A stretch of 64,000 nucleotides of DNA, from the NCBI RefSeq assembly GCF_004010195.1, contig NC_057719.1, positions 11,284,507 through 11,348,506 on the forward strand, given 5' to 3'. Of the stretch, positions 1 to 64,000 are shown piece after piece; the stretch's first letter is position 1; each line of letters starts with the position of its first letter. The notes under the pieces were generated by a model. The model was not told the origin of the DNA. It saw nothing but the letters and a program-made list of their open reading frames with translations, and searched no databases. The DNA comes from Chiloscyllium plagiosum (Eukaryota). Made by a program: the position numbers and the translations under genes.

Positions 1-120
1 TGAATAATTATCAAAAGACAAAAAATACCATGGAGAAACGCCAAAGGACTGGGATGAGGAAAATCGCTCACGAAGAGAGACAACATGGGAGTGACAGGTT
101 GGATGGTTTCCTTCTATACA

Positions 121-216
121 TCATTCCTGATGAAGGGCTCCGGCCCGAAATGTCGATTTTCCTGTTCTTTGGATGCTGCCTGACCTGCTGGGCTTTTCCA
201 GCAACACACTCTCAAC
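121..216 (+). mobile_element. 96-bp Penelope-derived hammerhead-bearing insertion (family A)
   Basis: CTGATGA-A-GGGC-TCCG-GCCC-GAAA-TGTC at 127-154, then family tail GGATGCTGCCTGACCTGCTG..TTTTCCAGC. Perfect 12-bp TSD TCCTTCTATACA at 109-120 and 217-228. Confidence 0.85.
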
Positions 217-1188
217 TCCTTCTATACAGCACCCAACTAAGACGGGTTGCTGCCGAGGATAAGACTAAACTTCAATATTGTCACAATGCACTCCATGAGC
301 GTCCAATGGTACTACTCCATGAGATAAAATCCCTTCACGGGTTCAACCTTGTCATGATGTTTACAAATTAATTCCCAAGTCAGTCAGCATTTAACACATG
401 GTTGACAATTTGGACCTCACAGAGAATCAGGATACAAGAGTGCGCAGCACAAGAGAATCCAAAATACAAACCAATTTAAGAGACAATGCGCAAAACGCAG
501 CTCCATATTGCCACACACTTTGCAGAAAAGCTTGACTCTCATCTAACATTCAGCAAAATCTTTAGCAAAGCACTAATGAGATGATCATAAAACATTGACA
601 TTGAGAACCAAGAGTGAAGACTTCAGCTGCCTGAAGGAAACCGGCAATTCACACTGAAAATTAGTTTATTCTGTATTGGAAAATAGGTCCCACTTTGTAT
701 TTAGAATTTAAGAAAAAGACATTAATGCTCACTTCAGCAGCTTTGGTGTGCATGCTTATGATGTTGTTCACAAGGTCATGATTAAACTTCATAACAACTT
801 ATACGTGAGTTCAGCAATGTTTGGCTGGTTAATCTATAAGTATACTTTGAATCCTGATAAACACATAATTACTTTGCCCACAATGGATTAAGCTAGACCA
901 GGCTATTTATTAAAAATGTCCTGAAGGCTTTTACTGTCTGATTGTGATCACAGATTCTGAAATTTTCTCTCCATACCTACCATGGTAGATTTTCTGGATT
1001 ATAGTCTAATGATTGGTACCTATCTGAAGGACTGAGGATATTATTGAGGTAGGGCAAGGCTAGTGCAGTAGTAGTGTCACTAGAATAGCAATCCAGAGCA
1101 TCAGGCTAATGTTCTGGGGAATATGTTAGCTTTGACATTTACAATTTAAAGAAAGCAATAAAAATAGCAACCACATAACTACTGCTGA

Positions 1189-1865
1189 TGAGGATCTGAA
1201 ATCTGAATATAGGCTGTTATCAGGAACAACAATTTAATACATTCTCTTAGTAACATAGGCAGCAACAAAATGGCTTCTTATGCAAGTAACATGACAAAAT
1301 GGCTTCTAGGCTACAAATTGACAATTCTGCTTAAAAGCTGCATAAAATGGCTTTTATCCCTGCTAAAAGCTGCATTCCTGAATTAACCATAGTGTGCTTT
1401 AATAAAGATTAGCAGTCAATGCTTCCTTTACAGCATAGAAATAACTAGACTAGATAAGACATTACTAGCCATCCTAACTGACTTTGCAAATGCCAAAGTG
1501 GAGAAAATAGTTTCGGGAGATAAAGGTGCTTGGATGTGTAAAGCAAGGTTGGTTCCCGGGAACGATCATTGTGCTAAGTTGCTGTCAATAATGTTATTTT
1601 ATTAAATTTGATTGGTAATTGTTTGAATCTATTCTGTAACTATGGCTGTACTTCTTTTAAAAAAATACATAAAAATGTCTTTGTCTTAAGCCATATGTGC
1701 AGTTCCTCCTAGGGACATAGAAGTGTTTAACCTCTGTGTCGCTGGACAACCTGTGCTTGGACGTAAGATGAAGTGTGAAATCTTACAGAACCAGCCTGAA
1801 TTGCTAGTGTTTATTGACTGGTCGCGGAACAGAGAGGCACCACACCGCACCACCACCCTTCTACC

Positions 1866-1898
<33 letters not shown>

Positions 1899-1931
1899 CC
1901 TCCCCCTGCCACCATGGAGTCCAGATCTTCA
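1189..1931 (+). mobile_element. Solo LTR, ERV-like
   Basis: TGAGGATCTG...CAGATCTTCA imperfect 10-bp inverted termini (TG..CA). 4-bp TSD CTGA/CAGA. Splits a SINE cleanly. Three AAAATGGCTT motifs, ATTGG at ~1611, TATA-like CATAAAAA at ~1668. Confidence 0.7.
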
Positions 1932-2039
1932 CAGATTGTCATAAAAGTCCATCAAATTCTCTAATGTCTTTTAGGGAAAGAAATCTGTTGTCTTTACCTG
2001 GTCTTGCATTACACGACCCCAGCACAAAAACGATGTGAT

Positions 2040-2400
2040 TGATCTTATTTAGGTTTATAAAATCTTGAGGGACGTGGATAGGATAAATAGCCAAGGTCTT
2101 TTTCCCCAGGGTAGGGGAGTCCAAGGCTAGACCACATAGGCTTAAAGTGAGAGGTGAAAGATATAAAAGGGATCTCACAGGCAACATTTTCATGCAAACG
2201 GTGGTGTGTATATGGAATGAGCTACCAGAGGAAATACAATTACAACAGTTAAAAGGTATCTGAATGGGTATGTGAATAGGAAGGGTTTAGAGGGATATAT
2301 GCCAAATGCTGGCAAATGGGACTAGATTAATTTAGGATATCTGGTTGCCATAGATGAGTTGGACCGAAGGGTCTGTTTCCATGCTGTACATCTCTATGAC
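2040..2400 (+). mobile_element. CR1 (HER1-type) LINE 3' fragment
   Basis: RT C-terminal tail and 3' UTR GGACCGAAGGGTCTGTTTCCATGCTGTACATCTCTATGAC shared with many copies in the window. Confidence 0.9.
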
Positions 2401-2454
2401 ATTAAACTGTTCTTTAGACAATTAAGGATTGGAAATATGTGCTATTCTATGAAC

Positions 2455-2580
2455 AAATACAAAGAAATTGCAGAGAGTTGTGAACACAGCCCTGTCCATC
2501 ATGAAAACCAGTCTTCCTTCAATTGACTCCCTCTACACTTCCCGCTGTCTCGAGAAAGTAGCCAACATAATAAAAGAAGA
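2455..2580 (+). mobile_element. Rex1/Babar LINE fragment
   Basis: Translates KKLQRVVNTALSIMKTSLPSIDSLYTSRCLEKVANIIKE, homologous to 22760-23420 and 53585-54325. Confidence 0.75.
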
Positions 2581-3418
2581 ACTCCAACAGTGCGCTCACA
2601 AATCCAGATATTCTGCTTGAATTTGTCCTCAGATCTCTAGTCCCTAAAATATGCATGTGAGACCCAATCAGAAAGGCAGATGTATGGGCTACACTTAAAA
2701 CATGTTTGCTTGTGTCACAGAGAGCACTGCCACACTATATCAATCACTACTTCCAAAGCAACAATCATCAAAGTGCATGGCTGGTATCCCTCTGAGTATC
2801 ATGTGACAAATGGCACTGTGATCACATGAACAGACTTGTGCTCTTTTAACTTCAGGAAAGATATGAGTAATCTGTACCCATCAACTAAATGGCAGTCATT
2901 TATCGTCTTCTCCCTTCTTATGACCCTTTGGCAAGATTTTTCTTTTCTTCATTGCTGCTCAGACATTTCATGACTGAACTTGATGTTTGAGGAGAAAGTG
3001 AGGATGTTTGCCTTTTCAAATCGTTGCTTGAAAAATTCCTCAGAACAAAAGTATTATTCACACAGGGTGGGGAGAATAATTCACATGTAGAACTAGCAGA
3101 AACAGCTGAAAGCAAGTTAGTTCCTCACCTTCACCAAGAAAATTAGTCAGCAACTTGCATTCAACAGGATGGACAGCCATCCTCTAGTTTGAGTTCCTAT
3201 TTTGACTGCAAATGTTAACTCTGCTTCTCTCTCCAGAGATGCTCTGTGTCGCCAGCACATTCTATTTCTATATTGGGTAGTTTTGGTCGGGGGCAGCAAT
3301 GATCAAGGAAAGATTTCAGCATTGCTGAAAAAAGAAATGGCATGCTGTGGACACTTTTCACCTTGCACTCATCAAGATGGTAACAAGACTGTCAAATTTC
3401 AAAGGGAGCAACAACCTA

Positions 3419-4397
3419 GAATCATAGAGTCATACAGCACAGAAACAGACCCTTCAGTCCAACCGGTCCACGCCAACAATAATCCAAAACTAAACCAATC
3501 ACACCTGCTTGGCCCGTAAGCCCCAAACATTTCTTATTCATGTACATATCTAAATGTTGTAATTGTATCTGCATCCACCACTGCCTCTGAAAGTTCATTC
3601 CACACACGAACCACTCTCGGTGTAAAAGACGTCTCTCATGTCCTTTTTAAATCTTTCTCCTCTCATCTTAAAAATATGCCCCTAGAGTTGAAATCCCCCA
3701 CCCTAGAGAAAAGACACCTGCCATTCACTTTATCTATAACCATGATTTTATAGACCTCACCCTTCAATCCCCTATGTTCCAATGAAAAGAAGTCCCAGCC
3801 TATCGGCCTTCGCCCATAATTGAAACCCTCCATTCCCAGCAACATTCTGGGAAACGTCACTAAACCCTCTCCAGTTTAATGATATGCTTCCTATAACAGG
3901 GCAACCAGAATTGCACACAGTATTCCAGAAGACACATCACCAACGTCCTGTATTACCCCAACATAACCGTCCAACTCCTATACTCAAAGTTCTGAGCAAT
4001 GAAGGCAAACATGCTGAATGCCTTCTTAACCACCTTATCTATATGTGATGCAAACTTCAAAGAATCTGGACCTGAACCCATAGGTATCGCTATTCTACAA
4101 TATTACCCAAGGCACAAAATGCAATACCTCACCTCTACCCACACTAAATACCATCTGCCACTCTTCAGCCCATTTATCCAATTGATCAAGATCTCTTTGT
4201 AATCTTAGATTACCTTCTTCACTTTCCCCAAACCACCAATCTTGGTGTCATCCACAAACTTGCTAACCATGCCTGCTATATTCTCATCTAAACCATTTAG
4301 ATAAATCAGAAACAAGTCGGCCCAGCACCGATTGCTGTGGAACATACTGGTCACAGGCCTCCAGTCTGATAAACCACCCTACATCATCACTCTCCGC
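3419..4397 (-). mobile_element. CR1 LINE, 5'-truncated and decayed
   Basis: Minus strand encodes the SKFVDDTKIG RT motif and C-terminal RMLLGMEGFNY; CTATGA-type tail at 3419-3435. Confidence 0.9.
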
Positions 4398-5392
4398 CCG
4401 GTGTGGCGGTGTCTCAGCCCAGTCTCTCAGCAGCCCATGGCAGTGTCTCCGGTTGGCGTGACAGTGTCTCAGTCCAGTCTCTTCGTTCGCATGACGATGT
4501 CTCAGCCCGGTCTCTCCGTTCAGCGTGGCTGTGTCTTGGCCCGGTCTCTCCGTTCACTATGGCAGTGTCTCGGCCCGGTCTCTTTGCCCAGCATGGCAGT
4601 ACTTTGGCCCAGTCTCTCAGCAAGGCATGGTGGTGTCTTGGCCCAGTCTCCCTACCCGGTGTGTTGGTGTCTTGGCCCAGTCTCTCTGCCCAGCATGGCA
4701 GTCTCTCGGCCCAGTCTCTCAGTCCGGCGTGGTGGTGTCTTGGCCCAGTCTCCCTGCCCGGTGTGGCAGTCTCTTGGCCCAGTCTCCGGTGTGGCGGTGT
4801 CTTGGCCCAGTCTCCCTGCCCGGTGTGGCAGTGTCTTGGCCCAGTCTCCCTGCCCGGTGTGGCAGTCTCTTGGCCCAGTCTCTCAGTCCAACATGTCGGT
4901 ATTTCAGCCCAGTCTCTCTGCCCGGTGTGGTGATATCTTGGACCAGTCTCTCTCCCGGCATGTCATTACCTCTTCCCAGTCTCTCTGCCCGGTGTGGTGA
5001 TGTCTCGGCCTGGTCTCTCAGCGGCCCGTGGTGGTCTCTCCACCCAGCGTGGCGGTATCCCAGCCCATTCTCTCTGCCCGGTGTGGTGATGTCTCAGCCT
5101 GGTCTGTCTCCCGGCGTCTCGGTATCTCAGCCCAGTCTCTCTGCCCGGTGTGGTGATGTCTCGGCCTAGTCTCTCAGCGGCCCATGGTGGTCTCTCCACC
5201 CAGCATGACGGTATCCCAGCCCAGTCTCTCCGCTTGGCATGGCGCTGTAGCAGCCCAGTCTCTCTGTCCAGTACGGCAGGATCTCGGTGCAGTCTCTCTA
5301 GCCGGCGTGGCAATATCTCAGACCAGTCTCTCTACCCGGCATGGCCGCGTCTCAGCCCAATCTCTCTGCCTGGCATGGCAGCATCTCAGCGT
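4398..5392. repeat. GC-rich minisatellite, ~34-bp unit, about 29 diverged copies
   Basis: Unit approx GTGTGGCAGTGTCTTGGCCCAGTCTCCCTGCCCG (e.g. 4823-4856, next unit starts at 4857). Produces repetitive ORFs in several frames. Confidence 0.9.
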
Positions 5393-6847
5393 GCAAGTAG
5401 ATCCTGCCTGGGCATATTCCAGAGGCAGCAGGAAGTGATCAGGAAGTCGGCAACTTCCACAGCAGGTAGCATCGCTGTCCAATACAGGAAGAGCGAGGGA
5501 GGTCCTTGTTTTCTGCTGCAGCAGCGGCAGCAAAAACAGGCAGCTATGGTCTCCTGGAGATTGAGCTAAGTGGGGAACTCATCAAAGACTGTTAAACATT
5601 TAACTTTATTCTTTTATTCCTCTAGTTTATACCAAGAAGGAATTTAATGTTGACTATTACCTTTTTTTCTTTAGTTTTCTACTTATTCTATGAAAGTAAT
5701 GCTTAACTTACAGGTTCATGAGAAAATGGTGTTGATTGGTTGGCAAGTTTCTTGCAATTGGTCATGGCTTTACCACGGGGAATGAGCTTGAGAATTATTG
5801 CTCCTTACGCTTTAATTTAATTCAAAAAAGGTGAAAAGCCCAAGTCAGTGAGGGTTACTTTTGCCTGCAAAACACCCCAGGTCCCTTAAGGAAGTGGCCT
5901 GAGAAATAGTAGATACATCGGTGGTCACCTTCCAAGGTTCTTTCACCTCTGGAACTGTTCTACAGACTAGAGGATAGCTAATGTAACCCCACTATTTAAA
6001 AATGAGGTAGAAGGAATGGAGGGAATTGTAGACCAGTGAGTCTTGATATGAGTTGAATTGAATGATTTTGAATTGAATGCTTTATTGTCACTTGTATTCA
6101 ACAAACAAATCCAGTGAAAAGTGTAATTTGTCACCACACCACAACTCTGACATCAGTAGTGGGGAAGATGCGAGTCTATTATCAAAGATTTTAGAGGAGG
6201 GCACGTACTATTCTAGTTAATCTTTTAATATTTCTAACAGTTTTATCAAACACAGTTACCTGCTCATAGATCCGTCCTCATCTGTCAAATCCAGTGATTT
6301 GCTAACTTTCTCCAAAGTTTTCTGGGAAAGTGACTGGAATGTGCCATAACCAACAGAATGGTGAATTAAAGACCTCAAGAATGACAGCGGTAGAATCAGG
6401 CACTGTCAGCATGGATTTACAAAAGGGAAATCAGGCTTGACAAATCTGCTGGAATTCTTCATCAAGGATGCAGAATAGAGTTGATCAGGGGATGTGGTTT
6501 ATTTAGACTTTGAGAAGGCTTTTAACAAGGTCCTAAATAAGGGATTAATGTGTAAAATTAAAATGCATGGGATTGGGATTAGTGTGTTGAGATTGATAGA
6601 AAATTGGTTGGTAGACAGGAAATCAAGAGTAGCAATAAATGTGCCTTTTTCTGACTGGCAGGCAGTGACTAATGGAATACCACAGGGATCAATGCTAGGA
6701 CCCCAGCTACTCACAGTATATGTTAAAGATTTAGATGTAATATCTAAAAACTTGCAGATGACACAAAGCTGGATGAAAGGGTTCACTGTAAGGTGGATGC
6801 AGAAATGTTTCAGTGTAGTTTCGACAAATTGAGTGAGTGGACAGATA

Positions 6848-7911
6848 GAGTTATAGAGTCATAGAGCTGTACAGCACAGAAACAGACCCTGGGTTTAGAT
6901 TAGAATGGTGCTGGAAAAACACAGCAGGTCAGGCAGCATCTAAGGAGCAGGCCTGACCTGCTATGCTTTTCCAGCACCACTCTAATCTAGATTCTGATTT
7001 CCAGCATCTGCAGTCCTCACTTTTGCCCACAGAAACAGATCCTTCTGTCCAATTCATTCATGCCGACCAGATATACTATATAAATCTAGTCCAATTTGCC
7101 AGCATTTGGCCCAGACCCCCTAAACCCTTCCTTTTCATATACCCATCCAGATTTCTTTTACATATTGTACCAGCCGCCACCACTTCCTCTGGCTCCTCAT
7201 TCCATACAAGCACTCTAAGTTGTCACTTAGGTCCCTTTTAAATCTTCCCCTTCTCACCTTAAACTTATGTCCTCTAGTTTTGGACACCCCCACCCCAGGG
7301 AAAAGTCTACTTACTTTATCCATGCCCCTCAGGATTTTATAAACCTCCATAAGGTCACCCCTCAACCTCCTATGCTCCAGGGAAAATAGCCCCAGCCTAT
7401 TCAGCCTCTCCCTATAGCTCAAATCCTTCAATCCTGGCAACATCCTTGTAAATCATTTCTGAACCCTTTCAATGTTTCACAACATCCTTCTTGTAGCAGA
7501 AAGACCAGACTTGCATGCAGTGTTCTAGAAGTGGCCTAGCCAATGTCCTGTACAGCTGCAACATGAACTCCCATATACTCAATATACTGACCAATAAAGG
7601 CAAGTATACTAAATGCCTTCTTCACTATCCTACCTACCTGAGGTAATCTTTTTCACTGTCCGCTACACCTCCAATTTTGGTATCATCTGCAAACTTACTA
7701 ACTATACCTCCTAGGTTCACGTCCAAATCATTTACATGAATGACGAAAAGGAGTGGACCCAGCACCAATCCTTGTGGCACTCCACTGGTCACAGATGTCC
7801 AGTCTGAAAAGCAACCCTCCACCACCACCCTCTGTCTTTGTCCTTCGAGCTAGTTCTGTATTCAAGTGGCTAGTTCTCCCTGTATTCCAAGTGACCTAAC
7901 TTTGCTAACCA
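6848..7911 (-). mobile_element. Younger CR1 nested in older CR1
   Basis: [26 protein letters not shown] and RLRGDLMEVYKI motifs; CTATGA tail; internal deletion near 7633. Confidence 0.9.
6891..7027 (+). mobile_element. PLE-derived fold-back insertion (family A) lacking the HHR core
   Basis: Inverted arms TAGATTAGAATGGTGCTGGAAAAACACAGCAGGTCAGGC / GCCTGACCTGCTATGCTTTTCCAGCACCACTCTAATCTA. 16-bp TSD CACAGAAACAGA(C/T)CCT at 6875-6890 and 7028-7043. Confidence 0.85.
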
Positions 7912-9240
7912 GATGGCAGATGCAGTATAATTTAGATAAATGATTTGAATTTAAATTGAGAGAGGGGAATGCTCAACAAGACCTGGATGCCCTTGTACAC
8001 AAGTCACTGAAAGTTAGCATGCGAGTGCAGCAGCAAGTTAAGACAGAACGCTGTAAGTTGGCCTTCATAGCAAGAGGATTCAAGTACAGGAACAAGGATG
8101 TCCTGCAGCAAATATCCATTGCATTGGTGAGGCCCTAGAATACCATGTGCAGTTTTGGTCTTCTTATCTGAGCAAGGATGTTTTTGCTACAGAGGCACAG
8201 CAGCGAATATTTATGAAACTCATTCCTGGGGTGTCAGCACTGATGCCTAAGGAGAAATGGAGTCAATTAGGATTATATTCACCAGAGTTTAGAAGAATGA
8301 GGAGTATCTCTTAGAAACCTATAAATTTCTAACAGGACTAGACCTGATGGCTGAGCAGCCCAAAACTAGGGGTCATAAGTGGTAAACCTTTTAGGACCGA
8401 GAGGAGGAGAAATTTCTTGTCCGTTACCACAGAATGTGGGCGAGGCCAAAACATTTTCAAAAAGAAGATAAATATAGCTGTCATGGCCACAGGGATCAAG
8501 GGATGTGGGGGATGGCAGGTTTATGGTATTGAGCTCAAAGATCAGCCGTGGTCATATTGAATGGCGGAGCAGGCTCAAAGGGTCAAATGGCCTCCTCCTC
8601 CTCTTATGGTGTTGGGGGGTGGGGGTGGGGGGGGGGGTGGAGTCCAGAGCAAGTTTACAAGAATGATCCCACGGATGAATGGCTTGTCATATGCACAGCA
8701 GTTGAGGACTCTGTATCTGTACTCAATGGAGTTTAGAAGGGTGAGGGGGAGACCTCATTGAAATTTGCAGAATACTGAGAGACCTGGATAGAATGGAAAT
8801 GAAGATGTTTCCACTAGTAGGAAAGACTCGGACCTGAGAGCACAGCTCAGAGTGAAGGGATGACTCTTTAGAATTGAGGCAAGGAGGAATCCTTCAGTCA
8901 GAGGGTGGTGAATCTGTGAGACTCTTTGCCACAGACGGCGGTGAAGACCAAGTCATTGAGAGTATTTAAGACAAAGATAGATAGGTTCTTGATTGGTAAG
9001 AAGTTAAGGGTTATGGGGAGAAGGCAAGAGAATGGAGTTGCAAAACATATCAGCCGGATTAAATGGCAGAGCAGACATGATGGCATCCACTAATATCATT
9101 TATTGTATCTGTTGCTCCCGATGCGGTCTCCTCTACATTGGGGAGACTGGGCACCTCCTAGCAAAGCGCTTTAGGGAACATCTCCGAGACACCCGCACCA
9201 ATCAACCACACCGCCCCGTGGCCCAACATTTCAACTCCCC

Positions 9241-9818
9241 NNNNNNNNNNNNNNNNNNNNNNNNNNNNNNNNNNNNNNNNNNNNNNNNNNNNNNNNNNNN
9301 NNNNNNNNNNNNNNNNNNNNNNNNNNNNNNNNNNNNNNNNNNNNNNNNNNNNNNNNNNNNNNNNNNNNNNNNNNNNNNNNNNNNNNNNNNNNNNNNNNNN
9401 NNNNNNNNNNNNNNNNNNNNNNNNNNNNNNNNNNNNNNNNNNNNNNNNNNNNNNNNNNNNNNNNNNNNNNNNNNNNNNNNNNNNNNNNNNNNNNNNNNNN
9501 NNNNNNNNNNNNNNNNNNNNNNNNNNNNNNNNNNNNNNNNNNNNNNNNNNNNNNNNNNNNNNNNNNNNNNNNNNNNNNNNNNNNNNNNNNNNNNNNNNNN
9601 NNNNNNNNNNNNNNNNNNNNNNNNNNNNNNNNNNNNNNNNNNNNNNNNNNNNNNNNNNNNNNNNNNNNNNNNNNNNNNNNNNNNNNNNNNNNNNNNNNNN
9701 NNNNNNNNNNNNNNNNNNNNNNNNNNNNNNNNNNNNNNNNNNNNNNNNNNNNNNNNNNNNNNNNNNNNNNNNNNNNNNNNNNNNNNNNNNNNNNNNNNNN
9801 NNNNNNNNNNNNNNNNNN
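9241..9818. other. Assembly gap (578 N)
   Basis: Run of n characters. Confidence 1.
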
Positions 9819-9846
9819 CTCTCCACGCTCCAGGCTCACTGCCTTT

Positions 9847-9882
9847 ATTCCTGATGAAGGGCTTTTGCCCGAAACGTCGATT
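9847..9882 (+). ncRNA. Minimal type-I hammerhead ribozyme motif, core intact
   Basis: CTGATGA(9851-57)-A-GGGC-TTTT-GCCC-GAAA-CGTC. Predicted cleavage after C9878. Stem III reduced to the palindrome ACGT; stem I weak. Confidence 0.75.
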
Positions 9883-10039
9883 TCGCTGCCTGTTGGATGC
9901 TGCCTGAACTGCTGTGCTCTTCCAGCACCACTAATCCAGAATCTGGTTTCCAGCATCTGCAGTCATTGTTTTTATCTATCATGATGGGCTGAATGGCCTG
10001 ATTCTGCTTCTATATCTAATGGTCTACCCTCTATGTTTC

Positions 10040-10490
10040 TGTGCACAGAAATACACCAATAAGCCTCTTGAGAATGCTTTACAATTCTATAAGATCATGA
10101 CTCAACTGATTACTTCACCATCCACCCTACCCTGATAGCCTTTCGTTTCTATCACCTATCACAAATCGGCCTATCTCTGCCATAAAAATATTCTTAGAAG
10201 AAAAAAATAAACAGGGGATCACCTGGTACGGAGGAAGGAGGGCAGGTCTGAAGACCTCCTCGTGGGTCTGCTCCTGGGCCAGGCCAAACTGGCCATCAAC
10301 AGGTCCAGGCAGCGGGCTGTGGAGGGGGTCATTAGGGCCGGAAAAAAAAAAATTTAAAAAATAAAAATATTCTTGCATTCTGTTTCCACCATCCTTTGAG
10401 AAAGAGAGATCCAAAGACTCGCTACATTGCAAGAAAAATAAATTCTCCTCATCCCTATCTTGAATGGGTGATTTATTTTTTAAACACAAA
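10040..10490 (-). mobile_element. Old CR1 3' fragment
   Basis: Minus strand GATGAGGAGAATTTATTTTTC..AGTCTTTGGATCTCTCTTTCTCAAAGGATGGTGGAAAC matches the CR1 3' region. Confidence 0.7.
10196..10360 (+). mobile_element. Tx1/L1-clade ORF2 C-terminal fragment flanked by A-tracts
   Basis: Translates DHLVRRKEGRSEDLLVGLLLGQAKLAINRSRQRAVEGVIRAG. Perfect 14-bp TSD ATAAAAATATTCTT at 10182-10195 and 10361-10374. Confidence 0.7.
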
Positions 10491-10499
10491 CTCCTGCAG

Positions 10500-10845
10500 A
10501 GATTTGTGCAGCTTCTAGCAAGCATTAGTAAGTTACTTTACAAGTCTGACTGGTCATTCATAGCTCACAAGGGACTGTTCAGACATTGCTGTCCAGTCAC
10601 AGAATCACACCTAACTTTCTGAGTTCACCAAAGTAGACGCTTTAAACCCATTCATGAGTATGTGAGCCTCACACTCAACAAGAAAGATAGTGATAGTTTA
10701 ATCATATTACTTGTTAATCAATCAGCACATTTTTCTCATGCAGTATACATTATTAGTCCCTTTGAAAATGACATTCTTGGATCTTTCCTGATGAGTCCTA
10801 GACAAAAGGTTTAGACATGGTGTCTCCTTTCTCAGCAATAGTCAA
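10500..10845 (+). mobile_element. Old PLE-like repeat (family E) with a decayed hammerhead-like motif
   Basis: CTGATGA-GTC-CTA-GAC-AAAA at 10788-10807. Body homologous to 14820-15080. Confidence 0.5.
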
Positions 10846-10859
10846 GTTCCCTACAGCGA

Positions 10860-11305
10860 AGTGACTATTTGATAAAGAAAATCTTACATTTGCATGGCAC
10901 CGTTCACTTGGTGATGGTTGAGAGGCAAATTTTGGCCAGAAGACTGGGGAGAACATGAAACAAAAGCAAGAATTGCTGGAGAAACTCAGCAGGTCCGGCA
11001 GCATCTGTGGAGAGAGAAAGCAGGGGTAACGTTTCAGGTACAGTGACTCCCCTTCAGAACACTGGTCCTGAAATGTTAACTTTGCTTTCTCTTCACAGAC
11101 GCTGCCAGACCCACTGAGTTTCTCCAGTAATTCTGTTTCTGTTTCAGATTTCTGTAATGTGCAGTTCTTTTTTTTTGCTGGGGACAACATCCTGCTCTTG
11201 TTTGTAAGGTAACATTGACACAAGTTAAACTCGCAAACAGACCCTCAACTGAAAAGTTTATCCAAAAGACAGCACCTCTAACAATGCAGTACTGCATTCA
11301 ACCAT
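10860..11305 (-). mobile_element. Deu-domain SINE relic (SacSINE1/AmnSINE1-like)
   Basis: Reverse complement of TGCAGTACTG..GAGGTGCTGTCTTTTGGAT..AAGAGCAGG..TGGCCAAAATTT, as in 16400-16875. Confidence 0.6.
10957..11177 (+). mobile_element. PLE-derived fold-back insertion (family B)
   Basis: Inverted arms (GAATTGCTGGAGAAACTCAGCAGGTCCGGCAGCATCTGTG / CACAGACGCTGCCAGACCCACTGAGTTTCTCCAGTAATTC). 13-bp TSD CTGGGGA(G/C)AACAT at 10944-10956 and 11178-11190. Confidence 0.85.
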
Positions 11306-11809
11306 CACCTTCTTCGGCTCCTTAGCATGCTCACACACAACAAAAAGTTCTCATCTCTAAATTTCACCTTCTCATTTCTAAGCCTCAACTCCAAGCTCCA
11401 GGTCCTGATGTCAGAAATGCAGAAACACCAGGCCTAGGCAAAAATAAACAGAGAAAGTACATTTAAAAAGTTTAAATCCTTTCAATAAGCCTTGGCTATG
11501 AAGTAAACTTTTCCCAACTTAATTTTCTTGTCCACTGAGTTTTTTTTAAACGATGCAATGTTAAGATTGACAAAGATGTCACTTGCAGCAACACCAATCT
11601 CCAAAAAAATTGCCATTTAGAGAGTTGCTGGGCCTCAGGTGGTGAATCACTCACAGTGTCAAATTTAATCTGTTAAATATAGTATACAGTGCCAATCAAA
11701 TCCCAGTTGGATATCGGCACATTAAAACTACAAACCAGCCATTTCAGCCCTCTGCACACCCATCGACAGGTTTTACTTCCACTCTGATTTTTCCTTTTAT
11801 TATTTTCTT

Positions 11810-12420
11810 TACTGGGCATGTGCTTTACTGGCAACATTTATTGCCCATCCCTAATTTCCCCAGAGAAGATGGTGGTGACCTTCCTTCTTGAACCTCTGCA
11901 GTCCATGGGGTGTAAGGGCACCTCCTAGTGCTTTGGAAAGGGAGTTCCAGGATTTTGACCTGGGGACAATGAGGAACTGGCTGATATAACCCCTCATTCT
12001 GGATGAAGGGTTTTGCCCGAAACATCGATTTCCCTGCTCCTCGATGCTGCCTGACCTGCTCTGCTTTTCCAGCACTACTCTAATCTTGACTCTAATTTCC
12101 AGCATCTGCAGTACCCACTTTTGTGAGATATAATCCCATGTCAGGATGTTAGTTGGCTCTGAGGGAAACATGCAGGAGGTGGTGTTCCTATGCATCTCTT
12201 CTTGCCCTTCCAGGTGGTACAGATCACAGGGTTGCAGGGTGCTGTTAAAGGAGGCTTGGTGTGTTACTGCAGCACACTTTGTAGGTGTGTATCGAGTGGT
12301 GGAGGTAATGAATATTTAAGGTGTTGTATTTAAATGTGTCACTGTCCTGGATGGTGTTGAGCTTCCCGATCGTTATTGGAGCTGCACTCAACAAGGCATT
12401 CCATCATACTCCTTAGCTGG
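11810..12420 (-). mobile_element. CR1-group LINE, second family, 3' fragment
   Basis: SKSWNSL..GLQRFKKEGHHHLL C-terminus and GGGATGGGCAATAAATG tail. Confidence 0.8.
11990..12126 (+). mobile_element. PLE-derived HHR-bearing insertion (family A)
   Basis: Decayed core TGGATGAAGGGTTTTGCCCGAAACATC plus family tail. 7-bp TSD GATATAA at 11983-89 and 12127-33. Confidence 0.8.
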
Positions 12421-14294
12421 AGCACTCAAATCCAATTGGGTGCAATGGTGGAATTTTTAGTTGGGTGTTGCTGACAGCCTGCCATACAAAGGCCTGACCT
12501 GATCTGACCATCTGCATACTTAACACTGTCTGAGTCATTTAAAATACCAATAGATGCTCATTATCCGAATTGATGACTCTTAACCATTAGCATATTTTCC
12601 ATTTCCAATATTTTCATGAATAGATGTGTTCATAAAACATGGAAAAAAGACTATTTTTGTTGAAATACCTTTATGATTTTTCTCCTGGAATTTTGCACAA
12701 AGATCCATCTCCACATCAGTATCAACTCCTGGACAATCTCTGAAGGTTGGGAACCTTCTGTCACACCAGCCATACAGATCACTGTGGCCTTGCTCATTTA
12801 GCTGATCTCAGCTACAGAGTCAACGCTACGAGCAAAGGAATCAATATTCATCCCCTTCAAGGGCCCATTGACTGTAATCTGCAGAGCATACTGTAAGAAC
12901 CTACCAAGCTTACTACTGCAGCTTCTCTGATTCCTGCTGTCAAGGAAATCAAGGATTATAAGAACGTCGCCTCAACATCACACACCACCTTGACTTTGAC
13001 ATACACCACTGAAGCTCAGCATTCCCTACTTTTGCAGAACCTCAACCACATGGACTTAATTGGGTCAAAAAGACAGACCATTTGATGTCTTGTAATAGCG
13101 GAGTATTTTGTTACACTTCCCTCTCCATTGAGGAGGTATAAATGAAGGTACAGAAGAATGGCTGACCTCAAGTGAACATGTGTCAGTCTTAGTGTGGTAC
13201 ACAACAGCCCAATGAAACCTTCTCATGGAAACTGGTGATGGCCAATAAATGCTGTCATGTCAGCACAGCTAACCTCCGGACCGCCTAAGAACTATTGGGC
13301 TACCAGCAGAGGACTTTCCCCTATCCAATTAATTCTGCTGCCAGTGAGGTTATTTTGATCAAGACGAGGAATTGACATGTCTCTGTAGCCTTCTCAGCAT
13401 TGATAATATCTATTATTTCAGCCACAAGTAAAGCATCTATACTCGACTATTCCTGTGCTCTTCAAACTTCCATTCTCTGTAAATGTCAGCTTATCCAAAC
13501 TCTGCTAGCCATGTCCTAACTTGGACCAAGAGTCGCTCATTCACCCATCAACCCCTAGCTTTGTTGACATGCATTAGACCCTAGTTTATCCTTCTCACCC
13601 CCAACCAAATTTTGCTTAATTTTGTCCAATTTGTCCTGATTAATCCTCTGGGACATATTTGGGACCTTTTATGTACATTAAAACAAGTTGCTTCTGCTAT
13701 TGTTCAATACCTATATAGGTGTGAGACAGCAGGATAACTATTGACCATAGCTGCCAGTGTCTCTTAGAGAGTCGGGAAAAAGAAGACTTCTTTTCATAAA
13801 CAAAATGTTCTTAAATAACAAAACAATAAAGTGGCATTGACCAGTGTGATGCTGAGACACTTGATGTTGCAATTGCCAACACTGGTGAAGAGATTTCACA
13901 CGATCAACACTGCAACTAAAATGACAGATGTGTCATTTTGAATCTAATTCCTGCGAGCATCTTCCGCTCCACCCCGATGGAGCATTACTGCAAGGGTTTC
14001 TATTTTTATTTAGTTTCTCTGACAGAAGGCAGTACTGCGATAAGGACTGTGATACCGGAGAATAGGCCAAAGACGTGACACACCAGTAATTTGATGAAAT
14101 CACGGCTATTCAATTTTGTGGTGTTCAGAACATCTTTTAAGAAGCTACATGCGTTAGAAATTAGAAGAGGATTAAGGAAATATCCTGGACTTTGTTGTGA
14201 AAGGATTTTGCCAGGTAATAGTACATAATTGTAAACAGATAGTCAAGAAGTTCATATGATGTATATATACAGTCACTGGTTGTACAGACGTTAA

Positions 14295-15080
14295 AAAATG
14301 CTGACCAAAGTGCTTCTCTTAAACTCATCAGGACAAATGGAATAATGCCAAATTTTGAATGATTACAGCAATTTACACTGTAAGATAAAAGGAGTAAGCA
14401 AGTCTATTCTGATTGGCTCTGGCACTGGATGGAGAAAGCGACAGAGAACTACAGGGGGAAATGTTTCTCAAACAAAAACAGTTCTGAGTAAGGATCACTG
14501 AACCTGAAACATTAACTCTGATTTCTCTTCACAGATGCTACCAGACCTGCTAGACTTTTCCAGCAACCTCTGTTTTTGTTTGAGAAACATTTATCCCTAT
14601 AGTTCTCTGAGTTCTGAGTAAGGGTCACTTGACCCGAAACATAAACATTGATTTCTCTTCACAGATGCTGTCAGACCTGCTGAACTTTTCCAGCAAATTC
14701 TGTTTCTGTTTCTGATTTCCGGCATCCGCAATTCTTTCAGTTTTTAAATGTTCCTCAATCCTGGGTAAATTAAAACATGGCACAAAGTTTGAACATATTC
14801 CTTAAGCCTAAACATATAATGTTTCTAGCAAGCATGAATAAGTCATGTTGCAAGCTCAACCGATTATCTTAAATTGGCTGTTAATACAGCCATTAGCACA
14901 CTCTGGGTTGTTCAGTGAGTGTTGTCCAATCATAGAATCAAATCTGAAAATTGGGTTTCTAACTGATCAATACCCATTTCTGCTGTAATAAAAATTCTTC
15001 TCATCATTTGATATGCCATTTGTCCTCATGAGTACAAGAGATAAGAATTTGGCTACATGCCTCTCTTGTCAGCAATATGC
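14295..15080. mobile_element. Old PLE-like family E element with inverted ends, hosting a younger insertion
   Basis: Minus-strand TTTGTCCTGATGAG near 14325-14338 mirrors TTTGTCCTCATGAG near 15019-15032. Body homologous to 10500-10845. Confidence 0.5.
14472..14745 (+). mobile_element. Tandem dimer of PLE family B hammerhead unit
   Basis: Two ~130-bp units, each GTT-CTGAGTA-AGG(A/G)TCACT..ACC(T/C)GAAAC, cores at 14484 and 14614. 13-bp TSD AAATGTT(T/C)CTCAA at 14459-71 and 14746-58. Confidence 0.8.
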
Positions 15081-16399
15081 AAAATTATGGGTATGTGCCA
15101 GGGCCTAATAGGCTGGAACCTAATTAAGGAATTCAAACATGGAAAGTGGATACTCAGGAGTGAGATACATGCTCAAATATAATTGAGGAGCTCAGCTGGC
15201 ATAAGAAATGACTGTGGAGTTGAACTTTCTGGATCAGATTACTGCAATAACTCTTGTTTTGTAAGCATTCTTTTGTATGACATATGTAATTGATAATAAG
15301 GATTTTTTCCAGCATTTTGGCTTGCAGTTCAATGTTAGTAGCAGACCTACTGTCTTGTATTATCCCAGTACAATGATGTTCACACTGTCATTATTGATCA
15401 GGAAAAGAAATTATGAAAAGAGATAATTTGACACTGATTGTTAGGAATTTAATGGCCAGCATATAATAACACTGCTGAAAAGAAAATGCATGAGGTAGTT
15501 TGTATTAATCATTAATACACAATGACAAACCTTTAACAACTGCTTTTAACACATAGTACAGAACAGGTCTCAGGAGAATGAACCAACTTTATCATCAAAG
15601 GGTTTGACAGAGTAGGCATAGAGAAAATCATTTCATCTATGAGGGAGACCGAAATTACAGGTCTGAAATATAATAAATCTAATAAAGGAATTCAATAGTA
15701 ACTTCTTCGTCCAGAATTTGAAACTATCACAAAGAATAGGTGAAATAATGAGCATCAATGTTTAAAAGGAAATTAGAAAAGCATGACAGAGAAATAAACA
15801 GAAGGATTCGAGGACAGAGTGATTAAGAGGAATGAGAGAATGTTCTTGTGGAAATAACACTGGCATGGATCGGTTGGACTAATTCTGTTTTGTAGATTCA
15901 ATGTGGACCAGGTTAAAGTTGCCGCTCACCCTTCTTTGCCATTCTAATCAGCGTTCTCCAGGTCAAAAGCTAAATGCTGTTAGGCCAAAGGGTCTGTTTC
16001 TGTGCTGTATGACTCAATATCTATGCTGGAAATGTAAAAACGAATCAACAGACTGAGAGAGAGAATTATTGTTTCAGGTCAATGGCCCTTCTGATGAAAG
16101 TTGATTTATTTCTCTCCAGGTGTGCTGCCGAACCTCCTGGGTATTTCCTGCAATTTCTGTTGCTATGTCATCTTGGGGCCAGGTGATGGTGTTAATAGAC
16201 CATCCCCAACACTTCTCACGATCTATATACTATCCATGGAGTTTTCTGGTCAGTGTGCACAATGTCATTGCAAAGGGAGTGCTGGTGTCCTTGTGCACAG
16301 ATATCATTTGGCATAGCAGTTGGTTCACTGGCACAAGTACAGTCAGTATCGAGCAGTAATGTTCCACATGTCTTGAGCAGTAGCCCATCAGGATTACAG

Positions 16400-16875
16400 C
16401 TGTCACTCAATGGTTAGCATATTCATCTCAGGCTGAAAGCTATGATTTCAACTGCTACTCTAGACACAAAATCAAGGCTAACAATCTAGTGCAATACTGA
16501 GAGAGCACTGCACTGTCAGAGATGTTACCTTTCAGATGAAACGTTAACCAGACTTCTTGTCTTATCTTGCAGATGAACACAAAAAAAAAATCAGATGACA
16601 CTACTTGGAAGAGCATGGGAGAGTTCTCTCTGGAGTCCTGGCCAATATTTTAACCCTCAATTCACAGCACAAAATCGATTATCTGATCATTTTCTGTTTG
16701 TTGGATTCTGCTATGCATTACTGTTTGTAGAATTATGCTATGGACAGGCTGGGTTCTAGGTGGGCTATGATACAACTGTGAGAATATTATTATGTACTTC
16801 ATGTACTTTACACATCGCAAAACGCCTCCGGACCTTTATGGTCGTGAAAGATGCTGTACAAATTCAGGTCTTTAT
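16400..16875 (+). mobile_element. Deu-domain SINE (SacSINE1/AmnSINE1-like)
   Basis: tRNA-like head, TGCAATACTGAGAGAGCACTGCACTGTCAGAG..TTTCAGATGAAACGTTAA core and GTGAAAGATGCTGTACAAAT tail. Confidence 0.75.
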
Positions 16876-17714
16876 ATCTACCCCAGGATTGAAAATGAAT
16901 ATCCAGAGGGGTTCCTTTGGTGTAACGCAGTTGTATAAAATGCACAGCTAGACAAACATTAAGCACTATAGTAGTTTGGCAGAAGGTCAATGTAATCTAC
17001 TCTTGAAAAGCTCCCATCAGTTTGCTGAACACAATTCTAGCTGAGTTCATGTTACATTTTAGGATTTCCTGATCACGTTCCCACAAAACAGAGTTAATGT
17101 CTTAAGTTGGAATTGCTTCACTTCAGATAGAGAGGCAGGCCTCATCTGAAAAAGGTCACTCATCATAAACCTGTTAGAGACTGAGGCAGCTGGCAGGGAA
17201 AAGCTGTGAGATTGCGAAAATGGAATCATGTGATGTATTGCTTCCAAATTGTTCTTTGTGAAGTTCAAAGAAAACAAGTTTTAATCGAACTGTCATTTTG
17301 TATCTTCAGTTGCTATCTGAAAAATGAAGCAGCTTCATCGTGACAGGTCTAATGAAAGGTCATCGACCAGAAACATTAACACTGATCCTCTGCTGCCTGA
17401 CCTGTTGAAAATTGCCAGCAATTTATTTTTCTACTTAACAATGTCGTACCTGACCTCATTATACTGTCTATTTTAAGCGATGCAATGTGACAGCTAGTCC
17501 AGCTCATGAAGGGCTTTTCAGACTAAAGCTTGAGCTACTCAGTGGTTCCTAGGTCCTGCCCTTCCGTGAGATCATAGTTGGCCCATTTCCAGAGATTAGC
17601 AACATTCCTGAATCTCAGAGATTGCGTCAGATTTACAATAATTTTAAAACCCTGATGCCAAGGATGTCTAGGCAGTGGCATAGTGATAAAAACCCTGACG
17701 CCAAGGATGTTGAG

Positions 17715-18025
17715 ATGGTGGCATTGTGACAATGTCACTGGAATACAATCCTGAACGCCAGGCTGATGACCTGGAGAAATCAGTTCATAATCCCACCATG
17801 GCAGAAGTGAAATTTCAACCCTATAAAAGGCTTCATGGCAACCAGGTAACCATTATCAATTGTCATTAAAAATGAAATATCTGGTTCAGTAATGTTTTTC
17901 AGGGAAGGAAATGTGCCTTTGTTGCCTGTTCTGGCCTGCAACTGAATCCAGACACATCCATATGGTTGACTCTTCACTGCGTTCTGGCCCAGCCAGTACC
18001 ACCCACATCCCATGTATTAATTTTT
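17715..18025 (+). mobile_element. Shark SINE family B
   Basis: GTGGCATTGTG..TGTCACTGGA..ATCCCACCATGGCAG..TCTGGTTCAGTAATG..AGGGAAGGAAATG; homologous to 55610-55955. Confidence 0.7.
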
Positions 18026-18116
18026 TCAAAGTTCAATTCCTGTCATGATAAAAGATAGTATCCCATCAGCTCTCTTGATTGCATGTTGTAACTGTTGCAC
18101 AATCACAGATTAAAAT

Positions 18117-18260
18117 AAAAACCATTGTGCGGAAGAGTAATACCGGACTCAAAGTGCTAACGCTTTCTCTCGGCACAGATGCTCCCAGACCTGCTGTGTT
18201 TCTCCACTGTTCTCGGTGTTTGTTTCAGATTTCCAGAATCCGCAGAATTTTGCTTTTATT
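18117..18260 (+). mobile_element. Decayed PLE-derived short insertion
   Basis: CAGATGCTCCCAGACCTGCTG..TTTCAGATTTCCAGAATCCGCAG..TTGCTTTTATT tail. 12-bp TSD ACAG(A/T)TTAAAAT at 18105-16 and 18261-72. Confidence 0.7.
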
Positions 18261-18555
18261 ACAGTTTAAAATTAACATTGCTTTGGGATTGGAGTGCAAC
18301 AACATATTTAGAAAAATGCAATTTGTCATCCAGGCTTCCTCCTTAATGGTTCTGCAATGTCACAAGTTGAATTTGCAAAAAGAAACAGCCATGTTTGCGA
18401 GTTCTAAGCCCAGATTGCACCTCTGGTTGCGGCTCTGAACCTGCCTACAGGGGCAACTAACTGTAGCACGGTGCTGCATTACTTAACAAATAGTCACAGG
18501 ACCGCCAAGCACATTAAAAAATAATTACGTCTACACACTACTCTGAGGGAATGTT

Positions 18556-20314
18556 GTGCTGGAAAAGCACAGCAGGTCAGGCAGCACCAGAGGAACAGGA
18601 GAGTCGACGTTACCGGCATAAGCCCTTCATCAGAAATGTGGGGTGGGGAGGTGAAGGGGGCTGAGTGATAAATATGAGCAGGGTGGGGCTGGAAGGAAGG
18701 TAGCTTGGAAGGCAATAGACAGATGCAGGTGGAGTTGCACATCCTTGGCACATTGGGAGGGGGAGCTGAAGTGGTCGGCCACAGGGCAGTAAGGTTGTTT
18801 CATGCATGTTGGATGCGAGCATAAGAAGTACAGTTAGTAAGTTTGCAGATGACACCAAAATTGGAGGTGTAGTGGACAGTGAAGAGGGTTACCTCAGATT
18901 ACAACAGGATCTGGACCAGATGGGCCAATGGGCTGAGAAGTGGCAGATGGAGTTTAATTCAGATAAATGCGAGGTGCTGCATTTTGGGAAAGCAAATCTT
19001 AGCAGGACTTATACACTTAATGGTAATGTCCTAGGGAGTGTTGCTGAACAAAGAGACCTTGGAGTGTAGGTTCATAGCTCCTTGAAAGTGGAGTCACAGG
19101 TAGATTGGATAGTGAAGAAGGCAACTGATATGCTTTCCTTTATTGGTCAGAGTATTGAGTACAGGAGTTGGGAGGTCATGTTGCGGCTGTACAGGACATT
19201 GGTTAAGCCACTGTTGGAATATTGCGTGCAATTCTGGTCTCCTTCCTATCGGAAAGATGTTGTGAAACTTGAAAGGGTTCAGAAAAGATTTACAAGGATG
19301 TTGCCAGGGTTGGAGGATCTGAGCTATAGGGAGAGGCTGAACAGGCTGGGGCTGTTTTCCCTGGAGCGTCGAAGGCTGAGGGGTGACCTTATAGAAGTTT
19401 ACAAACTTATGAGGGGCATGGATAGGATAAATAGGCAAAGTCTTTTCCCTGGGGTTGGGGAGTCCAGAACTAGAGGGCATAGGTTTAGGGTGAGAGGGGA
19501 AAGATATAAAAGAGACCTAAGGGGCAACTTTTTCACGCAGAGGGTGATACGTGTATGGAATGAGCTGCCAGAGGATGTGGTGGAGGCTGGAACAGTTGCA
19601 ACATTTAAGAGCCATTTGGATGGTACATGAATAGGAAGGGTTTGGAGGGATATGGGGTGGGTGCTGGCAGGTGGGACTAGATTGGGTTGGGATATCTGGT
19701 CGGCATGGACGGGTTGGACCGAAGGTTCTGTTTCCATGCTGTACATCTCTATGACTCTATGACTCCATGTGTCCCAACTCATGGAATGTTTCAGAGAACA
19801 TCTCTAGGAAACAAGCACCTACCACCCTGTGGTCGACCACTTCGACTCCCACTCCGCCAAGGACATGTAAGTCCTGGACCTCCTCCACTGCCAAGTCCTA
19901 GCCACTCGATGCCTGGAGGAAGGACACCTCAGCTTCCGCCTTGGGACCCTCCAACCACACGGCATCAACGTCAATTTGACCAGTTTCCTCATGTCCCCTC
20001 CACCCACCTCATCCCAGATAAAAGCCTCCAATTCAGCACTGCCCTCTTGATCTGCCCTACCTGTCCATCTTCCTTGCCATCTATCCGCTCTACCCTCCAC
20101 TCCAACCTATCACCATCAACCTCCCCACCTGCATCTACCTATCGCCTTCCAAGCCAACTTCCTCCCAGCTACACCCCATACATTCCTAATGAAGAGCTTA
20201 TGCTCGAAATGTCGACACTCCAGCTCCTCGGAAATGCTGCCTGACCTGCTGTGCTTTTCCAGTGCTACACTTTTCACCTCTGACCTCCATCATCTGTTGT
20301 CCTCAGTTTTTCCA
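18556..20314 (+). mobile_element. Penelope-like element with inverted 5' copy of its terminus, interrupted by CR1
   Basis: 19775-19995 encodes a GIY-YIG C-terminus (FREHL..HPVVDHF..LEEGHLSFRLGTLQPHGINV). Decayed HHR at ~20185-20213, inverted HHR/tail at 18556-18635. Perfect 10-bp TSD AGGGAATGTT at 18546-55 and 20315-24. Confidence 0.85.
18810..19765 (+). mobile_element. Young CR1 (HER1-type) 5'-truncated copy
   Basis: Nearly open RT C-terminal half ([39 protein letters not shown]) with one TAG at 19067-69; CTATGA tail. Confidence 0.95.
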
Positions 20315-20639
20315 AGGGAATGTTCCACCACGTGTCACTTCAGTAATCACAGGGTACACCAGAAATCAGAGCTACAATTAACAGCTACTGAAGGAAGTTG
20401 ACCTGCTGGATATTTTAAAATAGGTGAACAAATCTGGCTTATATCATCTTCATACACCTTCAACTGGGCTGCAAGATTTGTCAGCGGACCAGTGAAACTT
20501 GCTCTCCAGCTGTCTTCCCAATCAGGGAATTGTGTGCAGCAAGGATAGGAAGGGGGAAATCCTCTCCTTGCACACTTCTGTTTTGAACCCTGAAGATACA
20601 TCACACAAGTACGAATTGTTCAAACTCATTCTAACCTGG

Positions 20640-21210
20640 GATTTGACATTTATTGACATCCCTATTTGCCCTGGAGAAGGTGGTGGTGAGCTGCCTTCTT
20701 GAACCACCGCAGTCCACCTGCTGTGGGTTGACCCACAATACCATTCGGAAGGGAATTCCAGGACTTTGACCAAGCAACAGCGATATATTTCCAAGTCAGG
20801 GTGGTGAGTGGGTTGGAGGGGAACTTGAAGGTGGTGGCATTCCTATATATCTGCTGCCCTTGTCCTTCTAGATGGAAGTGGTTTGGAAGGTCCTGTCTGA
20901 AGATCTTTGGTGAATTTCTGCAGTGCATTGTGTAGATAGTACACACTGCTGCTATGGAGCATCAGTGATAGAGAGAGTGGATGCAGTGCCAATCAACTGG
21001 GCTGCTTTGTCCTGATTGGTGTCAAGTTTCTTGTGTGTTGTTGGGGCTACATTCATCCAGGCAAGTGAAGAGTATTCCATCACACTACTGACTTGTGCGT
21101 TGTAGATGGTGGACAGGTTTTAGGGAGTCAGGAGGTGAGGTACTCGCTGTAGTATTCCTAGCCTCTGACCTGCTCTTATAGGCATTATCTTCATGTGGTG
21201 AATCCAGTGG
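20640..21210 (-). mobile_element. CR1-group LINE, second family, 3' fragment
   Basis: CTIYTMHCRNSPK..WSKSWNSLPNGIV..FKKAAHHHLLQG. Confidence 0.85.
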
Positions 21211-21774
21211 GCTGAATGGTCTTCTTCTGCACACTGTGACACTCATATGCCATTGCACAACATCCAGCAGGCAAAGGAAACATTCCTGAAATGATTTAAG
21301 AGAGGGCATGATAGCCAATTAACCATCTTAGACTCTGGGAAAAAAAAATAGCTGGATTCCACAGAGCTTTGGGACCCCTGAGAATAATGGCTGTCCCTGT
21401 CTTCATTTCCGAATAAATAATTGGCAGAATCATGAGTCAGAGATTCTGAAGAGAGTTTTCACATCGAACTGGAATAACGTATTGTCTTTGCAACTACTAT
21501 GTATTTATCAAACATGATCAGCAAATAACAAAGACAAAATTAACTTGAGTTCATGGTGGCCATTTGCCTGTAGCACTGCAACAGGACACAAGGAACAGAT
21601 ATGCTGATAGTCCTCTCAACAACAATTACTGTGAAATGGTTCCTTATGTTACAAGTTGCCCCAACATATTTGCATATATGTCTGAATGGATGCGTAAGAC
21701 CATTAGAAAAAGGAACAGGAGGAGACTTTCTTGTAAAACTCTATTAAGCTAGGCAGGCACAAGAGCAGGATGTA

Positions 21775-22150
21775 CTATAGGGATGAAGTTTAGAATGATG
21801 AAGGGGGATATCATTGGAACTTACAGAATACTGAGAAGCCTGGATAGAGTAGACATGGAGAAAATGTTTCCACTAGTAGGAAAGACTAGGACCTGAGAGC
21901 ACAGTCTCGGAGTGAAGGGATGACCCTTTAGAATGGAGAAGAGGAGGAATTTCTTCAGCCAGAGGGGAATGAATCTGTGGAATTCATTGGAGGCCAAGTC
22001 ATTGAGTGCACTTAAGACTCAGATAGGAGATTGATAGGCTTTTATTAGTAAAGGTTACTAGGAGAAGGTGGGAAAATGGGTTTGAGAAACGTGCCAACCA
22101 TGATCAAGTGGCGATGGACTGAATGGCTTAACTCTGCTCCTCTATCTCAT
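21775..22150 (+). mobile_element. CR1 3' fragment
   Basis: Closely similar to 8730-9075. Confidence 0.8.
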
Positions 22151-22759
22151 GACACAATTTCCCTTTCAAGAAGCCGTGCTGGTTCTGCTTGATTATGATC
22201 TTCCAAATGTGTTGCTATTACTTACTTAATAATTGATTCTAACATTTTTCCAACAATACATATTGGGCTAATTGCCTCATTGACACCCGTTTTTTGACTC
22301 CTTTTTTTCAATTAAGGTGGCACATGGGCAGCTTTTCAATCCTCTGGTATTTCTCCAAAATCCAAGGACTTTGGAAAATTATAACCAATACATCCACCAT
22401 CTCTGCAAATACTTTTTTAGAATCGTAGGGTATAAGTCATCATTGTCAGGGGGCTTACCTGCCATTAGTTTGTCTAATACTACTTCTCTAGTGATGGTGA
22501 AGATACTTATTTCCTCTTTCATTTTCTTTAGTATTAATGGGATGTTTGAAGCATGTACACTGTAAAGCTGTTTACCTCATCTACTATTTCCTTGTTTCCC
22601 ATAACTACCTCCCCAGATTCACTTTCTAAGAGGTCTATTTTCACTTTGACTTCTGTCTCCCTTTTTATGTACTTAAAGAAGCTCTTTTTGTCATTTTAAT
22701 ATTCCTGTCTAGTTTGCCCTTGTAGTTTTTACTTCCTGTCCTTATTATCATTTTGGATT

Positions 22760-23420
22760 TAATTTGGTTTGATTTATTGTAGTCACGTGTACCTAGGTAC
22801 AGTGAAAAACTTTGATTGCAAGCAATACAGGCAGATCATAGTAAGCAAGAACATTCAGATCAAAGGCTTATACAGAGTGAGGCATATAGATTACACTGTG
22901 CAAGAGTGCAAAGTAAGATCAACAATAACAAGATCTAAATTATTTAAAGCTAGAGAGTCCATTCATTAGTCTAATAACAGCAGGGAAGACGCTATTCTTG
23001 AACCTGTTGGTGCGTGTATTCAAGCTTCTGTATCTTCTGCCTGATGCAAGAGGTTGTAGGGGAGCATTAGCAGGGTAGGATGGGTCTTTGATGATGTTGG
23101 CAGCCTTTCCACGGAAACAGGAAGTGTAAATGACGTCTATTGATGGAAAGCTGGCTTCCGTCATAGTCTGAGCTGTGCAAATAATCTTCTGTAGTTCTGT
23201 AGCTTCTTATGGTCCTGGGCAGAGCAGTCGCCATGCCAGGCCATTATGCACTCAGACAGAATGCTCCCTGTGGTGAGGGTCCTAAGCTACCTGAGGAAGA
23301 AGAGGCACTGTTGTGCCTTCTTGATTGTCACATTTACATGGGAATTTCAGGACAGGTTGTCAGTTATCATCACTCCTAGGAACTTGATGCTATCAACCCT
23401 CTCAACCTCTGCTCTGTTTA
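22760..23420 (-). mobile_element. Rex1/Babar LINE 3' fragment
   Basis: PSIDVIYTSCFRGKAANIIKDPSYP..SGRRYRSLNTRTNRFKNSVFPAVIRLMN plus 3' UTR ending ACAATAAATCAAA. Confidence 0.85.
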
Positions 23421-23494
23421 GTGTTCCTTTGCCAGATCCTGTATTTATCCCAGTCTTCAGGGCTATCATTCCCCAAATATCTTTAGACAGAACC

Positions 23495-23770
23495 TTCCAA
23501 ACCCCTGAGCACTTCCATCTATAAGGACAAGGGCAGCAGATACACCTGTACGTTCCCCGCCAAGCTATTCCTCAACCTAATGTGGAAACCATTCCTTCAG
23601 TATTGCTGGGTGAGAATCCTGAAATTCCCTCCGTAACAGCATTGTGGGTAAACTCACAGCAGGTGTTCTGCAGTGGTTCGAAAAGGCAGCTCACCGCCTC
23701 CTTCGCAAGGTCAGGTAGAGACAGGCAATAAATGCTGGCCAGCCAGTCACACCCATATCCACAAGTGAAC
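23495..23770 (+). mobile_element. CR1-group LINE, second family, 3' end
   Basis: CAGTGGTTCGAAAAGGCAGCTCACCGCC..GGCAATAAATGCTGGCC tail. Confidence 0.75.
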
Positions 23771-24152
23771 AATGTCGCTGACATTTGTCTCCTCATAGCT
23801 CTTTCTTTAATATTATCTTTAACTTCTTTGGTTAGCCATGATTGGTTTATCTGTCTCTTAGCACCTTTGTACCTTACTGGGATACACTTTTGCTGAGAAT
23901 TTAGGGATTACCTCCTCATATGCCTGCCACTGTTTGCATGCTGTCTTACCTGCTAATCTATCCGCACAATCCACTTTAGCTAAGTCTGTCCTCATCCAGG
24001 TAATGTATAGGGCAAAGCGATTCTTTTGATCAGCACGCCTTCAACCACCTAGAAGCTCCACTCCCTTCTTCATCAGCATGCAATAACAGCAGTAACAGCA
24101 GCAAGATGCACCACAGCAACTCACCAAAGCCCGTTTGGTAGCAGCATCAAAG

Positions 24153-24463
24153 CCTGCTGCCTCACAGCGCCTGAGACCCGGGTTCACTTCCCGCCTCAGG
24201 CGACTGACTGTGTGGAGTTTGCACGTTCTCCCCGTGTCTGCGTGGGTTTCCTCCAGGTGCTCCGGTTTCCTCCCACAGTCCAAAGATGTGCAGGGTCAGG
24301 TGAATTGGCCATGCTAAACTGCCCGTAGTGTTAGGTAACGGGTAAATGTAGGGGTATGGGTGGGTTTCGCTTCGGCGGGTCGGTGTGGACTTGTTGGGCC
24401 GAAGGGCCTGTTTCCACACTGTAATGTAATCTAATCTAATCTAATCTAATGTAATCTAATCTA
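24153..24463 (+). mobile_element. HE1 / V-SINE, slightly 5'-truncated, (TAATC)n tail
   Basis: V-domain GGAGTTTGCACGTTCTCCCCGTGTCTGCGTGGGTTTCCTCC..CACAGTCCAAAGA and CR1-like tail GGGCCGAAGGGCCTGTTTCC. Inserted in a LINE fragment (24090-24675). Confidence 0.9.
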
Positions 24464-25169
24464 ACAAATGGAACACCACCACTTGTAAGTTCTACACCAG
24501 GCCATACACCATCCCAATTTGGAAATACGATGCCCTTCCTTCAGTGATGCTAGCTCAAAATCATGGAATTCCCTCAATAACACGACTAAGGGTGTAATTA
24601 CTCCACATGGACTGCAGAGATTCAAGAAGACAGCTCACCATCACCTTCTCAAAGGCAATTAGGGATGAATAATGAATCAATTCCAGTTGGTCTGAAGTCA
24701 GATACAGGTTAGAACAAGTAAACATGACAGATTTCCTTGATGAAAGGGGATCAGTGAACCAGATGAGATTTTAAATAATATCAACAATGGTTATATGGTC
24801 AATATTAGACAAGCATTTATTTCCAATTCTGAATTTTATTGTATGTAAATTTCACCATCCATCATCGTGGTTTTTGAACCGATGTTGCCAGAAGATTTAC
24901 ATGGTGTTTGAATTACTGCTCCATGACACTATCCCTATGCACTGGAGGATGTGCAGAGAGAGCTCTCTTAATAGAAAAGTCTCACTAATCATATCATGGA
25001 AGGTGGCAATTTGGCCAATCCATTCCCTTTGAAAGATCTGCATAATTATTGTTACTTTGCTGCTCTTTCCCCAAATGTCCCCCATATTCAATTGTCTTTG
25101 TAAAATGTATTCTGTATATAACATATTCCAGACAGTAGCCCGAAGCGGTCTGTAAACTTTTTTCCAAAT

Positions 25170-26030
25170 TCAGAGGGTGGTGGTGGAGGGTTGCTTTTCA
25201 GACTGGAGGTGTGTGACCAGTGGAGTGCCACAAAGGTCGGTGCTGGGTCCACTGTTTTTCATCATTTATATAAATGATTTGGATATGAACATAAGAGGTA
25301 TGGTTAGTAAGTTTGCAGATGACACCAAATTTGGAAGCGTGGTGGTCAGCAAAAAAGGTTACCTGAGAGTACAGCAGGGTCTTGATCAGATGGGCCAATG
25401 GGCTGAGGAGTGGCAGGTGGATTTTAATTTAGACAAACGTAAGATGATGCATTTTGGAAAAGCAAATCAGGCAGGACTTAAACAGTTAATGGTAAGGTCC
25501 TGGGGAGTGTTGCTGAACAAAGAAACCTTGGGGTGCAGGTTCATAGCTCCTTGAAAGTGAAGTTGCAGGTAGATAGGATAGTGAAGAAGGTGTTTGGTAT
25601 GCTTGCTTTTATTGGTCAGAGTATTGAGTACAGGAGTTGGGAGGTCATTTTGTAGCTATACAGAACGCTGATTAGGCCAATTTTGGAATGCTGCATGCAA
25701 TTCTGGTCTCCTTGCTATAAGAAGGATGTTGTGAAACTTGAAAACGTTTAGAAAAAGATTTACAAGGACGATGCCAGGTTGGAGGATTTGAGCTATAGGG
25801 AGAGGCTGAAGAGGTTGAGGCTATTTTCCCTGGAGCATCGGAGGCTGAGGCGTGACACTATGGAGGTTGATAAAATCATGAGGGGCATGGATAGGGTAAA
25901 TAGACAAGGTCTTTTCCCTGGGGTGTGGGGAGTCAAAAGCTAGAGAACATCAATTTAGGGTGAGGGGGAAAAAAGGGGCAACGAGAGTGTTGCATGTATG
26001 GAATGAGCTGCCAGAGGAAGTGGTGGAGGT
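25170..26030 (+). mobile_element. CR1 RT fragment
   Basis: [33 protein letters not shown]; frameshifted. Confidence 0.9.
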
Positions 26031-27159
26031 TTGTCTCTGACTAGAAATGTTAGCTTGCTCCCTCTCCGTGGGTGCTGTCTGACCCGCCGTGATCTCCAGC
26101 ATTTGTTGTTTCTATCTCTGAAGGTAAACTGCAGCATTCAATTTGCTTTGTTGGTCTGTGACATGATGCTCCTGAACAATCTGCATTGTCCAAGAGGCCG
26201 AGTGCTGACATTAGTCGCGACATTAACAGAGACAATTCACTTGCTGTGCTGTTTGAGAACAATATCCACCTCTGGCAAGATTGCCAACATTGTCGAGTTT
26301 CAGAGAACAATCATGGAACTAGTCACTGCAAGTCTGATTTTTGAGCTTTTCATTTCTGTCTGAGAACAATAACATTTGGAGCATATGGAGTTGGACTAGG
26401 TTTATCGCCTGCAGTCAGCCTGTGACAGGTACACCACTTTGAAAGCTCCTTTCTTCTTAATAGCTTAGAGTTGCTGTGATGATACAAAGAAATGCTGCCA
26501 GCATCACTGGGTCTCCCAAAATTCAGTTCCTATCGATCAGAGCTAAAGCATTTTACTTTGCAAGGTGATCTTAGTCCTGAAAAATAACTTTTAAGACAAC
26601 TGAGAACATACCTGGGGAGAAAAATAATCAGCCTTAACACATCTCTGATTGAACTTTTCAATTGAAAACCAGGAGAAGAGCCAAACTCGCTAAAGAAAGG
26701 GTGACATTTTTTCAAAAAAAGGACCTCCATATATCACACTACATGGAGAAGCAGCGCCGTAGCCAGAGGAAAGACAGCCAGCCACAAGAAATCATTGAAG
26801 AATCATATTCTGAATAAACTAGAAAGGAAATATTCTGGGATTACGTCACAAATATATATAACTTTAAAGTTTAAATTTCAAAATAGTGGCATATTGGTGT
26901 TTGCACTCTTCAACGCTTTACAATAGTAACCAAACCACACTCTGAAATCATGACCTGATCAGTATATGTTAGAAAGTAATTGACTGCAAACCATCAGGAA
27001 TATTAAATGGAAGATTTGACACTTAATGGGAGTAAAAAAAATGAAAATGTTAGCTTGCTTTTGGTTTAGAATAATCAGGGAGAGGTTTTAGCTCAGAAAA
27101 ACCCACAAACTGAAAGCTTTTATGGGAGTCTGGAGCAGACCTAATTGGAGCCGAAACAA

Positions 27160-27358
27160 GAGCCGAAAAGCACAGCCAGTCAGGCAGCATCCGAGGAGCA
27201 GGAAAGTCAACATTTTGAGCATGAGCTCTTCCTGATGAAGAGCTCAGGCTCAAAACATCAACTATCCTATTCCTCAGATGCTGCCTGACCAGCTGTGCTT
27301 TTCCAGCACCATACCTTTCGACGCTGATCTCCAGCATCTGCAGTCCTCTCTTTCTCCC
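27160..27358 (+). mobile_element. PLE-derived fold-back insertion (family A) with HHR core at the hairpin apex
   Basis: ~67-bp arms 27165-27231 and 27237-27303, loop CTGAT. CTGATGA-A-GAGC-TCAG-GCTC-AAAA-CATC (CpG-decayed). Possible decayed TSD 27147-59/27359-71. Confidence 0.85.
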
Positions 27359-27725
27359 GGAGTCAAAGCAAACATAGTTTTCTCTTTGCGAAGGGAGCAT
27401 AGGACAGTTCAGGAAAAATACAGTCTTCTCGGGGTAAAGGTTTAGTTGGTGAAACTTCCAGACCAGGAATATTTCATTTGAAATTTGCAGATTGTTAAAA
27501 AACTGAAAAAAAAATCTAAGCTATCAGTTGTGTGACTATTTCTGCAAGAAGACTTCACAGTTCACAAGACAGATCTAGGGAGACGCAGTTCCATTAAACC
27601 TAAAAACATTTAATAGGAAGGGTACTTTCTCTGGATTTAGATCACTGTAAATTGATGGTGTTAAGGAATAGATTGTTATGCTGTGTGTTTTAACATCTTT
27701 CAGATGATGTTTGAAATTTGGACAC

Positions 27726-28191
27726 TGAAATAACTGCACAGAGGCCGGTATCCCGTCACCAAGTCAGCCTTTATTTACATGTGCACAATACACTGGCTGT
27801 GCTCAGCCAGCTCAGAGTCAGTCCCTGAACTCAGGAGACTCTGAATCCCCTGTTTATGTTTTTTTCTTTTTTTTATTACCCCCCCCCACACTAACTGGGG
27901 TAGTGTTTATTTTTTCCCCAGCACCCATGCTGTGTGTGTAGGTGTGAGACACAGTGAAAGATACAAGGTGCATGAATCTTTATTCAATTTCCACCACCAG
28001 GAAGAAAAGAAACACCCAAGTGGCCAGTGACAAGCAGTGCCCTTTCCATCATAGGGCAATGCTGTGTGATTAAAGAGTGAAGGGGAGATCTTCTGTTTAT
28101 ATCCATCAGCCAGGGCTTCCTGATTGTCCCAGGTTAACAATCCCAATGCGGGAGCTCATAGTCAATAAGAACCACTGGGTTCCAATCACTA
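27726..28191 (-). mobile_element. Short solo LTR (Gypsy-like), interrupted
   Basis: Minus strand ends AATAAAGGCTGACTTGGTGACGGGATACCGGCCTCTGTGCAGTTATTTCA. TSD not conserved; far boundary uncertain. Confidence 0.55.
27858..28092 (-). mobile_element. Poly(A)-tailed retroposed 3' UTR fragment (L1/Tx1-type)
   Basis: T-tract at left end, AATAAA motifs on minus strand, 8-bp TSD CTGTTTAT at 27850-57 and 28093-28100. Confidence 0.65.
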
Positions 28192-28297
28192 AATAAAAGT
28201 ATCAAGTCATCTTCCATTCTGCAGTTTGGCTTGACCAATAAGTAACGTCAGCTGGGATCGCTACAGCAACCTCATGCAGCTGCACAAAATATTAAGT

Positions 28298-28409
28298 TCC
28301 TATTGAAGGGCGCCTGCCAGAAACATCAGTTTTCCTCGGATGCTGCCTGACCTGCTGTGCTTTTCCAACTGCACTCTAATCTCCAGGATCTGCAGCCCTC
28401 ACTTTTGCC
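28298..28409 (+). mobile_element. Decayed PLE family A unit
   Basis: CCTATTGAAGGGCGCCTGCCAGAAACATC followed by GGATGCTGCCTGACCTGCTGTGCTTTTCC. Confidence 0.7.
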
Positions 28410-28850
28410 TTTACCAAGATGTTGCCTGGTCTGGAGGGAAGGTCTTATGAGGAAAGGCTGAGGGGCTTGGGTCTGTTCTCATTGGAGAGGAGGAGGCGAA
28501 GAGGGGATTTGATAGAGACATACAAAATGATCAGAGGATTAGATAGGGTGGACAGTGAGAGCCTTTTTCCTAGGCTGATGACATCTGCTTTTACAAGAGG
28601 GCATAGCTGTAAATTGAGGAGTGATAGATTTAAGACAGATGTCAGAAGCAGTTTCTTTACTCAGAGAGTGGCAAGGGCATGGAATGCCCAGCCTGCCAAT
28701 GTAGTTAACTTAGGGGCATTTAAACAGTCCTTGAATAAGCATATGGATGATGATGGGATAGTGTAGGGTGACGGGCTTAGATTGGTTCACAGGTCAGTGC
28801 AATATTGAGGGCTGAAGGGCCTGTTCTGCACTGTGCTGTTCTATGTTACA
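28410..28850 (+). mobile_element. CR1 3' fragment
   Basis: MLPGLEGRSYEERLRGLGLFSLERRRRRGDLIETYK..WNAQP. Confidence 0.9.
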
Positions 28851-29153
28851 TTACCTAGGTTTGTTCGATCATGACACGTAACCATTGTCAATTGTGATAA
28901 AAAGAAAACCCACCTGGTTAACTGATGATCTTTAGGGAAGGAAATCTACCATTTATACCTGATCTGGTCTGCATGCAACTGCAATCCCACAGGAATGTGG
29001 TTGACTCTTAACTGCCCTGTGAGTAATTCAAGATCGGCAAAAAGTGCTGGCTTAGCTAGCAACGTCTTCATTCCATAAGCAATTTTTTTCCTAAATCCTG
29101 AGGTTCCAGAGTCAAGTTTGAGAACTATGAGGGCTTCTCGCTTTTAATTCTGA

Positions 29154-29485
29154 GGCGGCATGGTGGCTCAGTGGTTAGCACTGTTGCCTCATCGTGCCAG
29201 GGACCCGGGTTCAATTCCTGCCTCGGGCGACTGTCTGTGTGGAGTTTGCACATTCCCCCTGTGTGGGTTTCCTCTGGGTGTTCCAGTTTCCTCCCACAAT
29301 CCAAAGATGCGCTGGTTGGGTGAATTGGCCATTCTAAATTGCCCATAGTGTTCAGGGCTGTGTAGGTTAGGTATATTAGTCTGGGGTAAATGTAGGGGAA
29401 TGGGTCTGGGTGGGTTACTCTTCGGAGGGTTGGTGTGGACTTGTTGGGCCAAATAGCCTGTTTCCACACTGTAGGAATTCTATAT
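29154..29485 (+). mobile_element. HE1 / V-SINE, full length
   Basis: Pol III A box TGGCTCAGTGG (29164-74), B box GGTTCAATTCC (29208-18), V-domain and CR1-like tail. Confidence 0.92.
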
Positions 29486-31708
29486 AATTCTATATATATA
29501 ATTGAATTGCACTGCTCTGCCACCTCTGGGGGCTTTGTCCAGCCAGACTGACAGAACATATTCTAGTATGGTGATCAAGAGTCTGAGTCATTGTTATTAG
29601 CTATAAATCAGACAGTATAATTATGTCACGTTGTTGCTTTGCTGGTCTGTGGCAAAATTCTCTCAATTTTGTCACAATTTCTGAGATGTGAGGGAGGAAG
29701 ATATCGGATGCTCAACCATGCTGGATATGCCTTTGTATCGATTCTGTTTAGTTTTACTTTTGCTAAGGCTTCTATAGCAGCTTTTCCACAGGTATTAAAG
29801 GCAAGCACATTTCTTTGTTCTGGAAAGACTGGGTAAGGATGGTGGATTTCTTCCCCAAATGGGATTAGCCATGGAGTCATACAGTATAGAAACAGGACCT
29901 TTGGCCCACCATATCTATGCTGACCAACAAACTACACTTATCCTATTTACCTGCATTGGGTGCATTTATACCAGGTCCTGGCATTTTAGGTGCTCATCAA
30001 GATGCTAACAGTTTTTACGAAATGTTTACAATGTTTACACATTCTGTAAACATAATGATCTAATTAATTCATAGCCACAATTAATAAATTTTTTTCATTC
30101 GAGATTTAGTTTGTTAACAGAATTGAAATTCATAAGCTGCCATGGTGGTATTTAAAATCATTCCTTTTGATGTTTAGTCCACACCTCTGTTACAAATTCA
30201 GTAACATGACCACATTACTGTCGCCACTTGTCCCATTTTAAATCACTTGCACACACTAAAATACAGGCAGTATTAGTCAAAATCTAAGGAAAAGGAAGGT
30301 TCCATGTTTTTGATAATTGCATCAGTGTCAAGTTCAAACTTAATTTTATACGTCTTCTTTCATTTCTTGACACAATCTCTTCACCATTTAAGGTTATAGC
30401 ATTTGAACAAAAGCAGAATTTTTAACTTCACAGAGTTGATTTTGTACCCCAAGTGTACATAGCAGTATTTAGCCAAGCTTAGCAAGCACTATTAGAGGCA
30501 TCTCGATCCTAAACTGTACTTAACCAAATACTGACAACTGCATACAGCCAAATCCTGTACACTCGTCAGCAAAGAATCTTTCCATATCCTTGTGACCTTG
30601 TACAAGCTAAAGTGATTGAAAATGTAAAATAAACAGAAGTGCAAGAGGTAAGCTGTCAGTACAGAAAACATGAGCACTTAAGATGATCAAAACAGAAAAG
30701 AATAGTAAGGACTCAAAGTTAAAACTCCAGCAGAAGAATGAATAATAGGATGCAATTTGTAGAAGAATCCAATTACTGTTAAAGCTATGTAAACTGTAGA
30801 CAGTATGTTCAACACTAGGCCGATCATTTAAAAGATAAGATGGGCAGAAACATTATCCATGACCCTCTTGCAGAATATTTTCCATAAATTAAAGTGAACA
30901 GCAATTTAAAAATAAATATTTTGGTCGCATTCCAGATCTAGCCACTGAATACAAAGTGAATCCAAGTTTTGTCTATGCTGCTGCAGACAGAAAAAAATCG
31001 ACAGAAGACAGATCATGGTCAGGCACCATGAGCAACGAATATCAACAGACATAGAGCTGACCAGATGGCTCCATCAGTGATGAATGTTGCGAGTGGTTTA
31101 TTGTCATTTCATGAGTGAAGACATTTATTGTAGCACATTGCTAGGCCAGACATTGATCTGTAACAGTTGGTGTGAATTCTCAACCAAATAAAGTCAATCT
31201 CTATGTGCATCTTTATGTTTCTTGTTGCCCAAGAAAATCTTTTGCAACTGTATTTTGAAATAATGGTCACAGTGATATTAAACCAGTAGAAAAGGAATGT
31301 TTTTATCTTAGCTTATCTTTCCCGTTTAAGGGTCTAACACTGGAGTAACATAGTCTGTATCAAGAGAAGTTGCCACAGAAGATCCAAATGCTGCCACAGC
31401 CTTGTCACAACCAAAATTAGAAAAACATTTACAGGAATAGAACATTAAACTGAGTTTTTGTCTGATGCCTCAAATGATGGAGAACACTTCTACTGCACTA
31501 TTTTGCAGGGAATTTAACCCTCGAGTCCCGACTAGTAATTGACCCTCAACATCGCTAAAATAGATTGCCTGCTCATCAGCATATTGTTTTAATGGGAGCC
31601 TGCTGTTCATAAATTGAGTCCCACATTTCCTGTAACAGCAATGACTGCATTTGAAAAGTATAATGACTGTAAAATACTTTGAAAATTCCTTCCGTGCCTG
31701 TCAACCAA

Positions 31709-31940
31709 GTCAAATGTCATGCAACACGAGGTTATAGTCAAACAGGTTTATTTGAAATCACAAGCTTCCAGAGTGCTGCTCCTTTGTCAGGTAAAGTGAC
31801 TTCATCTTGATTTCACCTGATGAAAGAGAAACCCTCTGAAAGCTTATGATTTCAAATAAATTGCTGGGACTGTAAACTGCTGTCATGTGACTTCTGACTT
31901 TGTCCACCCTAGACCAACACCAGCACCTCCACATCAAATG
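31709..31940 (+). mobile_element. PLE-derived fold-back insertion (family C) with hammerhead motif
   Basis: TCAC-CTGATGA-AAGAG-AAACC-CTCT-GAAA-GCTT-ATGA near 31813-31849, with an AAGCTT palindromic stem III; inverted partial copy at ~31720-31790. Perfect 10-bp TSD TGTCAACCAA at 31699-31708 and 31941-50. Confidence 0.8.
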
Positions 31941-32389
31941 TGTCAACCAACATCACCAAACACAAAAAGAAAATGGTCAATTGCTGTTTATGGGACCTAT
32001 TGCATGAAGTTAACTGTCACAGTTGTCAATGAAAACACTTCAACTGTAGCCAGTTGAAAATAAAACGATTATATAAATGAATACCTTTCTTCCTTTTACC
32101 AAAAGAGAAAATGGCAATCTACTTTGATAATGAAGATTCAGTGGACGTGATTTATTTAGATTTAAGCAAGGTTAAATGATTAGCTCACAAGGAGAGGAGG
32201 AGAACTTCTGAGTTGGACTAAAAATTGACAAAGCCAGGAAAGTAAAGCATGGAATAAAAACAAAATCTGGAAACATTTGACAGATCTGATAGCACCTATG
32301 GGGAAAGAAACAGGTAATGTTTCAAGCTGATCACTTTTCACCAGAACTCAAAGTCTAACTGCAAACTCCCCTGTTCTTTTACAAATAGT

Positions 32390-32491
32390 TAGAGACAGTC
32401 CTGAAGAAGGGTTACACCGAAATGTTGACTTCTCCACCTCCTGATGCTGTCGGCTTGCTGTATTCATCCAGCCTCCTGCTTGACTACCTTC
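32390..32491 (+). mobile_element. 102-bp PLE-derived HHR-bearing insertion
   Basis: AGTC-CTGAAGA-AGGGT-TAC-ACC-GAAA-TGTT-GACT with stem I AGTC/GACT. Perfect 10-bp TSD TACAAATAGT at 32380-89 and 32492-32501. Confidence 0.85.
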
Positions 32492-34355
32492 TACAAATAG
32501 TAACATGGGAGTGCAGCCTGTGTCATGGCTTAACATCTCATCAGAAAGAGGACACCTCCTCCAGTGCGGCACTTCTTCAGTTTTGCATTAATGTGATTAT
32601 GAGCTCATGGTTTGAACTAACGATCTTCTGGATTCATTAGCACTAGTGTTTTCCTAGGTGTTGAAATTTCTGACACATTCTTTAACAAAAGGTGGGTAGG
32701 GAATTGTAGATTCTGATGAAGTTGGTGGCACTTTGCCAGCTATTCAATGAGATACAAAGCCTCGCCTACCTCCCTTAGTTCCCAGTGGTTGCCGTGGAAA
32801 CAAGCCATCCTCCTCCATAATCTGGACTGTTGAAGAGCTATTGATGGATTGGATTCAAATTGAGGATTTTTGTAGCACATTAACAAAAATAAACTATTTT
32901 TGGCCCCATTTATGTGGATGTCAATTCGAATTGGAAACTCCCAGAGCTTCTTCCTCTTGTTCTTTCCTCAAAGGAGAGAAAGAAACAATGTACCTATCAA
33001 CTGTCTCATCAAAGACAGATAAGCGCTGGTAATAGATGATGGACAGTTAAATTGTGCATGAAATCTCTCAAGCTGTTTGATCATTTTTCCTACGCCAAAG
33101 ACAAAGACTCGATCGTTTTAGCCTCTTTGAAGAGAAATAATTTCTCATTTGAAATTCTTGCATTGGTGCGCTGTGGGGAAATGTTCCAAGACAAAATGCA
33201 TATTGATTCCAGATAATAGCTTCTATCAATTTTCAGAAATCCTTTTGTGTTCCTGGAGTCCCTTCTAAACAAGGAGTTTAAGATAGAGTCATACAATACA
33301 AGCAAGAGAGGAATGCATGTATACAAGCAAGTTACCTGTTGAATGGGCAACCTGTGCACCATTTACTGTCAGGATATTGGAACCACTTTTCAGCAATGTA
33401 ACCACAGGGACAAGAACTCCTGTGGCTCAAACTATATCAGTTCCAATAATAAAACACCTCTGACTAACCACACTAGCAAGCGATGAAGGAGTTCTCTATC
33501 GGGCCAATACTAGGCGAGGAAAAGGTCTGTTAATTTTAGCTTCCTGTGAAGAAGGGAGGAGTAAGCATCCCCCTAAGCAATCTCTTCCATTAACAGTAGT
33601 TGACGTTCAGTTGTTAATTTTAAATCTGAGATAATACATTTGCTGAACAAACATTTATCTAAGGGATCTAGGCCAAAGGCAGGAATATGGAGTTAGGTCA
33701 CAGATCAGCCATGATCATATTGAATAGTGGAACAGGCTCCAGGGAGCTGAATGTTTCCCCCCGTGTTCCTATATGAATTACGAACAGGAGAAAGTCATTT
33801 GGCCACTCAAAACTCTCCACCATTCAACACGATCATGGATAATCTGCTCCAGGACTCAGCTCCACTTTTATGCCAGCGCCTCAGAACCTCTAGAATTTCA
33901 AAACTCCATTAATCGTCTCTTTAAATGCCTTTGAGACAGTCGTTGTTGTAGAGAACTGTATTTATTCCCTTAACAATGCTATCCCAAATTACTACTAAAT
34001 TTCTCTTTTCTTCCCCTATTTGTCTGCCAATCTGTATCATGTTGTTGTGATCAGTTCATTCATCTTCCCTGCACTCTGTGCTGTCGTCCATTCTCAGAGC
34101 AATGGATAAGGGCACTGGCTAAGGTTCCTCTGATCCCAATACCTGCCTCACTGACAGATATACCCTCCTGTCCCCGACCATGGGCCAAATTAATGCAACT
34201 AATCCAAGAAGTGTGAATGTTATCACAACTCACTGCGTAGCACCATGGAATTCAAGCCCTACTCTTTTCACAGTCATTACCAAAAGTCTGTAAGAATGTT
34301 TATTGAATTCAAATTCCACCATCTGCCACAGTGGGATGTGGTCGTCAGAACATTA

Positions 34356-34556
34356 GTCAAAAAATGTGGTGCTGGAAAAGCACAGCAGGTCAGGCAGCAT
34401 CTGAGGAGCAGGAAAGTCAACATTTCAGGTGTAAGCCCTTCATCCTGAAGGGCTTATGCCTGAAAAGTTAATTTTTCTGCTCCTCGGATGCTGCCTGACC
34501 TACTGTGCTTTTCCAGCACCACACCCGACTCTCCAGCATCTGCAGTCCTCACTTCC
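34356..34556 (+). mobile_element. PLE-derived fold-back insertion (family A)
   Basis: 78-bp arms 34365-34442 and 34446-34523, 3-nt loop. 11-bp TSD TCAGAAC(A/G)TTA at 34345-55 and 34557-67. Inserted in a minus-strand family B SINE. Confidence 0.88.
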
Positions 34557-35099
34557 TCAGAACGTTACTTAGGTCTCTCGATTAATAGTCGAGCAATAAC
34601 ACCACTAAGCCATCGCCTCCCCTTCACTTGTAAACAACCCTTCAGCTCCAGTTCAGCTACACATTGCTGAAACCCACAACAAACAGAGGTCAGAACAGGT
34701 ATCACATTCCATACTTTCAAAAATGCAGCATTCTTGTAAGTATCTTGTTTTAAAACAGTTCTTTCTCATTTCAGTCCTCAGCTTTAAAAAACACAGAAAT
34801 AAAAAGACATAGTCTTTACACTGGTATGTGAAGCATAAACATCTGCATTAACCACTTAAATTAAAATGCCCTGTTTCTGTATTGCTAGCAGCATTATTAG
34901 ATTATTAGAGTAAAGAAAAAGTAAACCAGTTTACAATCTAGGTTGACAGTCGCCTCATTTGTGACATTAGACCAAGTCTCAATTTTGTATAACTGATGAC
35001 AAATAATACATGTTCTGATTTGTAAGGTCTACAGAACTCCAAGTAAGTCTCCAAACATGCTATGAATTACAAGGATGAAGCTAATCCCAGATGTCTGAT

Positions 35100-36005
35100 G
35101 GGTGAACATTAGCAAATTTGCTGATGATACAAAGGTGGGTGGCAGGGTGAAATGTGATGAGGATGTTAGGAGATTACAGGGTGATCTGGCCAAGATAGGT
35201 GAGTGGGCAGATGCATGGCAGATGCAGTTTAATGTGGATAAATATATGGTTATCCACTTTGGTGGCAAGAACAGGAAGGCAGATTACTACCTATTTGGAA
35301 TCAATTTAGGTAAAGGGGCAGTACAAAGAAATCTGGGTGTTCTTGTACACCAGTCAATGAAGGCAAGCATGCAGGTACAGCAGGTAGTGAAGGCGGCTAA
35401 TAGCATGCTGGCCTTCATAACAAGAGGAATTGAGTATAGAAGCAAAGAGGTGCTTCTGTAGCTGTACAGGGCCCTGGTGAGACCACACCTCGAGTACTGT
35501 GTGCAGTTCTGGTCTCCAAATTTGAGGAAAGACATTCTGGTCAATTCCTGGAATGGCGGGATTACCTTACACTGAAAGACTGAAGCGACTGGGCTTGTAT
35601 ACCCTTGAGTTTAGAAGACTGAGAGGGGATCTGATTGAGACATATAAGATTATGAAAGGATTGGACACTCTGGCAGCAGAAGCATGTTTCCGCTGATGGG
35701 TGAGTGCCGAACCAGAGGACACAACTTAAAAATATGGGGTAGACCATTTAGGACAGAGATTAGGAGAAACTTCTTCACCCAGAAAGTGGTGGCTGTGTGG
35801 AATGCTCTGCCCCAGAGGGCAGTGGAAGCCCAATCTCTGGAATCATTTAAGAAAGAGTTGGATAGAGCTCTCAAAGATAGTGGAATCAAGGGTTATGGAG
35901 ATAAGGCAGGAAGAGGATACTGATTAGGAATGATCAGCCATGGTCATATTGAATGGCGGTGCAGGCTCAAAGGGCTGAATGGCCTGCTCCTGCACCTATT
36001 GTCCA
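35100..36005 (+). mobile_element. CR1 5'-truncated copy
   Basis: [38 protein letters not shown]; 3' UTR AATGGCGGTGCAGGCTCAAAGGG. Confidence 0.92.
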
Positions 36006-37304
36006 ATGAACTAAAGTCAGCCCTGAGGATATCCCAATGACCTATCTTGGAAAATACATCTGAGCAGGCCAGTAATAAATGGTTTGGGTCTGAAATTGTG
36101 TGTGAACATGCTGGAAATACTCAGCAGCTCTGGCAGTCACCGTGGAGAGAGAAATGTTTCAGATCCGTCAGCTTTCACCAGAGGTTACAAACAGAGTTAG
36201 GCGGGGGGAATTCATTCCAAGGGATTATAGAGATTGGGGGTGTGAAGTGGGAAAGGGTGGAGATGGAGATAAAAGATGAGGGGATGCAAACACAAGGACA
36301 AAATTTGGACATTTGAAGCAGTGCAGATGGGAAGCTAAAGTAGGTCAGCAAATTCAGGGTTAAGGCGAACATGAAAGGGCATGGAAAACAGAGGTTTGGA
36401 TGAGCTAAAGTTTACAGCATTCATCACTTAGCCTTGGAACTGCCTTAAAGTAAAGAATTTATTTGGTAAAAATGCCCCAGAGCTCTCAGCAATATGTCGC
36501 AATATGCCACAGACCATAAAAGGGGAAAAATGGGCAAACTGAATGATAAACACATGAAAAACATTAAACAGTCAGAGAATAGAAACATTGGTGTCAGCTG
36601 CAAATCCTTGGAGAGATGTAACAAGTCCACAGAGTCAGAAGTGAGTTGTGGGTGCTTTATTGTAACAAGTCGTTGCCAGTGAGACTCTGCATCTCCTGAC
36701 AGTGTGCACAGCTGCAGCGCTGTCACATCACACAACCTGGCATAACTGCCAGGACAGGCCCACGTGTCTCCCCCTGAGACAGCCTGCACTGTCTCCCAAC
36801 TGTCACAGGCTACGAGTGATGGCAAGTCTCGTCCTGTCTGCTCCAAAAGTACACGTCGATTATTCTGCTGACACACTTATTAAATTATCATAAAACAAAT
36901 CCAATTAATATGATGGAGGCTGGGGCCAATGCATTTCAAACGTATGCCAACCAGCAGGCTTAATGCGGCCAGCTACATATGTTCCTCCTTCAGATTGTTC
37001 TGATTCCAATTCATTGCTTCGTGCAAAAATATGCAAGTCAGCACATTAGCACGACACGATGATTCATTCAAGTAATGAACTACATAATAAGAATAAAATT
37101 AACTCCCTGGCAGACTTGTTCTGTCTTATTTATAGAAATTTGCATATATTTCAATAAATCATCAGTAATTGAGGCAATATTTATTACATTGTTTTGAAAG
37201 TTGCTGTTCGATTTTCTGTCAGGTTAAAAGGCAGTATGACGTTATCGTGCTTTCACCAGGATTTAAGAAAATTCTCCTGGAGATATGCTCCACTGTCCTG
37301 TGTT

Positions 37305-37745
37305 AGCCGTGGCTCAGTGGGTCACACTTTTAACTCTGAATTTAGGAGGTTGGTTCTTGAAGTTCTGTTCCGGAGACTTCCACACACAATCTAATCTGGC
37401 ACTCCAGCGCAGAAATGAGGGACCGCTGCATTGCCAAAGGTGCCAACATTTGCTGGAAACCTTAGACTGAGGCATCTCTGCCTTCTCAAGGGCATAAATG
37501 ATCAAATGTCATGACTTCAAAAGAGAATCAAGTTGCCTGATCACAGTAAATCCTTAATTAACAACAGCAAGAGCAAATTACCTTGTCATTATCATATCGC
37601 TCTTTGTGGGAGTTTGTTGTACCTAAATAGCATGTCACACTTCATAATTTACAAGAATGGCTATGCTTAAAAGAAGCTTCATTGATTGTAAAGCACTCTA
37701 GCAGATTCTGAGGTCATGAAAGACCCTGTAATAATGCAAGCCATT
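37305..37745 (+). mobile_element. Deu-domain SINE
   Basis: AGCCGTGGCTCAGTGGG head, Deu core and TGTAAAGCAC..TGAGGTCATGAAAG..AATGCAAG tail. Confidence 0.75.
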
Positions 37746-38139
37746 CCTGTGTTTGTATGCCCCATACTGTACCAAGGCTTTAAAATCACATGGAACATCA
37801 TATACATTTCCTGTCTTCTTCCAAATCTACAGTCAGTCACTCCCAGCTAGGCATCTCTGAATATTGCATTGTCACATCCCAAAGGATAGTAAAGGATACT
37901 GATGGAGATGGTCCTTTGGTAATGAATGGGACAATGACATTCAGACACAGATGAACAGACCAGTAAGCTAAAGCCGAACATAAATTCTCCCCATCCATTG
38001 CAGTAAGAGCCTCTGTGCACTGACCCTATAGCAATTATCTGTACACCAAGAGATCACTGAGTCGGCCTGATCCACCAGGTCCCTTTCCCAACCTCGTGAC
38101 CTCAAGTCACTCAATTTTTCTGATTAATTTGATTACAAT

Positions 38140-38530
38140 CATGTCAGTTGGTAGCACTCTCAGTCAACTCAGAGTCTTGATGGCAAAAATCTAGGAGTGC
38201 TGTACTGGGGATGTGTTGCACTGCTGGGGTTATTGTATTCCTGATGAAATGCTAAACCAAGGCCTCATCTACTCTCTTAGATCCCATGACACTATAAGAA
38301 AGAAGAGCAGGGGAGTTACTTCGACCATATTTTAGCTTTCAACCAACATCACAAGAGCAAACTATCTTGTTATTATCAAAATCATGTGTGTGGGAGCTTG
38401 CTGTGCACAAACGGTCTGCCTTCTTCGATGTATGATAGCAGCTGCTACATTTTAAAAGTACTGGATTGCCTGCACAGTGCTTTACAATGGTCCTAAGATT
38501 GTGAACTGAGCTATTTAATGCAAGTCTATC
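38140..38530 (+). mobile_element. Deu-domain SINE
   Basis: GATCCCATGACACTAT..GAAGAGCAGGGGAGTT..TGTGGGAGCTTGCTGTGCACAAA..AATGCAAGTCT. Confidence 0.75.
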
Positions 38531-38619
38531 TTTTTGGTCTATTAGAACAAAGATTAAAGAAAATTTACAAGCCTGAGCTGATCCAAATCTACTGTCTAAA
38601 CCTATCGCCCAATTCCGAA

Positions 38620-41420
38620 GCATCTGTATCCCTCTGCTCCCCACCTACTCATGCATTTGTCCAGACGCATCTTGAATGAATCAACCGTGCCTGCCTCTAC
38701 CACCTCTGGCAATGCGTTCCAGCAACCTACCATTCTCTGTGTAAAGTACTTGCCGTGTGTATCCCCCTTAAGCTTTTCACCTCTCACCTTGAAAGCGTGA
38801 CCTCTCGTTATTGGATCCTTCACCTTGGGAAAAAGCTTATCTCTATCTACCCTGTCTATACCCTTAATGATTTTGTAGACCTCAATCAGGTCCCCCCTCA
38901 ATCTCCTTTTTTCTAATGAAAACAATCCTAACCTACTCAACCTCTCTTCATAGCTAGCACCTTCCATACCAGGCAACATCCTAGCATCTTCCATACTACG
39001 CAACATCAGCCTACCTTTCTCTGCACACTCTCCAAAGCGTCCACATCCTTTTGGCAATGTGGCGACCAGAACTGTACACAGCATTCTAAATGCAGCTGAA
39101 CCAATGTCTTGTACAATTTTAACATGACCTGCCAGCTCTTATACTCAATACCCCGTCCAATGAAGGCAAGCATACTATACACCTTCTTGATCACTCTATC
39201 CACCTGTGCAGCAACCTTCGGGGTACAATGGACCTGAACTCCCAGATCTCTCTGCCCATCAACTTTTCCCAAGGCTCTTCCACTTCCTGTATAATTTGCT
39301 CTAGAATTAAACTTCCCAAAATGCATCACCTCACATTTGCCTGGATTGAACTCCATCTGCCACTTCTCCGCCCAACTCTCTAGTCTATCTATATTCTCCT
39401 GTATTCTTTGACAGTTGCCTATGCTTTCTGCTACTCCACTAATCTTCGTGTCATCTGCAAACTTGCTGATCATACCAACAATGTCCTCTTCCAGATCATT
39501 TATGTATATCACAAACAAAAGTGGAACACCACTGGTCACCTTTCTCCATTTCAAGAAACTCCCTTCAACTATTACTCTCTGTCTCCTGTTACTCAACCAG
39601 TTCTTTATCCACCTAGCTAGAACACCCTGCACACCTTGTGACTTCACTTTCTCCATTAGTTTACCATGGGGAATCTTATCAAACGCCTTGCTAAAGTCCA
39701 TGTATGTGACATCTACAGACCTTCCTTCATCTATCAACCTGGTCACTTCCTCAAAGAATTTTGTTAAGTTGGTAAGGCACAATTTCCCCCGCACAAAACC
39801 ATGTTGCCTATCACTGATAAGCCCACCCATTTCCAAATATAAATAGATTTTAATCCCTCAGTACCTTCTCCAGCAACTTTCCAGCCACTGACATCAGGCT
39901 CACTGGTCTGTAGTGACCCGGAATATCCCTACTACCCTTCTTGTACAGGGGGATAATATGAGCAATCCTCCAGTCCTCCAGCACCTCACATGTGTTTAAG
40001 GATGCTACAAAGATATCTGTCAGGGCCCCAGCTATTTCCTCTCTTGCCTCCCTCAGCAACCTGGGATAGATCCCATCTGGTCCTGGGGATTTGTCTACCT
40101 TAATAACCTCCAGCCTACCCAACACATCTCACCTCCTTATGTCAACATGATCCAGTGTAATCAAACTTATATTTCTAACCTCAATATTCATCATGTCCCT
40201 CTCCTCAGTGAACACTGATGCAAAGTATTCATTCAGAATCTCAACCATTCTCTCAGGTTCAACACACAGCCTTCCTTCCTTATCCTGTAGTGGACCAATC
40301 CTTTCTCTAGTTACCCGGTTGCTTCTTATATAAGAATAAAAGGCTTTGAGATTCTCCTTAATTCTGCTCACTAAAGCTATTTCATGACCCCTTTTTGCCC
40401 GCTTGATTCCTTGTTTAAGTTTGGTCCTACTCTCCCGATATTCCTCCAGGACCCATTCTGTTCTTAGCCGCTTGGACCTATGTACGCTTCCCTTTTTCGT
40501 TTGGCTAGTTGTACGATTTCTCCTGTCATCCACAGCTCACAAATCTTGCCTTTCCTATCCTTTGTTTTCAACAGGTCATGCCTATCCTGCACTATCTTTA
40601 ACCTATCTTTGAAAGCCTCCCACATATCAAATGTGGACTTCCCTCCAAATAGCTGTGTCAAATTTATACTTCCCAGCTCCTGCCTAATTTTGATATAATT
40701 GGCCTTGGCCCAGTTTAATACTCTTCCCTTAGGACCACTCTCAGCTTTGTCTATGAGTATTCTAAAACTTACAGAATTGTGGTCACTGTTCCAAAGAAAT
40801 CCCCCATCGTAACTTCTACCACCTGGCCTAGCTCATTCCCCAATACCAGGTCCAATATGGCCCCTTCCCTCATCAGACTATTGACATACTGCCCTAAAAA
40901 GCTTTTCTGAAGGATCCTTAGAAATTCTGCCCCGTCCAGACCTCTGACACTAACTGTATCCCAGTCAATGTTGGGAAAATTAAAATCTTCCATCACCACC
41001 ATCCTGTTGTCTCTACATCTTTCCATAATCTGTTTACCTACTTGTTCTTCTATCTCACGCTCACTGTTGGGAGGTCTGTAATACAGCCCCAACAATGTAA
41101 CTGCACCCTTCTTATTTCTCAGCTCCACCCATAATGTCTCACTACTCAAACCCTCCATAGTGTCCTCCTATAACACAGCTGTGATATCATCCCTGACCAG
41201 TAATGCAACTCCTCCCCCCTTTTACTTTCCTCCCTGTCCTGCCTGAAGTGTCTATATCCTGGGACATTTAGATGCCAATCATGCCCTTCCTTCAACCAAG
41301 TCTCTGTGATTAGAATAACGTCATACTCCCAGGCACCAATCCAAGCCCAAGGTTCATCTGCCTTACATACTATACTCCTTGCATTAAAGTATATGCACTT
41401 CAGGCCATCAGTTCTTTTGC
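38620..41420 (-). pseudogene. CR1 ORF2 (APE endonuclease + reverse transcriptase), frameshifted
   Basis: KCIYFNARSI..ITETWL, YYRPPN, EDFNFPNIDW, KSPGPDGIYPR, QHGFVRGKLCLTNL, YMDFSKAFDKIPH and SKFADDTKI, split over about 7 ORF pieces. Confidence 0.92.
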
Positions 41421-41544
41421 GTTCATCTGCTCTGTGCCTACTCTTTCCTTTATTAATGCTAACTTCATGATTCTTACAGTCTCCAATTTCCACCTCGCTG
41501 TCTACTTGTCTTCTCTTCTGGTTCCCAGCCCCCTGCCACATTAG

Positions 41545-42370
41545 TTTAAAATCTCCCCAACAGCGGTAGCAAAAACTAGCCCAAGGACATTAGTTCCAGT
41601 CTGGTTCAGGTGTTGACCGTCCAATTTATAATAGTCCCACCTTCCCCAGAACCGCTTCCAATGAAACCCACCCTCCTACACCATCCCTCAAGTCACATGT
41701 TCATCCTGCCTATTCCTTCATTTCTACGCTGGCTAGCATGTGGCACTGGTAGTAATCCCGAGATCACTACCTTTGAGGTCCTCCTTTTTAACTTCTCTCC
41801 TCGCTCCCCGAGTTCTGCTTTCAGGCCCTCATCTCATATTTTACTTGTATCATTGTGCCTATATGCACCATGACAACTGGCTGTTCACCCTCCCCTTTTA
41901 GAATGTTCTGCAGTTGATTGGTGACATCCCCGACCCAAGCATCTGGGAGGCAACATACCATCTAGGAGTCTCGTTTTCGGCCACAGAACCACCTATCTAC
42001 TCCCTTTACAATGGAATCCCCTATGACTATGGCCCTACGAGTCTATTTACAGCCCTTCTGAACAGCAGTGCCCGCCACGGTGCTATGATCTTGGCAACTG
42101 CTGTCCTCCCCTGGTGAGCCATATCCTCCAACAGTATCCAATACGGTATACCTGTTTTAGAGGGAGATGACCAGGGGACACATGCACTGCCTTCCTACTC
42201 TTTTTCTGCCTTTTGGTCAGTCATTCACCATCTCCCTCAGCATCTCTAACCTGCAGTGTGACCAGTTCATGACCTCCTCATCATCGCAGATGCTCCACAG
42301 TGAGTCCATCCGCAGCTCCAGAGCCGACATGTGGTCAAACAAGAGCTGCAGCTGGACACACTTCTTGCAA
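41545..42370 (-). pseudogene. CR1 ORF1 remnant (Cys motif/zipper + SGNH/GDSL esterase)
   Basis: Minus strand reads CKKCVQLQLL..LELRMDSL, AIVIGDSIVKGVDRWFCG..MVCCLPDA and DGQHLNQTGTNVL, with stops. Confidence 0.8.
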
Positions 42371-42454
42371 GGGTTGGGATATCTGGTCGGCATGGACAGG
42401 TTGGACTGAAGGGTATGTTTCCATGCTGTACATCTCTATGGCTCTATGACTCTA
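42371..42454 (+). mobile_element. 84-bp CR1 3' UTR tail
   Basis: Near-identical to 19684-19765. Confidence 0.85.
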
Positions 42455-42741
42455 AGTGTAAGAGTCAGGAACATCAGCCGTGACCCTGAACTCCCACAGG
42501 GAGTACCTTGTTACAAAAAATACTGAATTTCTGATTAACTAGGGAGGGATGGAGGGAAGGGATGAGGAGAGGAAACAAACTACTGCCCAACCTGAGCTTT
42601 TTACCATTTAGCTTTCCATTCATCCCTGATGATCAAAGGAATGCATCATTCATCCAATGAAACCCAACCAAATGTGAATTGGGCATCAAAGTAATTAATG
42701 CCATTACCGTAAATGACCTCCGCTTTGATGACACTAGATGA

Positions 42742-44380
42742 CATAGAACATAGAACAGTACAGCACAGTACAGGTCCTCTGGCCCTCGATGTTGTGCCGA
42801 CCTTTTTATCTTCCTCCAAGATAAAACTAACCTAAATACCCTTCATTGTGCTATCTTCCGTATGTCTATCCAATAGCCGCTTAAATTCCCCTAATATATC
42901 TGACTCTATTACCACAGCTGGCAGTGCATTCCATATACCCACCACTCTCTGTGTAAAAAACTTACCTCTGACACCTCCCCTAAACTTTACTCCAATCACC
43001 TTATAATTATGTCCCCGCGTGTTAGCCAATTCCGCCCTGGGAAAATGTCTCTGGCTATCCACTCTATCTATGCCTCTCCTCATCTTGTTGACCGCTACCA
43101 AGTCATCTCTCATCCTTCTTTGCTCCAATTACAAAAGTCTTAGCTCCCTCAACCTTTCTTCATAAGACATTCCCTCCAGCCCAGACAGAATCCTGGTAAA
43201 TCTCCTCTGCACCCTCTCTAAAGTTCCATCTCCTTCCATAATAAGGCAACCAGAACTGAACACAATATTCCAAGTGTGGTTTTACCAGGGCTCCACAGAG
43301 CTGCAGCATAACCTCACAGCTCTCAAACTCAATCCCACTGCTAATGAAAGCCAACACACAGTAAGGCTCTGGGTGTGTTGCTGAACAAAGAGACCTGGAA
43401 GTGGAGTCGCAGGTAGATAGCATAGTGAAGAAAGTGTTTAATAGGCTTTCCTTTATTGCTAAGTGCACTGAGTATAGGAGTTGAAAGGTCATGTTACGGC
43501 TGTACAGGACATTGGATCATCCACTTCTGGAATATTGCGTGCAATTCTGGTCTCCCTGCTATCGGAGGGATGTTGTGAAACTTGAAAGGGTTCCGAAAAG
43601 ATTTACAACAATGTTGCCAGGGTTGGAGGATTTGAGCTACAGGAAAAAGCTAAATTGGCTGGGGCTGTTTTCCCTGGAGCATCGGAGGCTGAGGGGTGAC
43701 CTTATAGAGGTTTATAAAATGATGAGGAGCATGGATAGGGTAAATAGACAAGGTCTTTTCCCTGGGGTGGCTGAGTCCAGAACTAGAGGGCATAGGTCTA
43801 AGGTAAGAGTCGAAAAATTTAAAAGGGACCGAAGGGGCAACATTTTCACGCTAAGAGGGTGGTATGTATACGGAATGAGCTGCCAGAGGAATTGTTGTAG
43901 GCTAGTACAATTACAAAATTGAAAAGGCATCTGGATAGGTATATGAATAGAAAGGATTTGGATGGATATGGGCCAAGTGCTGGCAAATGGGACTAGATTA
44001 GGTTAGGATACCTGGTCGGCATGGACGAGTTGGACCGAAGGGTCTGTTTCAGTGCTGTACATCTCTATGACTCTATGATACCATACACCTTCTTAACAAC
44101 TCTATCAACTTGGGTGGCAACTTTGAGGGATCTATGGACATGGACCCCAATATTCCTCTGTTCCTCTTCACTGCTAAGAACCCTGGCTTTAACCCTGTAT
44201 TCTGCATTCAAACTCGACCTTGAAAAATGAATCATTTCACACTTTTCCAGGTTGAACTCCATTTGCCACTTATCAGCCCAGCTCTGCATCCTGTCGATGT
44301 CCCATTGCACCCTACAACAGCCCTTCACACTATCCACCATTCCATCAACCTTTGAGTCATCGGCAAACTTACTAACTGAC
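42742..44380 (-). mobile_element. CR1 fragment split by an opposite-strand CR1
   Basis: Pieces 42742-43362 and 44079-44380 are colinear ([25 protein letters not shown]). Confidence 0.88.
43363..44078 (+). mobile_element. CR1 3' fragment nested in CR1
   Basis: [41 protein letters not shown] tail. Confidence 0.92.
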
Positions 44381-44595
44381 ATATACATTGAAGCACTCAC
44401 TATTAGGAATAAAGCTGAAGAAAGATTTCATCGTTGGGAGTGGGTTGGGGGAAGGGTGTGGAAAAGACTAGTTGACCTGAAGTAAGTGCAACAAACCCAA
44501 ATTTGTTTCAATAGTTGTGAAGCAATATTTTCATAGGTATTTTCACAGAACATTAGATAGCATGGAACAAGTTATTCCAACTCATTTTATCAACA

Positions 44596-44680
44596 AGGTA
44601 AAAACAATGACTGCAGATGCTGGAAACCAGATTCTGGATTAGTGGTGCTGAAAGAGCACAGCAGTTCAGGCAGCATCCAA
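44596..44680 (-). mobile_element. PLE family A tail (no HHR core)
   Basis: Reverse complement nearly identical to 9894-9974. Confidence 0.8.
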
Positions 44681-45046
44681 ATACCCACAGTCTATAATCA
44701 ATCATTCTGAGCAATTGACTTACTTTCCTGAGATGAGGTCCTGGACTGTCTCTGATCCCAAAAACTAATCAAGCAAAACACCTCCGCCGCCCCCAAGCTG
44801 TGTTAGAAGGACTCTTGCTTGCCGGCTGTGGCTCCTTCAACTACTGGATTCCCTGCATTCTGGAAAACCAAGACTGCATAGGAGAGTCACATAATCCTTA
44901 CAGTGTGGAATCAGGCCATTTGGTCCACAGAGTCACAAGGTTAAGCAAAACTCAACAATGATTCACGCATTTCATATAAACACTTTCTCACAAGACATCA
45001 TCACCCAGTTCCCAAAAGTACAGAGTCACTGGAGGATCTTCTACAC

Positions 45047-46104
45047 TGTCATGGAACAGATCAGACCCCCTCAAAATATATTAACAAGATAGTCTCGACC
45101 CTAACTTTTTCTTATTTTAAAGGTAAGTGTAAGGTGTTATGTTCCAGATGCAATTCGATTAGTTAAACTACCGCTTGAAACAAAACACTATAATTAAAAT
45201 ACAGACAAAATAAAAAAGAAAAGAATTGGATTAACTGTAACTCTATCAAAATGCTTACCAAAATAATATATATTAACTACTACTATTTAATTCACAGAGT
45301 CATAGAGATGTACATCACGGAAACTGACCCTTCGGTCCAACTCGTCCACGCTGAGCAGATATGCTAACCTAATCTAGTCCCATTTGCCAGCACTTGGCCT
45401 ATATCCCACTAAACCCTTCCTATTCATATGTCCATCCAGATGCCTTTTAAATGGTGCAATTGTATCACCCTCCACCACTTCCTCTGGCAGCTCATTCCAT
45501 ACATGCACCACCCTCTGTGTTAAACAATTGCCCTTTAGGTCCCTTTTATATCTTTCTCCTCTCACCCTAAACCTATGCCCTCTAGTTCTGGACTCCCCCA
45601 CATCAGGGAAAAGACCTTGCCTATTTACCCTATCCATGCCACTCATGATTTTATAAACCTCTATAAGGTCACCCCTCAGCCTCCGTCACTCCAGGGAAAA
45701 CAGCCCCAGCCTATTCACCCTCTCCCTGTTCCAATATAGTAACATCCTATAATCACACACTTGGCAAAGGCAAATTCGGTAAAATAGATTGCCTCACATG
45801 CAATTCTAGCAACAGGAAGAGAACTCCAGCTTTTACCTGTAACTGAAAGGAGAATAAGAGCTTCCACATCCAGCTTCAAGTTCCCAGAAGTTGCAGAAAG
45901 CTAAAACTAAAAACTCTGGTCCTCTGGGAGCTTGACACCCCACCCACTCAGGCTGCTTCTATTGTTCCAGCTTTAAAAAAAAACAAGGCCTCAAAAGTTG
46001 TTTACTTTATTGGCTTTGAAGCAGACTGCTTATCACCTCTGTCTCAACTGTTCTTTATGAAAAAAAGGACAAAATACATCTTTTAAAGCCATAGAATTGT
46101 CACA
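45047..46104. mobile_element. Solo LTR (Gypsy-like) with nested CR1
   Basis: TGTCA...TGTCACA termini, 4-bp TSD ACAC/GCAC; homologous to 61322-61967. Confidence 0.75.
45295..45726 (-). mobile_element. CR1 3' fragment
   Basis: MDRVNRQGLFP..TRGHRFRVRGERYKRDL..WNELPEEVV. Confidence 0.92.
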
Positions 46105-46870
46105 GCACACCACAGTTCATTCTCTCCCATGACTGAGGTTAGGGGTTGGGGGGGGGGGAGGGGGAGGTGAAATAGTTAAATCAATTAAAATGTGACATAA
46201 TCCCTGACCCAATGCAAGCATGCCTACTTCTGGTTTAACAGCAGTGGGGTTAGTGGTTTGATGAGTGACTTGAGTGGCACAGCTGAGTTCATAATATTAA
46301 AATGAAATCACATCCCTCAGATTTTGGGTTTTTTTTGTATTTAAATGCCACTGGTCTGCTTTCCAGACCATAAGAATTCCAATAGCTAAAGGGATAATTT
46401 GTCCCCCATCTGAACGTTATGGAGTGACTTTTCTTTTGAAGATGACAATCTACAAGCTTTTGTGGTTAATTTTTCCTGATGTCAAGCTTACAAATCATTC
46501 CTGACTGGTAAAGCCAGAAAACCAAGGGAATGGCATTGATTTACAGAGCCCAGACGCACGTTAAAGATCCAAATAAACCCTATAGTGGGCTGACGTGAAT
46601 CAGCTTTCATTGCCCAGTATGTGTTCACATTCAACACTAACCAGCCCTAACAATTCAACAGTGATTTCCCACTGCGTCCCAACAGAAAAACTGTAAAGGG
46701 TGATAACTGCAGAGGGATGTACGGACAGCTCTGTGAGGCATGCAGATAAATGAATTCAGGTAGTTTAAATTAAAGATATGACATTTCTCAGCTATTAGTA
46801 TCTGCTGCACAGGCACCCAACAAGCAGAAATAATGGGGGCCCTTAGTGGTAACCACAACTACATTACATT

Positions 46871-47070
46871 CTCAAAATTAAACAAGGTATTGTGGATGCT
46901 GGAGAGCTGAAACACAAAAACAGAAATTGTTGGAGAACCGCAGGTCTGACAGCATCTGGGGAATAGAGAAACAGAGATAATGTTTCAAAATGTTAAGTCT
47001 TCTTTTTTTCTTTCCACACGTGCTACCAGGCCTGCTGAGTTTCTCCAGCAATTTCTGTTTGTGTGAGAGC
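46871..47070. mobile_element. PLE-derived fold-back insertion (family B), decayed
   Basis: AAACAGAAATTGTTGGAGAA / TTCTCCAGCAATTTCTGTTT arms; possible 7-bp TSD TTACATT at 46864-70 and 47071-77. Confidence 0.75.
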
Positions 47071-50000
47071 TTACATTGTTCACCTCTTGCCCTCTTCCCA
47101 TTCCCACCTTCCAGGTTCATTCCATCCTCCCACAGTCTAAAGGACTTTAATACCCAAACAGGTCTTCACCAAACCCCTAATTTAGAATTTACTCTCATTT
47201 TTTCTTACTACCCTCTTCAACCTGCTGACCCTACATTCTATTACTCCCATTCCAAACAGATTACAGTAATATTGAAACATTGTTATGTTTTGAATGCTGG
47301 AGTTTGTCCAACTAACTGCAGGCCCCTTTCAAACCCCATACAATAATGGTAAGTCTTGAGCAATTATGCTTCAGCTCATTGGTTGAAAATAGATTTAATA
47401 GGACTATAGAAAGATCCAAAACATCGTTGTTCAGTCCATTTGGACTCGTGGATTTATTTGGAATGTACATTTTACCTTAAAGCAGAGAATAAGGTGCTCT
47501 GCCTTCAAACAAATTTGAATTGAGAGGACAGGTGACCTCTTCTCCTTTTGTGAATTACACTGAAATAGGCAAGGCCTAGAAATGAGCCTGGCATGGCTGG
47601 ACAAGACATTAAAATAAAAACAACCTTCAGTGAGAAGCCATTAAAATGCAACAGAACATTCCTGTTAGATAATGGCTGCCCTTTTTCAAATAATTGCATA
47701 AACTAATTCACAATTGACCTGCAGACTTCTTGGCTCTGAAATATAATTCCAAAGAACACAGCTTTTCACACCCATCCCATGACGAAACATATAAATGGGT
47801 GGAACTCAAGAACCATTATGCATCAACAGAAACCACTGTGAGAACAATGAAAAACAAACACTATGTTCATTTGACAGAAATCAGGTTTTCTTTCAGGAAA
47901 ATTTAATTAGACGAAGCTGGGAGAGAAACAGATCTAGAATAGCAGAGGAACAGGACCTTGGCCTAAGGTTAATCAAAAAAGCAGAGAATTCAGTTGGCCT
48001 TTCATCTACCTGAGAAAAAAATTCAAATTTTCACTACAGGGTTTTGACTATACCTTCACTAGAGTGAAGTCAAAAAGAAACCTGCTACTGCAAGCAGTAA
48101 ACTACTGCAAATCTAACTTCATAAACCTCCAGCCTCTATTTCTACTGTGAATCAACATTTCCTGAATTCTAGTACCCTATCACAAACCTTAGCTATTATC
48201 TTAACATGTGTTAACATGAGATTTACAGCTTTATTTGGTGCCCAAAATGTTGTGCAATTTAATGCTGCTTTCAAGCAGCACAAGTGCATTGAGAAAACAA
48301 ACCAGGGACCTCAAATAGACTGTTCTCATTTTATGTACTCACCAAGTGAAATAGCCATTACTTTTGACATACAAGTCTGCATTTGTAAAATGTCTTTGAT
48401 CCATAAAAATCTCTCTGTATGTGACTCTAATCAACCCAATCACCCATTCAAAAATTCATCCCTTCCTGCAATGCATTGTGTCATTTTCATAATCTCTCCT
48501 CACATAGTTTTTGTATGAGGTTGAATGCCAAATCACTACCGCTGCTGCTGCTTGGAGCTGATGTTAGGTCATCTGCTGCCAGGCTGCGTCACACTCATCA
48601 GTTTTGCGCCACCCTCAGACATGCATTGCAGCTCAGCAGCTCCGTGACATCTGTCATCCAACTACACCTAGGTCAACCCCTCTTTCAGCTGTCTTTCACA
48701 CTCGAGGAAGCTTCTGTAGTTTTTCAGTTCTGACCAAAAGGCCAAAATACTGACATTTTATTTTTTAAATTTCCCTTAGAATTATTGAGGTTCATAGCAC
48801 GGAATAAAGATCCTTCAGCCCATCCAGTCTGCACTGGTCGAAGTGTTTAAGACTTATTTTTACTCTTGTATTTTCAAGGACATCTCCATTTGTCTTGTAT
48901 ATTTTTATCAAGCGTCTCAGCATCCCCATTTGAAAGACCTCTATTTTCTTCCACGGATGTTTACTTAGTTTCTAAGCTTTACTGCCACAGCATTAGGAAA
49001 TGTTAATCTGTCAATCTCCCTCCTTCTCTGAACTGTAGCCATCAACCTCTTGCCTTTACCTGAAACACAACTTCAACTATAGCTCTTCTTCCTCTTAAAC
49101 GTGTCATCTCTCTAACTTGCGCCTCTTGTTCTTTGCCTGAGTTCCCATTTCCCATACACACTTCCTCCTATTTACACTACCTTATCACAATCCCAGGGTC
49201 AACTGTGCTCAATGGGTAGTTGGAATCAGCCAGTCACTGGTTCAAATCCCACTCCAGCAATTTGAGCATAAGATTTGGAAGCTGGGACTCGCAATGGGAT
49301 TAAAGGATAAAGAACTGGAGTTTACAGTTCCTGGTGAAGAAGAATTAGAGCAGGAGACCAAATGATGTGGCTGGATTTCACCACTGGGAGGAGGAAGTGT
49401 GTGAAGAGTGGATTATATATTTTTCTACCTTACAAAGTAATCAGACACCAAATAACTTGAACAATTTTAATTAAAATTGGTCAATTTTGAGAGAGGCTGG
49501 ATGCTTGTATAAAGAAACTGGACAGATCTTTTATTGACAGAATCAATAAGCAGCATTACCTCAAGGCGTATGATACATGATTATTTGGCAGAATAAATTG
49601 GGAAGCTCTGAAATGTCAGAGTACCACATTTCAGATGTGATGTTAGTCCAAGACACCTGCACCTAGGATTAAAAGGTGCTATGTGTGTCAGGTTTCCTAG
49701 AATATGGCATGAACCACAGTTCAAAAGTACTTGATTATTGCCTGTAAAACACTTTGATACATCCTGAGTTGGTGCAAAGCACCATCTATCAAGACATCCA
49801 CATTGTCTTGAAATCAAGACAAATCACACAAACTCCTTCCCATTGTATAAGATAATTCAGCTGAAAGGGTTAACCTGGAACCTTTGAAATCGCTCCATCC
49901 ACTGACATATAAATGGGTGTCTCAGGGCGAAGCTAACCAATTTGTTGTTAGTCAGTTCAAAAGCCTACAGTGTGGTAGCAAGGCCTGGGTTACAATCTCT

Positions 50001-51206
50001 TGAGACAACAATATCTCTTATTCAGTGTTTGTGTAGTTAACTGGACTTAAGTTAATGTGTCGTTCTGTCTTGCAATTATGTAATAATTTCTTGTTACTCA
50101 AGAATGTGCCGTCTCTGCTTATCTTTCACCACTTAATGCTAGCAAACTCCGCAGACTAGTATTCCCAGAAGGATTGGTAAGCTACTCAAACAAAGTCTTA
50201 AGCAGAACCAAGTGCCAACTGCAGGAATCATTTACAATACTTTCCCCTGACTGTAGAGTCTCTGCCTCCATCATCACTCCACTCTACAGCTTTGTAACTC
50301 AACCTTGTTGCATTGTAATCGCTTGCACCCAAGTCTATCCCTTTTTCTGACATTCTTTCCAATCTTGAGAATCTTCAAGCATTCTAAACATGGGATTGTT
50401 GTTCTACATAAATAAATAAGTTTTTTTTTATTTCAGTGGACGATTAACAACCTCTACATGAAAATTTGCAGTACAAATCAGTGCCACAGTGTACCTATTC
50501 ACTCAGCAAGGAAAACATGAGTTCCCTGCAGGCCACTGACAAAGAATTGTGTTCACTGGTCGCGTAGCAAAGTGCTGAATGTTGTGTTTTTGCAGCGAAG
50601 GCACAGCAGTGCTAGAGTGAGCAGCACACACTGTGCTATTGTTGTGGGGAATCAATATATCATCAGCAACCATCAAACAGAAGGGGGCTGAAGCCACGGA
50701 GGTGATGCACAGCGACAGCAAGCAGACAGCCAGGTTTCTGATAACCATGGTGTAAGAATGGATGCTCCGAGACCCACATTTCACACACCCTACCTGTGCT
50801 CAAAGCCCTTTTTGTTAATTGTGTTGGAAACATTTTGCTTCTTTGGAAGATGCAGAAGCTTTAAAAAGGGGTTGCATGTTCATATAAACAAAAAAAAATT
50901 GGCAATATTTTATTGGTAAAACACAACTAAAAGCAGCATCCCCACAAGGAATGTGGTGCACGGTATTATCTCCAGCAAACGCTGAAGGATTTCTTGTGCA
51001 TTGTTAAATAGATACCATACCATAGACAGAATGTAATGCCCTCGCCCATGACAGGTTTGGTGGCTGTTAGGCATATAACCAGGCCCCTAATTGGCCAGTA
51101 GATTTCATTTTTCCACCCCAAGAGTCCTTCATCCAAAGGAAAGACCCCGTTAAGTGCCTAATTGCCTCTTAATGTTGTAGGCCTTCCCAAAACTAAGATT
51201 ACAGTG

Positions 51207-51535
51207 GATTAGATTAGACTCCCTATAATATGGAAACAGGCCATTTGGTCCAACAAGTCCACACTGACCCTCCGAAGAGTAACCCACCCAGACCATTCCC
51301 CCACCTTATATTTACCCTTACTAATGCACCTAACACTGTGGGCAATTTAGCATGGCCAATTCACCTAACCTGCACATCTTCGGACTGTGTGAGGAAACCA
51401 GAGCACCTGGAGTAAACCCACGCTGACACAAGGAGAATGTGCAAACTCCACACAAACGGTCCCCCGAGGCGGGAATTAAACCCGGGTCCCTGGTGCTGTG
51501 AGGCAGCAGTGCTAACCACTGAGCCACCATGCCGG
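51207..51535 (-). mobile_element. HE1 / V-SINE
   Basis: Minus-strand GGCATGGTGGCTCAGTGGTTAGCACTGCTGCCTCACAGC head, V-domain, TCTAA tail. Confidence 0.92.
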
Positions 51536-51869
51536 CCATGCGAATACAGGACTCTCACTAGCTTTCTCACCAAGACTGCCTTCCCTAGCATGAAATTAAA
51601 AATTTAATTTATATTCATTAGAGGTCTTGATTTTAAGCGCTCCGCCAGTAATGATCTCTTAAACTCCCTCCTTAATTCTCTCAACCTCCACTTCTTCTAT
51701 TAAGGCACTCCATAATCCCATCTCTTTGAACAAGCTATTGTCATCTGTCCAACATTTCTTTACGTAGCTGGATGTCAAATTTAGTAAGATAATGAGTTTG
51801 TGAAATTCCTTGGACGTATTACCATGTCAGTTTTCGTGTATTTTTATCATGTGTCCAGCTTTAGTTCAA

Positions 51870-52180
51870 CTAATACCACACTTGGCTCGGAACCACAAAG
51901 TTCTGGGTTCAAGTCTCGTTTCAGTACTTCACGCTAACGCCGAACTGCAGTTTTTCTCATGACGAATCAAACCAACTCCCATCTGCTTACTCGGTGGGGT
52001 ATAAAAGAAAACAGACACTACTTCAAACAAGAGCAGGGAAGTTGAGTTGCCTCTTGGCCATGTCTGTATCTCAACCAAAAACAAACATCTTGTTGCTCAT
52101 GGGGATTTGTTGAGTGCACAGTTACTGTGGACACTTCCTAAATAAAACTATCATGACCCACTTGGAAAGGTGCGCTGATT
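51870..52180 (+). mobile_element. Deu-domain SINE relic
   Basis: GGGTTCAAGTC B-box-like motif and AAGAGCAGGGAAGTT core. Confidence 0.55.
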
Positions 52181-52291
52181 CTTGAGTGTCAAGTGTCACA
52201 GAAGTAAACATATTTAATCAAACTACTCAAAGTCCACAATCTTCCAGTCTAGTGAATTTAGGTTAATAGAAAACACTAGACATTAATGCAG

Positions 52292-52403
52292 GATAAAAGC
52301 AAACTGACAAAGGGTCAGTTAGACTCGAAACGTCAGCTCTTTTCTCTCCTTACAGATGCTGCCAGACCTGCTGAGATTTTCCAGCATTTTCTCTTTTCGT
52401 TTC
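52292..52403 (+). mobile_element. 112-bp PLE-derived HHR-bearing insertion (family B, A8 variant)
   Basis: TGACAA-A-GGGTC-AGTTA-GACTC-GAAA-CGTC-AGCT. Perfect 14-bp TSD AGACATTAATGCAG at 52278-91 and 52404-17. Confidence 0.88.
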
Positions 52404-52729
52404 AGACATTAATGCAGCTTCTGCATTTATCAAGAAACTACTGGTTTATTAGAAATAAATCAATCCTAATCACAGATAAACAAATGATTGAAAGAGGTGC
52501 TCTTTTGTTTTTTGAGTCTTTGTGATCTCTAACTTTCATTCCAAGTCCACTCAGTTCTTTATTGAAGACGCATGGCAATTGTCACACCAATTATTCACTG
52601 CCTGAGTTAGAATCAGCAATTTACAAGCACATGGTGAGCAAAAATAGTAAGCTATCTTCTAATTCTTTGTGATGTCTCTGCAATGACAGGATGTTGTCTT
52701 TTTATAGAGCTTTATTACATTCTTCTTTT

Positions 52730-53444
52730 AAATAAAAGCAAATTACTACGGATGCTGGAATCTGAAATCAAAAGAGAAAATGCCGGAAAATCTCAGTAGA
52801 TCTGGCAGCATCTGTAAGGAGAGAAAAGAGCTGACGTTTCGTGTCTAACTGATCCTTTGTCAAAGCTAAAAAAAGGGAGAAAGAGGGAGGTATTTATACT
52901 AGGCTGAGAAAAGGTGAGTCATGGCTCCAGAAGCAAAGGTAGCAATAAAGAGGTGACAATGACAGTGCATAGAGAGATTATAGGGAAATTAGGAGCTGTG
53001 AATGACCAAGGCTGAAGCCAATGCTATGGGGCAAAAATATGTGGGGAATGGGTGAAGCAGAGGCAAAATGGAAAACAGGGGAGAAGAGCAGCAAAAGAGG
53101 AAGAGGAAAGGAAAAAGGTGATGAGAGAGTGGGGAGCGAGAGAAAGAGAGACAATCAAGAAATAAGAGGTACAGGACAGTGAAAAAAATATTTTAAAAAT
53201 GAAATAAAATTACGGAGCAGAATGAAAACAGAGGAGTCGAGATGGGATAATCATGTGAAGTTGTTGAATTCAATGTTGAGACCGGCAGGCTGTAACGTGC
53301 TTAGTCGGAAGATGAGATGCTGTTCCTCCAGTTTGCATTGAGCTTCACTGGAACATTGCAGCAGGCCAAGGACAGACATGTGGGCATGGGAGCAGGAGTG
53401 TGTGTTGAAGTGGCAAGCCACGGGAAGGTCCAGGACCTAATTGT
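52730..53444 (-). mobile_element. Penelope-like element 3' fragment (GIY-YIG C-terminus, pyrimidine-rich UTR, HHR terminus)
   Basis: Minus strand DLPVACHFNTHSCSHAHMSVLGLLQCSSEAQCKLEEQHLIFRLSTLQPAGLNIEFNNF. HHR at 52829-52867. Perfect 11-bp TSD ATTCTTCTTTT at 52719-29 and 53445-55. Confidence 0.9.
52829..52867 (-). ncRNA. Hammerhead motif with U3:A8 core variant (stem II decayed in this copy)
   Basis: Minus strand AGCT-TTGACAA-A-GGATC-AGTTA-GACAC-GAAA-CGTC-AGCT. Confidence 0.6.
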
Positions 53445-53504
53445 ATTCTTCTTTTGTTCAATTAACTTCGGTCTCTTCATTAAAAGTACATTCGAAGCCT
53501 CGAA

Positions 53505-53583
53505 AGTGCTCGAAACGTCCACTCTCCTGCTCTATGGATGTTGCCTGACCAGCTGTGCTTTTCTAGCACCACACTTTTCAACT
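53505..53583 (+). mobile_element. PLE family A tail fragment
   Basis: GCTCGAAACGTCCACTCTCCTGCTC..GGATGTTGCCTGACCAGCTGTGCTTTTC. Confidence 0.7.
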
Positions 53584-53584
53584 A

Positions 53585-54325
53585 GGTGTATAACAGCCTG
53601 GGTACAGCAACTGCTCTGCCCAGGACCAGAAGAAACTACAGAGGGTTGTGTGCACAGTCCTCACCATGATGGAAGCCAACCTTCCATCCATGGACTCCAT
53701 TTACACACCCTGTTCCTGTGGAAAGGCTGCCAACATCACTAAAGAGCCATCACACCTTGGCAATGCACTCCTATAACCTCTTTCATCAGGCAGAAGATAC
53801 AGAAGTTTGACCACTTGCACCAGCAGGTTCAAGAACAGCTTCTCGCTGGCCATTATTAAACTGATGAATGGACTCTCTAACTTTAAATAATGCTTACTTT
53901 GCTAATGCAAGGTTTGTGAAGGTTTGTAGCTCAGGTTGAGGTTTAGGGTGTAGGTTTGCTCGCTGAGCTGTAGGTTTGATATCCAGACGTTTCGTTATCT
54001 GGCTAGGTAACATAATATCTTATATAGATATCTTATATAGATATAAATAGAAAGCAGGAGACAACAGCTTCGCTTCACTTGGAGGTCGCCACTGATGATT
54101 TTACCTAGCCAGGTCATGAAACGTCTGGATGTCAAACCTACAGCTCAGCGAGCAAACCTACACCCTATTACTTTGCTAATGTTGATCTTGCCTTGCGCAT
54201 GCCTCTATCCAAGTTTTTTATTCATCCTATGATCTATATAGGAGCTTGATTACTATGATCTGTTTGTATTGTTTGTAAACAAAACTTTTCACGGTACTTA
54301 GGTACATAAAACAATAAATCAAACA
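53585..54325 (+). mobile_element. Rex1/Babar 3' fragment, split by a PLE
   Basis: GCITAWxSNCSAQDQKKLQRVVCT..GRRYRSLTTCTSRFKNSF, frameshifted; ACAATAAATCAAA tail. Confidence 0.85.
53908..54167. mobile_element. PLE-derived fold-back insertion (family D) with long-stem-II hammerhead
   Basis: Arms ~53946-54011 and ~54101-54167. CCA-CTGATGA-T-TTTACCT-AGCC-AGGTCAT-GAAA-CGTC-TGG at 54089-54128. Perfect 14-bp TSD TTACTTTGCTAATG at 53894-53907 and 54168-54181. Confidence 0.88.
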
Positions 54326-54671
54326 ACTGGGTGAGCGGAAAGCAGAATAATGATGCTAGAAATTTCAAATGGAAACAGAAAAGGCAGGCACAAGCTCAAC
54401 GCAGAAACAGAGGTTAGCCAATACTGAAATAGCCAAGTTAAAAGATCCACTTCCTTTCCAAAAGCATTGAGCCCAAATTCATTTTTTATTCACTTGCGGG
54501 ACATGGGCATCACTGGCTGGGCTGGCATTTATTGCCCATCCATTGTTGGCTTTGAGAAGGTGGTGGTGAGCTGCCTTCTTGAACTGTTGCAGTACACCAA
54601 CCTAACCCCACCTCCATCCCAGCCCACTCACCCAGTACCCGCTTAGAAACAGAGCTCATAAAACCTACACT

Positions 54672-55008
54672 GTCATAGTCATAGAGTCATATAGATGTAC
54701 AGCATGGAAACAGACCCTTCGGTCCAACCCATCCATGCCGACCAGACATCCCAACCCAATCTAGTCCCACCTGCCAGCACCCGGCCATATTCCTCCAAAC
54801 CCTTCCTATTCATATACCCATCCAAATGCCTCTTCAGTGTTGCAATTGTATCAGCCTCCACCACATCCTCTGGCAGCTCACTCCATACACGTATCACCTT
54901 CTGCGTGAAAAAGCTGTCCCTTAGGTCCCTTTAATATCTTTCCCCTCTCACCCTAAACCTATGCCCTCTAGTTTTGGACTCCCCAACCCCAGGGAAAAGA
55001 CTTTGTCT
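54672..55008 (-). mobile_element. Young CR1 3' fragment
   Basis: Reverse complement closely matches 19430-19765. Confidence 0.92.
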
Positions 55009-55234
55009 GTCCTTTGAAAGTTAATGAAAGGCTCATACATAAACAAACAAACACCAGAAGGACCAATGTCAGAAGCGAATAAATCTGTCAAAAAAATCAA
55101 ATTCACATACTTTATGAGAGCTGAATAAACAAAATTTACAAAAATAACTGGAATTTTTGAAGGTCGCCAAAAGCTCATGCATCTGTTAAAACTTACAAAT
55201 AGACAAAAAAAAAGACGGCATTGATTTGCAAAAA

Positions 55235-56010
55235 AATGCAATTAATAGCACAAACAGAGGTTACAGGGTATGATCTTATAGCCATTACAAAAACGTGGTT
55301 ACAAGGAGATCAAAATTGGGAACTGAACATTTAGGGGTACGTGAGTATTTGAAAGCACAGGCAGGGAGGAAAGGGTGGCAGAATGGCTTTGTTAGCACAG
55401 ACTGGATTGAGTAAGATAGCAAGAAACTATCTTGGACCAGATGATATAGAATCCTTATTGTTGGAGATAAGAAACAAAAAGAAGACGAGACACCAGTGGG
55501 ACTGCTCTACAGACAGCCAAATAGTAGGTATTCGGTAGGACAGGGAATAAATCAAGATATAATAAGGGCATGTGAAAATGCAGTATCAGCGTGACTTAAG
55601 CCTCCATGGGAAGGTGACGGCCTCGTGGCATTATCAATGGACTATTCATCCAGAGACCCAGTTAATTCCAGAGAACCTGGGTTAGAACCATACCACAACA
55701 GTTGGTGGAATTTGAATTCAATAAACATTTGGAATTAAGAATCTAACAATGATCATGAATCCATCGTTGATTGTCGGAAAAACTTGTCTGATTCACTGAT
55801 GTCCTTTAGGGAAGGAGAAACGGTTGTCTTTACCTGGTCTGGCCTACACTGACTCCACACCCACATGGTGACTCTTAACATCCCTCTGGACAATTAGGGA
55901 TGGGTAATTAATGCTGGCTTAGCTGGTGAGGCCCTCATCTCATGAATGAATGAAAAAAAAATTGTGAAAATTGAATTGGCAAAGATAGCCATGAGGAAGA
56001 ATTCCTGAGG
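55235..56010 (+). mobile_element. Old CR1 endonuclease fragment with nested SINE
   Basis: LIAQTEVTGYDLIAITKTWLQGDQNWELNI and LYRQPNS APE motifs. Confidence 0.7.
55610..55955 (+). mobile_element. Shark SINE family B
   Basis: tRNA-like head, GGTGGAATTTGAATTCAATAAA, TCCTTTAGGGAAGG, and a tail CAATTAGGGATGGGTAAT shared with the second LINE family. Confidence 0.75.
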
Positions 56011-56144
56011 ATGTCATTCATCCTGGAAAAAATTTGGATGCATATGGACCAGGAGCCGACAGGCAGGACTAGTTTAGTTTGGGATTATGTTTGGCATTTA
56101 CCATTTGGACCGAAGGGTCTGTTTCCATGCTGTATGACTCCAAA

Positions 56145-56357
56145 ATGAAGTTACAGGATTCATTGAGAGATGATGTCTGGAACCTGCAGAGATGGAGAAG
56201 GAAATGTACAAGCCTACAAACGGTCCATGTACCCAAGGCTTCACTTGCCCCACCAAGCCTGCAGATTGTACATTTGACTTATTGGCCATCTCAGAACCCA
56301 TTGTACTAGGGTGGAAGCAAGTCATCCTCAATCCGATGGGACTGCCTAAGAAGTGAT
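56145..56357 (+). mobile_element. RTE-clade LINE 3' end
   Basis: Decayed C2H2 knuckle (TCPT..IGHLRTH) followed by GGAAGCAAGTCATCCTC..GGGACTGCCTA tail. Confidence 0.6.
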
Positions 56358-58372
56358 CACATTTACACTGGTGTTCTCTGTGGGATGTTAATGTGAGCAA
56401 ATTAGCCACTTACATATTGTGACAATATTTAAAGAGATAATCATGGGCGTGAAGTACTTTGCAGTGTAGGCTTCCTAATTTTTTATGCAGCTTCCATTTA
56501 TACAATACAGAGGCGTTGGTGCTAAATTAAAAGCTGTGATTTGTGTATTTCCGATGGAAGGAAAAGGATGGGGAAAAGAAAGTGACGTCAAAGAGGGAGG
56601 AAAATTAAATAAAAAGACTTTTACCCCTCAAAGATGACATATACCTGACAAATCACCTTAACATGAAGGAAAGGTGCTGCTCAACTTTCTGCATTGTTAG
56701 CAGTGCCATCACCAGGTTGCTGCAGAAAGTGCAGCTCCTGCTGATCAACTGTATCAAGTTCACATTAACTTTGATTTTCTAGTGCTCTATTTGGCTTCAT
56801 CATAACAGTACAATCTATTAGTCAACTTAAAAGTTCCCAGTATGTACAAGATGTCTAATTTACTGGCAATCAAATACAAACTGTTTCTCAGCACGTCTGC
56901 AGTGCCACTACTGATTGTTCCACAACCTTAAGTAAAGCATTATTGTAAATCTCAGGAATGGAAACTATACTTAATTTCCTAAAAGAAATTAATAAAGCAG
57001 ACAAAATGACATGAGCTCTTGACTACTAGAAATGAGTTACAGGCTAAAATCTACTTGAAGTTTCAGATTAATTAGCACCTCATCCACAAATATTCCACTC
57101 CCTCCATCACAGGCGACCAGTAAGCTTAACATCTGTGGTGGGTAAGTTACTTGAGAATATTCTGAGGGATAAGATATACATGCAATTGGAAAAGACAGGG
57201 TTTGATTAGCGCATGGCTTTGTGAGTGGGAGATCATGTCTCACAAATTTGTTAGAGTTTTTTGATGAAGTGACTAAGAAGGTTGACGAAGGCAGGGCTGT
57301 AGACATAGTCTATGTAGATTTCAGTAAAGCCTTTCATAAGGTTCTACATGGTGAGCTGCTCTGGAAGGTTAGATGACATGGAATCTAAGGCGAGCTGGTA
57401 AATTGAGTACAAAGTTGGCTTGTTGGGAGGAAGCAGAGAGTAATAGTGGAATGTTGCTTGTCAGACTGGAAGCCTGTGACTAGCGGAGTGCCTCAGGGGG
57501 TTGGTGCTGGGCCCATTACTGTTTGCTATCTAAATCATTGATTTGGGTGAGAATGTACAAGGCATGATTAGCAAGTTTGCTGATGACACTAAAATTGGCG
57601 GTATCCTTGGCAGCGAGGAAAGTTATCAGAAATTGCAGCAGGATCTTGATCAGCTGGGGAAGTTGACCTAAAAATGGTAAATGGAGTTTAATGTAGATAA
57701 GTGTGAGGTCTTGCATTTTGGAAAGTCAAATCAGGTAGGAGTTTTATGGTGAATGGTAGGGCCTTAAGAAGTGTAGTGGAACAGAGGGATCTTGGAGTTC
57801 ATGGTTCTCTGAAAGTGGAGTCACAGGTAGACAGGGCAGTGAAGAAGGCTTTTGGCGTACTGGCCTTCATGAGTCAGGGCATTGAGTATAGAAGTTGGGA
57901 AGTTATGTTGCAGTTATACTGGACATTGGCGAGGCCACACTTGGAGTATTGTATTCAGTTTTGGTCACCTTGCTATCGGAAGGATGTTATTAAACTGCAG
58001 AATGCAGAAGAAATTTACAAGGATGTTGTCAGGACTCAATGGTCTGAGTTATAGGGAGAGGTTAGACAACCAGGACTTTTTTTCTTTAGAATATAGGAGA
58101 CTGAGAGGCATATAAGATCATGATAGGCATGGATAGGTTGAATGCACTCAGTCTTTTTCCCAGTGTTGAGGAATTGAGGACTAGAGGGCATCAGTTTAAG
58201 GTTAAAGGGGAAAGATTAAAACTGAACCTGAGGGGCAACCTTTTTTTAAACACAGAGGGTGGTATGCATATGGAATGAGCTGTCAGCGGAAGTGGTTGAG
58301 GCGGGTATATTAACAATATTTAAAAGGAACTTGGACAAATATATGGATAGGAAAGGATTAGAAAGATATGGG

Positions 58373-58541
58373 GAGAAAGTGAGGTCTGCAGATGCTGGAG
58401 ATCAGAGCTGAAAATGTGTTGCTGGAAAAGCGCAGCAGGTCAGGCAGCATCCTGAAGAAGGGCTTATGCCCGAAACGTCGATTCTCCTGTTTCCTGGATG
58501 CTGCCTGGCCTGCTGCGCTTTTCCAGCAACACATTTTCAGC
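58373..58541. mobile_element. Young PLE family A fold-back insertion with an intact HHR in the loop
   Basis: 46-bp arms 58407-58452 and 58496-58541 (1 mismatch). Perfect 15-bp TSD TTAGAAAGATATGGG at 58358-72 and 58542-56. Confidence 0.92.
58449..58482 (+). ncRNA. Minimal type-I hammerhead ribozyme motif, core intact
   Basis: ATC-CTGAAGA-A-GGGC-TTAT-GCCC-GAAA-CGTC-GAT. Stem I ATC/GAT; predicted cleavage after C58479. Confidence 0.78.
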
Positions 58542-58659
58542 TTAGAAAGATATGGGCCAAGTGCAGGGAAATGGGGTTCGCATGGATGGACATTTTGGTT
58601 GGCATGGACCAGTTAGGGCCAAAGGGCCTGTCTCCGTGCTGTAGGACTCTATGACAATG

Positions 58660-58875
58660 AAAACAGATAAATGGGAACACCACTACCTGCAAGCTCTCTT
58701 CCAAGTTACTCGCCATCCTGAGTTGGAAATACATTACCATTGCGTCACCGTCATTGGGTCAAAATCCTGAAATTCCCTCCCTAAGGGCACTGTGGCTCAA
58801 CCTATAACACATAGGACTGCAGCTGTTCAAGAAGACAGCTCACCACCACCTTCTCAATGGCAACTAAGAATGGTT
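58660..58875 (+). mobile_element. CR1-group LINE, second family, 3' end
   Basis: TTCAAGAAGACAGCTCACCACCACCTTCTCAA. Confidence 0.8.
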
Positions 58876-58879
58876 AAAT

Positions 58880-59053
58880 TAAACAAAGCATTGTGAATGC
58901 AGGAGATCCAAAACAAAAACAGAGATTGGTGGAGAACCTCCACAGGTCTGTCAGCATCTGTGGAGAGAAAGCAGAGTTAACATCTCGAGTCCGGTGACTC
59001 TTCATCAGGTCTCGATGAGTTTGCTGAATTTTGCCAGCAATTTCTGTTCTTGT
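58880..59053 (-). mobile_element. PLE family B unit with partial fold-back
   Basis: Minus strand CCTGATGAAGAGTCACCGGACTCGAGATGTTAACTCTG (HHR-like) plus family tail. Confidence 0.75.
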
Positions 59054-59958
59054 GTAAGTTTTTGGTAAATGTCTTCAGCACCCCCTTTAAGACCTTGACC
59101 TCTTTCCTAAAGTGCAGTGCCCAGATCTGAACAGAATCTTTCTGCTGAGGCTGGATTATGTCTTTTGCCCAGATAATTATCTCTTAAGAAATTCTCCACT
59201 ACACAACTTGAGGACGGCTGGCCTGATGTTGCTGGATTTATTTGATTCTTTCTTTTTAAAGATTTGCAATTCTCCAGCACTCTGGATCCAGCCTACATGA
59301 AAAGACAATTGGGAGATCGTGACATGAGCCTCCTCAATTTCCATCCTTAACTTCCTTGCTAACGTGGCATGCATCTAAACTGGACCAGGTGCCTTTTCTA
59401 CTTTGAGGAATGCCAACTTTTTAGGACTACCTCTTAATTTTATCCTGTCCAACTTTGCATAGCACCATTTTCTTTTCTAGCAAAGACAGATGCAAAGTAC
59501 ACATTTAGCAGCACTATGCCCTCTGCTTCCACAAGATGATCTCCATTTTATTCCCTAATCAGCTCTGTCCATCCTTCCTCTCAGTGTTCTTTTCTTATGA
59601 GCAGAAATTAGTCTGGAAAGAATGCACCTCAAAAGTATTGGACAGATTTCAATGAAACTTGATATCAGTAGGCTATGATACAAAGAAGAACTGTTTGCTT
59701 TTTCGCAAAGATTTGGATCAGGGTGCTGGAATCTTTTAATATTGGGAAATAGTCTGAATGGAGATTTCTAGAGTGCTGTGGGTTACTATGGAGTGTTGTG
59801 AATTGTCACAGTTGCTGTGATGGAATTTGTTGCAACTATCAAAACACTACGGTGGGAGAGTTCAAAGCTAGGGGGGATATTTTTAAGGCAACAGGGGAAA
59901 GGTTTAAGAAGGACATGAGGGAAAACCACAAAATGATGTATAGACAGGTTAAATGAAT

Positions 59959-60262
59959 GGGCTGCACGGTGGCACAGTGGTTAGCACGGCTGCCTCACAG
60001 CGCCAGGGATCCGGGTTCAATTCCCGCCTCAGGTGACTGTCTGTGTTGAGTTTGCACGTTCTCGCTCTGCATGGATTTCCTCTGGGTGCTCCGGTTTCCT
60101 CCCACAGTCCAAAAACGTGCAGGTTAGGTGAATTGGTCATGCTAAATTGCCCGTAGTGTTAGGTGCAGGGGTAAACATAGGGGAATGGGTCTGGGTGGGT
60201 TGCGCTTCGGCGGTCAGTGTGGACTTGTTGGGCTGAAGTTTCCACACTGTAAGTAAGTAATC
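59959..60262 (+). mobile_element. HE1 / V-SINE inserted in old CR1
   Basis: GGTGGCACAGTGGTTAGC A box, GGTTCAATTCC B box, V-domain. Confidence 0.9.
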
Positions 60263-60269
60263 TAAAAAA

Positions 60270-61010
60270 AAATGCAACAAACTGAGTATAATTTGAGAAA
60301 ATGTGAAGTTGTTCATTTTAGTGAGAAGAATAGAAAAGCATGTTATCCAGATGATGAGAAATTGATCAGTCTGATATGCAGAGTTATGGGAGTCCTCGTG
60401 CAGGAATTACAAGGGATAGTATACAGGTGGAGCAAATAATTCGGAAAGCTAATAGAATGTGATCATTCATCACAAGGAGAATTGAAAGCAAAAGTGGGGA
60501 GGTTACGTTTCAGTTATACAAAGACTGCATCTAACTGTGCACAGTATTGGGAAAATTCAGAGAAGGCTTACCAGATCTGAAATAGTGGAGGGGCTTGTCT
60601 TATGAGAAAAGGTTGACAGACTTGACTTGCATCCTCTGGAAGTTTAAAGAAGTAAGAGTGAATTGATGAAAATATATAAGATCTTGACAGGATAGATATG
60701 GAGCAAATGCTTCCTCATGAAGAACCAAAAAGTAGGGTCCGCTATTTAAAAATTAGGAGTCATCCACTTCAAACATAAATCAGCTGATTTTGTTTACCCC
60801 ACAGAGGGTCATGAATCTTTGGAGGTCTCTGAAAAGGTGGTGGAAGCAGTACTCTTGAATATTTTAAGATTGAAGTCGATAGATACTTGCGAAGCAAGAG
60901 ATAAGAGATCATCGGTGTTAGCAGGAATGCAGATCTGAGGTTACAATCAGATAATTTATGAGCAGATGTAGAAATCCTCCTCCTGCTCCCAACTGATATG
61001 TTTGTATTCC
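60270..61010 (+). mobile_element. Old CR1 3' relic
   Basis: KCEVVHFSEKNRK-like and SYEKRL-like motifs, heavily decayed. Confidence 0.7.
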
Positions 61011-61321
61011 TTCTACTTCATGGAAAGGTGTCAACTCTGTATCTGAAGCATCTACTCTTTGAAGCCCACCCTTTGTTCAGTTGCTGTTTTGCCCACTAAT
61101 TTTAGAATCCAATCCAGCTGAGTCAAATCCTTTCGATAATCACTGAAGTTAGCCCTTCTCTAGGGAAGCGTTTTTAAGTTGGATTGCTCCTTGCCCTTTT
61201 CAATGTCTTCTCTAAATCTAACAAAGTTATGATCACTATTTCCCAATTTATTCCACAAACCTGAACCGTTTGGCTCATTTCATTTTGAAAAACTAGATTT
61301 AGCACTGCTTTCTTGAAATAT

Positions 61322-61967
61322 TATTGCTCTGGACTAGGCCAAATCCCCTCAAAATATATCAAGGAAATAGCCCAGATCCTAACTATTTATTTTATTTAAA
61401 GACGAGTATAAAGACTTGAGTTCCAATTGGTCCACTACTGGGTTTTAAACAAAACAAAACTTTATTCTTACAACACAGTTAAAGCACAAACAAAACAGAA
61501 GAATTAGCATAACTTTAACTCAGTTGAAACACTTATTAGATATTACTTAAGTACTAATCACCAACTGCTTTAATATAGGAGCACCCCATAAACACACCTT
61601 GGCAAATTCAGCTCATGATTATGTTCATGTGCTGTTTTCTTTCCAGTTGAGGAGAAAGGAACACCGAAACAAACCATCTAGCCACACACAGAGAGAGAAA
61701 ACTCAAGCTTTTTGCTGCAGCAGAGAGACAGCTGCATCTATCAGCTTCAACAGTCAACTCCAAACACCAACTGAAAGCAAAACCAAAACTCTGGAACCGT
61801 GTGAACCTGTCTCCACCCATTCGTGCCTCGTTGATCTAATGTTTTAAAAAAACACCTAGGGAGCTCAAAGCTGTTTACCCATTGCTTCTGAAGTTGACAT
61901 TCCACCACAACTGTGGCAAGATAAACAGCACAGAACAAATCTCTCTTAACGGCAAAGTACCATCACA
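61322..61967. mobile_element. Solo LTR (same family as 45047-46104)
   Basis: Shared CCCCTCAAAATATAT, CACACCTTGGCAAA and AAAACCAAAACTCTGG blocks; ends CATCACA. Perfect 4-bp TSD ATAT at 61318-21 and 61968-71. Confidence 0.78.
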
Positions 61968-62067
61968 ATATACAAAACAAGACATTTCTCTTGTACATCT
62001 TTCAGGAATTTGTTCTCTGCATTGCCATTTACTATTCCAGTCTATATTAAAATAAATTTTGCTTAAC

Positions 62068-62440
62068 AGCTGCGGCTCAGTTGGTCACATCCTTGCATCA
62101 TCATCTGATTCAAGTCCCCGCTCAGGCTTAGCATAGAAATCAAGATTAAAGATCCAGCGCAATACTGAGGAATTACTGTCTTTTGGGTAAGACATTAAAT
62201 GGAGACCACATATGCCTAATTGGTTAGACTCAAAAAGATCCCATGGCATCATTTTGAAGGACAGAGGAGTTGTTTGTGGTGTTATGGTCAACATTCATCC
62301 CTCACTCAGCATCATAAAACAGATTATCTGCTCATTAGCACATTGTTCTTTGTGGGAATATGATGTGTTGAAATTGGCTGATGCATTTTCTACATTAATA
62401 AAGTGGATATACTTCAAAGGTTTTGCAATGGCTATAATAT
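62068..62440 (+). mobile_element. Deu-domain SINE
   Basis: CAGCTGCGGCTCAGTTGGT head, AAAAGATCCCATGGCA, AAACAGATTATCTG core. Confidence 0.75.
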
Positions 62441-63743
62441 GCATTGAGACATGGCTTTGGTTAAGTGGATATTTTTATTCACTTCTTAAAATTATTGCAT
62501 TTCATTTCTTGCAACTTTCTGAAATTCGCTGGAGAATGCACTCGTTTTTCTCCAAAGGACATTTATCCTCTTTGGGTTATAATATTAATTTGATCATTAG
62601 TGCCATCTACTGCACTCTTATTTCTTGAGAGTACTTTGTATTCAAGAACAGTGAGTTCCAAATTTGCCTCTTCTTTGAGTCAAATCTCTTATTGCTACTA
62701 TGTCATAGTCCCAAGTGGCAAATAATGCAGCGCACCAACTCATTTACCTTGCTACATGCATTTATGTATATATACCCCAACCCCTCCAGTTCCTGCAAAA
62801 TTCTACAATGCTATGGTGTTATTTGTCTTTCCCAGTCTTCTCTCTAATGTTCAGCCTTTAGGATTATTTATTCATTTTGTGAGTTATACTGCTAATGTGC
62901 ACTAGTATAAAGTGTGCAGTCCAAAAAATGGCACCAACGCTCAATATTAGACCCAATGTTCCACAGTACACTAAAGCCATGTTGTTTGACAGTCCCACAA
63001 GGGGACTGTCTTGAAAACAGAGTGCATCTCAATATTGTGCAAAGTCAGGTTTTAAAAATACCAAGCGTATATTTTAAAGTTTCATACAGAATCTGGTTTA
63101 GAACACAAGGTTCTAATGAAAAGATGTTCTGAGTATACAATCAAGCAGTTGGCTGATCCTGCACAACCTGGGGGACGCACAGCTAGTAATATAACCCCAT
63201 TTTGCCATTCGGTTGGCACAAATCTCTGTCCGAGACTGCATCAGTAATGCAAAGCAACTACAAGAGCCAAATAAAGCTTTAAAAACAAAGGCCATTATTC
63301 AGATTTTGTATCTTCTTTTCACCCTCTGGTCAACTTCCAAAGTCTTAATTCCTTTGTGGTTATAGACCTATGGAGTGTGAATGCTTTACACATTAGCATG
63401 AAATGCGGGCCTGAAGCCTGGGGCTAGATTTTCAAAGCTCCTACTGTACTGACAAGTAAGTTGAAATATGATGAAGGGATTTGCATACTGTGTAATACAT
63501 GGTGGTTTAACACAGGCAATGACTGCTGATGAGGACTGACTGTGCTGGGAATAAGCAGCTTGAGACTACAGAGATAGAAACAAACGTTTCTTGTAGTTTA
63601 GCTGTTCTCAGAAATTAATAAGGGAACATAGTGGGATAGTTGTGTTTTAATTGTCTATTCTCTCCAATATTCATAGTTATTTGTTACTTAAGAAAGCAAT
63701 TCAACATCTAAATAATGAATCATCTTAATTAGCATTGTAATAA

Positions 63744-63806
63744 ACATTTAGGTCACAACTTTGCGACGAAAAGTTGTGACCTAAATGTTCTTATTCTGCC
63801 AAAATA
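63744..63806. mobile_element. 63-bp minimal fold-back insertion, probably PLE/HHR-derived
   Basis: Perfect 20-bp arms AACATTTAGGTCACAACTTT / AAAGTTGTGACCTAAATGTT (63743-62, 63770-89), loop GCGACGA. 10-bp TSD ATTGTAATAA at 63734-43 and 63807-16. Confidence 0.75.
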
Positions 63807-64000
63807 ATTGTAATAACCTATTTCTATTTACCCCTAGCATGCAAAGGCACTCAATTTATGCATATGCCAAACGTTCGCCTCTTCAACTCCCAAAAGGTGA
63901 ATGTGAGATAGCATAATTCATTGCACTAACACTTCAATTCATATGGCCTTCTTCCACCAAGGGTGGGCTAATTGAAATGATCTCCCATGAGGAAGAAAAT

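Follow-up and report, generated by a model that had tools for sequence, protein, structure and literature searches.

Metazoan genomes carry minimal type I hammerhead ribozymes (min-HHRs), which Cervera and De la Pena (2014, PMC4209133) ascribed to truncated Penelope-like elements (PLEs); the part of their account used here describes many consensus families per genome and thousands of motifs, mostly single, and reports that no cleavage was seen for monomers. Endonuclease-positive (EN+) PLEs have been described, in the parts of these sources used here, as 5'-truncated and partially tandem, with an adjacent inverted pLTR, an optional 30-40-bp tail and a TSD (Schostak et al. 2008, PMC2377424; Arkhipova et al. 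2013, PMC3846280; Craig et al. 2021, PMC8557442; for the tail also Frangieh et al. 2024, PMC11167929). For Poseidon of Anolis carolinensis (PAc), the relevant portion of PMC11167929 states that reverse transcription begins inside the RNA at two sites bounding the tail, on either DNA strand, and that ribozyme cleavage is not needed. Animal non-LTR retrozymes (Cervera and De la Pena 2020, PMC7229834; Li et al. 2026, 10.64898/2026.07.22.740005) are tandem 150-450-bp units with mostly canonical motifs and circular RNA.

We analysed a window of 64,000 nt from Chiloscyllium plagiosum (NC_057719.1, 11,284,507-11,348,506, forward strand), in which signed positions are counted relative to the hammerhead core. 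The insertions found there are almost certainly dispersed terminal modules, a minimal hammerhead motif with about 90-135 downstream bases, of at least five PLE families. They resemble the solo min-HHRs of PMC4209133 in the minimal type I form, with a stem I that is short, an unpaired base preceding stem II, G-C at the stem II base and a palindromic 15-16 region; unlike that account, which in the part used names no shark, the present analysis maps insertion ends, TSDs and a 5' pile-up. The EN+ PLE architecture outlined above is common to the window copies, which differ from the elements of those descriptions in that a typical unit measures just 90-270 bp and its 5' end tends to fall at the hammerhead's front edge. 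Two discrete 3' ends bounding a tail, a hammerhead just upstream and the lack of reads or copies ending at the cut site are shared with PAc; unlike PAc, families A and C are probably of Neptune/Nematis type, and the RNA 5' end and tiny run-off insertions are not treated in the consulted part of PMC11167929. With retrozymes the insertions have in common a non-coding nature, a type I hammerhead, relatedness to pLTRs, larger TSDs and the existence of dispersed monomers, but they are solo or head-to-head and their motifs are minimal.

Census of the insertions

Loci were found with a profile built from 17 window segments, BLAST and reading by eye; a profile search of the reversed window as decoy gave nothing better than E = 0.63. 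The 29 loci (Table 1) cover 6,283 bp including a 578-N gap, or 9.0% of the non-N window, and at least five families (A, B, C with its C-group, D and E) can be distinguished. The original prediction had counted more than 20 units in 64 kb, most of them of 60-270 bp, and this agrees with the census, since 25 of the 29 loci measure 53-274 bp.

Flanking direct repeats at the element edges (TSDs) were found at 18 loci, 15 of them exact (eight of 10-15 bp, two of 8 bp and five of 7 bp) and three with one mismatch (13, 9 and 9 bp). Between flanks of 25 x 25 nt, the chance rate is 0.3% for a repeat of at least 10 bp and 3.8% for one of at least 7 bp, the latter reaching 46% in a wide 95 x 95 search; by these rates nine TSDs are solid and nine plausible. 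About 17 had been noted before, and the five given as examples (12, 10, 14, 14 and 15 bp at 121-216, 32390-32491, 52292-52403, 53908-54167 and 58373-58541, respectively) are exact to the base.

Table 1. PLE-derived loci and associated features in the window
Coordinates	Strand	Family	TSD	Description
121..216	+	A	12 bp	Stub, starts 6 nt before core (127); core intact; short 3' end +90
3195..3275	+	C-group		Old decayed stub, edges approximate
6887..7027	.	A	12 bp	Head-to-head, no hammerhead, both arms tail only
9084..9979	+	A	8 bp	Long 5'-truncated copy: GIY-YIG 9086-9238, 578-N gap, intact hammerhead (core 9851), long end +129
10951..11177	.	C-group	7 bp	Head-to-head, inverted arm to -3
11990..12126	+	A	7 bp	Stub from -10, core damaged, long 3' end +127
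14472..14745	+	C-group	13 bp, one mismatch	Partial tandem of hammerhead+tail units, two in head-to-tail order, cores 14484/14614, ends +101/+132
16050..16168	.			Old head-to-head copy, internal deletion
17349..17486	+		9 bp, one mismatch (weak)	Old stub from hammerhead edge
18117..18265	+	C-group	7 bp	Stub with short inverted tail scrap
18548..18809	-	A	not found	GIY-YIG remnant 18732-18809, internal deletion, TATA-like TATTTAT ~41 nt before core (18633)
19791..20316	+	A	8 bp	Long 5'-truncated copy: GIY-YIG C-terminus (two stops), then 3' UTR and hammerhead (core 20186), long end +131
26042..26153	+		9 bp, one mismatch	Old stub from ~+20
27155..27358	.	A	not found	Head-to-head, stem II variant common to 19791 copy
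28295..28412	+	A	not found	Stub, core damaged
31709..31940	.	E	10 bp	Head-to-head, AGCT palindrome, cores 31817 (+, intact) and 31790 (-)
32262..32348	-	C-group		Old stub
32390..32491	+	B	10 bp	Stub, core 32401 intact, short end +91
34352..34556	.	A	7 bp	Head-to-head, joint inside core
36089..36400	-	C-group		Old, longer copy, pyrimidine-rich upstream part, edges uncertain
44596..44680	-	A		Tail-only stub from +43, no hammerhead, 98% identical to 9084-9979
46871..47070	.	C-group	7 bp	Head-to-head, joint ~+22
52292..52403	+	C	14 bp	Stub: inverted tail scrap of 12 nt followed by hammerhead from +1, short end +100; 93% identical to end of 52730-53444
52730..53444	-	C	11 bp	Long 5'-truncated copy (715 bp): GIY-YIG C-terminus ~53430-53257, 3' UTR, TATA box, hammerhead (core 52863), long end +134
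52891..52898	-	C		TATAAATA box in long copy, first T 31 nt before 52867
52867	-	C		Position -4, where stem I begins; other genomic copies are joined here in sequencing runs; predicted RNA start
53495..53580	+	A		Stub, starts inside stem II, short end
53908..54167	.	D	14 bp	Head-to-head, AT-rich filler, sense arm from TATAAATA box ~50 nt before intact core (54092)
58373..58541	.	A	15 bp	Head-to-head: inverted arm long end; sense arm ~-2, intact core (58452), short end +90
58876..59058	-	C-group	not found	Head-to-head (core 59008)
63743..63795	.			Very decayed palindromic head-to-head junction, hammerhead-like, weakest member

Penelope-like identity

There is very little doubt that the loci are end pieces of EN+ PLEs. 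GIY-YIG sequence lies upstream of the hammerhead in four copies (starting at 9084, 18548, 19791 and 52730), all of which gave tblastn matches; the fragment at 9086-9238 matched Pfam with E 3.5e-6, and two other fragments submitted to Pfam had no match. Its product is 92% identical to P0001, an RT and GIY-YIG protein annotated in Chiloscyllium punctatum; RT is carried by P0001 and by its 89-91% relatives P0016 and P0019, and no RT-bearing PLE copy is present within the window. In the copy at 9084 the connection between GIY-YIG and hammerhead spans the N gap and depends on the 8-bp TSD. The link of the motif to GIY-YIG, previously noted for three copies, is real and extends to a fourth (18548-18809, minus strand); the copy placed at 19775 is indeed GIY-YIG-linked but starts at 19791, and the GIY-YIG sequence given at 53250-53435 is present, though on the minus strand and as part of the 715-bp copy at 52730-53444. 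The CX2-5CxxC linker between RT and EN occurs in P0001 and, by regular expression, in 111 of 131 fetched homologues; the window copies are cut before it, and the Neptune/Nematis assignment of families A and C is suggested by the linker of their nearest homologues. Families B, D and E have no protein in the window, and these families and some A and C subfamilies have no GIY-YIG partner there.

Two of 16 short segments have a close long partner (52292 versus 52730, 93%; 44596 versus 9084, 98%). The other 14 are 71-89% identical to any long copy in the window and are therefore uninformative on private lineages. The GAGC/GCTC stem II variant of the long copy at 19791 was found again at 27155, and its 3' half at 53495. 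A SINE-like class with private lineages, one of the alternatives raised earlier, is not shown, as the two short copies match long GIY-YIG-bearing ones; families without a long partner in the window may belong to such a class.

The hammerhead motif

The motif, with a CUGANGA...GAAA-N-U-H core, stems I and II and palindromic 15-16 positions, has the features of a minimal type I hammerhead and is assigned to it on sequence grounds. A strict hammerhead descriptor found five matches in the window, four in elements and one apparently by chance, and none in each of 10 Markov controls. All eight pairs of stems I and II are changed on both sides among 16 aligned motifs, where 80% of the cells at these positions are paired, versus 60% after shuffling and 13-44% after sliding. 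The ACGT/AGCT palindrome of the 15-16 region is often CpG-decayed. Comparison with Rfam hammerhead models, which had been proposed as a check, returned no match at gathering score anywhere in the window. The original prediction of PLE origin together with a minimal hammerhead is upheld by the GIY-YIG-bearing copies and the covarying stems, as is that of at least five families of one architecture. The description of the units as hammerhead plus tail stands in respect of the stems, but all core letters are present in only six of the 20 parsed motifs, at 6 of the 29 loci; the core is damaged or missing at the other 23, and some units (6887-7027, 44596-44680) have no hammerhead at all. No pile-up of RNA ends from cleavage was seen in one poly-A single-cell run, a run hardly able to show it.

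3' ends, inverted and tandem copies

Family A copies end at +90 or at +127 to +131, and copies of the C group at +100/101 or +132/134; the paired 3' ends are 31-41 nt apart, corresponding to the PLE tail. Eleven of the 29 loci are head-to-head copies, and in nine of these the arms reach unequally far, mostly by about the length of the tail (two were read by eye, and the remaining two are too decayed). One locus (14472-14745) is a partial tandem, whose two motifs follow each other head to tail at a distance of 130 nt and both have a mismatch in the core.

5' ends and the front edge of the hammerhead

The 5' ends of 15 of the 23 boundary-defined segments lie within -10 to +5 and the other eight elsewhere; these positions were read by eye to about +/-3 nt, and very short copies are harder to detect. 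When the three least certain ends are dropped, 12 of 20 remain in a 16-nt cluster, which a tuned exponential-plus-long null reaches in 0.1% of 200,000 trials; a short exponential null (mean 40) gives 15 of 23 in 0.4%. Random truncation as the sole source of the 5' ends was rejected by these simulations. None of the 23 ends lies at the cut site (about +29), the nearest being +22 and +36. The suggestion of extreme 5' truncations of autonomous PLEs is therefore right in that end fragments are favoured and wrong in that the ends are discrete, not continuous; for the same reason discrete ends fail to separate truncation from an independent lineage. Neither of the earlier alternatives, simple truncation or a retrozyme/SINE-like class, fits well.

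Sequencing runs were compared with 52600-53500, the region of the family C long copy. Summed contig depth in the bin with the core is 3.9 times (run X1) and 2.4 times (run X9) the median of the 18 bins upstream, across whose 550 nt it does not fall steadily. Contig depth does not equal copy number, and tail bins are inflated by sister families and other bins deflated by divergent stretches. At single places in X1 the depth is 36k (-4), 14k (-20), 10k (-47) and 11k (-94). Inverted copies are joined at position 52867 (-4) in X1 and X9 (one each among the matches listed, at least three contigs in all), and among those listed for X21 a loose end of 18 RNA reads lies there. The TATAAATA box of the family C copy begins 31 nt upstream of this position; TATA-to-start spacing is generally 30-31 nt. 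TATA or TATA-like boxes also occur upstream of the motifs of families D and A; the spacer 14590-14613, from another subfamily and cut at -25, contains no clear TATA at the same distance. A rotifer PLE has TATA and Inr in its pLTR (PMC3846280), and the internal promoter of Drosophila Penelope is TATA-less (PMC2377424), according to the consulted parts of these papers. One raw single-cell poly-A RNA run (282 reads) covers both strands of the module about equally, with no pile of starts or ends, and therefore looks like passive host transcription.

Possible origin of the short insertions

On balance, the short insertions are probably run-off copies of the 5' end of the element RNA, made by internally primed reverse transcription. 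A TATA box in the terminal repeat would start the RNA a few bases before the hammerhead, and internal priming sites would lie about 100 and 135 nt from the RNA 5' end, so that a tiny cDNA ending at the RNA start might result; most copies likely begin at the front edge of the motif because copying ran off that start. Priming of both nicked strands, one per site, could give head-to-head copies whose arms differ, one being long and the other short, and long copies might be made when a tandem transcript is primed at its downstream repeat. Stubs would be left without the upstream TATA box and probably represent dead ends. The TATA case is built on a single family C copy together with three rows, joints or loose ends, among those listed.

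Stem I likewise begins at position -4, and in family C a polypyrimidine tract with an AG before the motif forms an acceptor-like site at -4/-3, so that the end could be determined by structure or by splicing. A rather unlikely explanation is 5' truncation of the ordinary kind, from the downstream repeat, combined with a pause or template-switch hot spot (the folded hammerhead, a stem I fold-back or a splice acceptor just before the motif) and with no RNA start. The spread of the ends over 16 nt, not one base, is in keeping with it, as is the D. virilis intron that ends at the 5' end of helix I, described in the part of PMC4209133 used here. However, a polymerase moving 3' to 5' meets the stems first at about +33, yet the ends lie beyond the whole motif; spliced RNA would join after the AG (-2), yet the three listed junction rows contain the A at -4; and random truncation alone was rejected above.

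It is unlikely that the short copies were made in trans from truncated, TATA-retaining non-autonomous sources, like processed copies of small-RNA genes, which would make some subfamilies SINE-like. Such sources exist in the window (e.g. 52730-53444, 53908-54167), the same 5' pile-up is predicted, rotifer pLTR sequence is enough for mobilisation in trans according to the relevant section of PMC3846280, and the subfamilies lacking a GIY-YIG partner in the window would be accounted for. Where close partners are found, however, they are the GIY-YIG-bearing copies; the anole protein, in the part of PMC11167929 consulted, needed RNA about 55 nt beyond the RT start sites, which copies ending in the tail do not have; and an internal promoter is an assumed part of this explanation. 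A search for a Pol III SINE head (tRNA, 5S, 7SL) gave no Rfam match at gathering score in the window, a weak test for decayed heads, and the head of the units is the hammerhead.

A retrozyme-like class spreading via hammerhead-cut, circularised RNA, as originally considered, is very improbable. The two head-to-tail motifs at 14472-14745 could recall it, and a 2026 preprint (10.64898/2026.07.22.740005) traces the retrozymes of vertebrates to pLTRs and describes them from one chondrichthyan; against this, there are no arrays in the window, 28 of the 29 loci are not head-to-tail repeats, the whole motif is kept at the copy front with no end at the cut site in place of cut-to-cut units, and the motifs are minimal, those of the tandem locus both with core mismatches. 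Self-priming on an antisense template, as modelled by Arkhipova et al. (2013; PMC3846280, in the part consulted), would suit the palindromic head-to-head junctions but is hardly credible, as in the anole system sense RNA is used in vitro, its two internal starts matching the genomic tail (PMC11167929, likewise in part), and the model alone does not predict ends at -4.

PLE end fragments with minimal hammerheads are already published and are ordinary as annotation; the wider interest is mechanistic and concerns the definition of the RNA by the element, the role of the hammerhead and the formation of pLTRs and inverted copies. A 5' boundary that falls sharply 31 nt downstream of a TATA box, ahead of the ribozyme and away from its cut site, gives a prediction that is cheap to test. 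It also speaks against cleaved RNA as the template, in agreement with the anole in vitro data. It is a tentative possibility that PLEs routinely make strong-stop-like cDNA by internal priming about 100-135 nt from a TATA-set start, that this yields by default a tiny insertion headed by the hammerhead, and that run-off products, not random truncations, are the bulk of shark PLE copies. If this were true, the stubs would preserve in the genome where PLE RNA starts and where its two priming sites lie, and a template jump of the short cDNA would produce partial tandems (pLTRs).

The elements are abundant, as had been proposed, but to call them a ribozyme reservoir is too strong because of the 23 loci with a damaged or missing core and of the min-HHR monomers without cleavage in the consulted part of PMC4209133. 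PLE debris of this kind is known; with 9% of the window and several families, its density here is high.

Inventory of the insertions

The window holds a dense system of hammerhead-bearing insertions derived from Penelope-like elements (PLEs). The loci were located by BLAST (five seeds), a profile HMM (17 segments) and by-eye reading; 29 were counted, making up 9.0% of the non-N window, and 25 of them are 53-274 bp in size, which bears out the original prediction of more than 20 mostly tiny units. In the profile search, the reversed-window decoy gave nothing better than E 0.63. At least five families, as had been proposed, differ in their stems and tails: A (with several subfamilies), B, the C group, D and E. 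Direct repeats abut the element edges at 18 loci of the window, close to the "about 17" units with target-site duplications (TSDs) claimed earlier; exact TSDs number eight of 10-15 bp, two of 8 bp and five of 7 bp, and three others carry one mismatch. The chance null with tight flanks is 0.3% for at least 10 bp and 3.8% for at least 7 bp, and with wide flanks 46% for at least 7 bp; judged against both, nine TSDs are solid and nine plausible. Non-inverted copies in the window lie 13 on the plus and 5 on the minus strand. Exact scanning for the tail motif found no loci in either the viral or the metagenome contigs.

Positions of the insertions and of other features in the window
Feature	Position	Strand	Remark
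Long copy with GIY-YIG	9084-9979	+	longest PLE copy
GIY-YIG fragment	9086-9238		92% identity to annotated Chiloscyllium punctatum protein
Assembly gap	9241-9818		578 bases, interrupts longest PLE copy
Long copy with GIY-YIG	18548-18809	-	
Long copy with GIY-YIG	19791-20316	+	
Long copy with GIY-YIG	52730-53444	-	715 bp, 11-bp TSD
Family B	32390		
Family D	53908		
Family E	31709		
Most conserved tail block	173-202		28 other matches
Acceptor-like stretches, family C	52815-52800, 52775-52760	-	also 14650-14730
Head-to-head junction, family D	54020-54050		AT-rich filler
Repeat pair	22939-23196 / 53634-53891		258 bp, inverted, 81%
Tandem array	4409-5420		34-bp period, plus 156-bp repeats (repeat families D1 and D18)
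Longer dispersed repeat	18809-19772, 25279-25972, 43383-44088, 45292-45760, 57543-58372		and others
Candidate host exon	30896-31048	+	about 50 open codons

Hammerhead motif

A strict hammerhead descriptor matched the window five times, four times inside elements, and none of the 10 Markov controls was matched; allowing one mismatch gave 13 matches versus 0-5 in the controls. Descriptor matches at 28922, 34993 and 3043, which are without tail homology, were rejected as chance. Rfam at gathering score had no match in the whole window. In an alignment of 16 motifs, from which the most decayed ones were omitted, 80% of the stem I and II cells are paired, compared with 60% after shuffling (0/500, a count that is not a probability because the aligned sequences are related) and 13-44% after sliding, and all eight stem pairs show changes on both sides. 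The motif matches the description of the minimal type I hammerhead (min-HHR) in PMC4209133. The predicted hammerhead architecture stands as regards stem covariation and fit to the min-HHR, but most copies are damaged: all core letters are kept in 6 of the 20 parsed motifs, at 6 of the 29 loci, and at 11 loci the hammerhead is too decayed or absent. The intact motifs include those at 9851, 31817 and 58452. When nine single motifs or modules were folded, the z-scores ran from -1.8 to +1.1, none of them significant, and the monomer adopted no stable hammerhead structure, which is what minimal motifs would be expected to show.

Relation to autonomous PLEs

GIY-YIG sequence lies upstream of the motif in four copies; the link had been foreseen correctly, although for three copies, and the supposed unit at 53250-53435 is really part of the long minus-strand copy of family C. 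The 112-bp stub (a short PLE end piece) at 52292 is 93% identical to the end of that copy, the stub at 44596 shares 98% identity with the copy at 9084, and the remaining 14 of the 16 short segments compared reach 71-89% to any long copy within the window. The C. punctatum protein has its best relatives in other sharks and rays, and together with the 92% identity of the GIY-YIG fragment this marks the DNA as shark-like. The nearest homologous proteins carry a reverse transcriptase, a CX4CxxC linker and GIY-YIG, a combination that points to the Neptune/Nematis clades as characterised in PMC8557442.

Thousands of solo min-HHRs per genome have been attributed to truncated PLEs (PMC4209133). In the open-licence literature, supplements aside, neither run-off PLE stubs nor the shark family turned up; chondrichthyan motifs may be listed in the supplements of Cervera 2014 and the 2026 preprint.

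Tail and age of the insertions

Signed positions count the C of the hammerhead CUGA as +1. Within the tail, conservation is highest in a block that starts from an ATG at about +46 and translates as MLPDLLxFSS in families A and C; among 29 copies, the three codon positions show 36/26/52 differences. The tail open frame had no match at the N-termini of 131 homologous proteins. In a rotifer PLE, the terminal repeat (pLTR) plus tail contains the first 12-22 codons, and by analogy the PLE ORF may begin with the conserved block. Family C tails bear two acceptor-like polypyrimidine and CAG stretches, one right before the ATG and the other at the short 3' end; judging from these sites, stubs of this kind could be exonised when intronic.

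The flank-element junction of the long copy 52730-53444 occurs in contigs of two organisms, A and B, as does the 3' end of the short copy 52292-52403, so these two insertions predate the A/B split and are not recent.

Ends of the insertions and possible mechanism

The insertions offer one testable mechanistic hint. Reading of the copy ends, whose plotting was proposed as a check in the original prediction, revealed clustered 5' ends and discrete, paired 3' ends among the window copies. In family A the 3' ends fall at +90 or +127..131, and those of the C group at +100/101 or +132/134. The 5' ends were placed by eye (about +/-3 nt) in 23 segments bounded by a TSD or junction, six loci of undefined boundary being omitted. 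The range -10..+5 takes in 15 of the 23; of the others, three fall at +20..+36, one each at -25 and -50, and the last three are long. No end among the 23 coincides with the hammerhead cut site (about +29). Such a cluster never arose in 200,000 trials of an exponential null with fitted mean and has 0.4% with a mean of 40; when the three least certain ends are dropped (12/20 clustered), a tuned mixture null gives 0.1%. Eleven loci are head-to-head, nine with unequal arms mostly differing by about the tail length (two by eye), and one is a partial tandem. Tail, inverted copy and partial tandem are all published PLE features (parts of PMC8557442, PMC3846280 and PMC2377424). For an anole PLE in vitro, PMC11167929 describes reverse transcription initiating at two internal sites bounding the tail, extension of both DNA strands, and hammerhead cleavage as dispensable.

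We lean, by a modest degree, towards a mechanism in which PLE RNA would begin just ahead of the hammerhead. Priming within the RNA, about 100 or 135 nt downstream, would then produce a tiny cDNA running off the RNA 5' end, and priming of both strands (twin priming) would generate the head-to-head copies; tandem transcripts, through their downstream repeat, would be the source of long copies. Four sequencing runs were compared with 52600-53500, including the DNA-type runs X1 and X9 from two organisms. Summed contig depth, which does not equal copy number, is about 9-39 in the unique flank, and its median over the 550-nt body is 11,000 (X1) and 37,000 (X9), with no steady decay. The bin with the hammerhead core has 3.9x (X1) and 2.4x (X9) the body median. 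Over the tail, where sister families (loose ends at 52815) inflate the depth, it reaches 31x in X1 and 13x in X9. Among the rows listed, two inversions (X1, X9) have their joint at position 52867 (-4), and 18 reads of the RNA run X21 have a loose end there; a TATAAATA box starts 31 nt upstream of this position.

Counting against such an RNA start, -4 is also where stem I begins and adjoins an acceptor-like AG. Also counted against the RNA start, the X21 reads (282) are about equal on both strands over the module, where no pile of read starts or ends was found. In the run comparison over 52600-53500, no reads piled at the cleavage site. A truncation hot spot fixed by structure or splicing is rather unlikely as the source of the clustered ends. 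Mobilisation in trans of source copies retaining a TATA box is an unlikely explanation of the insertions. Retrozymes, suggested at the outset, are tandem units (PMC7229834 and preprint 10.64898/2026.07.22.740005), whereas one of the 29 loci in the window has two head-to-tail motifs, and this origin is very improbable. Antisense self-priming is hardly credible.

Other observations

Over the 3' UTR of the long family C copy, X21 reads accumulate on a single strand and finish in loose ends rich in A at the A-rich stretch 53188-53200, a pattern that fits oligo-dT priming internally on antisense copies within host transcripts. The family D junction has a duplicated 13-mer immediately before a TATA box, and this insertion sits 16 bp past the end of the second arm of the inverted repeat pair. 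Several PLE copies lie within or beside the second, longer dispersed repeat, which has many copies and is a putative CR1-type LINE. The open stretch at 30896 has a protein-like composition and a weak subject in protein comparison, and could be a host exon.
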